In this document: positions 1 to 49,089 of the stretch, piece after piece | Layout: every line of letters begins with the position of its first letter | How positions within the stretch are numbered: the stretch's first letter is position 1 | Translations under genes and position numbers: made by a program | DNA from: a virus | Length of the DNA: 49,089 bases | Strand: one strand, 5' to 3' | Virus record (IMG/VR): IMGVR_UViG_3300019373_000002 | Notes under the pieces: model-generated | Database searches by the model: none | What the model saw: the letters and a program-made list of their open reading frames with translations, nothing else | What the model was told of the DNA's origin: nothing

Positions 1-123
1 CCCGTAATAATTAAATTTGTGTTCCATAGGCTGACAAAAGAAAATAGGCTTTCAACCTATGCTTGCATAAACTACGGGGAAGCCTACGCCCCGGAAGAAA
101 TAGCAGACCGCAGCATTGTGATA
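1..123. repeat. Terminal direct repeat, copy 1 (probable circular-assembly overlap)
   Basis: Read by eye as base-for-base identical to 48967..49089 (offset 48966). Confidence 0.9.
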
Positions 124-161
124 AATGGCGATTGCGGAAGTGTCATTGAAGCGTTGCTGGG

Positions 162-1619
162 TCACGCATAAAAATATAATGTGATTTCTTTCTTTACATT
201 GTCACACATGATTTTTTCAATCAGTGCATGACTGCTGGCTGCTTTCTGGTCCATTGGTGCGTCTGATTGCAGCAGGGAGAGGGCAGACAAGCATTTTTCT
301 TGAAAAGCGGATGGGTCAAAGGCGGGCTGCGCTATGCTGTCCCGTCTGGCTTCCAGATTTTCAATGGCGGCGGTCAGCCGCACTTTGTTTTCCCGGTATT
401 CTTCCAGCGTGTCAATTTCTTCAATGTACGCTTTCTTTGCCCGTGAAAGCTGGTTTTTCAGCTTCTTCAATTCTGCGTCATAGTCAATAATGCTTTTTGG
501 CTGCGGGCTGGTCAAGTGCAGCTGGTAAATGTTTTCCGGGCTGTCATAGACGCTTTGCAGCGTTTCAAAAATCAGCTTTTCCACAATTTCCACTTTGACA
601 GACAGATTTTCACAGCTTGCGCCGTTCATGGAATTGTTACAGCGGTAGCGGGGCTTTCTGCCGCCGGGACGCTGGGACACATAGGAGAGAGACCCACCGC
701 AGTAAGGGCAGCGCATAAGCCCGGAAAGCCAGTGCGCATATTGGTTTGTTGCCCGTTCATATTTCTTGTGCTTTACCGCCCGTTCTTCCATGATTGCTTG
801 CACCTTGTCAAATGTTTCTTTTTCCACAATGGGCGGGTGTTTCCCGTCATATATGCCGTGCTGTCCATCCAGATTGACTTCAAGCTGTCCGCAGTATGTG
901 CGGTTTTTCAGCGTGTAGCATACTTGTGTATTTGTCCAGTTGTACCCTTTGCGGGTCTTGCAGCCGCTTTCATTCAGCTGCTTTGCAATCTGGAGATATG
1001 GCACACCGTCAATGACTTGCCGGAAGATGTACCGCACCCATTCTGCTTCATCATCAACAATGACAAGCTGGCGGGCGTTTCTGTCCATCCGATACCCAAA
1101 AGGGGCAAAGCCCAGATGTTCTTTGCGGTCAACAACCTTTGCCCGTATTCCACGCTTGCTGTCCTTTGACAACTTCCGCAGATATAATTCACCGCTTGCG
1201 CCGTTGATAGCGTCAATGTATAGTTGTGCGTCTTCATCTTGCACCATTGGTTCTGATACGGCAATAACAGAAATACCGTGCTGGCGTATCATTTGTTTAT
1301 ATGTTAAAAATTCAACCATATTCCGGGAAAAACGGAAGCTGTCCCAGATAAGCAGTGCTTTTATGTCCGGCAGCCGCCCAGTGGTTATATCCTCAATCAT
1401 TTGCAGGAAGCCGGGACGCTTTGCGACAGTGCCGCCGCTTATTCCATCATCACTGTATGTCTTGACAATCTTATATTTGTTCCGCTTTGCCCAGTCAAGG
1501 TTGAATTTGTGCTGGTCCCCCACGGAGTATTCTTGATGGTCCGTGGAAGCCCTTGTGTATTCAATGGCTGGTATCAAAAAATCACCTACTTTCTGCGGTT
1601 TTCCTTTTATTTCCCGCAC
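162..1619 (-). CDS. Large serine recombinase (phage integrase)
   Basis: 485 aa. N-terminal resolvase-type motif YTRASTDHQ, central recombinase domain, and a C-terminal Cys cluster CPYCGG..RYRCNN (zinc ribbon). Confidence 0.9.
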   Translation of the reverse strand: MREIKGKPQKVGDFLIPAIEYTRASTDHQEYSVGDQHKFNLDWAKRNKYKIVKTYSDDGISGGTVAKRPGFLQMIEDITTGRLPDIKALLIWDSFRFSRNMVEFLTYKQMIRQHGISVIAVSEPMVQDEDAQLYIDAINGASGELYLRKLSKDSKRGIRAKVVDRKEHLGFAPFGYRMDRNARQLVIVDDEAEWVRYIFRQVIDGVPYLQIAKQLNESGCKTRKGYNWTNTQVCYTLKNRTYCGQLEVNLDGQHGIYDGKHPPIVEKETFDKVQAIMEERAVKHKKYERATNQYAHWLSGLMRCPYCGGSLSYVSQRPGGRKPRYRCNNSMNGASCENLSVKVEIVEKLIFETLQSVYDSPENIYQLHLTSPQPKSIIDYDAELKKLKNQLSRAKKAYIEEIDTLEEYRENKVRLTAAIENLEARRDSIAQPAFDPSAFQEKCLSALSLLQSDAPMDQKAASSHALIEKIMCDNVKKEITLYFYA

Positions 1620-1720
1620 CGTAAGTGATAGTATAACAGTGCGGATGGTATGTTGTATCTGGTATAATATATTGTGCGCCGCCCCGGTAGTGTTCCCAGC
1701 ACCGCCGGGGCATTTTAGTT

Positions 1721-2548
1721 TTATTCTGATAAATACCGATATTCACGGTATATGTATTCACGGCATTGCATTACATCCGGCGCAAAAGAAATATAATAAT
1801 GCTTGTTGCAGAGTTTGCGCAGCAGTTTTGCGTCATTGTCAATAATCCATTTTATCATTTCACGCTTCGTACTTTTGGAAGTCGGCGTGTATTCGTTCTT
1901 TGCAACCGCAAGAGCCGCAATAATATCATTCTTGTTGTAATTTTCATCAAGGATGGCGTAATAGTCCGAACTTTCACAGACAAGCCCGCTTTCAATGCAG
2001 CTGGCAGGGACAGCCGATTTCTTCACTTCAAAATCACAATTACAGCCAATTTCTATGAGTTTAACGAACTTTACACGGTCATTGAATGGCAATGCGTCAA
2101 TACGCTGGCGCAATTCCGGGGGTATGCCGGAAATATCCCAGTCACGGTCAACAATGCCCAATTCTAAAGCCAGTCTATAAATATGCTTGCAGGGTAGCCC
2201 CAGTGCAGACTTTGAAAAGTCTTCACAATCACAGCTATTAAGCGTGACATTGTATATTTTTGAAGCGTCAACGGAACTGCGGATTTTACAGCGCATTTTC
2301 TTTTTGTCAAATGAAACAATCTTGCCTATCTGGTTATCGGAACAAGCCCGCTGGAAGCGTTCAAATTGCCTATCTGAACAATGAAAGCCAGCCCCACGCC
2401 CATTGATAAATAAATCTGCGGCGGCGTTTAATGCTTCATGCTGGCTGGCTTCTTCTGCGGCTTGTCTTTCTGCGGCTTCCGCTTCCCATTTTTTCAATGT
2501 GTTGGTCACACGGTCAATAAAAGAGTGAAGCCCCATGAAATCACCCAC
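1721..2548 (-). CDS. SWIM zinc-finger protein of unknown function, in the lysogeny operon
   Basis: 275 aa. CxC..CxH signature in NSCDCEDFSKSALGLPCKHIY. Lies 13 bp downstream of the repressor gene on the same strand. Confidence 0.6.
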   Translation of the reverse strand: MGDFMGLHSFIDRVTNTLKKWEAEAAERQAAEEASQHEALNAAADLFINGRGAGFHCSDRQFERFQRACSDNQIGKIVSFDKKKMRCKIRSSVDASKIYNVTLNSCDCEDFSKSALGLPCKHIYRLALELGIVDRDWDISGIPPELRQRIDALPFNDRVKFVKLIEIGCNCDFEVKKSAVPASCIESGLVCESSDYYAILDENYNKNDIIAALAVAKNEYTPTSKSTKREMIKWIIDNDAKLLRKLCNKHYYISFAPDVMQCREYIYREYRYLSE

Positions 2549-2561
2549 TTTCTATTTAATT

Positions 2562-3077
2562 TTAGTTAGCTGCTTTCTTTTCTGTGCTTGTGTCGCTGGT
2601 GATACTCGAAGCAGTAAAGCCCGTTTTCTGCGCAGAAGATAAGACGCTCTTTTTATATAATTCTTCTGCTTCTTCAACCGTCATTTCTTCTGGAGAAGTA
2701 GCAGGAGCGGCAGCAGGCGCAGCAAAAACACTTCCGAAACGCTCAATAAGCAATTCCCGCATATCTGGCGGCAACTCAAAGTAAGTTTTCATTATCTGCA
2801 ATTCAATTTCTGTTGCGCCGTGTTGCTTCACAAAATCGTCAAGGCTGAATGTTTCTGGTTCAATAATCATTTCACCGTTACCAGTACGCAACCATTCTTC
2901 ATTCAATCCATCAACAGCAAGACAGATACTTTTGATTGTTTGGTCGGTAACAGTCGCACCGGGCTTTTCAAAAGAAGAAACGCTGGTTTGCTTCATTCCG
3001 ATTAACAACGCAAAGTCTGTCTGGTTCAATTTCAGATGGTCTTTTCTCAAAGCCCGTATGCGTTCATTGATTGTCAT
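2562..3077 (-). CDS. XRE/cI-like HTH repressor
   Basis: HTH segment LNQTDFALLIGMKQTSVSSFE. An ATG at 3077 is preceded by an AGGGGTG RBS (the ORF track starts at GTG 3086). Divergent from the early operon. Confidence 0.8.
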   Translation of the reverse strand: MTINERIRALRKDHLKLNQTDFALLIGMKQTSVSSFEKPGATVTDQTIKSICLAVDGLNEEWLRTGNGEMIIEPETFSLDDFVKQHGATEIELQIMKTYFELPPDMRELLIERFGSVFAAPAAAPATSPEEMTVEEAEELYKKSVLSSAQKTGFTASSITSDTSTEKKAAN

Positions 3078-3114
3078 AATCAGCACCCCTTTCTACAAGA
3101 TTGTATCTACATAA

Positions 3115-3214
3115 TAACGACAGTCGTTAAAAATGTCAATAGAATTTTCGGAAAAACGCTTGACAAATAACGAGGGTCGTTATAATATGGGTATCAAGAT
3201 AACGACAGCCGTTA
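3115..3214. promoter_or_regulatory. Three 15-bp operator-like inverted repeats (TAACGA-N3-TCGTTA) with a candidate early promoter
   Basis: Repeats: TAACGACAGTCGTTA at 3115..3129, TAACGAGGGTCGTTA at 3168..3182, TAACGACAGCCGTTA at 3200..3214. TTGACA at 3160..3165 and TATAAT at 3181..3186 overlap the middle site; their spacer is only 15 bp. Confidence 0.65.
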
Positions 3215-3265
3215 AAACAAGACCGCTGGACGGTATCTGATTTTTAAGAATAGGAGGGACAAAGC

Positions 3266-3460
3266 ATGGCAGCAGTACAAATGGAAACACTGCTGAAAAC
3301 TGAAAGCAAGCCGGAAGCAGAAAAGGTCATGCAGCTTTTAGGAGGTATGACCGCAGCACAGAAAAGTGAAATGCTGGTTTTCATGCAGGGTGTGTGCTTT
3401 GCAAACAAAATGCAGGGCAACAAGGAAACATCCAAAGCCACAGCAGTCCAGACCGTATAA
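3266..3460 (+). CDS. Small hypothetical protein, first early gene (cro position)
   Basis: 64 aa. A GGAGGG RBS lies upstream of the ATG. No motif recognised. Confidence 0.5.
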   Translation: MAAVQMETLLKTESKPEAEKVMQLLGGMTAAQKSEMLVFMQGVCFANKMQGNKETSKATAVQTV

Positions 3461-3474
3461 AGGAGGTGGAAGCC

Positions 3475-3657
3475 GTGGCAAAGGAAAAGGAGGGCTGGAA
3501 AGTCCGTGCAATAGGGGTGCAATTCATAGAGGGGCGGCGGGTAGAAAGACCGCTGGAGGATTTCAGCAAAGAAGAACTGCAAGAAATAGCCGCCCGGATG
3601 AATGAAAAAGCACTGCGGGCAGCGGGATATATACCAGCAAGGGCAGCCGCAATGTGA
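3475..3657 (+). CDS. Hypothetical protein
   Basis: In-frame GTG at 3475, 8 nt after AGGAGG (3461..3466), immediately after the stop of the previous gene. The ORF track gives a longer 3394 start. Confidence 0.45.
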   Translation: MAKEKEGWKVRAIGVQFIEGRRVERPLEDFSKEELQEIAARMNEKALRAAGYIPARAAAM

Positions 3658-3701
3658 AAGAGAGGTGAAGCAGGATGGAAGCGGCAGCAGAAAAGCAAAG
3701 T

Positions 3702-3737
3702 GAAAGCCCGTTGCAACGGGAATTACAACGGGCTTTC
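3702..3737. other. 12-bp perfect inverted repeat (GAAAGCCCGTTG / CAACGGGCTTTC)
   Basis: Arms at 3702..3713 and 3726..3737 with a 12-nt loop, in the 410-bp non-coding region upstream of the Rep-like gene. No T-tract follows. Confidence 0.5.
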
Positions 3738-3807
3738 AATCAGTCGATTACATACAATTTTTAACCAAAACTATTGTACCATATCGGCGCATAAAAAGCA
3801 AGAAAAA

Positions 3808-3965
3808 TATACTTCCGTAAGTGATTTTTTACACACGGTCTGTATATACTTCCGTAAGATAGCGGAAACGCCAGAAAACAAGCGGTTTTTGATACCGCAT
3901 GGCGGGCTTGTATGGGGTATTAACATTCCTACGAAATAGAGTATATAAAGTTATACTTCCGTAAG
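3808..3965 (+). promoter_or_regulatory. Cluster A of the TATACTTCCGTAAG motif (3 copies)
   Basis: Copies at 3808..3821, 3845..3858 and 3952..3965, all in the same orientation, in non-coding DNA upstream of the Rep-like gene. Confidence 0.7.
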
Positions 3966-4067
3966 ATATGGACAATAGGGAGATAAAAGACAGAGGGTGA
4001 GGGACACCCCGGCTTCTTCCAGATACCCAAAAGCGCATAGAGGATATGGGGACAATGGGGAATAGGA

Positions 4068-5096
4068 GTGCAGCGGGTGTTTATCAGAGAGAAGAAGACC
4101 GACTGCGCCGATTATAGGGAAGTTGACATTATACCCAGAACAGAAGAAGCGGAAATGGCAAGTAGGGGAAAGAGGGGGAAGCGCAGGAAAGCGCAGAAGC
4201 CCAAACAGAACGCCTTGAACGATAAGAACGCCAAACGGTATCTTGTACAGCTGGCAAATGGGAACTTCCATGCAGGGGATTTGCACACAACATTGACATA
4301 CAGTGCAGAGAACTTGCCGGGTACAGTCGAAGAAGCGGAAAAGATAGTAAATAACTATCTACGCCGGATTGCATACCGCAGAAAGAAGCTGGGCATTGAC
4401 CCATTGAAATATATTCTGGTCACTGAATACAAACTGGACAAAGACGGTGGGTGGCTGAAAAGGGTACACCATCACATCATCATGAATGGCGGCATGGACC
4501 GTGACGAAGTGGAAATGATGTGGACTGCGCAGCGTATCAACTGGAAAAGGGCAGACAGCCCGGACAAGCAAGCAGCGCAGGAGTACCGGGACAGCGTAAA
4601 GCGGATGGGCTGGGGCAATGCAGACCGTGTGCAGACGGATGATAACGGGATTGAAGCATTGTGCAAGTACATCACAAAGGACCCGCAGGGAAAGAAGCGG
4701 TACAGCAGTAGCCGAAACCTTGACCGCCCGGAAACAGAACGGACGGACAGCACGGAAAAGGCAGCAGCAGACCAGAACTTGTGGAAAGCAAGCCGCAATC
4801 TGGCAGAACCAACAGAGAAATGCAACGATTTCAAGTATAGCCGCCGCAAGGTAGAGCAACTGGCAAAGTCCCCGGACGGGGGATTGTCGGAGTTTGAAAA
4901 GATATATGCAGATTATGACATTGTATCTTGTGAACCTATCTACTACGAACAGACGGGCTGGCATATTTACTTGAAGATGTGGAAGAAGAAACCCCAGCAA
5001 AGGGGAAAACCAAAGGGAGGTAATGCAAATGCGAACAGCAGAAAGCAAAAGAGGTATGGCAAGGGTTGCAGCAGTGCGCCGCCGCCGGAAGATTAG
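4068..5096 (+). CDS. HUH-endonuclease-type replication initiator (Rep-like)
   Basis: 342 aa. HUH-like VHHHIIM and a downstream Y-x-x-K (LCKYITKD). The start codon is uncertain (GTG 4068 or 4077, or ATG 4156). Confidence 0.55.
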   Translation: MQRVFIREKKTDCADYREVDIIPRTEEAEMASRGKRGKRRKAQKPKQNALNDKNAKRYLVQLANGNFHAGDLHTTLTYSAENLPGTVEEAEKIVNNYLRRIAYRRKKLGIDPLKYILVTEYKLDKDGGWLKRVHHHIIMNGGMDRDEVEMMWTAQRINWKRADSPDKQAAQEYRDSVKRMGWGNADRVQTDDNGIEALCKYITKDPQGKKRYSSSRNLDRPETERTDSTEKAAADQNLWKASRNLAEPTEKCNDFKYSRRKVEQLAKSPDGGLSEFEKIYADYDIVSCEPIYYEQTGWHIYLKMWKKKPQQRGKPKGGNANANSRKQKRYGKGCSSAPPPED

Positions 5097-5841
5097 ACGC
5101 ATAATGAGCAATTACGGCAATTACATATTAGCGGCAGCAGTCGCAGTGGTTGTCATTGTATGTGTGTCTATTCTGGCGGCGGTTTTTAGTGCAAAGGGAA
5201 GCACGGCAGAAGCAGGAAGCACCGAAACGGCAGAGCCGGAAGAAATAAGGGTGGTTGTCATTGAAGCGGACAAGCCAGCCGGGGAAACAACGGCAGCAAG
5301 CATTGATGATACATACCCGTTCAACATTATGTCAAGGGACTGGGACGGTGAAGACCTTGTGGGCTTCAAGGCGTATCAGATACCGCATGAACTTGAAGTG
5401 GACGGCGGCAGTTTCCCAGATGTAATGCAGAAATACACATACATAATATGCAATCAAGCCGGAGTGGAATATACAAAGGTGCTGGCAATGATTGAGATTG
5501 AAAGCGGTTATCAGTGGGGAGCAGTCGGCAGCGGCGGTGACATAGGCTATATGCAGATAATGCAGAAATGGCATGAAGAACGCATGGAGAAGCTGGGCTG
5601 CGGCAACATATATGACCCGTTCCAAAATATCCGAGTGGGCGTTGATTACCTTGCAGAACTGCTGGAAAAGTACGGCGGCAGCTATGAAAAAGCGTTGACG
5701 GCGTACCAGTACGGACCATCCGGCGCATACAAATACTGGTTTTCTGCCAGGGTGAACGCTTCACCATACGCAAAAGAGGTGCTGGCAAAGGCTGCACGGA
5801 TTGAAGAAGAAATGGAGGTGCAAGCGGATGTTGGGGAATGA
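5029..5841 (+). CDS. Membrane-anchored lytic transglycosylase (SLT domain)
   Basis: N-terminal TM segment NYILAAAVAVVVIVCVSILAAVF. SLT motifs MIEIESGY, GYMQI and AYQYG. ATG 5029 lies 8 nt after GGGAGG. Confidence 0.75.
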   Translation: MRTAESKRGMARVAAVRRRRKIRRIMSNYGNYILAAAVAVVVIVCVSILAAVFSAKGSTAEAGSTETAEPEEIRVVVIEADKPAGETTAASIDDTYPFNIMSRDWDGEDLVGFKAYQIPHELEVDGGSFPDVMQKYTYIICNQAGVEYTKVLAMIEIESGYQWGAVGSGGDIGYMQIMQKWHEERMEKLGCGNIYDPFQNIRVGVDYLAELLEKYGGSYEKALTAYQYGPSGAYKYWFSARVNASPYAKEVLAKAARIEEEMEVQADVGE

Positions 5842-6196
5842 AAGCGGGCTGGAAAGACCGCAGCTGGGACAGCTGCTTGATGTGCTGATACCCAGCGACA
5901 GAATAAAGGTGTTTGACGGCGCAAGCGAGAAAGACCCGGTATTGTTCACGGGATTTGCTGCAAATTTCAATTACACACGGGAACACATAGACAGGTCCCG
6001 CAGGATTGCGAGGGTGGGGCTGGGTACAGACATTTTCCGCAAGGAAAAACCCGGAAGCTGGAACACTTTTGCACATTCAACGGCACTGGGCGAAGAAGTC
6101 CCGGTTGAAAGTATCAGCAATTTTGAATATGCGGACTTGCAGGAAATCATATACACAAGAATATTTCTGGAGGTGGCAGCGGATGAAACAGAATGA
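5828..6196 (+). CDS. Hypothetical protein
   Basis: In-frame ATG at 5828 follows a GGAGG RBS. It overlaps the preceding stop, as other genes in this operon do. Confidence 0.45.
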   Translation: MLGNESGLERPQLGQLLDVLIPSDRIKVFDGASEKDPVLFTGFAANFNYTREHIDRSRRIARVGLGTDIFRKEKPGSWNTFAHSTALGEEVPVESISNFEYADLQEIIYTRIFLEVAADETE

Positions 6197-6623
6197 ACGC
6201 AAAGAAGTTGTCATTTCACTTCACCCGGAATGGTGGGAGCGGATGAAAGCAGGGGAAAAGCTGCTGGAGATACGCAAGACCAGACCGCAGGGAAAAGGAC
6301 CGTTCACGGTCATGGTATATGTGACTGGCGGCGTGGGCGTTGTCGGTGAATTTGTCTGCGATTGCTTTTATCAGATACCCACAAAGCAAATACCCGTCTG
6401 GGCATTGCCAGAGGATGAAGAAAAGCCGCCGTACAATCTGGAAAAGGTAAGTTGTCTGACACGGCAGCAGTTGCAGCAGTACGCCGGGGACACGGACAAG
6501 CCGTTGTGGGGCTGGCATATAACAAAGCTGGTGGAATATGACACCAGATTGACGCTTTCTGATTTAGGCATTAAGACTGCGCCGCAGTCATGGTGCTATT
6601 CAAAGTTAGGAGGTGCAGCGTAA
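6183..6623 (+). CDS. ASCH (PUA-like) domain protein
   Basis: SLHPEWWERMKAGEKLLEIRKTRP resembles the ASCH N-terminal strand-helix motif. ATG 6183 follows a GGAGG RBS. Confidence 0.5.
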   Translation: MKQNERKEVVISLHPEWWERMKAGEKLLEIRKTRPQGKGPFTVMVYVTGGVGVVGEFVCDCFYQIPTKQIPVWALPEDEEKPPYNLEKVSCLTRQQLQQYAGDTDKPLWGWHITKLVEYDTRLTLSDLGIKTAPQSWCYSKLGGAA

Positions 6624-6902
6624 ATGGCAAGCAACAGAATGAGTGTAAAACGAAAGAAAGACAGAACAACATATTGCTATAACGGAAATTTAGAAGCAAC
6701 GATTAAAGCCAGCAAAGAAGAAGTGCAAAAGAAAAGGGAAAGTCAAGAGAGGGTCTTTCTCAAATGGCAATACGAAAAAGCAAAGAAAGCACATGAAGCA
6801 TACGAAAGACGGATTGAAGACCTTGACAGCTTTATCGAACTGGCAGAAAGAGAACTTGCAAAAGAACACAAAAAGGAGGGCGCAGCAGATGGAGAAAATT
6901 AA
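6624..6902 (+). CDS. Hypothetical coiled-coil protein
   Basis: 92 aa, rich in Lys and Glu. AGGAGG lies upstream. Confidence 0.45.
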   Translation: MASNRMSVKRKKDRTTYCYNGNLEATIKASKEEVQKKRESQERVFLKWQYEKAKKAHEAYERRIEDLDSFIELAERELAKEHKKEGAADGEN

Positions 6903-7305
6903 AAAATCAGAGAGCATGGAAGCGATAGCCCAGAAAGTCATTGAAGAACACAAAGAAGATTTCGACTGGATAGAGTACGAAGAAATCAAGATTGCCTATG
7001 TGTATTCAGACAAAGAGAAGCGGCAGCAGGGGCGCAAGGTATTTGGGGAGTGCAGAAAAGCAGACCCGACAACAAAGGAACTGGCGCAGTGTGATTTCAT
7101 CATCACATTTTACGAACCGAACACACGGCGATTTTCTGAAAAGCAATTATACATCCTTATGTATCATGAATTGCTTCATGCAAGCATGAAAAGCGGAAAC
7201 GCCGCAATACAGCCGCATGATTATGTTGTGGGCGATTTCAGAAAGATTGTGGAAAAATACGGCGCAGACTGGGCAGAGCCGGGAAAGGATGAAGCAGCAG
7301 AATGA
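6889..7305 (+). CDS. Putative Zn-metallopeptidase-like protein (HExxH)
   Basis: LYILMYHELLHA contains an HExxH motif. ATG 6889 follows an AGGAGGG RBS. Confidence 0.5.
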   Translation: MEKIKKSESMEAIAQKVIEEHKEDFDWIEYEEIKIAYVYSDKEKRQQGRKVFGECRKADPTTKELAQCDFIITFYEPNTRRFSEKQLYILMYHELLHASMKSGNAAIQPHDYVVGDFRKIVEKYGADWAEPGKDEAAE

Positions 7306-8856
7306 ATGAAAACCAGATACAACTAACGCTGGGCAGCCTATTTGACGGAATAGCGGGTTTCCCGCTTGCGGCAGCAGGGCTGGGGATAAAAACAATATGG
7401 ACCAGCGAAATTGAACAAAACTGCGTGGAGATAGCGGCAAGGCACTTCCCGGAAGCAAAGCAGCTGGGAGATATAACGAAGCTGAACGGGGCAGACATTG
7501 ACCCGGTGGACATAATCAGTTTTGGCAGTCCGTGCCAGAACCTATCAACGGCAGGAAACCAAAAAGGACTTGACGGCGAAAAGTCGCAGCTTTTCTTTGA
7601 AGCCGTAAGAATAGTTTATGAAATGCGAGGTGCAACAGATGGAAAATACCCAAAATACATTATCTGGGAAAATGTGGCAGGGGCTTTTTCAAGCAATAAA
7701 GGGCAGGATTTCCGCAGAGTGCTTGAAGAAATCACAAAGACCTACATTCCAATGCCTAATAGTCGAAGATGGGCAGCAGCAGGAATGGTTAGAAGCGGGG
7801 GGGGGCAGTACGGCTTGGCGAGAAATGGACGCTCAATATTGGGGAGTACCCCAGCGAAGAAAGAGGGTGTACCTTGTTCACTGTTTTGGAAATGACCGTG
7901 CCGGACAAATACTATTTGAGTGCGAAAGCGTGTTGCGGAATATTGCGCAGGGCGAAGCAGAGGGGCAGGACGCTTCCGGGTCCGCTGGAAGAAGCACTGA
8001 AACAGCAGATAGAACGCCAACAGTCTATACCATTGCAGGAAACGCAATAGGACGCACCGGGAAGAACGGTGGAAACCAGCTGGGCATTGGTCAAGATGTA
8101 AGTTACACGCTGACAGCAGCAGACAGACACGCAGTTGCGGTCCCGGAGTTTGAAGCATACAGACTTTCTGGGTATGGCGATTATAAAGAGGGCGTGGGGA
8201 CATTGAGAGCCAGCGGCGGCGATTACGGGGGGGGCAGTGAAACAATGATAGTTGAAAAAAGATTGCAATATGCGGAAGCGTACCAGCACCACGGGTACAG
8301 AATGAGCGAAACAGCAAACACACTGACCGCCGGACAGAATAGCAGCGTAAGAGGTGACACCAGCTTTGTGATTGAAAATGATGTGGTCCGTTTTGAAGAT
8401 TTCACCGTGAATGATGATTGCGGCAGCAGATGGGCTTATATCTGCCCAGAGTGCGTGAAGAAATATGGCATTTCAGAAGCGTTGCTGGCTGACGGTTGCG
8501 CCGCAGGGTGTATGTGCAGCGTTGAGGGCTGCAAGAATGAAGCAGACTGGTATATTGACATCCCGGAAGACACAGAGGGACCGGCAGAGCATGAAAGCGT
8601 CTGGGAGATTGCAGCGGATAAGCTGCGGGGAATAGGACGGCGCATTGTTTACAAGGTGCGAAGACAGACACCCACGGAATGTGAACGGCTTGACGGCTTC
8701 CCGGACGGATGGACGAAGTTTGACACAAAGGGCAATGAAATTTCTGACACCGCAAGATACACGGCACTGGGAAACAGCATTGCTATACCGTGCGCAGTCC
8801 GGGTGTTTCAAGGGATTGCAGCAGTTGAAAGAGAGGTGACGCAAGGTGGAAGCTGA
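7302..8856 (+). CDS. DNA (cytosine-5) methyltransferase, split by a frameshift at a G9 tract as sequenced
   Basis: Frame A (7302..7895) carries motif I (LFDGIAGF), motif IV (GSPCQ) and IWENV. Frame B (7618..8856) carries QYWGVPQRRKRVYLV, TPTECERLDGFP and GNSIAIP. The frames join cleanly if the G9 run at 7797..7805 were G8. Confidence 0.8.
7797..7805 (+). repeat. Poly-G tract (G9) at the methyltransferase frame junction
   Basis: Counted directly: 4 G at the end of the line finishing at 7800, plus 5 G at 7801..7805. Confidence 0.9.
8227..8234 (+). repeat. Second poly-G tract (G8) in the same methyltransferase gene
   Basis: gattacGGGGGGGGcag. It is in frame in the distal reading frame and encodes GGG. 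Confidence 0.85.
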
Positions 8857-9217
8857 CAAAATGACATTAAAGCTGGCGAAGCTGAAAGCCCTTGCAGAAA
8901 ACGGCGTGGGCGGCGAAAAGGAAACAGCCCAGCGGATGTATGAAGACTTAAAGGCAAAGTACAGCATAACGGATGAAGCGGTGGCGGCGATAGGAAAGCC
9001 AACGGCGCAGGAAGTCAAGAAAGAGTTTTCAAGCATATCATTTGCATTGTGGGTGCTTGCAAACAATCTGGCAGAAGAAGCGGAAATGTGCAACCACTGC
9101 CCATATCCGCAGGGAAGCAACAGTTGTGACGGCTGCGCCACGATAGAAAACCGCAAAGACCTTGAAAAGCAGTATGAAGAATTGAAGTTGCAATTTGAAA
9201 GAGGTGCTGCGGAATGA
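8846..9217 (+). CDS. Hypothetical protein (DUF2786-like N-terminus, Cys-rich C-terminus)
   Basis: KLAKLKALAENGVGGEKETAQRMYEDLKAKY resembles the DUF2786 helix pair. C-terminal cluster CNHC..CDGC. Confidence 0.4.
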   Translation: MEADKMTLKLAKLKALAENGVGGEKETAQRMYEDLKAKYSITDEAVAAIGKPTAQEVKKEFSSISFALWVLANNLAEEAEMCNHCPYPQGSNSCDGCATIENRKDLEKQYEELKLQFERGAAE

Positions 9218-9564
9218 CGGAACTTGAAAGCAATATATTACAGACATACTGCGGGGCAGCGGTTGCAATCATGAACGGCGGTGACGGCGTACTTTCAAGC
9301 GTACTGATTGCAAAATCAATGGGTATCACGCTTTACAAGGCAAGAAAAGCAATCAAAGCACTGGTTGCAGCAGGATATTTGCAGCGGGACCATGTGGGCG
9401 GTCTTTCAGATTGGGACTGGCAAGTGCATTGTTACCACGGGTATTCAATCACAGAAGAAGCAATGAAAACACTGGAATACAGAAAAGCAAAATACCGTGA
9501 AGCAAAGATTTGTTCCGAAATCTGGGGCGGTGGCAGTATGTGGAGTTATTACAAGACCTTATGA
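9214..9564 (+). CDS. Hypothetical protein, possible winged-helix
   Basis: 116 aa. Its ATG overlaps the previous stop (ATGA). The winged-helix guess rests on LYKARKAIKALVAAGYLQRD. Confidence 0.4.
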   Translation: MTELESNILQTYCGAAVAIMNGGDGVLSSVLIAKSMGITLYKARKAIKALVAAGYLQRDHVGGLSDWDWQVHCYHGYSITEEAMKTLEYRKAKYREAKICSEIWGGGSMWSYYKTL

Positions 9565-9574
9565 GGAAATACAA

Positions 9575-9760
9575 ATGCGGACAGTAAGCAGGATATTTGC
9601 AGCAGGGGAAGCAGGAACGGCAACAGCCGGACAAATTAAAGAGCAAACGAAACGGCAGCAGGGGCAGCGGGACAACGATTTTCAGAAAATATTTGAAAAG
9701 GCTTGCAAGCGGCTGAACCAGCAAGAAAAGAAGAAAGGCGGCAGGGAAGATGGAAGATAA
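9575..9760 (+). CDS. Small basic hypothetical protein
   Basis: In-frame ATG at 9575, 8 nt after GAGG. The ORF track gives a longer 9497 start that overlaps the previous gene. Confidence 0.35.
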   Translation: MRTVSRIFAAGEAGTATAGQIKEQTKRQQGQRDNDFQKIFEKACKRLNQQEKKKGGREDGR

Positions 9761-10139
9761 CGGCATGATTTATATATGCAGCCCATACCGGGGCGAAGTG
9801 AAGCGCAACAAAGACTATGCAAGGGAACTGACACGCAAGGCGATTGACAACGGATTTGTCCCGGTCACGGTGCATTTGTACTTGACAGAAGCCCTTGACG
9901 ATAACAAGCCGGATGAACGGGCAAAGGGCATGGAAGCAGGGCAGACGATACTTGACAACTGCAAATTCATTCTGGTTGGCGGTAGATACGGCATATCAGA
10001 GGGGATGGCAAGCGAAATCAAAAGAGCGATTGAAAAAGACAAAATATTTCTGACGGAGGGAGAGCCGGGAAAACTGACAGCGGATGTGGAAATGTCAATA
10101 TTGAAAAAGTATGTTGAAAAATACCAAAAGGAGGGCTAA
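9750..10139 (+). CDS. Nucleoside 2-deoxyribosyltransferase-like (DUF4406-like) protein
   Basis: IYICSPYRG near the N-terminus and GISEGMASEI near the C-terminus fit this fold family. Alternative start at ATG 9765. Confidence 0.45.
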   Translation: MEDNGMIYICSPYRGEVKRNKDYARELTRKAIDNGFVPVTVHLYLTEALDDNKPDERAKGMEAGQTILDNCKFILVGGRYGISEGMASEIKRAIEKDKIFLTEGEPGKLTADVEMSILKKYVEKYQKEG

Positions 10140-10142
10140 ACA

Positions 10143-10739
10143 GTGCAAGGGAACTGGGACGAATTAGAAGAAGCGGAAAAATTCAGAATTATTCTGGAAA
10201 GCAAGGTTGAAAGATACGGCACAGGAAGTCTGCTTGAATGGCTGGACGAAGCGGGATTTTACGAAGCCCCGGCAAGCACAAAGTACCACGGCGCATATCC
10301 GGGCGGGCTGGTAGAGCATAGCAACAATGTGTATAGGCGGCTTGTTATGCTGGCGGCAGGGGAAGACCAGAGGTTGAAGCATACAACGCCGGAATATTCA
10401 GAAGAAACACTGGCTATTGTTGCGCTTCTGCATGATGTATGCAAAGTGGGCGTGTATCACCCGGAAGAAAAGGACGGAAAGCAGCAGTACAGCTTCAAAG
10501 ACGGCTTCCCATACGGACACGGTGAAAAGTCGGTGCTTTACATAATGCGGCACATATATTTGACGGAAGAAGAAGCACTGGCAATCCGCTGGCACATGGG
10601 ACCGTTTGACAAGGCGGCACAAGGTGACTTCCGGGACATGGACAAGGCATTTAAGCAAAGCAAGCTGGCAGCAATGCTTCATTTAGCGGATATGATGGCA
10701 ACACATCTTGACGAAAGAGAGGTGGGCGGCGGTGCTTGA
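10143..10739 (+). CDS. HD-domain phosphohydrolase
   Basis: Motifs H..(LLHD)..H: GGLVEHS, ALLHDVCK, HGEKS. Confidence 0.7.
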   Translation: MQGNWDELEEAEKFRIILESKVERYGTGSLLEWLDEAGFYEAPASTKYHGAYPGGLVEHSNNVYRRLVMLAAGEDQRLKHTTPEYSEETLAIVALLHDVCKVGVYHPEEKDGKQQYSFKDGFPYGHGEKSVLYIMRHIYLTEEEALAIRWHMGPFDKAAQGDFRDMDKAFKQSKLAAMLHLADMMATHLDEREVGGGA

Positions 10740-11070
10740 ATTTTACACAGCAACAAAGCCGAAAGCACGGAAACAGCATAAATGCGATTTGTGCGGAAAG
10801 ACCATTGAACCGGGGGAGAAATACAGCTGCTTTTCCGGGAAGTATGATGGCGAGTTATTCACAACAAAGCATTGCATACCGTGCAATAACATGGTGAACG
10901 CATATTGTGACGAATGCGGCAACGAATATGACGAAGACGAAGTGAGGGAATGGCTTTCTGACAAATACTGCAACAAGTGCGAACACGGCGGCTGGGCTGA
11001 TGATGATTGCGAGTTTGTCCCGGAAGATTGCCCACACATCCGGCAGCATTTCACGGAAAAGGAGGTGTGA
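10708..11070 (+). CDS. Cys-rich zinc-finger protein
   Basis: Several CxxC pairs (CDLCG, CIPCNN, CDECG, CNKCEH). The start may be a downstream GTG. Confidence 0.45.
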   Translation: MTKERWAAVLEFYTATKPKARKQHKCDLCGKTIEPGEKYSCFSGKYDGELFTTKHCIPCNNMVNAYCDECGNEYDEDEVREWLSDKYCNKCEHGGWADDDCEFVPEDCPHIRQHFTEKEV

Positions 11071-11074
11071 AGCA

Positions 11075-11479
11075 GTGCGGATGGCGTACAAGAAGCGCAG
11101 TGAAGCAACAGAACAAGTCCGGGTCATTAACTGGTCAAGGGCTTATGCAGCAGACTTCCCGGAATTAAAGCTGCTTTATCATGTGCCGAACGGCGGCAGC
11201 AGAAACCAACTGGAAGCCCAGAACCTAAAAGCGCAGGGCGTGAAAGCGGGTGTGCCGGATTTGTGCTTGCCGGTCCCGCACGGTGGCTTCCACGGGCTTT
11301 ACATTGAAATGAAGTACGGGAAGAACAAGACAACCGAAAAGCAAGACTGGTGGTTGGAACAACTGACGGCGCAGGGATATGACACGGCGGTTTGTTATGG
11401 AGCGGATGAAGCAATGGACAAAATAGCCGGGTATCTGGAAATAGAGAAAGAAACGGGGCGATTACATGAAAACGGCTGA
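11075..11479 (+). CDS. VRR-NUC domain nuclease
   Basis: PD-(D/E)xK-type GVPDL....YIEMKYGKNK..Q. GTG 11075 lies 9 nt after GGAGG. Confidence 0.7.
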   Translation: MRMAYKKRSEATEQVRVINWSRAYAADFPELKLLYHVPNGGSRNQLEAQNLKAQGVKAGVPDLCLPVPHGGFHGLYIEMKYGKNKTTEKQDWWLEQLTAQGYDTAVCYGADEAMDKIAGYLEIEKETGRLHENG

Positions 11480-11762
11480 CAATATCATGAAGCAGCATAT
11501 ACCGTATTACAGCAGCATGAAGCGGGCAGGGGCTTTCCAGAAGCCAAAGAAGCAGGGGAAGCCAAAAAGAACACGGCTGACAGAGATTAACCACAACGGA
11601 AATAAAGTGCTGAAAGGCAAAACAACCGTATCTGCTGCCGTGAACAGATTATTTGACTACGAAGAAACTGGACTGACACCGTATGAGGTGCGAAACCTTA
11701 TTGAGAGGGAAAGAAACTTGACGGAACGCATGAAGAAGCTGGAGGGGTGGGAGGATGAATAA
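11466..11762 (+). CDS. Hypothetical protein
   Basis: 98 aa, in the operon, overlapping its neighbours. Confidence 0.4.
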   Translation: MKTADNIMKQHIPYYSSMKRAGAFQKPKKQGKPKRTRLTEINHNGNKVLKGKTTVSAAVNRLFDYEETGLTPYEVRNLIERERNLTERMKKLEGWEDE

Positions 11763-12060
11763 TGCGGAACGGTGCTTGATATGCGGTGCGATTATCCCGG
11801 AGGGGGCGCAAGTGTGCGCAGACTGCATGAAGCGGCACGGGGTAGAAGCGGAAGAAGCGCAGGAAATCACGGAAGAACTGCGGGACATAGCCGGGGTACT
11901 TTCAATCACGGCGAACACAGACGGAAACATTAAACAGTCAATGGAAAGCATATTGCGGATAGCAGACAGATTGGAGCGTAAGAAGAATGAAAAAAGCAAC
12001 AGAACCAAGATATTTGCCGCTGGTAGCGTTGGGAAGATTAAAGACAGCGACAACCTATGA
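11755..12060 (+). CDS. Small zinc-ribbon protein
   Basis: CLICG..CADC near the N-terminus. Confidence 0.4.
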   Translation: MNNAERCLICGAIIPEGAQVCADCMKRHGVEAEEAQEITEELRDIAGVLSITANTDGNIKQSMESILRIADRLERKKNEKSNRTKIFAAGSVGKIKDSDNL

Positions 12061-12529
12061 AGAAGTACGGCAGCAGTTAAAAGGGCAGGGCTTGACCGTA
12101 AAGGAAATGAAAGCAATGACACGGTGCATGAATTATTTTGATGGGCTGCTGGTTTATGTATCAAAGTGGAACTGGGACAATCACGAAAAGTGGCACTTAT
12201 ACAACTGGTCCGTGAATGATGATGAAGCAGTCAAAAAAGCATTGTATGAAGCAGAGCAATTCAACGAGTTTGGGAGCGGGGCATATAAAGACAACTTCCA
12301 GAAGTTTGAAGAAGACTGGGAAGCGCAGACCTATGACCCCGGTGCAGTATTCAGTTTCCCAGATGAACAAGTGGAGGTTGTAGAGGTTGTGCAGGAAGAA
12401 GTGGACAACATAGACAAAGCAGAGGTAAAAAAGGCAATCCGGCAAGCGGAAGACGCAAGGCATGACAAACGCCGCAGAAGACGGATAAACGCAAGCAAGG
12501 GCAGCAAGTACCGCAAAAGATATTTTTAG
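11987..12529 (+). CDS. Hypothetical protein
   Basis: 180-aa ORF. The start is uncertain because it overlaps the previous ORF by 74 nt; internal ATGs lie near 12100. Confidence 0.4.
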   Translation: MKKATEPRYLPLVALGRLKTATTYEEVRQQLKGQGLTVKEMKAMTRCMNYFDGLLVYVSKWNWDNHEKWHLYNWSVNDDEAVKKALYEAEQFNEFGSGAYKDNFQKFEEDWEAQTYDPGAVFSFPDEQVEVVEVVQEEVDNIDKAEVKKAIRQAEDARHDKRRRRRINASKGSKYRKRYF

Positions 12530-12541
12530 GAGGGCGCACGG

Positions 12542-12736
12542 ATGGGAAGAAAGCATTACAGCGGAAAAGAACTGATTGCAAGACGGCAGATGGAGCGGCA
12601 GCGGCAGCAGGCGCAGGAAAACGGACTGCGGCAGCGCACAAGAAACATAAACCAGCTGAAAAGAAGCGTGGAAGCTGCAAGGCAGGATATGCGGCAGAGA
12701 ATGAGGGAGGGAAAAGACAATGGCATTTCTGATTGA
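12542..12736 (+). CDS. Small basic hypothetical protein
   Basis: 64 aa, Arg/Gln-rich. A GGAGGG RBS lies upstream. Confidence 0.4.
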   Translation: MGRKHYSGKELIARRQMERQRQQAQENGLRQRTRNINQLKRSVEAARQDMRQRMREGKDNGISD

Positions 12737-12890
12737 GTTATTAAAAGGGCTGGGGATATTCATTGCGGCTTGTGTGGGGCTGGGTGTGCTTTACATAGTG
12801 TTTATCATAGCCCGTGAAGTAGGCTGGATGGTGCAGCAGGAAAACCGCAAGCAGTACGAAGAAAAGCAGAAAGAGGGTGACGGCAAATGA
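12720..12890 (+). CDS. Small membrane protein (56 aa, below the ORF-track cutoff)
   Basis: My own translation: MAFLIELLKGLGIFIAACVGLGVLYIVFIIAREVGWMVQQENRK..GDGK*. It has one hydrophobic helix, and its stop overlaps the next ATG. Confidence 0.4.
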   Translation: MAFLIELLKGLGIFIAACVGLGVLYIVFIIAREVGWMVQQENRKQYEEKQKEGDGK

Positions 12891-13192
12891 TGAAGTCATT
12901 TTTTACGGCAAAGTGTCCGCTTGAACTGGGGGACACGGTGGCAATTTTTCCGGGAGAAACCGCAACACTTTATTATCTGCCGGACGGCGTGAAGCTGGAC
13001 AAGGAAACGGCAGAAAAAGCAGAACTGCACACGGTCACGGAGATTATGGCGCAGCATTTTGTGAAAGCCCAGAAAGTAGTATTTGCCTATCAGCTGGACG
13101 GTACAGAAGACTTTATGACCTATGATGTAAAGATACCAGTTGCGCAGATGGCGCAAGCTATGGAAGCGGGCGGTGGCGTAATACTTCCGTAA
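12887..13192 (+). CDS. Hypothetical protein
   Basis: 101 aa. Its last codons (ATA CTT CCG TAA) form the first copy of motif cluster B. Confidence 0.45.
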   Translation: MMKSFFTAKCPLELGDTVAIFPGETATLYYLPDGVKLDKETAEKAELHTVTEIMAQHFVKAQKVVFAYQLDGTEDFMTYDVKIPVAQMAQAMEAGGGVILP

Positions 13193-13263
13193 GTATAAAC
13201 ATTGTACAAATATACTTCCGTAAGATTGTGCATTATTCCGGGTTGCTTTTATACTTCCGTAAG
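13180..13263 (+). promoter_or_regulatory. Cluster B of the (T/A)ATACTTCCGTAAG motif (3 copies)
   Basis: Copies at 13180..13193, 13211..13224 and 13250..13263, all in the same orientation. The flanks of copies 2 and 3 extend the match to copies in cluster C. Confidence 0.7.
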
Positions 13264-13311
13264 TATATAATAAAGACAGTTAAAGAAGTACAGCAACGGA
13301 GGTACAAAGAT

Positions 13312-13452
13312 ATGACAACAGCGGAAAAGAAAGCAATCAAGGCAAGGACAAATGATTTAATCAAAGCCGGAGTTGACAAGGAACTTGCAAAGGTGATGGC
13401 AAAGGCAGAATTTGAAGCCGGATTGATTAGAACAGTTGTGAACTACGATTGA
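13312..13452 (+). CDS. Small hypothetical protein (46 aa)
   Basis: ATG 13312 follows a GGAGG RBS. The longer ORF-track start (13228) lies inside the motif cluster. Confidence 0.4.
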   Translation: MTTAEKKAIKARTNDLIKAGVDKELAKVMAKAEFEAGLIRTVVNYD

Positions 13453-13500
13453 AGCACAAGCCCCGGTATTCCGGGGCAGGAATAACGGAGGTAAAGAGAT

Positions 13501-13866
13501 ATGACAGAGAGCAGAGAAACAGCAATCCGCAGAATGAAAAATCTTGCGTACTGGTTTATGGGCGAAATGTTAAAGGAAGAAGAAAGAGGGGAGAAGCAGA
13601 AAGAAGAATTTGAAAAGGCGAAAAAGGAAAATCCCGGCGAACTTGTAATGATGGTGAGTGCGGCAGACCATAACGCAAAAGTGATGAAAGACTGCATGAA
13701 AGAAGCGAGGGACGCAGCGGAATTTCTGAAAGATGAAAAGAACGATATTGAAGAATGGCAGCTGGCAGGAATAAACGCAATGTTCGACCAGTGCAACAAA
13801 GAGGGAATTGTCCCGTATGATATGCCGACAGCAATCAAAGGTCTTTTATGTATGCAGTATCAGTAA
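13501..13866 (+). CDS. Hypothetical protein
   Basis: 121 aa with a GGAGG RBS. Confidence 0.45.
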   Translation: MTESRETAIRRMKNLAYWFMGEMLKEEERGEKQKEEFEKAKKENPGELVMMVSAADHNAKVMKDCMKEARDAAEFLKDEKNDIEEWQLAGINAMFDQCNKEGIVPYDMPTAIKGLLCMQYQ

Positions 13867-13912
13867 AAAGCAGGGGGTGGGAAACCGTTCCAGCAAGAAA
13901 GAGGGTTGAACA

Positions 13913-14599
13913 GTGACAGCAGAAGAAACAAAAAGAGAAAAAGCCCGCCAGCTGCGCTATAAAAGGGCGATTGTAAAGAATATCAACATTGAAACGATAA
14001 CGGAAGAATTGTGGGATATACAAGAAGAATGTAACAATGTGCAATATTACTTTGACACGGAAGACGATACTTTGTTAAATGCGCTGGATGGTGACGAAGA
14101 ACAAGAATGGGAATTTAAGATGATGTTTGCGGACTTGTGCGCAGAATGTGAGCAAATGCAACAAGACCTTGAAGAAACATATATGCCGGAAATGTTCAAT
14201 GACTTATTCGTTGCAGCAGGGGGCGCAGATTATGGCGGCGGTCTTCTGGGGTGGGACAGCTACGAGGGCGATTATTACGGGCTTGACTTCTCAAACTGCT
14301 ACGCAGAAGACGAAAGCATGAAAAGACTTTTGAGGTTGTCAAAGAAAGAACTGATAGGGAATGTGCGGTGGTGCTTAAAAATCCTTTTTCAGTACATAGG
14401 ATTAAAAAACAGATATGACAGCTTAAAAGCAGCACTTGACATTCTAAAGGATGAAAACACGGGATATTTGCAGATGGTAAAGCAGATAAATGAACTTTAC
14501 GAAAAAGCGGCAGCAGATGGGTTTTACAGCTGGAACGAAAGCGCAAGGGATTTTGACAGAGTGCTTGAAAATATGCCACAAAGGGCATGGCTTGAATAA
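13913..14599 (+). CDS. Acidic hypothetical protein
   Basis: 228 aa with a GTG start, very rich in Asp and Glu. Confidence 0.45.
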   Translation: MTAEETKREKARQLRYKRAIVKNINIETITEELWDIQEECNNVQYYFDTEDDTLLNALDGDEEQEWEFKMMFADLCAECEQMQQDLEETYMPEMFNDLFVAAGGADYGGGLLGWDSYEGDYYGLDFSNCYAEDESMKRLLRLSKKELIGNVRWCLKILFQYIGLKNRYDSLKAALDILKDENTGYLQMVKQINELYEKAAADGFYSWNESARDFDRVLENMPQRAWLE

Positions 14600-14608
14600 A
14601 GTGCAACA

Positions 14609-14637
14609 CCCGCCCCCCGGCTGGGAACTGGGGCGGG
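14609..14637. other. GC-rich inverted repeat (CCCGCCCC / GGGGCGGG) just upstream of parA
   Basis: Arms at 14609..14616 and 14630..14637 with a 13-nt loop. No T-tract follows. Confidence 0.4.
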
Positions 14638-14673
14638 ATGAAATAAAAAACCAGATACAAGGAGGGCGCACAC

Positions 14674-15435
14674 ATGAAAGTATTATCAATTATCAACTTA
14701 AAAGGGGGAGTGGCAAAGACCATTTCCAGCGTCAATATGGCGCACATTCTGGCAGCAGTCCACGGCTGCAAAGTGCTTCTGATTGACAATGACAAGCAGG
14801 GCAACGCCAGCAAGATTTTGAACCGCCACAGCTACAATAGCAAGGGAACGGCAGAGGTAATGACACAGAGGGGTGTTGACCCAGCAGAAGTTATCCAGCA
14901 CACAGATTATGACGGGCTGGACATTATCACGGCAAATATGAACTTGCTGACAGCTAACCTTGAAGTAATGCTGGACCAGTCAAGACCGCAGCAAACACGC
15001 TTCAAGAAGTTTCTGGAGGGCTTGCAGTCTGAATATGATTACACAATCATTGACAACGCCCCGGACATTAACATTTCAACCATAAATGCGCTGGTAGCGT
15101 CAAATGATGTAATGATACCGCTAACGATTGATGATTTTGCTATTGACGGGCTGGCAGAACTGAAAGAACAGATTGACAACACAAGGGAAGACCTAAACCC
15201 CGGCTTGCGCTTCTGCGGCTGCTTTGTTACCCAGTATGACCGCACCAACGAAGCGGACACGCAGGGTGAAGATTTCTTGAAGTCGCTTGAATATCCATTA
15301 TTTGCAACGCACATACGAAAGACACCAAAAATGAAGCCCAGCACATTTGCAAGAAAACCTATTCTGGAATATTCCAGCAGATGTGGCGCAGCGTATGACT
15401 ATAAAGCACTTGTTGACGAATATTTGAAAATGTGA
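14674..15435 (+). CDS. parA: ParA/Soj-family partition ATPase
   Basis: Deviant Walker A in NLKGGVAKTISS. 253 aa, the typical size. Confidence 0.85.
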   Translation: MKVLSIINLKGGVAKTISSVNMAHILAAVHGCKVLLIDNDKQGNASKILNRHSYNSKGTAEVMTQRGVDPAEVIQHTDYDGLDIITANMNLLTANLEVMLDQSRPQQTRFKKFLEGLQSEYDYTIIDNAPDINISTINALVASNDVMIPLTIDDFAIDGLAELKEQIDNTREDLNPGLRFCGCFVTQYDRTNEADTQGEDFLKSLEYPLFATHIRKTPKMKPSTFARKPILEYSSRCGAAYDYKALVDEYLKM

Positions 15436-15474
15436 CCGAATGGGACACATTGCAGAGGATAGGAGGGAAAGAGC

Positions 15475-16938
15475 ATGGCAAGCAATAACAAATTCAATCT
15501 GACACAGTTATTAAACCAGCGTTCAAAGGAAGCGGCAGCAGTTGCAGCAGCGGTGACGGAAAACACGGAAAAGGAAACCACAACAGAAGCACTGACCAGC
15601 ACGGCAGATATTTATGATTTGATACCGTCAAAAGACAATTTCTATTCAACGGACAGCGTGGAAGACTTGAAACAGTCCATTGAACTTCTGGGGATACTGC
15701 AACCGCTTCTGGTGACGAATGAAGAAGACGGAAAGCGGCGCATTATTGCCGGACACAGAAGACGGCTTGCAATCATGCAGCTGGTGGATGAGGGAAAAGA
15801 GCGTTTCCGATATGTGCCAATCATGGTGAAGCCCACAAAAGACGCAATCATTGACCGTCTGGCACTGATTATGACAAACCGTTTCAGAGAAAAGACGGAC
15901 TGGGAGAAAATGACAGAAGCACTTGAAACGGAAAAACTGGTGATGGAACTGAAAGAGCAAATGGACATTCCGGGGCGCACCCGTGATTTGCTTTCAGAGA
16001 TTGTGGACGCTTCCCCGGCGCAGCTGGGAAGATATAAGGCAATCAGCAACAATCTGACCCCGGAACTAATGGCAGAGTTTAAGGCTGGCAAAATCGGCGT
16101 GTCAATCATTTATGAAGTGTCCGGGATGGATAAGGAATGGCAGCTGCGGGCGTTGGAGATATACAGAAACAACGAAAACACATTAACGCTGCCGGACATT
16201 AAGACATTGAAGAAGCAGCAGGAAGACGCAAGGCAAATTCCGGGGCAACAGTCCATTGAAAGTCTGGCGGGGCAGCAGGACACGCAGGAAGCCACGCAGG
16301 AAGCCGCAGAAGCGGAAGAAATGCAGCAGGGCGAAGAAGTGACCACAGAAGCAGAAGAAGCCGCCACAGAGGGCGCAGGGAGCGCAGACGGGGCAGAATA
16401 TGTTGACCCGCAGCCAGAAACAATGACTTCTCTTTGTTACAGCTGCACGAAATATGAAGACTGCCACGACAAGAAATCAACCGTCACCAGCTGCAATGCC
16501 TATGTGGACAAGAAAGAAGCATACAAGACGGATGAACAGCGTTGCAAAGAAGAACAAGCAAAGATTGACGCTGAAACAAGAAAGAAGCTGCATGAACAGC
16601 AGCAGGAAGCGAAAATGGCGGCAGGTCCCGCAGAAAAGCAGCATGAGGAAATCAGACTGGCAGCCAGCAGATACAAGGAAATAACAAGCGGCGCACTTTC
16701 TTTCTTACTTCTGAAAAAGGATGGATACAAGCTGGGCGAAGAACTGACATTGCCGGAATATGCGGACGGAAAAGCAACCGGGCGCACGCTTGAAATCAAA
16801 GTGTCATATATCTGGGAAGACTGGACGGGGCTTGATGATGATTACTGCATTTTAGGCTTTCAGCTTATAAGCTGGACACCGCTTGAAGAAGCAGCGGGGC
16901 AGTATGCAGACCAGCCAACATTACAACCGGGAGCGTGA
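15475..16938 (+). CDS. ParB N-terminal-domain protein with an acidic linker, Cys cluster and C-terminal ASCH/DUF3850-like domain
   Basis: ParB box in GILQPLLV..IIAGHRRRLA. C-terminal IRLAASRYKEITSGALSFLLLKKDGYKLGEELTLPEY..TGRTLEIKVSYI resembles DUF3850. Confidence 0.7.
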   Translation: MASNNKFNLTQLLNQRSKEAAAVAAAVTENTEKETTTEALTSTADIYDLIPSKDNFYSTDSVEDLKQSIELLGILQPLLVTNEEDGKRRIIAGHRRRLAIMQLVDEGKERFRYVPIMVKPTKDAIIDRLALIMTNRFREKTDWEKMTEALETEKLVMELKEQMDIPGRTRDLLSEIVDASPAQLGRYKAISNNLTPELMAEFKAGKIGVSIIYEVSGMDKEWQLRALEIYRNNENTLTLPDIKTLKKQQEDARQIPGQQSIESLAGQQDTQEATQEAAEAEEMQQGEEVTTEAEEAATEGAGSADGAEYVDPQPETMTSLCYSCTKYEDCHDKKSTVTSCNAYVDKKEAYKTDEQRCKEEQAKIDAETRKKLHEQQQEAKMAAGPAEKQHEEIRLAASRYKEITSGALSFLLLKKDGYKLGEELTLPEYADGKATGRTLEIKVSYIWEDWTGLDDDYCILGFQLISWTPLEEAAGQYADQPTLQPGA

Positions 16939-16945
16939 TTGATAG

Positions 16946-17881
16946 ATGGTACAAATATTAGAACTGTTTGGCGGCATAGGGTCCCCACGGTGCGCATTGC
17001 GAAATTTGAACATACCGACAAAAGCCATTGACTATGTGGAGATAGACGAAAAGGCGGTGCGCACCTACAACGCAATGTTTGCAGAAGAATTGCAGTACAA
17101 GACACAAAGCGTTGTCGGATGGAACTTGAAGCCGGATATTTTAATACATGGCAGCCCTTGTCAAGATTTCAGCATTGCCGGACACCAAAAGGGTGCAGAC
17201 GAAGGAAGCGAAACAAGGTCAAGTCTGATGTGGGAAACAATACACATCATACAGAATATGGGAGAATGGAAACCACGCTTTGTTATCTGGGAGAATGTCA
17301 AGAATGTGTTATCAAAACACATGATAGCAAACTTTAACCGCTATTTGTCCGAAATGGAAAAGCTGGGCTACAAAAACGCATACAAGATACTTGACGCAAG
17401 GGATTTTGGATTGCCACAAGCCCGTGAAAGAGTTTTCACAATATCCGTGCTGGACGGTGAACAATTCTGCTTTGACGATTTGATAACAACGCCAATGAAA
17501 GACATTACAGAATTTCTTCTGGACAACGAAACGGTCCCACCAGTTTATGATGTGACACAGCCCAGTGTTTACAATGTGATAGGACATACCGGGATAAAGC
17601 GGGCAACGGTTATCAAGGAATTTGCATATACAATCACGACACGGCAGGACAGAACGCCAGCACAAGTGATTGACTGCGGAAACGGGCGTTACAGATACTT
17701 GACGGAATTAGAGTGTTGGAGGTTGCAGGGCTACACTGACGAAGATTATAAACGGGCAAAGGGAGTGCAGGAGCGTTCCGGGCGGTATTACATGGCGTTA
17801 TACAAACAAGCCGGAAACAGCATTGCCGTTCCGATTTTTGAAAGCATATTCAGAAAGATTATTTTGAATGAAACAGCATAA
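16946..17881 (+). CDS. DNA (cytosine-5) methyltransferase (intact)
   Basis: Motif I ELFGGIG, motif IV GSPCQDFS, motif VI IWENV, motif VIII GLPQARERVF, motif X AGNSIAVP. Confidence 0.9.
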   Translation: MVQILELFGGIGSPRCALRNLNIPTKAIDYVEIDEKAVRTYNAMFAEELQYKTQSVVGWNLKPDILIHGSPCQDFSIAGHQKGADEGSETRSSLMWETIHIIQNMGEWKPRFVIWENVKNVLSKHMIANFNRYLSEMEKLGYKNAYKILDARDFGLPQARERVFTISVLDGEQFCFDDLITTPMKDITEFLLDNETVPPVYDVTQPSVYNVIGHTGIKRATVIKEFAYTITTRQDRTPAQVIDCGNGRYRYLTELECWRLQGYTDEDYKRAKGVQERSGRYYMALYKQAGNSIAVPIFESIFRKIILNETA

Positions 17882-17893
17882 GAGGTAAAAAGC

Positions 17894-18076
17894 ATGGGGA
17901 ATGAAGAACGCTGCCGCTGGCAGCAGGAAGACTGGAACAGCGGTGCATGGTTTACAGATTGCAACAACGCTTTCTGGCTGGAAGACGGAAGCCCGGAAGA
18001 CAACAAAATGATTTTCTGCCCGTTCTGCGGAAAGAAACTGCGGGGCGTTCCGTACCAGCAGACAAAGGGAGGATAG
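17894..18076 (+). CDS. Small zinc-ribbon protein
   Basis: 60 aa, containing CPFCGKKL. Confidence 0.35.
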   Translation: MGNEERCRWQQEDWNSGAWFTDCNNAFWLEDGSPEDNKMIFCPFCGKKLRGVPYQQTKGG

Positions 18077-18142
18077 CAAAGCAGATTGTTGACAGCTGGA
18101 AAGACGGCAAATAATAAACAACGCAATGGAGGGTAAAAAGCA

Positions 18143-18613
18143 ATGGACAAAGAAAAGGTCATTGAAATTCTGGACTACTACAAAGAAATTGACGGGGAAA
18201 TTGCGTTTTACAGACGCACATTGACCGATTATGAAAATCAGTATTACAACACTATGGGTGCAATCGTTAGTGACGGTATGCCGCACGGCAAAAACCACAT
18301 ATCACGCATTGTGGAAAATGCCGCAATGAATATCCCGGACTATGTGCGGGAGATAATGAAAGACTATGCGGAACGCATAGAAACGCTGCAAAGGCTGAAA
18401 AGCCAGATATTGCAGGAAGTTTCCCGGCTGAAACTGAAAGAAAAGACCGTGATTTTTGACTATTACATCTACGGCATGAAATGGGAGCAAGTAGCGGAGC
18501 GCATACACTATTCAGACCGCCAGTGTAAAAACATCCGTGACACAGCCGTTGACAAGCTGGCAGAACGGTTTGAAAATAACGCCGCAATAAAGGGATTTAA
18601 GAAGATAGCGTGA
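18143..18613 (+). CDS. Sigma-70 region-4-like late transcription regulator (ArpU/RinA/Xpf-like)
   Basis: C-terminal HTH in FDYYIYGMKWEQVAERIHYSDRQCKNIRDTAVDKL. Its position just upstream of the terminase genes matches known late activators. Confidence 0.6.
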   Translation: MDKEKVIEILDYYKEIDGEIAFYRRTLTDYENQYYNTMGAIVSDGMPHGKNHISRIVENAAMNIPDYVREIMKDYAERIETLQRLKSQILQEVSRLKLKEKTVIFDYYIYGMKWEQVAERIHYSDRQCKNIRDTAVDKLAERFENNAAIKGFKKIA

Positions 18614-18656
18614 AAAATCTTTGCCCACCATTGCACACAATATTTTGCTATACTCA

Positions 18657-18676
18657 AAAGGGGCAAAAACCCCTTT
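18657..18676 (+). terminator. Weak hairpin after the regulator gene
   Basis: AAAGGGG-caaaaa-CCCCTTT: a 7-bp stem with only a short T run. Confidence 0.3.
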
Positions 18677-18740
18677 ACAATGCGTTGTTTGGAGACTGGG
18701 GCGGGCGATATTTGCGGAATTTACAAAGCCCCAAAATATT

Positions 18741-18754
18741 TATACTTACGGAAA
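18741..18754 (+). promoter_or_regulatory. Variant motif TATACTTACGGAAA upstream of the small terminase gene
   Basis: This 14-mer is identical to 48149..48162 and ends 49 bp before the start codon at 18804. Confidence 0.5.
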
Positions 18755-18803
18755 CAAGGCGAAGTGGAAAGAATGAAAACGAACGAAAAGAGGTGAAGCG
18801 GGG

Positions 18804-19625
18804 ATGGGAAGACCGAGAAACCCAGAGCGGGATTTATCCTTGCAGCGATACATTGAAGCTGGCGGCGAAATCAGCACCGCAGAACTGGCAAAAGCTGCCG
18901 GAGTGAATGAAAGCCGGATAAGAAAATGGAAATCAGAAGACAAGTGGGAAGAAGCCTTGAAAAAGAAGCCTAAAAAAAGGGGTGGACAAAAAGGCAATAA
19001 AAATGCGGCAGGGAAAACCCCGGCAAAAAATGGGAACAAAAACGCCGTGACACATGGTGCGTTTGCGCAAGCTGGCATTGAGGACATACCGCAGGAAAAG
19101 GCGGCAGAAATCCGGGCAATGACGGAAGCGGAAGCAATGCCAAAGATGATGGAAGAACTACAAGCCCTATATGTGCGCAAGGCATATTTAGAGGGCTTAT
19201 TGTCCGAGTACGAAAACCCGGAGAAAGCCCAGCCATTTTACACGGATAAAATAGTACACATGATTGTACCAAAGAGCGTGGAGGATAAGCAGAGCGAACA
19301 AGACACGGGCATTGAAGCAGGGCAAGCGACTGACCCGGAAGCAGGGGCAGGAAGTACAGAGCAATTCAAAACGGCTATGAAATCAATCATCAAGTCAAGC
19401 CCTTTTGACAGAGCAATGAAAGTGGAAGCAGAGTTGAACAAGTTGCATGGGCGTATCATCAAACAGCTGGACAGTATCAAGGCGTATGAGATGGAAGACA
19501 GACGCTTGCAGCTGGAAGAACGCAGACTTGAACTGACAAGACAGCGCATAACTGGTGAAATAGAGATTGACCCGGACGAACTGGACGAAGACGAAGCGGA
19601 CGGCGTGGACGGGCTGCCGGGGTAG
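18804..19625 (+). CDS. Terminase small subunit-like protein (N-terminal HTH, YjcR-like)
   Basis: GRPRNPERD..ISTAELAKAAGVNESRIRKWKSEDKW followed by KKRGGQKGNKNA..GNKNAVTHGAF. Confidence 0.65.
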   Translation: MGRPRNPERDLSLQRYIEAGGEISTAELAKAAGVNESRIRKWKSEDKWEEALKKKPKKRGGQKGNKNAAGKTPAKNGNKNAVTHGAFAQAGIEDIPQEKAAEIRAMTEAEAMPKMMEELQALYVRKAYLEGLLSEYENPEKAQPFYTDKIVHMIVPKSVEDKQSEQDTGIEAGQATDPEAGAGSTEQFKTAMKSIIKSSPFDRAMKVEAELNKLHGRIIKQLDSIKAYEMEDRRLQLEERRLELTRQRITGEIEIDPDELDEDEADGVDGLPG

Positions 19626-19742
19626 GTTCTGTCATGAATGTGGACGGGGTGCGGGTACGGTGACGCCCGCCGCTTGTTTAGGTATGAAACGAAAAAAACG
19701 ACTTGCGGAAACGCCCGGAAAATAAAAAAGGGGGTGTGGTTT

Positions 19743-20243
19743 TTGAAGCTATACACCACAAAGGCGGTGGCAGCGTGGCTGGACCTATCAGAAAGCCGGG
19801 TGCGGCAGCTGCGCAAAGAAAAAGTTATAAGTGAATACAAGCCGGGGTTGTATAGCTTGCAGACAGTTACACATGAATACATTAACTATTTGAGAGCAAA
19901 CAGCCCAACGGAAGCCAGCATTGATTACAACACGGAACGAGCAAAGCTGGTGCGGGCAAAAAGAGAAAGCCAAGAACTTGAATTGAAGCTGCGGAAAAAG
20001 GAGGTACACAGCGCAGAAGATGTTGAAAAGGTAATGACAGATACACTTGTAAACTTCCGCACAAGATTGATGGCGATACCAGCGAAATTAAGCCCTATAT
20101 TATCAAAGAAAAAGGACAAAGCCGAAATCTTTAATATCCTAAAGGCGGCTATTGATGAAGCACTGGAAGAACTGGCAGACTTTGACAAAATATTTATTGA
20201 GGATGTGACGGAAGATGGAAGCGAAGACAAAAAGACTGTTTAG
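19743..20243 (+). CDS. Nu1-like terminase small subunit / DNA-packaging protein
   Basis: HTH TKAVAAWLDLSESRVRQLRKEKV, then TERAKLVRAKRESQELELKLRKKEVHSAEDVEKV, a Nu1-type coiled segment. A TTG start at 19743 follows a G-rich RBS. Confidence 0.55.
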   Translation: MKLYTTKAVAAWLDLSESRVRQLRKEKVISEYKPGLYSLQTVTHEYINYLRANSPTEASIDYNTERAKLVRAKRESQELELKLRKKEVHSAEDVEKVMTDTLVNFRTRLMAIPAKLSPILSKKKDKAEIFNILKAAIDEALEELADFDKIFIEDVTEDGSEDKKTV

Positions 20244-22050
20244 GAAAATATTTGCGGTGTTGAAGCCACCGCCAGATTTGACACTTTCGGAGTGGGCAGA
20301 CACATTCCGCAGACTTTCTGCCGGGTCTTCCGCAGAGCCGGGACGCTGGCGCACATCCAAAGCACCGTACCAGAAAGAAATCATGGACGCAATAACAGAT
20401 ATTGCAATCAGAAAAGTTGTGATTATGTCTGCGGCACAAGTCGGAAAGACTGACGCAATGGTGCTGAACCCCATTGGGTATTATGTGCATTATGACCCGT
20501 CACCAATCATGGTGATACAGCCCACAATAGATATGGCAGAAAAGTTTTCAAAAGAAAAACTGTCACCAATGATAAGGGACACACCAGTTATTGCAGAGCG
20601 TATCAACGAAAAGTCACGAAACAGCGGAAATACAATCATGCAAAAGATATTTCCGGGCGGCTTTGTGACGATTGCAGGGGCAAACAGCCCAACGGGACTG
20701 CGCAGCCATACAGTGCGGATATTGCTTGCGGATGAAATAGACGGCTACCCGGCAAGCGCAGGAAGCGAGGGGGACCCGCTAATGCTTGCCACGAAAAGGC
20801 AAACAACCTACTGGAACAAAAAGCAAGTAAGCATATCAACGCCGACAATAAAAGGGGCTTCCAGAATTGAAGTGGAGTATGAACACAGCAGCAAGGGGGA
20901 ATGGAACACGCCTTGCCCGTGCTGCGGTGAACTGCAACCGCTGGTATGGTCCGGCGTGATATTTGATAAAGACAATCTGAATGAAATAAACTATGTATGC
21001 AGCAAGTGCGGCACGATTTCCAGTGAAGCAGAGTGGAAAGAAAAGTTTATTGACGGCAGATTTGTTCACGAAGACCCGGCAAACCCGGTCAAAGGCTTTC
21101 ATTTGAACACGCTTGCTTCAACGCTGACCACATGGCGGGAGGTTGTGGAAAAGTTTCTTGTTGCCAACGAAGAAGTAAAAAAAGGCAATGTGGAACTAAT
21201 GAAAGTCTGGACTAATACGGAAATGGGGCAGACATGGGAAGAAGACGGGGAAACGATAGAAGATGAAGAACTGATTAAACGCCGTGAGAATTACAACTGC
21301 GAAGTCCCAGCAGCGGTGTTATATCTGACAGCCGGGGTTGATACGCAGGATGATAGATTTGAAGTTGAGGTTGTCGGCTGGGGTCCGGAATATGAAAGCT
21401 GGGGCATAAGGTTTGCGGCTTTATACGGTGACACTGGTAATATGCAAGACCCGGTATGGGATAATCTGGACGCTTTCTTGTCGCAGTCATTCACAAAGCC
21501 GGATGGAAGCAAGCTGAAAATCATTGTCACTTGCATGGACAGCGGCGGGCATAGGACGAACCAAGTATATAAATTCTGCAAAGCCCGCTTCAATCGGCGC
21601 ATATTTGCAATCAAGGGAAGCAACGACAGTGCGGCGGCGTACATCCAGAAGCCGACAAAGAACAACCGTGAACAAGCCTATTTATTTACAATCGGAGTTG
21701 ACACCGGGAAAAGTTGGCTAATGGACAGATTGAAGCTGCCAGAGCCGGGACCCGGATTTTGCCATTTTCCGAGGGAAGACGGCAGGGGATATGATGAAAA
21801 GTATTTCAAGGGGCTTACATCCGAAAAAAAGGTAATGCGCTACAAGATGGGAAGACCATATTTTGCATGGGAACTGAAAGACCGGGGCGAACACAGAAGA
21901 AATGAAGCCCTTGACTGCCGGAACTATGCAACAGCAGCCATTGAAATATCCGGGCTGCCGTTGAAAAAGCCGGAAGACGGGGCAGAAAAGGCAAAAACGC
22001 CAGCAAAGAGAAAAGGCGGGCGAAAAAGAAGAAATGGAGGTATAAGCTAA
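20215..22050 (+). CDS. Terminase large subunit, lambda GpA family
   Basis: 611 aa. Walker A-like MSAAQVGKTD, a zinc-ribbon-like CPCCG..CSKCG, and a size and layout typical of GpA. Confidence 0.85.
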   Translation: MEAKTKRLFRKIFAVLKPPPDLTLSEWADTFRRLSAGSSAEPGRWRTSKAPYQKEIMDAITDIAIRKVVIMSAAQVGKTDAMVLNPIGYYVHYDPSPIMVIQPTIDMAEKFSKEKLSPMIRDTPVIAERINEKSRNSGNTIMQKIFPGGFVTIAGANSPTGLRSHTVRILLADEIDGYPASAGSEGDPLMLATKRQTTYWNKKQVSISTPTIKGASRIEVEYEHSSKGEWNTPCPCCGELQPLVWSGVIFDKDNLNEINYVCSKCGTISSEAEWKEKFIDGRFVHEDPANPVKGFHLNTLASTLTTWREVVEKFLVANEEVKKGNVELMKVWTNTEMGQTWEEDGETIEDEELIKRRENYNCEVPAAVLYLTAGVDTQDDRFEVEVVGWGPEYESWGIRFAALYGDTGNMQDPVWDNLDAFLSQSFTKPDGSKLKIIVTCMDSGGHRTNQVYKFCKARFNRRIFAIKGSNDSAAAYIQKPTKNNREQAYLFTIGVDTGKSWLMDRLKLPEPGPGFCHFPREDGRGYDEKYFKGLTSEKKVMRYKMGRPYFAWELKDRGEHRRNEALDCRNYATAAIEISGLPLKKPEDGAEKAKTPAKRKGGRKRRNGGIS

Positions 22051-22286
22051 TGGCAGGAATTACGCTGGAAACAGCAAAAAGACACCTTGACGCATGGCTG
22101 GAAGCGGAAATTGCAGTTACAAACGCCCAGTCATATACAATCGGTAGCAGGGTTATGACAAAAGCAGACCTTGAAGAAATCAGAAAAACCATTGATTACT
22201 GGAATAACAAGGTTGCGGAACTTGAAAATATTGCAAAATACGGCGGCAGAAACAGAGCATACAGAGCCGTTCCCCGTGATTTATAG
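22050..22286 (+). CDS. Head-tail joining protein, gpW-like
   Basis: 78 aa immediately after GpA, overlapping it (ATG in TAATG). AKRHLDAWLEAE..SYTIGSR fits gpW. Confidence 0.6.
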   Translation: MAGITLETAKRHLDAWLEAEIAVTNAQSYTIGSRVMTKADLEEIRKTIDYWNNKVAELENIAKYGGRNRAYRAVPRDL

Positions 22287-22292
22287 GCAAAA

Positions 22293-22340
22293 TATTTCCC
22301 GCAATTTCCCTTTTTACGGTTTTATTTCCCCCTATTTCCC
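22293..22340 (+). repeat. Four helically phased direct repeats (T/A)ATTTCCC
   Basis: Boxes at 22293..22300, 22303..22310, 22323..22330 and 22333..22340, spaced 10, 20 and 10 bp start to start, in the 159-bp non-coding gap between gpW and portal. Confidence 0.75.
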
Positions 22341-22385
22341 TAAAAAACAGTATAAAATTGTAGCGTGAAAAAGTAGGCAGACACG

Positions 22386-22413
22386 AAAAAGCACCCGGAA
22401 AAGGTGCTTTTTT
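22386..22413 (+). terminator. Rho-independent terminator-like hairpin inside the head operon
   Basis: AAAAAGCACC-cggaaaa-GGTGCTTTTT followed by T; the T run totals 6. Confidence 0.5.
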
Positions 22414-22445
22414 ATTGCATGAAGCCAGACTGGAGGTGAAAAAGT

Positions 22446-24092
22446 GTGGGCATTGCAGCAGTAATTGACAAAGCCATTGCCACGGTTGCGCCGGAAGCAG
22501 GGCTGAAAAGGGCAGCTGCACGGCAGAAAATGCAGATATTAAACAGCGGTTACAGCAATTACGGCGCAAACTTGACAAAGAAATCACTTGCAGGATGGTT
22601 ATTTGCCGGAGGGTCGCACCGTGAGGACATAGAAGACAACATTTCTGTATTACGGCAGCGGTCCCGTGATTTATACATGGGCGTACCGATAGCAAACGGA
22701 GCAGTCAAGACCATGCGCACAAATGTTGTGGGGCGTGGTCTTCATCTAAAGCCAGCCATTGACCGTGAGGTTTTAGGCATTACGGCAGCAGCGGCGCAGA
22801 AACTTGAAAAGCAGATTGAACGGGAATGGAAGTTATGGGCAGACAGCCCGGATTGCGACATTGAAAGAATTGACAATTTCTTTGAGTTGCAGCAGCTGGC
22901 GTTCCTTAACTGGCTAATGTCCGGGGATTGTCTGGCAGTGCTGCCAGTAAAGCCCCGTATCAACCAGCCCTATGATTTAAGGGTGCAGCTGATAGAAGCA
23001 GACAGACTTTCAAGCCCGGATTATTGCGACAGCTGGGACAATAAGATTGTGGGAGGCGTAGAAGTTGACAAAGACGGGGAAGTGATAGCGTATCACATTT
23101 CAGACCAGCACCCGTTATCCGGCGAAGTGACGGAATACAAGTGGCAGAGGGTTGAAGCATACGGCGCAAAGACAGGCAGAAGAAATGTGCTGCACATCAT
23201 GTGCCGTGAGAGGATAGGACAGCGCAGGGGCGTTCCGTTCCTTGCCCCGGTCATTGAGAGTTTGAAGCAGCTGGGGCGTTATACTGACGCAGAACTTGTG
23301 GCAGCGGTTGTGTCCGGGATGTTTACGGTTTTTATTGAGAAAGAAGACGCAAGCAGTGATGAAGCCATAGGGTCAATGATACCAGAAGAAGAACAGATTG
23401 ACGCAGAAGACGAAACAAGCGTTGAACTGGGACCCGGTGCAGTCATGGACTTAAACCCCGGCGAAAAGATACACGACAGCAACCCCGGAAGACCGAACAG
23501 CAATTTTTCAATGTTCGTGGAAGCGATATGCCAGCAAATAGGGGCTTCGCTTGAAATACCCTATGAATTGCTTGTGAAGCGTTTTAATGCGTCTTATACG
23601 GCGAGTAAAGGCGCACTGGAAGAAGCATGGAAAATGTTTCGGATGTACCGTGCGTGGCTTGCAACTGACTTTTGCCAGCCGATTTATGAAGAATGGTTTG
23701 CAGAAGCGGTGGCAAAGAAGCGCATTGACGCACCGGGCTTCTTTACGGACCCGCTGATTAAAAAGGCATATTGCAAGGCTGAATGGAACGGACCGGCAAA
23801 AGGTATGCTTGACCCGGTAAAAGAAGTTACAGCAGCAGAAAAGAGGGTTGCAAACGGATTTTCAACCAGAAGCAGTGAAACAATGGAAATGACGGGCGGC
23901 GATTTCTACACGAACGCTGACCAGCTAAAGAGCGAAGAAAAGAAATTAAGTGAGGTGAAGAAAATTGGCAGCAGCAACGAACAAAAACGCCAGCAATCAG
24001 ACCCCGGACAGCAGAGTGCAGCAGGCGCAGACGGAGAACAAGCCGCAGGGCAGCAGGGGCAAGGGCAATCCATACAGCGTGACGCAGGATAA
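22446..24092 (+). CDS. Portal protein, lambda (gpB) family
   Basis: 548 aa. GW..GGS..DI..NISVLRQRSRDLYMGVPIANGAV matches the lambda-type portal N-terminal signature. GTG start 8 nt after GGAGG. Confidence 0.85.
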   Translation: MGIAAVIDKAIATVAPEAGLKRAAARQKMQILNSGYSNYGANLTKKSLAGWLFAGGSHREDIEDNISVLRQRSRDLYMGVPIANGAVKTMRTNVVGRGLHLKPAIDREVLGITAAAAQKLEKQIEREWKLWADSPDCDIERIDNFFELQQLAFLNWLMSGDCLAVLPVKPRINQPYDLRVQLIEADRLSSPDYCDSWDNKIVGGVEVDKDGEVIAYHISDQHPLSGEVTEYKWQRVEAYGAKTGRRNVLHIMCRERIGQRRGVPFLAPVIESLKQLGRYTDAELVAAVVSGMFTVFIEKEDASSDEAIGSMIPEEEQIDAEDETSVELGPGAVMDLNPGEKIHDSNPGRPNSNFSMFVEAICQQIGASLEIPYELLVKRFNASYTASKGALEEAWKMFRMYRAWLATDFCQPIYEEWFAEAVAKKRIDAPGFFTDPLIKKAYCKAEWNGPAKGMLDPVKEVTAAEKRVANGFSTRSSETMEMTGGDFYTNADQLKSEEKKLSEVKKIGSSNEQKRQQSDPGQQSAAGADGEQAAGQQGQGQSIQRDAG

Positions 24093-25191
24093 ATTCTGGA
24101 ACTTCATACCCGGAACGGACGCAAAAGTCCCGGAACTTCTTCTGTACGGTCCTATCAGCAGCCAGCAAAGCTGGTGGGAAGATAGGGTTACACCGCAGCA
24201 ATTCAACAAAGAACTTGCAGCACTGGGGGAGGATGTGCCGGAAATTGTTGTGCGTATCAACAGCGGCGGCGGTGATGTATTTGCAGCAAACGCAATCTTC
24301 ACCAGATTAAAAGACCACAAAGCAAAAGTGACCGTCAAAATTGACGGCTGGGCAGCTTCCGCAGCCACTATCATTGCAATGGCTGGGGACAGCATAAAGA
24401 TTGCCAGAAACGGCGTTTTCATGATACATGACCCGGCAATGACCGTCTGGGACACTTTCAAAGCGGAAGACTTCTTGAAGATGGCTGACGAACTGAAAGT
24501 GATTAAGCAAAGCATTGTGAATACATACGCAATGAAGACCGGACGAACAGCAGAAGACATTGAACAGCTGATGGCAAATGAAACATGGTGGACGGGTGAC
24601 ACAGCCGTTGAAAACGGTTTTTGTGATGAAATCATGTTTGAAGAAAGCAGCACGGTTGTTGAAAACGCTTCAAGAATTGTGGTAAATTCCACACCCATTG
24701 ACTTGTCATTTTTCCAGACAGTCCCAAAACAGTTATTGAACAGCCCGCACAATCCGGGAAGTTTAATAAATAGTGCAACAGCAACAAAGCCAGAGCAAAT
24801 ACAGACAAAGGAGGATAAGAGCATGGCAGCAGTTGAAAACACCATTGAAACGGTTGACGCACTAAAAGCCGCATACCCGGATTTGTGCGCAACCATCCAG
24901 AATGAAGCAGCGGCAGCAGAAAGAAACCGTATCAAAGCCATTGAGGATATGGCGGGCGGTGCTTATGCTGACATTGTTTCAGACGCAAAGTTTGAAAACC
25001 CCATTACAGCAGAGCAGACAGCAGTGAAAATCATTGCAGAGCAGCACAAGCAGGGCGGGCAGTATATCATTGACCGCAACGCAGACGCAGCAGCAAGCGG
25101 CGCAAATGATGTGGCAGGGGCAGCCAGTGAGAATGGCGCAGAGGGTGCGAACCCGTTTGACGCAGCCATTGACGCACTGAAATTTGATTAA
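24079..25191 (+). CDS. ClpP/S49-like head maturation protease fused to a scaffold-like C-terminus
   Basis: RINSGGGDVFAANAI..IDGWAASAATIIAMAGD..MIHDP. The start is uncertain: GTG 24079 is chosen, but the ORF is open from 23965. Confidence 0.75.
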   Translation: MTQDKFWNFIPGTDAKVPELLLYGPISSQQSWWEDRVTPQQFNKELAALGEDVPEIVVRINSGGGDVFAANAIFTRLKDHKAKVTVKIDGWAASAATIIAMAGDSIKIARNGVFMIHDPAMTVWDTFKAEDFLKMADELKVIKQSIVNTYAMKTGRTAEDIEQLMANETWWTGDTAVENGFCDEIMFEESSTVVENASRIVVNSTPIDLSFFQTVPKQLLNSPHNPGSLINSATATKPEQIQTKEDKSMAAVENTIETVDALKAAYPDLCATIQNEAAAAERNRIKAIEDMAGGAYADIVSDAKFENPITAEQTAVKIIAEQHKQGGQYIIDRNADAAASGANDVAGAASENGAEGANPFDAAIDALKFD

Positions 25192-25205
25192 GGAGGTAAA
25201 AAGCA

Positions 25206-26045
25206 ATGGCAAATTATGCAGTAGAAACAAGAAGCACCAGCCCCAAGAACTTTTTTGCCGGGGACTTCCCAACACTTGCGGAAACCGGGACAGCTGGGGA
25301 GGATATCAAGGAGTTTGCACCCGTGACAACGGATGGAAACGGAAAGATTGTCAACATTTCAGCTTCAACAAAGGCTAATGTTATCGGTATTTCAGCAGAA
25401 GCAGCAAAGGCAAATGAACCCGTTGTTTATTACATGACCGGGGAATTTTTCGCAAATGCGCTGAATATGCCAACGGGCGTGACACAGCCGGAAATTGCGG
25501 GATATTTACGCAAGCTGTCAATTTTTTTGCGCCAGCTTGACGCAGTGATTATTCCCGGCGTGACGCTTGATGTTAGCACCGCAACCATTTACACAAGCGG
25601 CAACACCACAAAGCAGCTGACAGCAACAACCGTTCCCGGAAATGCAGAAGTAACATGGGCTTCCAGCGACAGCACCAAAGCAAGCGTAAGTGACAGCGGA
25701 CTTGTAACGGCACTTGCAGCAGGAAGCACCAACATTACAGCAACAATCACGGTTGACGGACAGACATACACCGCAACTTGCGCAGTGACAGTTGTTGCGC
25801 AGTCAATCAGTTTGAGCGACAGCACCGCAAGCATTGTGAAAGACGCTACAAAGCAGTTGACAGCAACGGTTGTTCCGTCTGGTTCAACAGTAACATGGGC
25901 TTCCAGTGATGAAGAAAAAGCAACCGTAAGTGACAGCGGACTTGTAACAGCCGTTGCAGCTGGCGAAGCAAACATTACAGCTTCCATTACAGTTGGCGGC
26001 GCAACAAAGACGGCAACTTGCGCAGTAACGGTTACATCCGAGTAA
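25206..26045 (+). CDS. Head decoration protein with two Big_2 (Ig-like) domains
   Basis: N-terminal gpD-like region, then two copies of TKQLTAT.VP....VTWASSD..KA.VSDSGLVTA.AAG..NITA.ITV.G.T.TATCAVTV. Confidence 0.7.
   Translation: MANYAVETRSTSPKNFFAGDFPTLAETGTAGEDIKEFAPVTTDGNGKIVNISASTKANVIGISAEAAKANEPVVYYMTGEFFANALNMPTGVTQPEIAGYLRKLSIFLRQLDAVIIPGVTLDVSTATIYTSGNTTKQLTATTVPGNAEVTWASSDSTKASVSDSGLVTALAAGSTNITATITVDGQTYTATCAVTVVAQSISLSDSTASIVKDATKQLTATVVPSGSTVTWASSDEEKATVSDSGLVTAVAAGEANITASITVGGATKTATCAVTVTSE
25608..26033 (+). repeat. Tandem 186-bp imperfect duplication (period 240 bp) encoding the two Big_2 domains
   Basis: 25608..25793 aligns with 25848..26033 with no indels, as read by eye. 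Confidence 0.75.
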
Positions 26046-26065
26046 GCAAAGGAGGATAAAAGACA

Positions 26066-27121
26066 ATGGCTAACGAAGTATCTATTTACGAACCCCGTAC
26101 AATGGGCAGGGTAATTCAGAAGCTGCCGCCCGTTCGTACTTTTTTCAGAAGCACTTTCTTCAAGCATGAAGAAACTTTTGTGACAAAGAGCGTTGATGTT
26201 GATTTCAGAAAGGGCAGCCGCAAGGTTGCACCGTTCGTTTCCCGTGTTATCGGCGGCAAAATCGTTCCTAACACCGGGTACGAAACAAAGACCTACACAC
26301 CGCCACTTGTTGCGCCGGAGAAAGTCACCAGCATTGATGATTTGCTGGAGAGAAGACCCGGAGAAAATATGTATTCCGGCAAAACCCCGGCAACAAGGGC
26401 AGTTGAGAAGATGGCAGAAGATTTCATTGAACTGCGTGAACAGATTACACGCAGGGAAGAACTCATGTGCGCACAGACCATCTTTACCGGGAAAATTCCT
26501 GTTATCGGTGACGGCGTAAATGAAGTGATTGACTTTTCTTTCACAAACAAAGAAGTCATTACAACCGCAACAAAGAAGTGGACAAACAGCGCAAGTGACC
26601 CTATCGCAGACTTGAAGAAGTGGCACAAGGCTGTCCAGAAGTCCGGCTTTGTGAACTGCGATATTTGCGTGATGGGCAGCGAGGTTGCAGACGCATTTGT
26701 GAACCATGAGAAAGTGCAGAAGCTGCTTGATGTGAGAAATTACAATCTGGCAGTTATCCAGCCCCGCCAGCTTCCAAACGGCGTGACCTATGTTGGCACT
26801 ATTCATGAACTGGGTATGGACATTTACACATACAATGAATGGTATCTGGACGATTGGACAGACGAAGCGAACCCGGTTGAAAAGCCGCTTGTGCCGGACA
26901 ACCAGCTTGCTTTACTGTCAACGGGTGCTAATTATTCCATGTATTACGGCGCAATCACCTTGATTGATGAACCTAACGGCAATTTCCGCACCGTTGAGGG
27001 AAAACTTGTGCCGGACACTTGGACGAAGCGCAAGCCCGCAAGAAGATTTCTCAATATTTCTTCTGCGCCGCTTTGCGTTCCCCATGATGTTGACAGCTGG
27101 TTTGTGGCGCAGCCTATCTGA
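26066..27121 (+). CDS. Major capsid protein, lambda gpE family
   Basis: 351 aa. N-terminal IYEPRTMGRVIQKLPPVRTFFRSTFF is typical of the gpE family, and the gene follows a decoration gene. Confidence 0.8.
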   Translation: MANEVSIYEPRTMGRVIQKLPPVRTFFRSTFFKHEETFVTKSVDVDFRKGSRKVAPFVSRVIGGKIVPNTGYETKTYTPPLVAPEKVTSIDDLLERRPGENMYSGKTPATRAVEKMAEDFIELREQITRREELMCAQTIFTGKIPVIGDGVNEVIDFSFTNKEVITTATKKWTNSASDPIADLKKWHKAVQKSGFVNCDICVMGSEVADAFVNHEKVQKLLDVRNYNLAVIQPRQLPNGVTYVGTIHELGMDIYTYNEWYLDDWTDEANPVEKPLVPDNQLALLSTGANYSMYYGAITLIDEPNGNFRTVEGKLVPDTWTKRKPARRFLNISSAPLCVPHDVDSWFVAQPI

Positions 27122-27465
27122 TGGACTTCAAAGCGTTGCTTGCCAGTGACATGAAAGTATTTCACAATCCGGCTGAAATGGCACATATAACAAATTTATG
27201 GTATCTGGAAAAGTGCTACACGGTCCCGGCAGTCATTGACCACACGGGAGCGGAAGACAGACGAAAGACAGAGAATGACCACGCAGAGGGTATATACCGG
27301 GCAAATTGTCTGGTATATATCGCTTTGTGCGATTTGGGATTTGTGCCAAAGAAAGACCGCAATATTGAGATTGAAGAAGCGGGCGCAGTCAATCTGTATA
27401 GGATTGAAAAAGCGGATTGTGAAGACGGCGAAATCATTCTTGAATTGGAGTTGATGGACGAATGA
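27121..27465 (+). CDS. Head-tail connector / head completion protein (hypothetical)
   Basis: Called from position only; 114 aa. Confidence 0.4.
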   Translation: MDFKALLASDMKVFHNPAEMAHITNLWYLEKCYTVPAVIDHTGAEDRRKTENDHAEGIYRANCLVYIALCDLGFVPKKDRNIEIEEAGAVNLYRIEKADCEDGEIILELELMDE

Positions 27466-28022
27466 TTGAAATTACTTCTGAAACCATAGAGAGGGTGGAA
27501 ACATTACTGGCGGGCGTTCCAAAAGGTGCGGAAAGAGCATTTTCAAACGCAATCAACAGAGGTTTAAGCCACACAAAGACGCAGGCTTTCAAGCAAGTAA
27601 AAAAAGTGTACGCAGTAAAGCAGGAAGCATTGACCGCAGCGACAAAGACGCAGATTAGAAAAGCCAGCACGGGAAACCTTGCTGGCTATGTATCTTTTTC
27701 TGGCGTAAAGATACCGCTTTACAAATTCAGCGTATCACCAAAAGAACCGGGCAAAAAGCAAAAAGTGCGGGCGGGCGTGATGAAAGGCGGCGGCGCAGTT
27801 TTTGAAGACGCTTTTATTGCCAGAATGAGCAACGGACACACCGGGATATTTGAACGGTTGACTTCAAAGCGATTTCCCATTGAAGAAAAAATGGGACTGT
27901 CTGCGGCGCAGATGGTAGGCAATGAAGCAAACATTGAACTGCTGACGCAGGAAGCGCAAGAAAAGGTTGACGAACGCTTGAAACACGAAATTGACCGCAT
28001 TTTGAACGGATATGGAGGTTAA
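27462..28022 (+). CDS. Tail completion / connector protein (GpZ-like, tentative)
   Basis: Position plus an N-terminal AERAFSNAINRGLSHTKTQAFKQV pattern. Confidence 0.4.
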   Translation: MIEITSETIERVETLLAGVPKGAERAFSNAINRGLSHTKTQAFKQVKKVYAVKQEALTAATKTQIRKASTGNLAGYVSFSGVKIPLYKFSVSPKEPGKKQKVRAGVMKGGGAVFEDAFIARMSNGHTGIFERLTSKRFPIEEKMGLSAAQMVGNEANIELLTQEAQEKVDERLKHEIDRILNGYGG

Positions 28023-28027
28023 AGCGC

Positions 28028-28519
28028 ATGACACCAATTATTCTGCTTGATGAACTGCAAAAATTCATTGAGGAAAACACCGCAGACATTCTGCTTGAAT
28101 GTAGGGTGCGGACGGGTCCGGCAACGGGCAAGGAAAGAGCGGCGCAAGTACACAAAATGGGGCTGCCGGAAAAGGACGATACCACACAACAGATACCATA
28201 TATCTTGTTGAAAATATTGACCGGGGCAGACGAAAAGGAAGACAACCAGCCAAAGACAAGTGAAGTCAAAGTGCGCATTATCATTGCGACATATTCACAG
28301 AACGGAGAGCAGGGACCGCTTGCGTTGTTAAATCTAATATTGCGGATAAGGGAGCGGCTGGAAAAGCAGCATATCATTGGCGGCAGATTTTGCCTTGAAT
28401 ATCCGCTGGAATATATCATGTATCAAGATACAGAACCCCCGTATTATCTGGGGGAAATAATGACAAATTGGAGCATACCAACCATTGAAAGAGAGGTGCA
28501 AAAGTTATGGCAGGAGTGA
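28028..28519 (+). CDS. Tail-associated hypothetical protein
   Basis: Called from position only, between the connector and sheath genes. Confidence 0.4.
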   Translation: MTPIILLDELQKFIEENTADILLECRVRTGPATGKERAAQVHKMGLPEKDDTTQQIPYILLKILTGADEKEDNQPKTSEVKVRIIIATYSQNGEQGPLALLNLILRIRERLEKQHIIGGRFCLEYPLEYIMYQDTEPPYYLGEIMTNWSIPTIEREVQKLWQE

Positions 28520-28902
28520 AAAAGGACACTGCAAACGCAGCAGAGGTTGAAGCGGCAGCGGTGGACAATTCAACCAACGAACCAGTAAACACCGATACCG
28601 AGGCAGCAGGAGCGGCAGAAAAGGCAAAGAAAGAGCCGGAAGCCACAAAGCTAATCTATATCGGACCGACACTGCCAAAGGCGGCGTTAAAGTCAAACAG
28701 CATTTTTGACGGAACGGAAGCGGATATTAAGGCGTACTTAAAGCCAGTCATTGACAAATACCCGCTTGTTGAAAAGCTGCTTGTCACAACGGATGGGCTG
28801 GCAGAGAAAAAAGACAAGGTGCAGACCAGCGGAAACATTCTGAACAAGTATTATTCAGACCTTGTTTCATTAGCGGCTGCCGAATTAGCAAAGGAGGATT
28901 AA
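28507..28902 (+). CDS. Hypothetical structural protein
   Basis: 131 aa, in the operon just before the sheath gene. Confidence 0.4.
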   Translation: MAGVKKDTANAAEVEAAAVDNSTNEPVNTDTEAAGAAEKAKKEPEATKLIYIGPTLPKAALKSNSIFDGTEADIKAYLKPVIDKYPLVEKLLVTTDGLAEKKDKVQTSGNILNKYYSDLVSLAAAELAKED

Positions 28903-28905
28903 AAA

Positions 28906-30354
28906 ATGTCAGTAACACATGGAGTAAGCGCAAGCAAGAAAGCAACCAGCGTTTCAACACCCGTGGTTGCTGCGTCTGGCGTTCATTTTGTTGTAGGGGC
29001 TGCACCCATTCAGACAATCGAAAACGGCAAAGTGAATGAAGTTATCATGGCGCAGAGTTACGCAGAAGCGGTGCAACAGCTGGGCTATTCTGACGACTGG
29101 GCAAAGTACGGACTTTGCGAAGAAATATACACGGCTTTCAAACTTTACAATGTAAGCCCCGTATTTTTCGTGAATGTGCTTGACCCGGCAACACACAAAA
29201 CGGCGGTTGCGGCTGCGGATATTACACCCGCAGACAATAAAATTAAACTTCCGCTTGAAGCAATCAAAAGCAGTATCGTTGTAAAGACTTCTTCAAGTGC
29301 TGAAAGCCCTATGGTTGTAGGCACGGACTATGATGTTTTTTATGATGATACCAACTGCGTGATTGAGTTTTTAACCGCAAGGACGGCGGCTGCAAATGTG
29401 GCATACAACAAGGTTGACCCCACACAGATTACATCAAGCCAGATTATCGGCGGTTATAATTCAAGTACGAACAAGACAACCGGGCTTGAACTGATTGACA
29501 GCGTATTTCCGCTTTACAAAACCGTGCCGGACATTATCTTGTGTCCGAATTGGTCACATGACAGCGAGATTGCGGCAGTTATGGCGGCAAAGGCTGAAAA
29601 CATCAACGGTCTTTTTGAAGCGGTTGCAATTCTGGATGTTGATACATCCGGCGGCGGCGTGAACAGATACAGCGGCGTTCCGGCGTGGAAGTCTTCACAC
29701 AACTTCATGAAGAAGCAGGAAATTGTTTGCTTCCCCAAACTTGCGCTGGGAAGCAAGATTTTCAACTTTTCCACACAGCTTGCGGGCAGCATGACAGCAA
29801 CAGACAACAACGAGGATTTAGGCGGCGGCACACCTTGCGAGAGCGCAAGCAACAAGTCACTGCAAGCAGACAGAATGGTGCTGGCAGACGGCACGGAGGT
29901 TGTGCAGGATTTACAGAACGCCAATTACTTGAACGAAAACGGCGTTGTAACGGGCTTGAATTTCTACAACGGCTTTGTAAGCTGGGGAAATTATACGGCT
30001 TGTTATCCCGCAAATACAGACCCCGCAGACTATTTCTATTGTATCAATAGAATGTTCCGCTGGGTTGCAAAGTCTTGTATTCTTTCATACTGGGCTTATA
30101 CAGACCGCAAGTTGACCCGCAGACTGATTGACGCAATCTTGCAGGGCATGAACGATTGGTTGAACGGGCTGACAGCAGAAGAAAGAATACTGGGCGGGCG
30201 TGTTGAAATGCTGGAGGAAGAAAACACAACCACAATGCTTATGGCTGGTCATGTAAAATTCCACATCTACATTACACCGCCAAGCCCGTTGCAGCAGCTG
30301 GAATTTGTGCTTGAATATGACTTGTCATATCTTGAAGCACTGGTGGCAGCGTAA
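28906..30354 (+). CDS. Contractile tail sheath protein
   Basis: 482 aa. N-terminal HGVSASKKATSVSTPVVAASGVHFVVGAAP is sheath-like, and a tube gene follows. Confidence 0.8.
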   Translation: MSVTHGVSASKKATSVSTPVVAASGVHFVVGAAPIQTIENGKVNEVIMAQSYAEAVQQLGYSDDWAKYGLCEEIYTAFKLYNVSPVFFVNVLDPATHKTAVAAADITPADNKIKLPLEAIKSSIVVKTSSSAESPMVVGTDYDVFYDDTNCVIEFLTARTAAANVAYNKVDPTQITSSQIIGGYNSSTNKTTGLELIDSVFPLYKTVPDIILCPNWSHDSEIAAVMAAKAENINGLFEAVAILDVDTSGGGVNRYSGVPAWKSSHNFMKKQEIVCFPKLALGSKIFNFSTQLAGSMTATDNNEDLGGGTPCESASNKSLQADRMVLADGTEVVQDLQNANYLNENGVVTGLNFYNGFVSWGNYTACYPANTDPADYFYCINRMFRWVAKSCILSYWAYTDRKLTRRLIDAILQGMNDWLNGLTAEERILGGRVEMLEEENTTTMLMAGHVKFHIYITPPSPLQQLEFVLEYDLSYLEALVAA

Positions 30355-30369
30355 AGGAGGTAAAAGACA

Positions 30370-30888
30370 ATGGCAAAGATTGACGAACTTGTTATCAATT
30401 ACGCCGTGTACGAAGACGCAACAGAGTACATGGGGACCACAGAAGCAACGCTGCCGGATTTGGAGTTTCTGACAGAGGAACTTTCCGGGGCTGGCATTGC
30501 AGGAAATGTGGAAGAAATCATTACTGGGCATTTGTCCGCTATGTCAACAACCTTGAATTTCCGCACCGTGGGCAGGGGAGCAGTGAAGCTGCTTGAACCC
30601 AGAGTGCATAAGATTGATTTAAGGGTTGCGCAGCAGCAAATGAACATGAGGACTTCCGAAACGGAAGTTGCCAGCTTGAAGCACATCATGAAAGTTAAGC
30701 CCAAGAAAACCACGCTGGGCAAGGTTGCTGCGGCTTCAACTGCGGATGTGTCCGGCGAGTATGCAGTATCTTACTATGCAATGTATATTGACGGCAAGAA
30801 AGTGACAGAGGTTGACCCGCTGAACTTTATCTGCATGATTAACGGCACAGACTATCTGAAAGCCGTCAAGAAAGCACTGGGCAAATAA
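30370..30888 (+). CDS. Tail tube protein
   Basis: 172 aa directly after the sheath gene. The P2 FII-like size and pattern fit. Confidence 0.75.
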   Translation: MAKIDELVINYAVYEDATEYMGTTEATLPDLEFLTEELSGAGIAGNVEEIITGHLSAMSTTLNFRTVGRGAVKLLEPRVHKIDLRVAQQQMNMRTSETEVASLKHIMKVKPKKTTLGKVAAASTADVSGEYAVSYYAMYIDGKKVTEVDPLNFICMINGTDYLKAVKKALGK

Positions 30889-30951
30889 TTGCCCGCAAAG
30901 TCCTTTTGGTCAAAGGCAAAGCAAGGATTGATTATCACACGGGGCAGCAGT

Positions 30952-30972
30952 GCCAGCGGGTTTTCCGCTGGC
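30952..30972 (+). terminator. Hairpin with a T-rich tail after the sheath and tube genes (attenuator-like)
   Basis: GCCAGCGG-gtttt-CCGCTGGC followed by ATTTTGCTGTCATATTTTT. Confidence 0.5.
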
Positions 30973-30996
30973 ATTTTGCTGTCATATTTTTAGAAC

Positions 30997-31434
30997 ATGG
31001 AGGAAAGAAAAATGGCAGATACAACAAAGAACACCGTAACAGAGAACACCGCAGCAGAGGGAGCAGCGGAAGAAAAGGAAATGCAGGAAGCGCAGAAGAA
31101 CGGCGTTGTGGACTTTTCACAGAAGAAAGAAGACAAGGAAAAGTCCGGGAATTATACGCACACATTCAGCAAGCCCGTTGAAATCGAGGGCAAGCAGTAC
31201 AAGACTTTGACATTTTACTTTGACACATTGACTGGCGAAGACATTGAAGCAGTAGAAGAAGAATTGCAGGACCAGAACAAGTATGTATTGACCCCGGAAA
31301 TTTCTTCTGCTTTTCAGTCAACGCTTGCTGCAAGGGCTGCAAAAGTCCCGGCTGACGAAATCAGACGCTTGCCGGTCCGTGACTATATGCAGATTAAGAA
31401 CAAGGCAAGAAATTTTTTAATAAGTATGGGCTAA
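30997..31434 (+). CDS. Tail assembly chaperone (zero-frame product)
   Basis: 145 aa, acidic, between the tube and tape-measure genes. Confidence 0.7.
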   Translation: MEERKMADTTKNTVTENTAAEGAAEEKEMQEAQKNGVVDFSQKKEDKEKSGNYTHTFSKPVEIEGKQYKTLTFYFDTLTGEDIEAVEEELQDQNKYVLTPEISSAFQSTLAARAAKVPADEIRRLPVRDYMQIKNKARNFLISMG

Positions 31435-31643
31435 CGAGAGCGAAAGCCCCGGACGGGTCAATCATTGAGATAAAAGACCCGGCAAACTTCTTGCGAAAGC
31501 AGATATATAAAATGTCAAGGGCTACGCATACGCCTATACCGTTCTTTCTGAAAATGACAATCCGTGAACTTTACCGCTGGATTGATAGCGTAAACGAAGT
31601 AGAAGTGGAAGAAGAAAAGGCAAGAAAGAACGCCGGAAAGTAG
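30997..31643 (+). CDS. Tail assembly chaperone, -1 frameshift extended product
   Basis: From T TTT TTA (31413..31419) the -1 frame stays open to TAG at 31641..31643. I translated it codon by codon and found no stop. Confidence 0.65.
31413..31419 (+). promoter_or_regulatory. Slippery heptamer T_TTT_TTA for programmed -1 ribosomal frameshifting
   Basis: It matches the X_XXY_YYZ pattern in the zero frame (AAT TTT TTA), 5 codons before the zero-frame stop. Confidence 0.6.
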
Positions 31644-31657
31644 GGAGGTGAAAACCG

Positions 31658-34600
31658 TTGGCAGGGTCACAGAGAGAATATGAACTGCTTTTCAAGCTGA
31701 AAGCCACGCTGGGCGGTGACTTCAAAAACACCTTTAAGCAAGCCATTGACACCCAGAAGCAGTTGCAGAACAGCCTAAAAAATGTCAATTCCCTACAATC
31801 CAAAATAGACGGCTTCACAAAGCAGTCTGCGGCGATTGATAAGAACAAAGAGAAGCTGGAAGCGTTAAACAAGGAACATGACCGCTTGCAGCAGGAATTG
31901 AACCAAAGCGGCGAACCGACAGAAGCACTGCGCCGGAAGCTGGAAAAGAACGAAAGCCAGATACAACAGACCACTGCCAAAATAGAAGAACAAGAAAAAG
32001 AACTGGACAAGTTAAGCGGCGAACTGAAAGAAGCCGGAGTGAATACGGACAATCTGACTGGCGAAAATGAACGCTTGCAGAAGTCCTATGACAAATTAAA
32101 GGCTTCACAAGAAACGCTACAAAGGCTTGACGCAAAACAGCAGCAAATATCTGAAAGTATAGGGCAGACGAAAACACAACTTCTGGGAACGGTTGGAGTT
32201 ATGACAGCCGTTGCAGCTGCGGTTTATGCGGGACCAATAAAGACATACCAAGACTTTGAAGAAGAAATGTCAACTGTTGCTGGTATCACACACGCAACTG
32301 GGGACGAACTGGAAGCGTTGAAGAACGCAGCAAAGCAAGCGGGACAGACAACATGGGCAACCGCCACGGAGAGTGCGCAAGCCCTTGAATATATGTCACT
32401 TGCGGGCTGGACCAGTGAACAGAGCATAGGCGCATTGAATGATATGTTGATGGCTGCAAAAATCAGCGGTCTTGATTTAGGAGCGTCAACAGACCTTGTG
32501 ACCGACAGCATGAGCGCAATGGGACTTTCCGTTGACCAGCTGGGGCATTATCTGGATGTGACCACAAAGGCAAACAATGTGGCAAACACTACATCCAGTG
32601 ACCTTATGGAAGCAATACTGGGGTGCGCTGGTGCTGCAAAAACAAACGGCATAAACCTTGAAAGTCTTTCAACGGCACTGTCCGTCTTTGCAAATAACGG
32701 TCTTAAAGGCACACAAGCCGGAACTGCTATGAACTCAATACTTGTGCGTATGACTTCAAACGACAAGGCATTGACGGAAATGGCAAGGCTGGGTGTAAAT
32801 GCGTTTGATGAACAAACCGGGTCTTTCCGTGATATGGGGGACATACTAAAAGACCTTGAAGCAAAGATGGTCACAATGACGGACGCAGAGCGTGACGCTT
32901 CATTGAAAGCCATTGCAGGAACTAACTATTACAGCCAGTTTGCATATCTGCTTGACAGCGTATCAGAAGCGGCAGAGGGAACGGCTGGCAGCTGGGATGT
33001 ACTGACAAGCAAACTGAATGACGCTGACGGCGCAGCAGAAGAAATGTACGGCACTATGATGAACAATTTTTCTGGTGCTATGACGGAAGCTAAAAGCGCA
33101 GTAGAAGCGGTGCAACTGGCACTGGGCGAAGCGTTGACCCCGGCATTAACAGAAACGGTGCGGGCAGTAACGCCGTACATCCAGAAAGCAGCAACTTTCA
33201 TTTCAGAGCATAAAGAACTTGTTGCAACCGTTGCAAAGGTTGTGGCAGGGCTGGCAGCGGCACGGGTCGGATTTTTAGGCTTGAAGCTGGCAGGGCTGAC
33301 CGGGGAAAGCGGCATTATCAGCATTATTCAAAAGCTGGTAGGCTTACGGGCTGGAATGATTGAGAACGCAGCAACAAGCGTTTCATTTGCAACGAAACTG
33401 TCCGGCGCAGGAAAAGGGCTGCTGTCCTATTTTGGCAATGTAGGAAGCGCACTGGGCGGCGTTGGCACGGCAGTTGGTAAAGTATTCAGCGGAAACGCAC
33501 TGACTGGCAAGGTTGGGGAGTTTCTGGGCGGCATTAAAACACAGATACTGGGCGGCATATCCGGGCTGGCTGGCAAGGCGGCAGGAACGCTGACTGGGGC
33601 TGGGTCAAAAATGCTGGGATTTATTCTGACCCCGTTTAAGGCAATCGGCGGCAGACTGGGCGGGCTATTGTCTGGCGTAGGAAGCGTGATTGCAAATAGT
33701 CCGATAGGGCGCATAGGGTCATTTATTACTGGCGGCATATCAAAGGCGGTGGGCGGCATAGGCAGTCTGTTTGCACCGATAGGAAACGCCGTCAAAACGA
33801 TACTGGGACCGATAGGCAACCTTGCAAAAACGGCACTGGGACCGCTGGGAGGTATAGCGGGAAAAGTGTTGCCGATTGTCGGAATAGTCACGGCGGTTAT
33901 CACAGTATTCAAGATGTTAAAAGACCACTTGCAGGAAGTGCGGGACTTCATCCAGCGTACTTTTGGAGATGAAGCACTGGCGGTCTTTGACAAGATTGTT
34001 GCGGTGATAACGAATGTGGGCGAAACCATCAAGGGTATTTTCAGTGATGGAAACATAGGCGCAGCCCGTGACAAGATACAAGAGATTTTCGGAGATAAGG
34101 GCGCAGCGGTCTTTGACAAGCTGGTTGGCATACTGCGCAATGTAATTTCCGTTGTGCAATCCATAGTGAATTTCTTAATGGCAAATGTTGTCCCAGTGAT
34201 GGAACAAATATTCAATGTCATTATCACGCAGATTGTACCGGGTATCATTTCATTTGTGCAAGCGGCAGCACCCGTGATTATGGAAATAGTGGGGCAGATT
34301 GTTGATTTCATTGCAGCACTAATGCCAGTGATTGCGGACGCAATAGCAGCAATAATGCCGATTATCAGCGACATTATAACTTTTATATCAACCTATGTAC
34401 TGCCGATTATTTCAGAGGTATTCACATTCATTACAGCAACGGTGCTACCCATCATTTCACAGATGATACAAGCATTGCTACCAGTTATCCAGAATGTGTT
34501 GACAACGCTAATCCCGGCGATACAAACGGCAGTAACTACAATCTGGAATGTGGTACAGCCTATCATTGCAGGAATACTGGCAGCAGTACAAGCGGCAATG

Positions 34601-35335
34601 CCTACAATACAAGCAGTTGTGACAACCGTTGTGACAGCCATTGGAGGCGTGATAAACGGGCTTGCAACCGTGCTGAACGGTATTATTCAGTTTATTACTG
34701 GCGTATTCACTGGCAACTGGTCGCAAGCGTGGGAGGGCGTGAAGTCCATCTTTTCCGGGGCATTTGAAGCGATAAAGAGCATAGCCAAAGGCGTTATGAA
34801 TGGCTTGATTGACATTATCAACGGCGCAATAGGCGGCTTGAACAAGCTGCAAATACCAGATTGGGTCCCGGGCGTTGGCGGTAAAGGCATAAACATTCCG
34901 CTGATACCGAAACTTGCAAAAGGTTCAACATTTACGCCGGACACATTCATTGCCGGAGAAGCGGGACCAGAGCTAATCACAAACGCACCGGGGCGCACCG
35001 TATTTACTGCAAGCCAGACCAAAGACATTATGGCGGCGCAGGGAGCGGCAGCGGCAGCGGTTGCAGCAGCACCGACAGTACAGAGCGCAGCAGGGCTGGC
35101 AAGCACCGTGAACACTGCGCCTATTGTGGCAGCAGGAGCGGGCAGCGGCGGCACATCCGGCGCAGGAGGTACGAACAATGTAACTATCAACAACAATCCG
35201 ACAATCGTTGTGAATGGGGACCAGCCGGACGATTTAGAAGAAAAGCTGGAAGAAAACAACCAGCGGTTGTTGCGTCAAGTAGAAAATATGCTTGACGATA
35301 AAGAGGATAAGGAGGAGCGGCAGCGGTATGAGTAG
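31658..35335 (+). CDS. Tape measure protein
   Basis: 1225 aa. Coiled-coil N-terminus followed by long Gly/Ala/Ile-rich repetitive hydrophobic segments. TTG start after GGGAGG. Confidence 0.85.
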   Translation: MAGSQREYELLFKLKATLGGDFKNTFKQAIDTQKQLQNSLKNVNSLQSKIDGFTKQSAAIDKNKEKLEALNKEHDRLQQELNQSGEPTEALRRKLEKNESQIQQTTAKIEEQEKELDKLSGELKEAGVNTDNLTGENERLQKSYDKLKASQETLQRLDAKQQQISESIGQTKTQLLGTVGVMTAVAAAVYAGPIKTYQDFEEEMSTVAGITHATGDELEALKNAAKQAGQTTWATATESAQALEYMSLAGWTSEQSIGALNDMLMAAKISGLDLGASTDLVTDSMSAMGLSVDQLGHYLDVTTKANNVANTTSSDLMEAILGCAGAAKTNGINLESLSTALSVFANNGLKGTQAGTAMNSILVRMTSNDKALTEMARLGVNAFDEQTGSFRDMGDILKDLEAKMVTMTDAERDASLKAIAGTNYYSQFAYLLDSVSEAAEGTAGSWDVLTSKLNDADGAAEEMYGTMMNNFSGAMTEAKSAVEAVQLALGEALTPALTETVRAVTPYIQKAATFISEHKELVATVAKVVAGLAAARVGFLGLKLAGLTGESGIISIIQKLVGLRAGMIENAATSVSFATKLSGAGKGLLSYFGNVGSALGGVGTAVGKVFSGNALTGKVGEFLGGIKTQILGGISGLAGKAAGTLTGAGSKMLGFILTPFKAIGGRLGGLLSGVGSVIANSPIGRIGSFITGGISKAVGGIGSLFAPIGNAVKTILGPIGNLAKTALGPLGGIAGKVLPIVGIVTAVITVFKMLKDHLQEVRDFIQRTFGDEALAVFDKIVAVITNVGETIKGIFSDGNIGAARDKIQEIFGDKGAAVFDKLVGILRNVISVVQSIVNFLMANVVPVMEQIFNVIITQIVPGIISFVQAAAPVIMEIVGQIVDFIAALMPVIADAIAAIMPIISDIITFISTYVLPIISEVFTFITATVLPIISQMIQALLPVIQNVLTTLIPAIQTAVTTIWNVVQPIIAGILAAVQAAMPTIQAVVTTVVTAIGGVINGLATVLNGIIQFITGVFTGNWSQAWEGVKSIFSGAFEAIKSIAKGVMNGLIDIINGAIGGLNKLQIPDWVPGVGGKGINIPLIPKLAKGSTFTPDTFIAGEAGPELITNAPGRTVFTASQTKDIMAAQGAAAAAVAAAPTVQSAAGLASTVNTAPIVAAGAGSGGTSGAGGTNNVTINNNPTIVVNGDQPDDLEEKLEENNQRLLRQVENMLDDKEDKEERQRYE

Positions 35336-35546
35336 CAAGACATACACAACCATTTCCGGGGATATGTGGGACAAAATAGCCTTTGAGCAAATGGGAAGCG
35401 TATTGCAGACAGACAAGATGATTAAGGCAAACGCACAATATGCCGCAACATTTGTCTTTCCAGCCGGGGTGGTCTTGACCATCCCGGAAGTGGAAGACGA
35501 AACAGACATGGAATTGCCGCCGTGGAAAAGGGGGTTTTTGAATTAG
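35328..35546 (+). CDS. Tail protein X-like (LysM-like fold)
   Basis: [25 protein letters not shown] matches the P2 gpX pattern. The ATG overlaps the tape-measure stop. Confidence 0.6.
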
Positions 35547-35547
35547 C

Positions 35548-36846
35548 ATGAGCGCAAAAAACGAAGCACGGCGGGTTGAATTGCGGCTGAAATTTAAGAA
35601 CTGCAAACCCCCATTGAACATAAACAAATATTTAACCAGTCTTACATACACGGACGAAGAAGAAGACAACGCAGACGATTTGCAGCTTGTCTTTGACGAT
35701 AGGGAAAAAAAATGGCTGGGAAGCTGGCTGAAAATCACGCCAACGATTGTACGAACAACAAAGCAAGTCAACAAAGAGGTTGCGCCGGAAAATGTGACAA
35801 ATTACACGGTCAAAAAGGGTGACACTTTATGGGCGATTGCAAAGCAGTATTTAGGGGATGGGAAGAAATACACCCAGATTGCTTCTGAAAACAACATAAA
35901 AAACCCAAACTTGATATATCCGGGGCAAGTGCTGAAAATCACGGCTGGCGGCGAAGTGAAAACAACCGTTACAGAGGTAACGGAAACCGTGACACAAGCA
36001 GCGCAGCCAAAGTTGATACAAGCAACGATTGTGCAGAAAAACTGGCGTGACAATGGCAAAGATGTTGTGCTGGACTGCGGAACATTTGAACTTGACAGCG
36101 TGGACGCAAGCGGACCGCCAACAAAGATTACATTAAAAGGCACTTCAATTCCTTATACATCCACAATGCGAACGGCAAAGAAAAACCGTGCATGGGAAAG
36201 CTGCAATCTGAAAGCGATTGCAGAACAGATAGGGAAAGAAGCGGGGCTTTCCGTGATGTATCTTGCGGCGAACAATCCGACATACAAGCGAAAAGAGCAA
36301 GTGCAGAAATCAGACATTGCCTTTTTACAGAAGCTATGCAAGGCGGCAGGGCTTGCGCTGAAAGTAACCATAATGACGGTGGTTATATATGACGCTGCGG
36401 AATATGACAGCAAACCAGCAATCAAAACTATCAAATACGGCGGGAAAGATTATATTTCATATAAGCTGGGGACCAGCCTACATGATACCGCATACACCAG
36501 TTGTCATGTGTCCTATACAGACCCGGACAGCAAAGAAACGATTGAAAGCACATACACCCCGGACAGCAAAGACGGAACGGGACAAGTGCTGGAGGTAAAC
36601 GAAAAAGTAAGCAGCACGGAAGAAGCACACGAACTGGCAAAAAAGCGGCTGCGTGAAAAGAATACACAGCAATTCACAGCCAGTTTCACAATGGTTGGTG
36701 ATGTGCAGCTGGTGGCGGGTGCTTGCGTGAAATTAAAGGGCTTCCAGATGTTTGACCGCAAATATAAAATCACGAAAGCAACGCACAAACTGACTGGAGG
36801 TTATACAACCGACATTGAATTAAAACAAGTATTGGAGGGCTATTGA
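35548..36846 (+). CDS. Late control gene D-like baseplate hub protein with an inserted LysM domain
   Basis: 432 aa. LysM segment [47 protein letters not shown]-terminal [20 protein letters not shown] is gpD-like. Confidence 0.7.
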
Positions 36847-37199
36847 TGAATGACCCAACGCCGATTGAATTAAAAAATATGGTGCGGGTGGGAACGGTAC
36901 AAAGCGTTGACAAAGACAGAATGACAGCCCGTGTCAAATTTGGAGATAAAGGCGGCATTGTGTCAAGCCCATTGCACATACTGAAACGCCCGGTTTATGT
37001 TATCCCGGCAATGGAGAGCGAAAACGAGGGCAAAACAGCAGAAAAAGAATTGAAATATGATGTGTCAAATGTATTGAAGACAGAAAAGCATTATCACGAA
37101 GCCTATATTTCTTTGTGGATACCGAATGTAAATGACATGGTGCTTTGCATTATGGTTGCGGACGGTGACGGGGACGGCTTCATTGTAGGGGAGGTGTAA
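36843..37199 (+). CDS. Baseplate spike / assembly protein V-like
   Basis: [20 protein letters not shown] is an OB-fold N-terminus typical of gpV/gp45. Confidence 0.6.
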
Positions 37200-37202
37200 G
37201 CG

Positions 37203-37607
37203 GTGGCAAAGATAGGAAGTTTTGCAGGAAAACTTGTTTTTTCCGTATCAGACAACACCGTGCGCACCTTTGACCAGCTTTCATGGAAGACTTCTGCGAA
37301 ATACGCAACGCATGACAGACACATTAAAAGGGATGTGCTGGAATTTTTAGGACCAGAGCCGGGAAGTATCAGCTTTACAATGGCTTTTTCCGTGTTCCAC
37401 GGCACAAACCCTTTGCAGGAAATAAAGAAACTAAACAAGATGGTCAACAAAGGCATTACCGGGCGGCTGGTGCTGGGCGGCAGGGTGTACGGGTCTTATA
37501 AATGGGTTATTACTGGCGTACAGTCCACAATGAAGAGGTATGACAACAAGGGCAACTGCTGGGCTGCAACGGCGCAAATAACCATGAAAGAATATCCAAA
37601 GAGGTGA
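37203..37607 (+). CDS. Tail protein GpU-like
   Basis: The pattern F..S...VRTF..LSW......ATH.R.....LEFLGP....ISF resembles P2 GpU. Confidence 0.5.
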   Translation: MAKIGSFAGKLVFSVSDNTVRTFDQLSWKTSAKYATHDRHIKRDVLEFLGPEPGSISFTMAFSVFHGTNPLQEIKKLNKMVNKGITGRLVLGGRVYGSYKWVITGVQSTMKRYDNKGNCWAATAQITMKEYPKR

Positions 37608-37613
37608 TGGCGA

Positions 37614-37943
37614 ATGGATGTGATAAGAGGTGACGGCAAACTGCTTGAATATATTGACCTTGCCCCGGCTAACACACATCAAGAAGTGATACAAAATATT
37701 GCGGTGATACTGGACACGGTGCAAAAATCTTGCCCCATGTTCCGGGACTGCGGCTTGCCGGGTGATTTATACGGAAGACCGCTGAATGTGGTTGAAAATA
37801 TCATGGTTGGTTATATCTATGACCAGATAGAAGAATTTGAACCACGGGCGATTTTAGGCGGCATACGGTTTGAAGAAGACGCACTGACCGGGCAAATGAT
37901 ACCCATTATTGAGTTAGAGGGGGTGACGGAAGAAGATGAGTGA
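37614..37943 (+). CDS. Baseplate protein W / gp25-like
   Basis: 109 aa directly upstream of the J-like gene. RDCGLP..LYGRP fits the GPW_gp25 family. Confidence 0.6.
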   Translation: MDVIRGDGKLLEYIDLAPANTHQEVIQNIAVILDTVQKSCPMFRDCGLPGDLYGRPLNVVENIMVGYIYDQIEEFEPRAILGGIRFEEDALTGQMIPIIELEGVTEEDE

Positions 37944-39087
37944 TATTACATACCCAGATGTTGAATTTGTTGAAACAGACACGGAAACGGTCATTTCAAA
38001 CATGATTGCGCTTTATGAAGAACTGGTGAAGCAGTCCGGGCGTGAAAATTACCAAGTACAGCCCGGAAGCCCGGAACGCATATTTATTTCATGGATGGCG
38101 GCAGTCATAGTCCAGCAGCGTGTATTGATAAATGAAACAGCAAAAATGAATGTTCCGAGGTATGCGGCGAAGTCCGAAAATGAAGATTATCTGGACAGTC
38201 TGGCAGAGATATTCAAAGACATACAAAGGTTGCCAGCTTCCCCGGCTTCCGCAACATTCAGATTTTACATATCGGAAGCCCAGAGCGGAGCAACAATCAT
38301 TCCGGCTGGCACACGCATTTCATTTGACGGCGTGATTATGTTTGCAACAGAAGAAGAACTGACAATCCCGGCTGGCAGCACATACGGTGATGTTACGGGA
38401 ATTTGCACACAAGCCGGAACGGTGGGGAACGGGCTTGCAATAGGACAAGTCAAAGAAGTGGTTGACCTATACGACCATTACCAGAAAGCGGAAAATATAA
38501 CAGCGACAAGCGGCGGCGCAGAAAAGGAAGACAACGCCAGCTATTATGAGCGTATGCGGGAAAGCATGGAAAGTTTTTCAACGGCAGGTCCCGTCAATGG
38601 GTACATATACTGGACGAAGACAACATCCCCGGCGGTATCAGATGTTGCGGTATCAAGCCCGGACGCTTGCGAAGTAGATGTGAGGGTACTGTTAAAAGAC
38701 GGGCAGGAAGCAACGGAAACCATATTGCAGGAAATAGAAGACGCTTTGAACGCTTCTGACATACGCCCTTTGACAGATATTGTGACGGTATCAACGCCGG
38801 ATGAAGTCAATTTTTCGGTGGATGTGACATTTTACATAGCCCAGCCGAACGCAAACAGCGCAGCGGCGATTGACGCAGCGGTGCGGCAAGCGGTAGCGGA
38901 CTATATAACATGGCAGACCGCAAAAATGGGGCGTGACATAAACCCGTCATATTTAATTCAAATGATGATGGAAGCCGGGGCAAAGCGTGTTGTTGTGACC
39001 CAGCCGACTTATGCGGCAATCGGTGACATTGAGGTTGCAAAGCTGACCACAAGCACGGTGACGAATGGGGGGCTGGAAGATGTCTGA
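37936..39087 (+). CDS. Baseplate protein J-like
   Basis: 383 aa. The size and its position between the W-like and I-like genes fit. Confidence 0.7.
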   Translation: MSDITYPDVEFVETDTETVISNMIALYEELVKQSGRENYQVQPGSPERIFISWMAAVIVQQRVLINETAKMNVPRYAAKSENEDYLDSLAEIFKDIQRLPASPASATFRFYISEAQSGATIIPAGTRISFDGVIMFATEEELTIPAGSTYGDVTGICTQAGTVGNGLAIGQVKEVVDLYDHYQKAENITATSGGAEKEDNASYYERMRESMESFSTAGPVNGYIYWTKTTSPAVSDVAVSSPDACEVDVRVLLKDGQEATETILQEIEDALNASDIRPLTDIVTVSTPDEVNFSVDVTFYIAQPNANSAAAIDAAVRQAVADYITWQTAKMGRDINPSYLIQMMMEAGAKRVVVTQPTYAAIGDIEVAKLTTSTVTNGGLEDV

Positions 39088-40081
39088 AACAATTTACAAT
39101 AGTGATTTTTCAAAATATCTTCCACAATCCTTGCAGCGTGACCCCAAAATGGTTGCATTTGCAAAAGCCGCAACAGAACAAATGCTGGAAGTTTCCGGGC
39201 TTTCAGATGATGTGTTGATATATTCACGCATTGACGATTTGCCGGAAGATATAGTGGATGTGCTGGCGTATGACTTCCATGTTGACTGGTACGATTATTC
39301 ATACCCGCTTGCAGCAAAACGGGACTTGCTGAAAACCAGCGTTCGTGTGCATAAGAAGATGGGGACAAAATACGCCATAGAAAAAGCACTGTCCGCATTA
39401 TACCCGGAAAGTGAAGTGGAAGAATGGTTTGAATATGAGGGAGAGCCGGGACACTTCCAGATTGTGTGTGATGTGACAAATTCAAGGATAGTGGCAAGCC
39501 TTGCGGACATTATAAGGGCAGTGAAGCTATACAAAAGGCTTTCCGCACATTTGGACGGCGTGGCATTTCAAGCGCACATACATTGCGAGATACAGACACA
39601 CGCTGAATATTTCCGTTACCATACGCCATTGACCGGGCGATTGAAAGCCGGGACACATCCGCAGAGGAACAGACGGGGCGTGAATTACGGAAATGACATT
39701 GTGGTGGGTACGGAAGCGGCAGGATTTATTTTCAGAAATCCGGCAGCAGGAACAATCCCATATAGAAACATGGTATTTCATAGCCAGACAGCGCAGATTG
39801 ACGCTGAAACGGCGTTGAATGTGTTTGGGTATAGAAATACAGCAGCGGGGCAGATAAACGCCGGAGAAAGCCCACAGAGAAGCCATAGAGGGCAGAACAC
39901 GGCGGCAGCGGTGGAAGCGCAGGACGCAGCAGCGGCATATCACTTCACAAGCACGGCAGCAGGAACGGTCCCGGAAAGAAGCACGGTGCAGCGAACCGAG
40001 GGCGGGGCGGTAGAAAACACGATTGCGGCAACGGCGTTTTCATATTCCGTCAAGCAGTGCGGAAGCACCCGGAAATTATAG
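39080..40081 (+). CDS. Tail protein I-like with a repeat-bearing C-terminal extension
   Basis: YLPQSLQRDPKMVAFAKA..DVLAYDFHVDWYD..KRDLLKTSVRVHKKMGTKYAIEKAL is gpI-like. The C-terminus has four AGxxPxR-type repeats. The ATG overlaps the gpJ stop. Confidence 0.65.
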   Translation: MSETIYNSDFSKYLPQSLQRDPKMVAFAKAATEQMLEVSGLSDDVLIYSRIDDLPEDIVDVLAYDFHVDWYDYSYPLAAKRDLLKTSVRVHKKMGTKYAIEKALSALYPESEVEEWFEYEGEPGHFQIVCDVTNSRIVASLADIIRAVKLYKRLSAHLDGVAFQAHIHCEIQTHAEYFRYHTPLTGRLKAGTHPQRNRRGVNYGNDIVVGTEAAGFIFRNPAAGTIPYRNMVFHSQTAQIDAETALNVFGYRNTAAGQINAGESPQRSHRGQNTAAAVEAQDAAAAYHFTSTAAGTVPERSTVQRTEGGAVENTIAATAFSYSVKQCGSTRKL

Positions 40082-40097
40082 CAAAGGAGGATAAACC

Positions 40098-40403
40098 ATG
40101 CTGACAACGCAAGCAAAAGAAGATTTCAAAGATTTCATTGAAAGAATTATCAGCTATGCGGTTGTTACGGTCAATGGGACAGCCACAAGAAAAGCTATTC
40201 ACCGCAAAGAACGGCTTTCAGATGGCAGGGTGGCAATTTACATTGAGATTACGCCACAGACCGCCGCAACCATAACGAAAGTGCAGCTTTACAACACAGC
40301 AAACAAGTTGTGGGCTGAAAAGTCGGAAAGCATAAGTCTTTCAAGCGTACAAGAGGGCGCATTGTACCGCTTTGTGTTCGACTTTGTAGAAAAGGAGGTG
40401 TAA
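40098..40403 (+). CDS. Hypothetical tail-fibre-module protein
   Basis: 101 aa with an AGGAGG RBS. Confidence 0.45.
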   Translation: MLTTQAKEDFKDFIERIISYAVVTVNGTATRKAIHRKERLSDGRVAIYIEITPQTAATITKVQLYNTANKLWAEKSESISLSSVQEGALYRFVFDFVEKEV

Positions 40404-40409
40404 AAGGCA

Positions 40410-40904
40410 ATGTATGAACCGAAAATCTGGCAAGACCATGTGACGGAATATGAAAACCGTTACAGAGAGAGCAGCAACGGTGATGGAACTATCACGCACA
40501 CACCAGTTGAGGGCGAAGTTATCCAGCAGGGAACGCCGCAGAACGCAGCGAACTTCAACCACATGGAAGATGGTATTGGAAACAGCACGGAACTTGCGGC
40601 ACTGCTTGCAATAGAGAAGATACACAGTGACCAGTCTATTGCAGACCTTAAAGGCGAAACAATAACGGTGACGCTGACCAATAGCCAGCAGTACCCGTTC
40701 AACAATTCTGAAACGACAGTTTCGCTAACAAAGGTTAGAAACCATCTTGACTATACCGTGGACGCAGAAGTTGCGGAATATTCCGGGGGATTTCCCGGAA
40801 GCATTAAGATTTCCGCAAAGCTATTAAACGGCTTCAAGGTTGCATTTGACGGAAGCGCAGCCAGCGTGACAGTCAAACTATATGTGAAAGGTGGGTTTTA
40901 TTGA
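40410..40904 (+). CDS. Tail-fibre-like protein
   Basis: The N-terminal W.DHVTEY....Y......G...GTPQNAANFNHMEDGIGN pattern is common in Firmicutes prophage fibre proteins. Confidence 0.5.
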   Translation: MYEPKIWQDHVTEYENRYRESSNGDGTITHTPVEGEVIQQGTPQNAANFNHMEDGIGNSTELAALLAIEKIHSDQSIADLKGETITVTLTNSQQYPFNNSETTVSLTKVRNHLDYTVDAEVAEYSGGFPGSIKISAKLLNGFKVAFDGSAASVTVKLYVKGGFY

Positions 40905-41083
40905 TGGCAGCAGTTATTATCAAGAATGAGGAACGCAGGGAACATGAAGCAGCGGTGTTGCGTTCTTTTGGCGTATCTGGCGAGGTAACAGCGGCGCAGC
41001 GGGACGCAGCGGAAGTGATAGCAGCCCGCAGCCGTGAAGTTGTAGAGCAAGGAGGAAAAGAAAATGGCAAAAAATACTGGTAA
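40901..41083 (+). CDS. Small hypothetical protein
   Basis: 60 aa, overlapping its neighbours. Confidence 0.3.
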   Translation: MMAAVIIKNEERREHEAAVLRSFGVSGEVTAAQRDAAEVIAARSREVVEQGGKENGKKYW

Positions 41084-41432
41084 CACTATTCAAGTTGTCG
41101 AGAAAGCACCGGGAAAGCCGCACATTGAATATGCGCTTTCTGCCGGAAAGAAAATCACTTTTGGTGATGATGAACTGACAATCAATCTGGCTGCAAGGGA
41201 GCGTGACGAAAAAGTGACGCTTGACATTTGCATTGACGCAGAAGACGGCATTGTGATTGGCGTTGGCGGCACTGCCCAGAGATACGCAGCGCAAGTTGAA
41301 ATCCCGGCAAGGCGTTATGATGTTATCGAAGACGGCGAAGACGAAATGACGGGAGAGGTTAGGGAAGTACCCGTGCCAATTCCGTTTGATATGTCACTTT
41401 GCACACTTACATTATGGGAAATGGAGGTATAA
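41064..41432 (+). CDS. Hypothetical protein
   Basis: 122 aa. GGAGG lies upstream of the ATG. Confidence 0.4.
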   Translation: MAKNTGNTIQVVEKAPGKPHIEYALSAGKKITFGDDELTINLAARERDEKVTLDICIDAEDGIVIGVGGTAQRYAAQVEIPARRYDVIEDGEDEMTGEVREVPVPIPFDMSLCTLTLWEMEV

Positions 41433-41438
41433 GAAATC

Positions 41439-42497
41439 ATGGCGAATTTTGATGATTTAAGCATGGCGGTTGCTTCTTTTGGGGGCAACAACAAGGTCAT
41501 TTTTGACGATTTGGAAAAGCCGTCAATCATGGTCGGCGTTCCGAAGATGAAGTTTTCTGACATTATCACCGGGGGTACGCAGGATATAGCGGATGTATTC
41601 AAGGTTGATGGCGTAGAGCGTGATTTGCTTTACATTTCAAAGTACATCAACATTGTGGTGAATGACCGTGCATATTCACTGCCCATGAAAGACCCCAAAG
41701 CATATATCAACTTTGACCAGTCACTTGCGGCTTGCCGTAAAAAAGGTGCTGGCTGGGGGCTTACGCCAAACGCTTTACGGGGCGCAATCATTTTGTGGTG
41801 CAACCGCAACAACTTTTTACCAAGGGGCAACACAAACTGGGACGCAAGCTATGAAAAGGCGTATGAAAGGGGCGTAAACACATACATTGACGGAAACCAC
41901 GGCGGCGGCAGAACTGCAACTGGCAGCGGTCCCGCTACATGGTATCATGACGGCACGGTTGGCGGCATTGCCGATATGTGCGGTGATGTATGGGAATGGG
42001 TCGCTGGTATGCGCATTGTAAACGGCGAAATCCAGATTATCCCTTACGGCAACTGCATGAAGTTAGATTGCGACATGAGCGCAGATAGCACGGAATGGAA
42101 AGCGATTAAGCCGGATGGAACACTGGTTGACCCCGGAACTGCCGGAACGCTTCACTATGACTGGCAGAGCAGCAATATTGTTATCAATACGGCTACAAAT
42201 TCAACTTTCAACCAGAACAAGCCGTTTAATAGCATAGCGGCACAGTCCGGCGTGAACATTCCACAGATTTTGAAACTTCACGGAATTGTCAAAGATACCA
42301 ATGATATTTACGCCGCTACGGGACACCAGCATTATATCAATACTGACGGCGAGCGGCTTCCGTTCCGGGGGTCGAACTTCGGCGACGCTTCCAGCGGCGG
42401 TGTTGGTGCGTTGTCCTTGTACTACGCCCGTTCCGGCTCCTACAACTCCGTTGGCTTCCGCTCCGCTTATGATGAAAAACTGGCAACTGCAAACTGA
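41439..42497 (+). CDS. DGR target: receptor-binding protein with an FGE-sulfatase / C-type-lectin-fold domain and a C-terminal variable region
   Basis: 352 aa. Contains MCGDVWEWVAG (GxVWEW signature). The VR occupies codons for PFRGSNFGDASSGGVGALSLYYARSGSYNSVGFRSA, ending 29 nt before the stop. Confidence 0.85.
   Translation: MANFDDLSMAVASFGGNNKVIFDDLEKPSIMVGVPKMKFSDIITGGTQDIADVFKVDGVERDLLYISKYINIVVNDRAYSLPMKDPKAYINFDQSLAACRKKGAGWGLTPNALRGAIILWCNRNNFLPRGNTNWDASYEKAYERGVNTYIDGNHGGGRTATGSGPATWYHDGTVGGIADMCGDVWEWVAGMRIVNGEIQIIPYGNCMKLDCDMSADSTEWKAIKPDGTLVDPGTAGTLHYDWQSSNIVINTATNSTFNQNKPFNSIAAQSGVNIPQILKLHGIVKDTNDIYAATGHQHYINTDGERLPFRGSNFGDASSGGVGALSLYYARSGSYNSVGFRSAYDEKLATAN
42359..42468 (+). 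repeat. DGR variable repeat (VR)
   Basis: 110 bp aligned without gaps to 43084..43193. There are 15 mismatches, and all lie opposite TR adenines. Confidence 0.9.
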
Positions 42498-42506
42498 TAA
42501 ACTGCG

Positions 42507-42528
42507 GGGGCTTGCGACAGCAAGCCCC
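42507..42528 (+). promoter_or_regulatory. GC-rich hairpin downstream of the VR (9-bp stem, 4-nt loop)
   Basis: GGGGCTTGC-gaca-GCAAGCCCC, starting 9 nt after the target stop codon. No strong T-tract follows. Confidence 0.6.
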
Positions 42529-42569
42529 ATCCACTAAAAACAACAGAGAATATAAGCGGGGTGCGATAA

Positions 42570-43016
42570 GTGGAAACGATAGAAGAACAGTTGCCGCCGC
42601 TGGATGAAGTGCGGGACGAAGCAACGCAGGAAGACTTCAAGACGAAAAACAAAGTCTATGAATTATTGTTGTATGCCGGACCGCAGCTTGAACAATTCCC
42701 AAAGTCGCAAAGGGTGCTTGCAAACGAAATCCGGGAAACCATGCTGCAAATACTGCGGCTGGTTGTCACGCTGGAAAACAAGCACTACAAGAAAACCACG
42801 CTGGGAGAATTAGACAATGAAGTTGATGTGCTGCGGCATTTGGTGCGGCTTGCAGCTGACCCAAACTATATGGCGAACAAAAAGCCGTGCTTGCCCATGA
42901 AGAAATATGAGCAAATGTCAAAGAAAATCAATGAAATTGGCTGCATGATAGGCGGTTATTATAAGTCTTTGAATGGAAACCCGGCGAACGCCGGAAAACA
43001 GACAAAGAAGAAATAA
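42570..43016 (+). CDS. avd: DGR accessory variability determinant (Avd, four-helix-bundle protein)
   Basis: 148 aa, basic. FPKSQRVLANEIRETMLQILRLVV...LDNEVDVLRHLVRLA...INEIGCMIGGYYKSL matches the Avd pattern. GTG start. Confidence 0.8.
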   Translation: METIEEQLPPLDEVRDEATQEDFKTKNKVYELLLYAGPQLEQFPKSQRVLANEIRETMLQILRLVVTLENKHYKKTTLGELDNEVDVLRHLVRLAADPNYMANKKPCLPMKKYEQMSKKINEIGCMIGGYYKSLNGNPANAGKQTKKK

Positions 43017-43020
43017 AAGG

Positions 43021-43045
43021 CTGGGGCGTTCTGCCCCGGTTTTTT
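43021..43045 (+). terminator. Terminator-like hairpin between avd and the TR
   Basis: CTGGGGC-gttct-GCCCCGG (one G:U pair) followed by TTTTTT. Confidence 0.45.
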
Positions 43046-43083
43046 ATATACGGGAATAAGCCGTACAGTAGGGATTTAGCCGG

Positions 43084-43193
43084 TCCGTTCCGGGGGTCGA
43101 ACTTCAACAACACTTCCAACGGCGGTGTTGGTGCGTTGAACTTGAACAACGCCCGTTCCAACTCCAACAACAACATTGGCTTCCGCTCCGCTT
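43084..43193 (+). repeat. DGR template repeat (TR)
   Basis: Non-coding copy of the VR built from AAC codons (11 AAC, plus ACT and ATT; 24 adenines). Confidence 0.9.
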
Positions 43194-43454
43194 CACCCCA
43201 TTTTTGCCAGATAGACAGCGGCACAAGTGCCGTTGCCCCGTGCATTTGGGTTTAAGGGGTTTATTTCCGTTTCAAAAGGGACCACGGATGGGAACTGGCG
43301 AAAGAAGATTGAATTGCCGTGAAAACTGTTAGTAGGTTGATTGTGGACCGAAAGCCAGCAGCAATGCTGGATGTATAAGTTATGTTTGAAATGAGTAAAA
43401 CCAAAGTAGATTTGCACGGCACTTTTTATTTTATCAAGACGGGAGGGAAAAGGA
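43194..43454 (+). ncRNA. TR-RT spacer, presumed part of the DGR template RNA
   Basis: 261 nt with no credible ORF between the TR end and the RT start. In BPP-1 this region is the spacer RNA needed for priming. Confidence 0.5.
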
Positions 43455-44657
43455 TTGCAGACCATCAAAAACATTTTCCCTTTGATTTATGATTTTGAAA
43501 ATCTGCACAATGCCTATAAGAAAGCCATAAAATGCAAACGGTACAGACCGGATGTGATGGCGTACACGGACAAGCTGGAAGAAAATCTGATTGAATTACA
43601 GAATGAATTTATCTGGCTGACCTATGAAGTGGGACGCTATAACATTTTCTATGTGTACGAACCTAAAAAGCGCATGATTATGTCATTGCAATTCAAAGAC
43701 CGGGTGGCGCAACACGCAATATATGCGCAGCTGAACCCGTATTTTGAAAAACAGTTTATCTTTGACAGCTACGCTTGCAGGGTCGGCAAGGGAACGCACC
43801 GGGCAGTCAACCGCTTGTATGGATGGCTGAAACAGACGGACAGAAAGCCGCAGCGGTGGTATTATTTGAAGCTTGACATTTCAAAGTATTTTTACCGTGT
43901 TGACCATGAAATTTTAATGGGTATCTTGCAAAGGAAGATTGCTGACAAGGATTTGTTGCACATTCTTTCAGTGATTATAAATTGCGAAGACACCCATTTT
44001 GGTTTACCGCTGGGCGCAGATGTGGGCAATGTTGCCTATGATGAATTGTTGGGAGAAGTAGGGCTGCCGATTGGCAATCTTACTTCACAAATGTTCGCAA
44101 ACCTATATTTGAACGAACTTGACCAGCACTGCAAGCACCATTTGAAGCTGCGTTATTACATCCGATACATGGACGATATTATTATTTTGCACCCGGACAA
44201 AGTATTTCTTGAACGGGTAAAGCAGGATATAGCAGCGTTTCTGGATGAAAAGTTGCGGTTGCAGCTGAACAACAAAACTTGCATAAGACCAACAAGCATG
44301 GGCATTGAATTTGCCGGCTTCCGGGTATGGTCAACCCATATCAAGTTACGGAAGAAGACAGCAAAGAAACTGAAAAAGCGTTTGAAGTATATGTTTGGGG
44401 CATACGCTGCCGGGGAGATTGACCGGGCAACGCTTGACCGCAGTATTGCTTCATACAAGGGCATATTGCAGCACTTCAACAGCTACGGTCTGCGGCAAAG
44501 TCTGAATGGGCTATATGTCAAGGAAACGAAGAAAGAAAAAGCAGAAAAGAGGGCAGAAGCGGTGGAAAATGTAGAAGCGGTGGAAAATGTAGGGCAAGCC
44601 GCAGAAAGCCCGGAAAACAAGGAGGGACAGACAAAACATGGGAGTACAGACGATTGA
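43455..44657 (+). CDS. DGR-type reverse transcriptase
   Basis: 400 aa. LPIGNLTSQMFANLYLNELD (a DGR-clade signature) and YIRYMDDIIIL (YxDD). TTG start after GGGAGGG. Confidence 0.9.
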   Translation: MQTIKNIFPLIYDFENLHNAYKKAIKCKRYRPDVMAYTDKLEENLIELQNEFIWLTYEVGRYNIFYVYEPKKRMIMSLQFKDRVAQHAIYAQLNPYFEKQFIFDSYACRVGKGTHRAVNRLYGWLKQTDRKPQRWYYLKLDISKYFYRVDHEILMGILQRKIADKDLLHILSVIINCEDTHFGLPLGADVGNVAYDELLGEVGLPIGNLTSQMFANLYLNELDQHCKHHLKLRYYIRYMDDIIILHPDKVFLERVKQDIAAFLDEKLRLQLNNKTCIRPTSMGIEFAGFRVWSTHIKLRKKTAKKLKKRLKYMFGAYAAGEIDRATLDRSIASYKGILQHFNSYGLRQSLNGLYVKETKKEKAEKRAEAVENVEAVENVGQAAESPENKEGQTKHGSTDD

Positions 44658-45141
44658 CCCAGCAAGCGTCTGGGAGTTAGTGAAAACGCTTCTGGGATGG
44701 CTTGCAGGAATAGGGATTGTGATTGATTTAACGCCGGGGCTGAAATTCCAGCCCGTGCGCTGGCTTCTGTCACGGCTGGGAAATCTCATAAATGCGGACA
44801 TTAAGAAGCAACTTGACGGCTTGCAAAAGGAATTTACAGAATTTAAGGTGGACGCATGGCGCACGGAAATACTGGATTTTTCCGACAGTTGCATAAACCA
44901 TCAAAGGCACACGAAAGAACAATTTGACCATGTTATTGATACTCTGGACAAATACGAAAAGTATATCACGGAAAACAAGCTGAAAAACGGGCAAGTGGAT
45001 GTTGCCCATGAATACATTCTGGAGATATACAAGCAGTGTATGCGTGACAATGATTTTGCGCTGGACGAAGAAGACGAAAAAGCCAGAAAGAAAGCAGCGC
45101 AGACGGCACGAAGCAAAAGAAGTGGAGGTGACGCAAAGTGA
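44638..45141 (+). CDS. Hypothetical protein with an N-terminal TM helix, at the start of the lysis cassette
   Basis: 167 aa. TM segment LLGWLAGIGIVIDL. It overlaps the RT 3' end by 20 nt. Confidence 0.45.
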   Translation: MGVQTIDPASVWELVKTLLGWLAGIGIVIDLTPGLKFQPVRWLLSRLGNLINADIKKQLDGLQKEFTEFKVDAWRTEILDFSDSCINHQRHTKEQFDHVIDTLDKYEKYITENKLKNGQVDVAHEYILEIYKQCMRDNDFALDEEDEKARKKAAQTARSKRSGGDAK

Positions 45142-45518
45142 AGTATCTGTTATTTTTCATTATCGGATTTATGCTGGCGGTTGCATTGTTCATCATTTAC
45201 AATCTTCCGGCATTGCAGAAAAGGCGCAGGAGAAGAAAGCAGGAACTTGAAGAACACCCGGAAAGAAAAGGCGGCACAACAAAAGTGCTGCTTTTTTCAA
45301 TTCTCATAACATACTACATTGCATTTGCAGTGGGCGTGTGGGTTGTTGTCTTTCAAGATGTGTACCAGCTGCAAACGCTTCTGGCATTTGTCGGCGGCGT
45401 GACGGGTGCGGCGGTTGCTTTCTACTGCTGGAAAGCAAAAGCAGAAAACTTGCTGAAAATCAAAGCAGCAAACCCGGACTTGTGTGGGTCGCTGTCTGAT
45501 TTCTCAAATATGCAGTAA
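45138..45518 (+). CDS. Holin-like membrane protein (3 predicted TM helices)
   Basis: Three hydrophobic stretches in 126 aa. The GTG start overlaps the previous stop, and the gene sits just upstream of the endolysin. Confidence 0.5.
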   Translation: MKYLLFFIIGFMLAVALFIIYNLPALQKRRRRRKQELEEHPERKGGTTKVLLFSILITYYIAFAVGVWVVVFQDVYQLQTLLAFVGGVTGAAVAFYCWKAKAENLLKIKAANPDLCGSLSDFSNMQ

Positions 45519-45538
45519 ATGAAATGGAGGGATAGCAC

Positions 45539-46618
45539 ATGGCAAACACAGTTGACAAGGTAATAAATGTGGCAGCCGCAGAAGTGGGGTATCTGGAAAA
45601 ATCAGCGGCAGCATACAAGAAAAATCCGGCAATCCTTGACGAAAAAACAGCCGGGGCAGGGTCGGACAATTACACAAAATATGGGCGTGATATGCACAAA
45701 GTATATCCGGCTATTATGGACTTTCCGGCGTATTGGTGTGACGCATTTGTTGACTGGTGCTTTTATAAGGCATACGGCGTGGCAAATGCAAAAGGGCTGC
45801 TGGGCGGCAATTTTGATGATTACACGGTGGCGAGTGCGGGGCTTTACAAGAATAAAGGCGCACTGGGGACAGAACCCAGAAAGGGCGCACAAGTATTCTT
45901 CACAAGAAACGGGCAGACAAGCGGTTGCCACCATACCGGGCTTGTGTATGCGGTTGACGCAACATATTTCTACACGATTGAGGGCAACACATCCGGCGCA
46001 AGTGGCGTTATAGCAAACGGCGGCGGGGTGGCAAAAAAGAAATACAGCATATCAGCATACAAAGGCAAGGTCATTTTTGGTTATCCGAAATATGACGAAA
46101 GCACCGGGACCGGCACAAGCCAGACAGCAAAGAAGACCGCTGCGGAAGTGGCGCAGGAAATAGCAGACGGAAAAGGCGGCTGGGGCAACAATCCACAGAG
46201 AGCCGAAAAGCTGAAAGCGGCAGGGTACAACCCGGACGAAGTGCAAAAGCTGGTCAATGCGATTTATGCCGGACAGAAGACGCAGAGCAGCACCGGGACA
46301 ACCGCAAAGGCTGAAACGGTTTACACCGTGAAAAAGGGTGACACGCTTTCAAAGATTGCAGCAGCACACGGCACTACATGGCAGACGCTGGCAAGCTATA
46401 ACGGCATTGCAAATGCAAATAATATCAGCGTGGGGCAGAAAATCAAGATACCCGGCAGCGGGACCCGTACTTATACAGTGAAGCAGGGTGACAGCTTGTG
46501 GGCGATTGCTGAAAAGCAGCTGGGTGACGGTAGCCGATACAATGAGATTAAGACCTTGAACGAGCTGAAATCAAATGTTATCAACAAAGGGCAAGTGCTG
46601 AAATTGCCCGCAAAATAA
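45539..46618 (+). CDS. Endolysin: CHAP-type amidase/peptidase with two C-terminal LysM domains
   Basis: [10 protein letters not shown] (catalytic Cys context) and [15 protein letters not shown]. The two LysM repeats are [13 protein letters not shown].. and [13 protein letters not shown].. Confidence 0.8.
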
Positions 46619-46635
46619 ATCTGGAGGAAAGAAGA

Positions 46636-47193
46636 ATGGACAATAAAACACTTTTTACAATCATTTATGCAGTTGTGACAGTGGCGGCGTTCCTTGTCGG
46701 AAAATATGTTTTTCCGAAAGTGCCGCAGGATATGAAAGACAAGTTGAACCTACTTGCAGACTGGGCGGCAAAATTTGTTATCTGGGCAAAAGAATTTCTT
46801 GACAAGAAAACCGGGGCTGAAAAGATGGCTGCGGTTGTCGAACAGCTGAAACGCATTGCAGATGAAGCAGGAATTGAAGTGACAGAAGAACAGCTGAAAG
46901 CGATTGCACAAGCAGCCTATGAAGCAATGAAAGCAGGGGAAGCAGAAGCAATCCCAGCGCAGCTGGAAGCGGTCACAGCACAGCCAGCGGCAACGGTTGT
47001 GATTAACACCACAGCAGAGAAAGTGGCGATTGCAACAGATAATGTGCCGGATGGGGCATTGCAGGAAAACCCAGACGGGACAGTGAACACCTATGACGCA
47101 GACGGGAACAAAACGGGGACGATTTCAGCAGAAGAAGCGAAAAAAGCCGCCAGCAATGTTGGAGTAATTGTGGCAAAGGAAGACAACGAATAA
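46636..47193 (+). CDS. Holin, LL-H-family-like
   Basis: An N-terminal TM helix followed by LNLLADWAAKFVIWAKEF..KTGAEKMAAVVEQLK..GIEVTEEQLKAIAQAAYEAMK. Confidence 0.55.
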   Translation: MDNKTLFTIIYAVVTVAAFLVGKYVFPKVPQDMKDKLNLLADWAAKFVIWAKEFLDKKTGAEKMAAVVEQLKRIADEAGIEVTEEQLKAIAQAAYEAMKAGEAEAIPAQLEAVTAQPAATVVINTTAEKVAIATDNVPDGALQENPDGTVNTYDADGNKTGTISAEEAKKAASNVGVIVAKEDNE

Positions 47194-47233
47194 TTTGACC
47201 GCTGGAGGGGCTGACAGCCCCACAGACAGACGG

Positions 47234-47271
47234 AAAGACCGCAAGTGTAAAAATATATGCTTGCGGTCTTT
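47234..47271. terminator. Bidirectional rho-independent terminator between convergent genes
   Basis: AAAGACCGCAAG (47234..47245) pairs with CTTGCGGTCTTT (47260..47271) around a 14-nt loop. Its A-run and T-run ends let it work on either strand. Confidence 0.7.
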
Positions 47272-47296
47272 TTGCGTTTCTGGGCGTTTCTGGGGC

Positions 47297-47494
47297 TTAT
47301 TCTGCGGCGGGTATCAATTCATAGTCCGCAGCTTCTTTCTGGGATAATTCCCGGCTATACTCAATATACCCCCATGCTTCACGCTGGATTTCCGGGCAGA
47401 ACTGGCGGTGGTCGAAATTTACAATGTTTTCTGCGCCGTTCCGGGGATATGTGCCGATACTGACCGGGCGCATGATACTATAATACTTTTTCAT
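47297..47494 (-). CDS. Small hypothetical protein (65 aa), - strand cassette gene 3
   Basis: An AGGTGA RBS lies 4 to 6 nt upstream. No motif confidently recognised. Confidence 0.55.
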   Translation of the reverse strand: MKKYYSIMRPVSIGTYPRNGAENIVNFDHRQFCPEIQREAWGYIEYSRELSQKEAADYELIPAAE

Positions 47495-47509
47495 GATTTC
47501 ACCTACTTT

Positions 47510-47719
47510 CTAAACAATCTCAAAGTGTATATGTTCAAATACAAGCGTTGCCCCGGTATTTGGCGCACCGGGCAGCAGATATTCAAAGCAGAACGCTTCC
47601 CCAGCTTCACAAACCTTGCCGTCATGTTCGTGGCGGCGCATTGTCTTTCCGGCATAGTCCGGGTGATTGTTCACGATATTTGACCATTGTTTTTTGCTGA
47701 CCTTATACATTTTAGACAC
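47510..47719 (-). CDS. Small hypothetical protein (69 aa), - strand cassette gene 2
   Basis: AGGTG RBS. It shares the upstream context GAAAGTAGGTG with gene 3. Confidence 0.55.
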   Translation of the reverse strand: MSKMYKVSKKQWSNIVNNHPDYAGKTMRRHEHDGKVCEAGEAFCFEYLLPGAPNTGATLVFEHIHFEIV

Positions 47720-47772
47720 CTACTTTCTTTTTTTGATAGAGGGGCGGCGCAGCTGCCGCCCCGGTTGATGGT

Positions 47773-47997
47773 TTATGCTGAAAGCATAGGACACATTGAG
47801 TATTGACCCAGAGGAAACACCGTTTCAGTGTTTCTGTATTCAGAATATTTCTTGCTGATACGGCACTTCTTTGTTTCCTTGCCGTCTGAAAGTGTGACGG
47901 TCTGGGCAGTCCGTGCAATCACGGTGTATGTCCATGTGCAGTTGTGGTCACAAATGCTTGTCATGCTGTATGTGCTGCTGATTTCAAATTTCTTCAT
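47773..47997 (-). CDS. Small hypothetical protein (74 aa), - strand cassette gene 1
   Basis: A GGAGGT RBS lies 7 nt upstream of the ATG. Divergent from the RHH gene. Confidence 0.55.
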   Translation of the reverse strand: MKKFEISSTYSMTSICDHNCTWTYTVIARTAQTVTLSDGKETKKCRISKKYSEYRNTETVFPLGQYSMCPMLSA

Positions 47998-48048
47998 ATC
48001 CTTGTACCTCCGATTGATTTAATGCGTTGTTCCTTTAACTGTCTTTAT

Positions 48049-48162
48049 TATACTTCCGTAAGTATAGAAATACAACCCGGAATGTTGCACAAATATACTT
48101 CCGTAAGATTATGCAAAATTTATACTTCCGTAAGTTTGGGAAATGTGATATACTTACGGAAA
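48049..48162 (+). promoter_or_regulatory. Cluster C of the TATACTTCCGTAAG motif (3 copies) plus one variant TATACTTACGGAAA
   Basis: Motif copies at 48049..48062, 48094..48107 and 48121..48134; the variant is at 48149..48162. All lie in the divergent intergenic region between the - strand cassette and the RHH gene. Confidence 0.7.
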
Positions 48163-48190
48163 ACAAACATTGAAAGAGAGGTGACAGAAG

Positions 48191-48460
48191 ATGGCAAGTG
48201 ATAAGAAGACGGCAGCGCAGCAGGAAAGCAACAAGCCGTATCAGATACCCAGAGGACCAGCGGCAACGGTGGCAAAGAACAAATACCGTGATAAGAACTA
48301 TGACCGGGCAGAACTGGCACTGCCAAAGGGGATGAAAGCGGCAGTGAAGAAGATTGCAGACCAGCAGGGGCAGTCATTCAATGAATATGTTACAGTGGCA
48401 ATCAAAGAGAAAGCAGAGAGGGACACCGGGGAGGAATTGACATGGGAGAAAGACAGCTGA
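48191..48460 (+). CDS. Ribbon-helix-helix (Arc/CopG/MetJ-type) DNA-binding protein
   Basis: DRAELALPKGMKAAVKKIADQQGQSFNEYVTVAIKEKAER fits a strand-helix-helix layout. 89 aa. Confidence 0.6.
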   Translation: MASDKKTAAQQESNKPYQIPRGPAATVAKNKYRDKNYDRAELALPKGMKAAVKKIADQQGQSFNEYVTVAIKEKAERDTGEELTWEKDS

Positions 48461-48879
48461 TTGACATATTGGCAGCGGTGCTGGATGATGAAGACTGCGT
48501 GAATTTGATTTGCGGAATACCAGATGTGGAAGCAATGCGGACAGTGCCGGAGAAATACTGGCAATATTATGACCACCCATCTAAATTTGAGTGGAACAGA
48601 AGAACGCTGGAAAGTTGTAGCAAAGAAAAACTGCTTGAAATGTATATGCAGTGGAAAACATACGGGCAGAAAGAAGACAACGAAAGCAAAGCGGAAGTGT
48701 TAAGCGATACGCAAAACAAAAATTGTTTCTTCAAATGCCAAAAGTGCAATTATAACCGCATAGCAAAAGAAGATGTATTTTGCCCCAGCTGCGGAAGACG
48801 GCTGATATTTGACAAAATGCCAAAGGTAAAGCCGGGGGTTTACGCAAAGATTGTGAGTGCTGCAACAAGTTGTGAATAA
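48442..48879 (+). CDS. Hypothetical protein with a C-terminal zinc ribbon
   Basis: CQKCN....CPSCGRRL. It overlaps the RHH gene by 19 nt. Confidence 0.45.
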   Translation: MGERQLIDILAAVLDDEDCVNLICGIPDVEAMRTVPEKYWQYYDHPSKFEWNRRTLESCSKEKLLEMYMQWKTYGQKEDNESKAEVLSDTQNKNCFFKCQKCNYNRIAKEDVFCPSCGRRLIFDKMPKVKPGVYAKIVSAATSCE

Positions 48880-48966
48880 CTGCTGGGGATAATGTGGATA
48901 AAATAAGCCCCAAAAACCTTATAAATAAAGGGCTGGGGCTAATGGAGTACAAAGTTAAGAAATACC

Positions 48967-49089
48967 CCCGTAATAATTAAATTTGTGTTCCATAGGCTGA
49001 CAAAAGAAAATAGGCTTTCAACCTATGCTTGCATAAACTACGGGGAAGCCTACGCCCCGGAAGAAATAGCAGACCGCAGCATTGTGATA
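48967..49089. repeat. Terminal direct repeat, copy 2
   Basis: Identical to 1..123. Confidence 0.9.

Follow-up and report, generated by a model that had tools for sequence, protein, structure and literature searches.

The window, i.e. the whole stretch of viral DNA that was analysed (49,089 nucleotides), encodes an RHH protein, a Rep protein and a parA-parB operon, and a triplet of short repeats lies upstream of each (clusters C, A and B, respectively; Table 1). Searching the window for ATACTTCCGTAAG gave nine exact matches, all on the + strand, with starts at 3809, 3846, 3953, 13181, 13212, 13251, 48050, 48095 and 48122. The same positions as in the initial annotation were recovered and 100 dinucleotide-preserving shuffles contained 0 copies, which bears out the earlier statement that nine copies are not due to chance. 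The spacings given for the triplets (37/107, 31/39 and 45/27 bp) and the + strand location of all copies in the window were correct on re-checking, and a preceding T was present for 8/9 copies. The emphasis placed on the common strand was not retained: site orientation is mixed in relatives, hence same-strandedness is not essential and no general rule follows from it.

Table 1. Features of the window. Positions are those of the whole stretch; remarks on function are predictions.
Feature	Position	Strand	Remark
Operator A1 (TATACTTCCGTAAG)	3808..3821	+	distal site 5' of rep
Operator A2	3845..3858	+	exact motif copy
Operator A3	3952..3965	+	begins 3 bp past promoter-like pair
Rep gene (PF23343 REP_ORF2-G2P)	4068..5096	+	putative target of cluster A
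Operator B1	13180..13193	+	full near-palindrome; first base A, not T; overlaps stop of ORF 12887..13192
Operator B2	13211..13224	+	middle site; flanks kept in relatives
Operon promoter TTGCTT, 17 bp, TATAAT	13243..13271	+	operator B3 inside
parA	14674..15435	+	small Walker ATPase, 253 aa, without N-terminal DNA-binding domain
parB	15475..16938	+	ParB_N with GHRRR box, HTH-like segment, C-terminal DUF3850
Degenerate site TATACTTACGGAAA	18741..18754	+	between RinA/ArpU-like gene and terS
Leftward promoter TTGTAT, 17 bp, TATAAT	48047..48075	-	operator C1 inside
Operator C2	48094..48107	+	middle site of divergent control region
Operator C3	48121..48134	+	over -35 position of putative RHH promoter
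Putative RHH extended -10 promoter TGaTATACT (48146-48154)	48146..48162	+	overlaps degenerate operator C4
RHH protein, 89 aa, proposed binder	48191..48460	+	fold matches, family alignments

Bases 1-123 recur identically as 48967-49089 (123-bp terminal overlap), which leaves a genome unit of 48,966 bp that is either circular or terminally redundant. Cluster C is only ~4.6 kb away from cluster A across the junction, with an integrase/SWIM/XRE module in between, and cluster B follows 9.2 kb beyond cluster A. Because the contig is circular, a single ~14-kb early-gene arc contains all clusters, in contrast to the spread around the genome that had been assumed. The triplets are intergenic as described, except that the TAA of site 13181 serves as stop codon for the overlapping ORF.

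The conserved unit is the asymmetric 14-mer TATACTTCCGTAAG, located inside an imperfect 18-bp palindrome; full near-palindromes among the window copies are those at 13181, 13251 and 48050. For the flanks, relatives were anchored on the 10-mer core CTTCCGTAAG alone (87 unique contexts). TATA was found as left flank in 80/87 contexts, but as right flank in just 26/87, hence the element is asymmetric. The extended flank matches between clusters B and C were confirmed, the flanks of B2 (ACAAATATACTTCCGTAAGATTGTGCA) matching those of C2. In a k-mer census, the motif was the sole repeated non-coding word in the genome. Two more degenerate sites, both TATACTTACGGAAA, were found 29 bp upstream of the RHH start codon (C4, 48149-48162) and ~50 bp upstream of terS (18741-18754).

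At cluster A, the promoter-like pair before A3 (TTAACA, 3920-3925; 18 bp; TATAAA, 3944-3949) is situated ~100 bp ahead of the rep start. This putative promoter was identified by inspection of the sequence; the consensus promoter scan made no call here. The same three sites with the same 37/107 spacing occur in the near-identical relative L115, and one to three sites are found upstream of Rep in other relatives (Saumur 43895, L047, L048); Rep identity in relatives is 60-82%. At cluster B, operator B3 (13250-13263) occupies the promoter spacer and abuts the -10 hexamer. Downstream follows the operon orf13312-orf13501-orf13913-parA-parB-dcm, and AAGTATATAAT is kept in 12/12 diverged par loci. We propose parA and parB as regulated genes, ParB being also a rival candidate binder. 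At cluster C, the leftward promoter precedes orf47773, orf47510 and a DarA_C-like gene (47297..47997), with operator C1 (48049-48062) taking up its spacer and reaching into its -10 hexamer. This promoter is nearly identical to the B3 promoter from -45 to +20, inverted, and the same design is present at Saumur position 2830. The TGaTATACT element also precedes the RHH gene in prophage L120. The promoter scan gave no call for the RHH promoter; the proposed promoters were all missed since their -35 hexamers match at just 3/6 positions.

The site on the terS side lies in relatives immediately 3' of a terminator-like hairpin and a T-run. The 14-mer is intact in L057 and L143, but the site has decayed in Saumur, L153 and L155; not being universal, it gives weaker evidence. 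This degenerate copy next to the RinA-like gene would suit promoter elements for a RinA/ArpU-like sigma-like factor, just as the three copies 5' of rep would suit Rep iterons or origin elements. Either reading is extremely improbable, since most copies are elsewhere and the site-bearing conjugative-element loci described below have no homologue of either Rep or the RinA-like protein. Furthermore, PF23343 REP_ORF2-G2P comprises, as we assume, rolling-circle (HUH) initiators, and the upstream flank holds no conserved -35-like partner, the sites being found inside ordinary TTGnnn-17-TATAAT promoters.

The initial annotation had suggested checking whether homologous phages keep the triplets. Phage Saumur and dozens of related Lachnospiraceae prophages have an unaltered TATACTTCCGTAAG motif in syntenic locations, and it is present in about 50 viral loci and about 40 loci from genomes. 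Only 7% of the window's first 20 kb shows nucleotide similarity to Saumur, which has no detectable homologue of the XRE repressor, the integrase, the SWIM protein or orf13312, orf13501 and orf13913, yet the motif is identical. In 248 unique contexts, a perfect TATAAT was present at the fixed offset of +13 from the site in 85 cases and on the opposite strand at offset -5 in 27, while TTGnnn was found 17 bp upstream in 24. Approximately 45% of the site contexts have a perfect TATAAT fused to the site at a constant register, and frequently the site lies inside a 17-bp promoter spacer; owing to this fusion the sites look like repressor operators.

In the RHH protein, a conserved arm at the N-terminus (AATxAKNKYRDKxYDR) is followed by a β-strand (R39-E41-L-A-L-P45) and then by two helices (48-58 and 63-79). 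It matched an Arc-like repressor in PHROG (E 7e-6) and AmrZ (E 0.0099) and Arc (E 0.022) in PDB profiles, and the best Foldseek matches of its AF2 model were Arc, CopA-SO, AmrZ and CopG with E-values above 0.1. For so short a protein, these matches are individually weak and the RHH fold is a prediction. Invariant in the family are G22, A25, T26, K29, K31, R33, Y37, D38, R39, E41, P45, K46 and G47. The family alignment further shows that the N-terminal extension is basic and that arm and β-strand form the best conserved region, which would fit the expectation for an invariant DNA target.

To collect RHH loci blind to the motif, RHH peptide patterns were used as queries, which gave 65 loci. The 250 bp preceding the RHH gene contained at least one site in 61/65 loci and at least three sites in 55/65. 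The remaining 4/65 have variant motifs in the same places, and residues of the RHH N-terminal arm or β-strand are altered. Sites are most concentrated around the RHH gene and not around parB. Phages of this kind always carry RHH together with ParB, so that linkage does not distinguish the two proteins there. In conjugative-element loci (L123-125, L182), which carry a T4SS, a relaxase and a coupling protein, the motif lies on both sides of an RHH homologue, and the ±10 kb gene tables list no member of the ParA, ParB or Rep families. RHH is the only ORF of the window with a credible homologue in these loci or in L138. A second tblastn match there (E 5.7e-4) concerned an ORF antisense over orf47773 and was judged spurious. 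Nucleotide similarity between phage and conjugative element is limited to 68 bp of the RHH coding sequence and the 18-bp site, and a perfect TTGACA-17-TATAAT promoter has one conjugative-element site in its spacer.

As judged from the variant lineages, the motif changes in concert with the RHH sequence, in two or three lineages and by few independent events. All or almost all sites of the N30K lineage (L242/243, P0094, P0086) read TATACTACCGTA, including 6/6 in L405. The L248/249 lineage differs in arm and strand (AQQKAVHKYVKANYDRMELTVPKG), and ATTCCCGTAAATA occurs three times in the same architecture. Q30 variants (P0155, L314) depart from any simple code.

A Lachnospiraceae host transcription factor used by several mobile elements, to which the RHH gene would be adjacent only incidentally, could account for the same site across mobile-element types and for a perfect 18-mer with TATAAT before a chromosomal PcrA/UvrD-like helicase gene without RHH nearby (L137/L177; two Lachnospiraceae genomes including Roseburia porci). 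This is very improbable, however, because motif variants follow RHH variants and because, in a scan of 185,579 genomes, nearly all Clostridia matches to the 18-mer were adjacent to RHH genes or belonged to this prophage family. To our knowledge, the motif also matches no Firmicute regulator box (LexA, CcpA cre, CodY, Spo0A, Rex).

Alternatively, the sites might be parS sites or operators of a CTP-type ParB, which would act in partition with ParA and silence adjacent promoters. The phage ParB looks like a genuine CTP-type protein (ParB_N with GHRRR box, conserved N-terminal FNLTxLLNxRSK peptide, conserved HTH-like segment), one triplet is always located at the promoter of the parA-parB operon and the site is a parS-sized near-palindrome of 16-18 bp with a CG centre. 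Moreover, the genome and the 12 diverged par loci have no other repeated word that is conserved, and no other conserved parS candidate was found, so that ParB has no other visible target. Nonetheless, ParB binding is unlikely. In the conjugative elements (within ±10 kb) and L138, the motif stands beside RHH without ParA or ParB in gene tables or tblastn, and sites are densest at the RHH gene rather than at parB. The putative recognition helix is changed in L165 and L174 (SRYEKI and GRMEAI versus GRYKAI) and the triplets are unchanged; asymmetric site conservation would be unusual for a symmetric ParB dimer, and the HTH is recognised by neither Pfam nor NCBIfam. The family consists of integrating prophages, integration being by a serine recombinase; hence, unlike N15, they do not count as established phage-plasmids. 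The earlier proposal of N15-like parS sites for ParAB found nothing specific in its support and is disfavoured by the conjugative-element context and the variable ParB helix.

We consider it likely that TATACTTCCGTAAG is the operator of the Arc/AmrZ-like RHH protein. That the copies are dispersed operators of the neighbouring RHH protein had been suggested before; synteny, promoter-hexamer register, the linkage to RHH in unrelated elements and concerted change, all of which are observed, favour it, except that one arc takes the place of dispersal. From this we infer physical binding and its stoichiometry, repression as the direction of control and the biological timing. RHH would probably bind as a dimer of dimers, with the β-ribbon and the unusually conserved N-terminal arm jointly reading the 14-18 bp site. 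Operators would sit in strong σA-type promoters at B3 (parA-parB-dcm operon) and C1 (DarA_C-like cassette), C3/C4 would cover the promoter of RHH itself and A3 the rep promoter region, whereas A1, A2, B1, B2 and C2 may be auxiliary sites for cooperative occupancy. A single autoregulated repressor would thereby jointly hold down replication, partition/methylation, accessory genes and itself, and DNA entering a cell without RHH protein would show a burst of expression followed by shut-down.

Among known systems, the RHH protein ω of the inc18 plasmid pSM19035 has sites over the promoters of a replication-control gene, parA (δ) and its own gene (PMC9499535), and its repression is coordinated and autoregulated (PMC9499535; PMC4627068). 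Both proteins are small Firmicute RHH proteins with an N-terminal extension. A dual role as for ω, in which RHH represses and RHH-DNA complexes serve as centromeres stimulating the small ParA while ParB_N has another job, would agree with this layout of RHH sites over the promoters of a replication gene, parA and itself (PMC9499535), with the ParA of 253 aa lacking an N-terminal DNA-binding domain, and with the basic RHH extension. It is quite unlikely, since ω needs at least four contiguous heptads for ParA activation (PMC9499535) and the phage sites are isolated 14-mers. The RHH gene is also ~16 kb from parA, which is directly followed by the ParB with its conserved N-terminal peptide, and the arm is equally conserved in conjugative-element homologues without ParA nearby, thus more likely a DNA-contact element. 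As a proposed operator-binding repressor, the phage RHH differs from ω, which reads 7-10 contiguous 7-bp heptads and doubles as centromere-binding ParB, in its single 14-18 bp elements 27-107 bp apart, in the distance of its gene from parA and in the separate ParB_N protein after parA. No sequence relationship to ω was detectable, the best PDB profile matches being AmrZ and Arc.

Arc and Mnt of phage P22 (immI) bind operators of ~18-21 bp as dimers of dimers, between or within divergent promoters, and are autoregulated. Arc, AmrZ and CopG are the best fold-level matches of the phage RHH, an 18-bp AmrZ site is given in the title of PDB entry 3qoq, and the Pseudomonas AmrZ also has an N-terminal arm, which aligns with that of the phage protein. 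In contrast to Arc/Mnt, which control one local region, three to four dispersed promoter regions are concerned here; the phage arm is long and the best conserved part, and sequence similarity to Arc and AmrZ is marginal (E 0.01-0.02). Short dispersed palindromes at replication, partition and other promoters of mobile elements with parA-parB are also known as the OB operators of KorB on plasmid RK2 and the dispersed SopB centromere sites on prophage N15. There, however, the binder is of the ParB family, whereas here the motif accompanies RHH without ParB in view, and the phage family integrates instead of living as a plasmid. Asymmetric operators at numerous promoters across a temperate phage genome are likewise known for C1 of phage P1, a large non-RHH protein that acts as lysogeny repressor; in the phages studied here, the XRE-type repressor module, which varies, is a distinct unit whose conservation does not follow that of the motif. 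The type of control circuit, an ω/Arc-like global repressor, is already known, but the RHH/operator family found here is undescribed and occurs widely among phages and conjugative elements of gut Clostridia.

The nine exact copies of the 13-mer ATACTTCCGTAAG reported in the initial annotation were recovered at the coordinates given there by a two-strand scan of the whole window, all on the + strand. The word had no occurrence in 100 dinucleotide-preserving shuffles, and a k-mer census gave it as the sole repeated non-coding word of the genome. The mismatch-tolerant scan of both strands proposed there was also performed and returned 29 matches with ≤ 3 mismatches, compared with 6.6 expected. 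The sites are single 14-mers at distances of 27-107 bp. When relatives were anchored on the 10-mer core CTTCCGTAAG alone, TATA was found as the left flank in 80 of 87 unique contexts and as the right flank in only 26 of 87; thus, the asymmetric 14-mer TATACTTCCGTAAG was taken as the conserved unit. It sits within an imperfect 18-bp palindrome, TATACTTCCGTAAGTATA, with CG at the centre, and in full palindromes the orientation is set only by two central asymmetric bases. The common strand of the nine copies did not hold up as a functional feature: in Clostridium phage Saumur (ON453901) and in most other relatives the sites at the same positions are mixed in orientation, hence same-strandedness is a trait of the window and its closest kin (loci L035 and L115), not of the system.

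Window bases 1-123 are identical to the last 123 (48967-49089), which makes the sequence a closed circle or a terminally redundant unit of 48,966 bp. Cluster C (sites C1-C4, at the gene of the ribbon-helix-helix protein, RHH) and cluster A (A1-A3, upstream of rep) are ~4.6 kb apart, on either side of the serine-recombinase/SWIM/XRE module. Cluster B (B1-B3) lies 9 kb beyond cluster A, at the par operon orf13312-orf13501-orf13913-parA-parB-dcm.

Genes and degenerate sites of the window
Feature	Coordinates	Strand	Remark
Large serine recombinase	162..1619	-	
SWIM protein	1721..2548	-	
XRE-type HTH protein	2562..3086	-	
Rep	4068..5096	+	PF23343
Small ParA	14674..15435	+	
ParB_N plus DUF3850 protein	15475..16938	+	
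C5 methylase	16946..17881	+	
RinA/ArpU-like factor	18143..18613	+	
Degenerate site TATACTTACGGAAA	18741-18754		ahead of terS
TerS	18804..19625	+	
DarA_C-like gene	47297..47494	-	
Degenerate site TATACTTACGGAAA	48149-48162		just ahead of RHH start codon
Arc-like RHH protein	48191..48460	+	89 aa

Three further features of the map were recorded. Cluster A is separated from the preceding ORF, which ends at 3657, by a 17-pair hairpin, AAAGCCCGTTG…CAACGGGCTTT, at 3701-3738; on the - strand a T-rich tail comes next, and the hairpin may be a terminator insulating the rep control region. A box of the form CCATTGCAC-N12-TATA(A/C)T, conserved in the relatives' loci L012, L018, L057 and L143, is found 3' of the RinA/ArpU-like gene (18628-18760); a terminator-like hairpin plus T-run comes after it, and terS only after that. 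The box is too closely spaced (12 bp) for an ordinary σA promoter and looks like a late promoter dependent on the sigma-like factor, with attenuation or antitermination as a further step. A diversity-generating retroelement occupies 41439-44657, with the reverse transcriptase at 43455..44657 and an Avd-like gene at 42570..43016. The variable repeat (42359-42468), located at the 3' end of the gene 41439..42497, shares 86% identity with the template repeat (43084-43193), and the mismatches fall mostly at template adenines.

The sites were compared with promoter elements. B3 takes up the 17 bp that separate TTGCTT from a perfect TATAAT, 41 bp ahead of the first gene of the par operon, and C1, on the opposite strand, occupies the spacer of a TTGTAT-17 bp-TATAAT pair of the leftward cassette; both promoters are near-identical from -45 to +20. 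For the RHH gene, we infer an extended -10 promoter (TGaTATACT) overlapping C4, with C3 at the -35 position, and the same arrangement recurs at the RHH promoter of locus L120. Upstream of rep, A3 begins 3 bp past a TTAACA-18-TATAAA pair. Among 248 unique site contexts of the relatives, a perfect TATAAT stands at offset +13 in 85 and, on the other strand, at offset -5 in 27; TTGnnn was found 17 bp upstream in 24. The sequence AAGTATATAAT is common to all 12 diverged par loci, and in the conjugative-element locus L123 a site lies inside the spacer of a perfect TTGACA-17-TATAAT promoter. A consensus promoter/terminator scan called none of the proposed promoters, since the tool needs 4 of 6 matches in the -35 box and these have only 3; the promoter assignment therefore rests on the fixed-register TATAAT statistics and on the perfect L123 promoter. 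A protein bound in the spacer or over the -10 box would block RNA polymerase, hence repression is the expected effect, and the sites are very probably repressor operators embedded in promoters. As a separate observation, promoters with a variant operator, TACGGTAGTATA, in the 17-bp spacer of TTGACA…TATAAT were found in a 92.7-kb viral contig (L404, 2400-3800), apparently from a different and much larger phage; the 5-kb stretch covered there showed no RHH gene.

Saumur, which resides in Enterocloster clostridioformis YL32 as an inducible prophage (PMC10197239), was the sole relative of the window in the phage database (7% of the first 20 kb matched, 76% identity); a search of the window against a plasmid database gave no match. 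The sites are kept in synteny, as the identical 13-mer stands in Saumur at the three corresponding places, i.e., beside the Arc-like gene, ahead of the operon that includes parA and parB, and ahead of rep. With the 14-mer as query, ~50 true relatives of the same layout were obtained from viral contigs. In all of them a triplet separates the orf12887 homologue from the par operon, 3-7 sites are located around the RHH gene and 1-3 upstream of Rep, and a one-mismatch site is often found ~47 bp ahead of terS. The proteins conserved along with the motif are RHH, ParA, ParB, Rep, the RinA-like factor and orf12887. When 185,579 genomes were scanned with the 18-mer, Clostridia (Lachnospiraceae, Oscillospiraceae and others) gave ~43 matches, almost all of them from the same prophage family; about a dozen more came from unrelated phyla, a number expected by chance. 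One relative is integrated in a chromosomal contig of 262 kb, with host genes beyond its RHH end. The family integrates into the chromosome via the serine recombinase, yet retains rep and parAB. In the searchable literature, the motif string occurred only in unrelated primers.

RHH loci (65) were picked from viral contigs by RHH peptide patterns without use of the motif. At least one canonical site was present ≤ 250 bp upstream of the RHH gene in 61 of them and at least three in 55. The sites thus lie in the RHH gene's own promoter region, and in the window C3 and C4 overlap the putative promoter. The same association was found outside the phage family. A homologue with 58% identity (P0110/P0111) is encoded in a conjugative element carrying PrgI, a VirB4-like ATPase, a relaxase and a coupling protein; its upstream motif is located 9 bp ahead of a TATAAT, and an exact copy in the next downstream promoter and a degenerate third copy follow. 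Nucleotide likeness of this element to the window is confined to 68 bp of coding sequence and the 18-bp site, and no ParA, ParB or Rep family match was found within ±10 kb. In an unrelated Oscillospiraceae locus (L138), the RHH promoter contains two sites. Of all window ORFs, RHH alone has a credible homologue in the conjugative-element loci or L138. Judged from these sequence associations, RHH is the probable binder of the sites.

Other window proteins were considered as binders and rejected. The XRE-type repressor has no tblastn homologue in Saumur despite the identical motif, and none was detectable there for the recombinase, the SWIM protein or orf13312, orf13501 and orf13913. For orf47773 (77% conserved compared to Saumur), homologues were found in only part of the RHH-carrying loci and in none of the conjugative-element loci. 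A function as Rep iterons or replication origin was discarded, as six of the nine copies are away from rep and sites also occur in elements without a Rep homologue.

The initial annotation had offered parS-like sites of ParAB, as in N15, as the alternative to operators of the adjacent RHH protein; KorB/OB of RK2 and the SopB sites of N15 are analogues. ParB itself looks genuine: the peptide FNLTxLLNxRSK is conserved at its N terminus, and a GHRRR box and an HTH-like segment are present. Its ParB_N domain was recognized (PF02195, E 2e-9), with iiaGHRRRla aligned to Spo0J/ParB/Noc structures. The conserved segment GRTRDLLSEIVDASPAQLGRYKAISNNL resembles a ParB HTH; Pfam made no call for it and the NCBIfam match ends at model position 115 of 186. 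The protein also has a C-terminal DUF3850 domain (ASCH/PUA-like) and is encoded upstream of the C5 methylase. Neither the genome nor 12 par loci offered another conserved palindrome or word as a parS: of the 16-bp palindromes, those at 15363 and 16860 are single and missing from relatives, and the words common to 10-12 diverged par loci are all motif-derived. Since there is no other parS candidate, the phage ParB may also use these sites inside phages. However, the sites concentrate at the RHH gene, and they flank RHH in the conjugative-element loci and L138, where neither the ±10 kb gene tables nor tblastn gave a ParB or ParA. In loci L165 and L174, moreover, the putative ParB recognition helix differs while the triplets are unchanged. 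These contexts and helices count against the ParAB alternative, which is not supported, whereas the reading as RHH operators is supported by the protein-selected loci, the conjugative element, the apparent concerted change in two lineages described below and the conservation of arm and strand.

The four protein-selected loci without the canonical motif have a different triplet in unchanged architecture. L242/243 combine the arm AAKKKYRDKVYDR (N30K) with sites TATACTACCGTA, the form of the N30K lineage, in place of TATACTTCCGTA; L248/249 combine the arm and strand AQQKAVHKYVKANYDRMELTVPKG with sites ATTCCCGTAAATA. For two further N30K proteins, the sites are TATACTACCGTAA in 6 of 6 cases (P0094) or mostly so (P0086). 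RHH variants with Q30 have canonical or mixed sites, so there is no simple residue-operator code. Operator change along with RHH contact residues fits two lineages (N30K and L248/249), i.e., few independent events. The variant-lineage contigs are too short to reach par or rep, and scans with the variant motifs gave mostly single chance matches.

The RHH protein was matched to an Arc-like repressor in PHROG (E 7e-6), and its profile to AmrZ (E 0.0099), Arc (E 0.022) and also the CopG family in the PDB. The AF2 model has an extended segment at 39-47 and helices at 48-58 and 63-79. All top Foldseek matches of the model are RHH proteins (Arc, CopA-SO, AmrZ and CopG), with a probability of 0.98 and a TM of 0.75 for Arc, and Foldseek E-values which are not significant. 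These items agree, each weak for a protein of 89 aa, and are consistent with an RHH fold of the predicted protein. Conservation in the family peaks in the N-terminal arm and the β-strand, which fits a protein with an invariant DNA target. A profile search gave 2,764 protein clusters (E ≤ 0.001), and the best 120 of them have an identical arm and strand type throughout. One contig of a relative (IMGVR_UViG_3300045988_033235; L034, 950-1162, and L099, 1388-1549) encodes a pair of RHH paralogues ~1.5 kb apart, with 72% and 43% identity to the window protein and motif sites between and beside them.

One RHH homologue is named 'HicB family antitoxin' in the database. A toxin-antitoxin pair with the overlapping downstream ORF was rejected as the main role of RHH, given the dispersal of the sites to the rep and par promoters and the non-conserved gene downstream of RHH. 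In two loci (L163, ~4420-4820, and L152, ~5060-5390), the 18-mer stands ahead of a RelE/ParE-like toxin gene pair. Just upstream in L163 is what remains of a decayed RHH (…RDKHYDRAEMTLLRGMH…), which suggests a prophage relic with its operator now fronting a toxin-antitoxin module.

We regard the system as a probable autoregulated RHH global repressor, not described before, whose dispersed operators are embedded in promoters; the type of circuit is known, and mobile elements of gut Clostridia carry this one widely. With it, a regulator-operator pair and a regulon of four to five promoters are proposed for a large, uncharacterised family of temperate phages, one of which, Saumur, can be induced in a cultivable OMM12 strain. 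Testable predictions are the exact 14-bp operator and derepression of the promoters without RHH; arm residue 30 and operator position 7 are the candidate specificity determinant. The consensus promoter with the operator in its 17-bp spacer could serve as a portable genetic switch in Lachnospiraceae.

It is conceivable, though rather unlikely, that the near-invariant pair acts as regulatory currency across Saumur-like myophages, conjugative elements and other contigs of gut Lachnospiraceae/Oscillospiraceae, a resident RHH repressing the promoters of incoming elements. Replication, partition and early promoters of operator-bearing newcomers would then be shut, giving a network of cross-element immunity or incompatibility in which specificity variants, e.g., the N30K/TATACTACCGTA lineage, would be escape types; such a network would matter for interference between phages and ICEs in the gut. 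In Roseburia porci (L177, ~5311) and in an uncultured Lachnospiraceae MAG (L137, ~2713), a chromosomal gene for a 765-aa helicase has a perfect 18-mer, TATACTTACGGAAGTATA, joined to TATAAT ~20 bp ahead of its start, with no RHH gene nearby; the helicase is PcrA/UvrD-like according to its N-terminal motifs alone. If the pair were shared in this way, a host gene would be wired into the network. Rolling-circle Rep proteins of this phage's kind require PcrA.

The closest functional likeness is with ω of pSM19035, an RHH protein with sites overlapping the copS and δ (parA) promoters as well as its own (PMC9499535). As in the ω/ParG type Ib systems, the sites described here are at the promoters of parA (cluster B), the replication gene (cluster A) and RHH itself (cluster C). 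In contrast to the heptad arrays of ω, whose centromere needs at least four contiguous short repeats (PMC9499535), they are isolated elements of 14-18 bp. Furthermore, a separate ParB_N protein adjoins parA here, RHH also occurs without ParA and, unlike a type Ib RHH gene beside parA, the RHH gene is ~16 kb away from it. Due to the site architecture, the separate ParB and the occurrence without ParA, RHH was not classified as a type Ib centromere-binding protein. With Arc/Mnt of P22 and AmrZ, the likeness is at the level of fold and operator.

Follow-up and report, generated by a model that had tools for sequence, protein, structure and literature searches.

In the diversity-generating retroelement (DGR) of Bordetella phage BPP-1, homing requires a hairpin of a class with a GRNA loop (PMC3240598), and an RNA duplex bracketing the TR, together with a tetraloop stem-loop, has been described for this system and predicted in 207 of 278 Avd-type DGRs (bioRxiv 10.1101/2023.10.23.563531). 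DGR reverse transcriptases (RTs) form a clade defined by an (I/V/L)GxxxSQ motif (PMC3521204). A DGR of Thermus aquaticus is prophage-borne and has the same order of target, avd, TR and RT as the locus reported here; its target, TaqVP (5VF4; PMC6328139), is a full-length homologue of ours, a single-domain protein of the FGE subtype of C-type-lectin (CLec) folds with the VR at its extreme C-terminus. Clostridium phage Saumur (ON453901) is our phage's closest cultured relative; it is an inducible prophage carried by Enterocloster clostridioformis, a member of the OMM12 mouse consortium (PMC10197239). Avd and RT are annotated in the Saumur record but TR and VR features are absent from it, and the OMM12 paper makes no mention of a DGR.

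The window analysed here is the whole stretch of 49,089 nucleotides, and the phage genome is a circularly assembled 48,966 bp. The phage is temperate, infects gut bacteria and has a P2-like tail, and its relatives are Lachnospiraceae prophages. Positions 41439-44657 hold a complete DGR ordered target-avd-TR-RT, as a preliminary description had claimed: the VR/TR mismatches are adenine-specific, Avd scores above cutoff, the RT carries the SQ motif and the target has the TaqVP fold. From in silico evidence on DGR anatomy, on the families to which the parts belong, on covariation in the RNA and on VR turnover in nature, we hold with high confidence that this is a complete, currently active DGR of the BPP-1/TaqVP type in a temperate, P2-like-tailed phage with Lachnospiraceae prophage relatives. 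The features are collected in Table 1; the three ORFs have the coordinates and lengths first assigned to them.

Table 1 Features of the DGR and its target site, in window coordinates
Feature	Position	Strand	Basis
Target gene, 352-aa TaqVP-like variable protein, FGE-subtype C-type-lectin fold	41439..42497	+	ORF, phmmer, Foldseek
VR, encoding aa 308-343 of target	42359..42468	+	Repeat search, alignment
Diversifiable VR codons (n = 13)	Codons 313, 315-317, 319, 326, 328, 329, 333, 335-338	+	TR adenines
GC-rich 3' end of VR/TR homology, GGCTTCCGCTCCGCTT	42453..42468 (identical in TR at 43178-43193)	+	Alignment
VR-only CTG x4 array, 7-nt period (AACTGGC AACTGCA AACTGAT AAACTG)	42480..42504	+	Genome count, family alignment
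GC-rich hairpin/cruciform, 9-bp stem GGGGCTTGC/GCAAGCCCC, 4-nt loop GACA	42507..42528	+	DNA fold
avd, accessory variability determinant, 148 aa, pI 8.75	42570..43016	+	Pfam, NCBIfam, PHROG profiles
Terminator-like hairpin between avd and TR, 7-bp stem, 5-nt loop, followed by T6	43021..43045	+	Fold, z -3.3
TR-bracketing 12-bp duplex, 5' strand, CGGGAAUAAGCC	43051..43062 (pairs with 43258-43269)	+	RNAalifold
TR, non-coding, 24 adenines	43084..43193	+	Repeat search, alignment
TR-proximal spacer RNA, ACCC 43195-43198 pairing with GGGU 43248-43251	43195..43251	+	Comparative fold
8-bp tetraloop (CAAG) stem-loop inside ACCC/GGGU	43216-43235	+	Compensatory changes
TR-bracketing duplex, 3' strand, GGUUUAUUUCCG	43258..43269	+	RNAalifold, covariation
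Stem-loop directly after duplex, then conserved A-rich run GAAAGAAGA	43270..43312 (43270-43278 with 43295-43303)	+	Comparative fold
Distal spacer RNA domain, closing helix GCCGUG/CACGGC	43316..43420 (43316-43321 with 43415-43420)	+	Covariation; inner helices
DGR reverse transcriptase, 400 aa	43455..44657	+	RVT_1, phrog_1423, SQ motif
IGNLTSQ motif in RT, aa 206-212	44070-44090	+	Translation
YMDD motif in RT, aa 238-241	44166-44177	+	Translation

A repeat search recovered VR and TR as a direct repeat of 110 nt (86% identity, copies 725 nt apart), which MAFFT aligned free of gaps. Base by base, the TR had A at 15/15 mismatches, with 0 differences at its C, G and T positions; realignment thus reproduced the repeat coordinates and all 15 positions exactly, and the non-adenine mismatches that had been named as a sign against a DGR are absent from the window's VR/TR pair. 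Given 24 adenines in the 110 nt of the TR, the chance of all 15 mismatches falling on A is P = 1.1e-12 (hypergeometric). All 15 lie at position 1 or 2 of codons in the target frame. The same is true of 24/24 TR adenines, which occupy 13 codons (11 AAC, 1 ACT and 1 ATT), so the target's C-terminal surface could be given up to ~1.4e14 different peptide sequences with no stop codon created. No additional VR-like copies of the TR were found on scanning the whole window.

The 148-aa protein between the repeats is Avd, as first proposed: it exceeds the curated cutoffs of Pfam bAvd (77.4 bits, cutoff 40) and the NCBIfam equivalog DivGenRetAVD (90.2 bits, cutoff 80) and matches phrog_3206, 'Avd protein of DGR' (E 1.5e-32). 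The RT begins at a TTG codon with a GGGAGGG ribosome-binding site upstream, matches Pfam RVT_1 and phrog_1423 (E 8e-137), and contains all three motifs listed for it previously (NLYLNELD at aa 216-223; IGNLTSQ and YMDD in Table 1). Could it instead be an RT of the retron, group II intron, Abi or DRT defence class, beside an unrelated duplication? RT-domain matches to such classes do occur below threshold (NCBIfam group II, 115.7 bits where the cutoff is 300; Drt3a; retron; PADLOC DRT models), but the NCBIfam group II, retron and Drt scores are all far under their curated cutoffs and the motif is IGNLTSQ, not QGxxxSP. The nearest solved chain by sequence is the 328-aa RT of 8ub7 (E 7e-50, 173 bits), which we take to be the Bordetella bRT; it leads other solved relatives by ~95 bits, with group II RT structures at E 8e-21 or weaker and 78 bits or less, and retron-type RTs are likewise far more distant. 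BPP-1 brt itself is 35% identical (E 3e-35). The SQ motif and the proximity to 8ub7 favour a DGR-type RT, an avd gene adjoins the RT locus, the VR/TR mismatches are exclusively at adenines and an Rfam search found no intron RNA, msr/msd or other family; we therefore regard a non-DGR origin as exceedingly improbable.

The target aligns over its full length with TaqVP (phmmer against PDB, 5vf4: E 3.4e-53, 34-35% identity). Its AlphaFold model (pLDDT 84.4, pTM 0.88) is closest in Foldseek to 5vf4 (TM 0.89), followed by PvdO, Mtd, EgtB and TvpA, with Mtd matching in the CLec core alone (TM 0.30). GDVWEW is present at aa 182-187, and the GxVWEW FGE/C-type-lectin scaffold recognized earlier is upheld by sequence and predicted structure. 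A Pfam search of the target gave no match of its own; PF03781 is present in some homologues. The target matches phrog_2889 (E 8e-118).

The preliminary description also made the target a receptor-binding protein of a P2/PBSX-type module. The module part stands: the upstream genes adjoining the DGR encode Baseplate_J, Tail_P2_I, GpU, tube FII and the GPD hub, four small conserved ORFs (about 60-164 aa) lie between gpI and the target, and lysis genes follow directly downstream of the DGR, a layout similar to those of BPP-1 and Saumur. The receptor and host-range part is still conditional; gene position and the analogy with Mtd suggest that the 352-aa target is probably a tail-associated receptor-binding protein. 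In a less likely but substantial alternative, the DGR is active but its target is no tail component that binds a host receptor; the protein may bind gut glycans or another surface, or act in or on the lysogen, leaving host range untuned. Homology supplies no function here because neither a function nor a ligand has been demonstrated for any TaqVP-like protein; the nearest of them, TaqVP, is monomeric with a single domain. The target has no recognisable tail-attachment or trimerisation domain, sharing the CLec core of Mtd without its beta-prism and beta-sandwich trimerisation domains, but many of its viral structural neighbours are annotated tail-collar fibre proteins with the same fold at the C-terminus. 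While phrog_2889 is annotated 'unknown function', the 'tail protein' PHROG match is weak (E 5e-7) and no long tail-fibre gene is evident from gpI to the target, the gene closes the baseplate module, after Baseplate_J, Tail_P2_I and the small ORFs and before the lysis genes, and this baseplate-target-lysis order is kept in Saumur and BalMu-1. The N-terminus (MANFDDLSMAVASFGG...) has no evident secretion signal, and the authors of a gut-DGR survey consider that TaqVP-like targets in prophages are probably receptor-binding components of tail fibres (bioRxiv 10.1101/2024.11.15.621889).

Across four independent assemblies from different samples, the RT is identical and the TR is 100% identical. Compared with the window, one copy differs at 13 of 8,710 bases, each of them a TR-A position within the VR, with 0 differences elsewhere; another differs at 18 of 6,747, with 16 at TR-A positions of the VR and 2 at the att junction. 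Among near-identical phage copies, the TR and flanks are invariant (0 differences in about 8.6 kb) against 13-16 VR differences, and VR differences between otherwise identical copies from different samples are confined to TR-adenine positions. The 90%-identity protein cluster of the target holds 9 distinct VRs in 10 members, with variation clustered in the 13 codons that contain TR adenines and a few non-adenine changes (F314S and S332P within the VR, Y344D just outside). Judged from this between-sample variation, the DGR is evidently active in nature at present. A recently inactivated or fossil DGR, its VR/TR differences relics of earlier activity and its between-sample differences a product of old lineage divergence, could account for the few non-adenine substitutions in VR variants, and the variation observed is of the between-sample kind. 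However, outside the VR the copies with 13-16 VR differences diverge at just 0 and 2 positions over 6.7-8.7 kb, which makes the VR changes far younger than any background divergence. The ORFs are all intact, with the catalytic YMDD and the SQ motif present, the TR is 100% conserved, and neither the RNA structure nor the target-site elements are disrupted, making a fossil element very unlikely.

The active DGR is a clean representative of a class that is well known and very common in gut prophages. Related prophage DGRs number in the hundreds in Lachnospiraceae and other Clostridia; the hosts are Bacillota, mainly Lachnospiraceae, with many genomes from mouse and other animal guts. Among 135 unique VR/TR pairs from related loci, 1,650/1,721 mismatches (95.9%) are at TR adenines.

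Family comparison also delineates a target site 3' of the VR. The homology ends in a GC-rich segment, GGCTTCCGCTCCGCTT, whose ...CCGCTT terminus is kept across the family and which is the positional counterpart of the BPP-1 (GC)14 element and may share its role (cf. PMC3240598). Between the VR and the hairpin, where BPP-1 has its 21-bp IMH element, sits the CTG x4 array, which occurs once in the genome (0.075 expected by chance) and is conserved wherever the stop codon falls. Over 82 unique loci, spacers contain 3.6 CTG each (shuffles 0.38, sequences after TRs 0.6), with 92% of CTG spacings at 7-8 nt. By position the array is a putative target-site element; we found no description of it in the literature searched, and it is possibly an undescribed detail of such sites. 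The hairpin beyond it folds as DNA at -12.1 kcal/mol (z -4.7) and shows compensatory stem changes across the family; its GACA loop fits GRNA, as do 79/82 loci.

The RNA around the TR is likewise conserved in structure. Folded as a single sequence, the spacer RNA did not surpass shuffles (z +0.8 and -0.3), so the evidence for its structure is comparative: the 49 predicted pairs are 95.5% paired versus 36-48% with partners slid, compensatory pairs number 30 versus 8-15 in slid controls, and 0/500 shuffles reached the observed values. RNAalifold independently predicted the 12-bp duplex (98.7% of cells paired, both-side changes at 7/12 pairs), a counterpart of the BPP-1 cPRT-Stop duplex. Directly after it comes a stem-loop and then an A-rich run, and the cPRT Stop similarly has a stem-loop with adenosines after it (bioRxiv 10.1101/2023.10.23.563531). 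The tetraloop stem-loop, with compensatory changes in 8/8 pairs, resembles an Avd-binding element (cf. the same study), and the ACCC/GGGU helix is a candidate template:primer duplex at the TR 3' edge; as it has 4 bp, mostly invariant, its 2 covarying pairs are weak support. The closing helix of the distal domain has compensatory changes in 4/6 pairs (96% of cells paired). Upstream, the terminator-like hairpin is kept in most relatives with differing stem sequences and may attenuate TR-RT transcription; a search directly upstream of the TR revealed no sigma-70-like promoter.

From the BPP-1 system, we infer cis-primed mutagenic reverse transcription for this DGR, with roles for the target-site elements. 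A transcript would reach from just 3' of avd across the TR and on through the 261-nt spacer, and the 12-bp duplex would fold to bracket the TR, with the tetraloop stem-loop and further helices as binding sites for the RT-Avd complex. The RT would then make cDNA from the TR 3' edge, misincorporating opposite the 24 template adenines, and this cDNA would replace the VR at the 3' end of the target gene. Transfer from TR to VR would be one-way because only the VR precedes the full set of target-site elements (the GC-rich end shared with the TR, the CTG x4 heptad array and the GRNA-loop hairpin).

Compared with known systems, the locus shares with BPP-1 the order of target, avd, TR, RT, two small ORFs and lysis genes, adenine-specific TR-to-VR differences, Avd, a CLec-fold target whose gene carries the VR at its 3' end, an RT of the same clade (SQ motif, 35% identity), a GC-rich hairpin of 8-9 bp that lies 3' of the VR and has a GRNA tetraloop, and an RNA duplex bracketing the TR with a tetraloop stem-loop just 3' of it. 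In contrast, the BPP-1 target is the trimeric three-domain Mtd and ours a 352-aa single-domain TaqVP-like protein, and the upstream strand of the bracketing duplex lies inside avd in BPP-1 but is intergenic here, after the terminator-like hairpin. IMH and IMH* of BPP-1 differ at 5/21 positions, whereas the sequences 3' of VR and TR here have no similarity, so the BPP-1 directionality model is not literally transferable. The hairpin here stands 38 nt past the end of VR/TR homology, across a spacer of four CTG heptads of which BPP-1 has a degenerate version only (CTG..CTG..CTTG). Our phage, with a Gram-positive anaerobe as host, has P2-like virion genes (contractile tail); those of BPP-1 are podoviral. 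The TaqVP system differs in host phylum and habitat and has 9 variable codons versus 13. Saumur is the nearest cultured phage, with an RT 75.7% identical, the same order (two baseplate genes, four small ORFs, a 355-aa target, Avd, TR, RT, two ORFs, endolysin, holin), 14/14 VR/TR mismatches at adenines, and an AACTG x4 array and hairpin as here; its DNA is only about 73% identical over about 1 kb, and it is therefore a different phage species. In human gut bacteria, TaqVP-like 'domain group 2' prophage DGRs likewise have variable proteins classed by similarity to 5VF4, in a survey that covers Bacteroides (bioRxiv 10.1101/2024.11.15.621889), whereas the present family comes from Bacillota, mainly Lachnospiraceae.

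A repeat search of the window recovered a 110-nt direct repeat with copies 86% identical, confirming to the base the pair claimed in the preliminary description. One copy, the variable repeat (VR), lies inside the 3′ end of the target coding sequence, and the other, the template repeat (TR), is intergenic, between avd and the reverse transcriptase (RT) gene. MAFFT alignment introduced no internal gaps, and base-by-base comparison reproduced all 15 of the adenine-only differences previously listed: the TR base is A at 15 of 15 mismatches and no mismatch falls elsewhere, which, given 24 adenines in the 110-nt TR, has a chance probability of 1.1e-12. The three open reading frames (ORFs) and the motifs quoted for them were likewise all present. 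Family-wide, 1,650 of 1,721 VR/TR mismatches (95.9%) in 135 unique VR/TR pairs from relatives are at TR adenines. All 24 adenines fall, when read in the target frame, at the first or second position of 13 codons (11 AAC, one ACT and one ATT), so the TR can specify 15^11 × 4 × 4 = 1.4e14 peptides and never a stop. No further TR-templated VR, nearby or remote, was found in the window using the full-length TR and 40-nt pieces of it with adenines masked.

Copies of the element in independent samples were found by exact look-up of the RT sequence, and four loci were fetched. The TR was 100% identical to that of the window in all four, and the VR occurred in three different states. One near-identical copy (L002) differed from the window at 13 positions over 8,710 nt, every one of them a TR-adenine position of the VR, with no difference outside it; a second (L003) differed at 18 positions over 6,747 nt, of which 16 were in the VR at TR-adenine positions and two at the attachment junction. 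At the protein level, the 90%-identity cluster of the target contained nine distinct VRs among its 10 members, and its variable residues (313, 315–317, 319, 326, 328, 329, 333 and 335–338) were exactly those encoded by adenine-containing codons. Background divergence of about zero together with a VR saturated with adenine-templated changes is the signature of recent mutagenic homing, and this between-sample sequence comparison indicates that unidirectional TR-to-VR diversification is ongoing. The window demonstrably carries a textbook-complete, active diversity-generating retroelement (DGR).

Three isolated non-adenine changes were also seen in the cluster, in homologues P0125, P0122 and P0123: F314S (codon 42378–42380) and S332P (42432–42434), within the VR, and Y344D (42468–42470), whose codon spans the 3′ end of the VR/TR homology. 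Possible sources are ordinary mutation, non-A errors at a low level and noise from assembly. Separately, four 90% clusters of target homologues (P0074, P0077, P0068 and P0023) draw on very few contigs and contain from hundreds up to 16,255 distinct sequences; such sizes would be the expected product of massive VR hypervariation in public data.

Positions of the DGR components and of other features discussed in the text
Feature	Position in window	Description
Terminal repeat	1–123; 48967–49089	first 123 nt identical to last 123 nt
Attachment crossover	~48967–48978 (= 1–12)	placed from divergence of L001 after 48974
Diverged host-flank copy	13–123	corresponds to 10525–10640 in L001
Serine recombinase gene	162–1619 (−)	first in the gene order
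gpI-like baseplate protein gene	39065–40081	~185-aa C-terminal extension with repeated AAG..P.R motif
Imperfect direct repeat	39715–39987	60 nt; underlies the AAG..P.R motif
Target gene	41439–42497	352 aa; contains the VR
VR	42359–42468	110 nt; aa 308–343 of the target
CTG array	42480–42504	between VR and GRNA hairpin; AACTGGC AACTGCA AACTGAT AAACTG, CTG ×4, 7-nt period
Hairpin	42507–42528	38 nt 3′ of VR; GGGGCTTGC-GACA-GCAAGCCCC, 9-bp stem, DNA fold z −4.7
avd	42570–43016	148 aa
Terminator-like hairpin	43021–43045	followed by T6; between avd and TR
TR-bracketing duplex	43051–43062 with 43258–43269	12 bp, 98.7% paired, 7 covarying pairs
TR	43084–43193	110 nt; intergenic
ACCC/GGGU helix	very 3′ edge of TR	4-bp candidate primer duplex
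Tetraloop stem-loop	43216–43235	8-bp stem, CAAG/UACG loop, 8/8 pairs covarying
Stem-loop with A-rich run	43270–43303, then A-run	conserved A-rich run; RNAalifold
Distal RNA domain		closing helix GCCGUG/CACGGC; RNAalifold
RT gene	43455–44657	400 aa
RT low-complexity tail	44540–44657	~40 aa (EAVENVEAVENV...); overlaps start of next ORF (44638)
DarA_C ORF	47297–47494 (−)	65 aa

The RT has an RVT_1 domain, matches phrog_1423 (E = 8e-137) and contains IGNLTSQ in domain 4 (aa 206–212) and YMDD at aa 238–241. In this domain, (I/V/L)GxxxSQ marks the DGR clade, and QGxxxSP is found in group II and retroviral RTs (PMC3521204). By sequence, the nearest solved structure is a 328-aa RT in nine PDB entries (8ub7 and related; E = 7e-50, 173 bits), versus 8e-21 or weaker for group II intron RTs and 1e-18 for retron-type RTs; together with the SQ motif, this upholds the earlier assignment to the DGR class. 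We take these entries to be Bordetella bRT, from the chain length of 328 aa and because the number of entries agrees with the nine bRT–Avd complexes of a cryo-EM preprint. The brt gene of Bordetella phage BPP-1, the prototype DGR, was itself matched at 35% identity (E = 3e-35; tblastn against phage genomes), all NCBIfam group II, retron and Drt models scored far under their cutoffs, and PADLOC returned only generic RT-domain matches, which were uninformative. Accessory proteins of DGRs are of the Avd or HRDC type. The protein between the repeat copies, recognized earlier by its Avd pattern, passes the cutoffs of both the NCBIfam equivalog DivGenRetAVD (90.2 bits; cutoff 80) and Pfam bAvd (77.4 bits; cutoff 40); despite these model matches, it found nothing among PDB sequences at E ≤ 1. 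The low-complexity C-terminal tail of the RT is missing from many homologues, which match over about 355–365 aa.

The target protein aligned to PDB 5VF4 over residues 5–344 (E = 3.4e-53). This entry is TaqVP, which has an FGE-subtype C-type-lectin (CLec) fold and is diversified by a DGR in a Thermus aquaticus prophage, as its variable protein (PMC6328139). An AlphaFold model of the target, built from 55 homologues (pLDDT 84.4, pTM 0.88), superimposed on TaqVP with a TM score of 0.89, as expected from the FGE/C-type-lectin fold proposed at the outset, and the next PDB matches (PvdO, Mtd, EgtB and TvpA) are all FGE-type CLec proteins; the VR aligns to the C-terminal VR region of TaqVP, and in this class of proteins the ligand-binding surface at the C terminus is formed by the VR. 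The target had no match in Pfam or NCBIfam at E ≤ 0.01, and its fold was therefore assigned from PDB sequence and structure searches. Judged by these alignments and the predicted structure, it is a TaqVP-like, FGE-subtype CLec-fold DGR variable protein. Mtd of BPP-1 is only a weak structural match (E = 3e-3, TM 0.30), through the CLec core, and the target lacks the N-terminal domains of Mtd, including the trimerizing domains, and is not a member of the Mtd family, although it may work like Mtd.

We consider it fairly likely, from gene position and analogy, that the target is a tail-borne receptor-binding protein whose variation would tune host range. Its gene closes the baseplate module, and many of the protein's BFVD neighbours are annotated as tail-collar fibre proteins, with the fold at the C terminus. 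Against this reading, the target lacks the trimerizing domains of Mtd, and we know of no ligand for any TaqVP-like protein. A survey of gut DGRs treats ‘TaqVP-like’ prophage targets as a recognized class of probable tail-fibre receptor-binding components (bioRxiv 10.1101/2024.11.15.621889). Upstream of the target gene, the repeat-bearing C-terminal extension of the gpI-like baseplate protein might act as a short fibre or connect the DGR target as an adaptor.

For BPP-1, a cryo-EM preprint on bRT–Avd describes three RNA elements: a stem-loop immediately 3′ of the TR to which Avd binds; the ‘cPRT Stop’, a duplex of TR-upstream and TR-downstream sequences with a small stem-loop and adenosines after it; and a TR:spacer primer duplex (bioRxiv 10.1101/2023.10.23.563531). 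To compare this arrangement, we aligned the region from the 3′ end of avd to the start of the RT gene from the window and 25 diverged relatives (56–93% identity) and folded the alignment with RNAalifold. Across the predicted pairs, 95.5% of cells were paired, versus 36–48% with slid partners; compensatory changes were found at 30 pairs, versus 8–15 in slid controls; and none of 500 shuffles reached the observed values. The bracketing duplex, the stem-loops and these controls indicate that the RNA keeps the BPP-1 architecture except in one respect: the TR-upstream strand of the bracketing duplex is located between genes, behind a terminator-like hairpin, whereas its BPP-1 counterpart is part of avd. 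The priming nucleotide is predicted near 43251–43257. The covariation extends this architecture (bracketing duplex, tetraloop stem-loop, and stem-loop with A-run) to Bacillota phages. Single-sequence folding of the TR–spacer RNA was no better than that of shuffles (z +0.77 and −0.32), and the structure is thus revealed solely by comparative analysis. An Rfam scan of the whole window matched no family at gathering thresholds, placing the DGR spacer RNA outside Rfam families at that level. Immediately before the TR, a promoter scan detected no sigma-70-like site, and terminator-like sites in the region were not enriched over shuffles. The terminator-like hairpin between avd and the TR is kept, with differing stems, in most relatives, and nothing resembling a promoter was detected in the stretch from the hairpin to the TR; the hairpin could be an attenuator of TR–RT transcription or part of the DGR RNA.

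On the recipient side, the initiation-of-homing site (IMH) at the VR 3′ end is described as combining a GC-only element, present in the TR as well, with a VR-specific element that resembles, yet is distinct from, the IMH* of the TR. Here, VR/TR homology closes with GGCTTCCGCTCCGCTT, which is GC-rich and not GC-only, and beyond it the VR- and TR-downstream sequences have no similarity at all; what follows the VR copy is specific to the VR and consists of four regularly spaced CTG motifs. Further downstream lies a hairpin of the cruciform class known 3′ of VRs, which has a GC-rich stem of 7–10 bp and a 4-nt GRNA loop (PMC3240598). Its stem shows compensatory changes among relatives, and 79 of 82 related loci have a loop that agrees with GRNA; the 5′-GRNA loop was shown by Guo et al. 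to be required for BPP-1 homing (PMC3240598).

The CTG ×4 pattern occurs once in the genome, with 0.075 occurrences expected by chance. Across 82 unique target sites, spacers of ~39 nt contain 3.6 CTG each, versus 0.38 ± 0.06 after shuffling and 0.6 after TRs, and 199 of 216 successive CTG spacings are 7 or 8 nt; TRs are not followed by such an array. Arrays are of AACTG and ATCTG types, with three to five (A/T)CTG motifs each, and are kept wherever the target stop codon falls, independent of reading frame; in locus L009 the stop precedes the array. They also follow the VRs of comparison loci L005–L165, L085 and L167–L170, are conserved in DGRs whose RTs are as little as about 40% identical, and are present in phages Saumur, BalMu-1, VHML, a Vibrio phage and FP_Mushu; of these, Saumur, BalMu-1, VHML and FP_Mushu are cultured. 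In FP_Mushu, a Faecalibacterium phage (L170; 2930–3023 and 4984–5077), the VR comes after the RT, within a gene whose annotated product is a Hoc-like head decoration protein, and is still followed by five YTG motifs with a 7–8-nt period. A degenerate version of the array is recognizable in BPP-1 within the experimentally defined 21-bp IMH element.

Two RNA-based accounts of how such a site is recognized were considered. If the array paired with spacer RNA, CAGTT should be found in the spacers of AACTG loci and CAGAT in those of ATCTG loci; this prediction failed (0.67/0.28 versus 0.53/0.26 per spacer) and the account was rejected. A Naorem-type model, in which an RNA primer pairs better with the IMH of the VR than with the IMH* of the TR, is not supported here, because the candidate primer strand UUGGGU has, by eye, no complementarity to the sequence downstream of the VR. 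It is conceivable, though we would rate the chances as rather low, that the array is a general and undescribed component of DGR target sites and, as the counterpart of the 21-bp IMH element, the true VR-only determinant by which the VR rather than the TR becomes the recipient. On that reading, its recognition would probably depend on a protein (RT–Avd or a host factor) and not on base-pairing with the DGR RNA. Neither Guo 2011 nor Naorem 2017 mentions the array, and a literature search for DGR and CTG, of incomplete coverage, returned none; an earlier description may exist. The strongly conserved array offers a concrete, mutable and testable handle on VR recognition and cDNA integration in DGRs.

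The identical ends of the window indicate that the assembly is circular and represents a phage genome of 48,966 bp. A prophage reading, in which the last ~107 bases would be host flank, was ruled out as these belong to the 123-nt terminal repeat. The serine recombinase gene is followed by genes for a repressor-like HTH protein, replication proteins and a methylase, and then by a gpA-type terminase, lambda-type portal, ClpP-like protease and major capsid protein E. Next come the tail genes (tail tube FII, tape measure, LysM–GPD hub, GpU, Baseplate_J and Tail_P2_I), four small ORFs, the DGR, two further small ORFs, a LysM/CW_7 endolysin, to which precomputed Pfam annotation assigns a CHAP domain, and a holin. 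Between the holin gene and the attachment site, a small cluster on the reverse strand includes an ORF matching Pfam DarA_C (defence against restriction A, C-terminal domain; E = 2.4e-24), which may be an anti-restriction gene.

L001, from another sample, is the integrated form and departs from the window into a host gene, which places the attachment crossover beside the serine recombinase gene. The flanking host gene encodes Cyclophil_like2 and Aldo_ket_red domains, and the phage sequence beside the attachment site is a diverged copy of this flank, with an identity judged by eye at roughly one-half to two-thirds; the interrupted gene may receive a phage-encoded replacement for its end.

In silico support covers the anatomy, the RT, Avd and target families, the RNA structure, the hairpin and recent adenine-templated VR turnover. 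By analogy with BPP-1, RT–Avd would reverse-transcribe the TR RNA from a cis primer, mutagenically at adenines; the cDNA would then take the place of the VR; and VR-only elements would set the TR-to-VR direction. As a DGR the element is unremarkable: gut microbiomes are rich in prophage DGRs whose targets are TaqVP-like, and public data contain hundreds of members of this family alone. Related RTs were found in >588 viral contigs and >539 species-representative genomes, chiefly of Lachnospiraceae and other Clostridia and many from mouse or other animal guts, and 2,623 target homologues were recovered. The main additions are the evidence of natural activity, the covariation in the RNA and, as a lead that can be tested, the periodic CTG element of the target site. 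As a natural example the element is unusually clean, with a complete circular genome and with integrated and excised copies in several samples that differ only at adenine-templated VR positions, which documents recent activity without experiment. Its closest relative in culture is phage Saumur, an inducible Enterocloster clostridioformis prophage from the OMM12 mouse consortium, which shares the gene order and has an RT 76% identical to that described here, making the family experimentally tractable.
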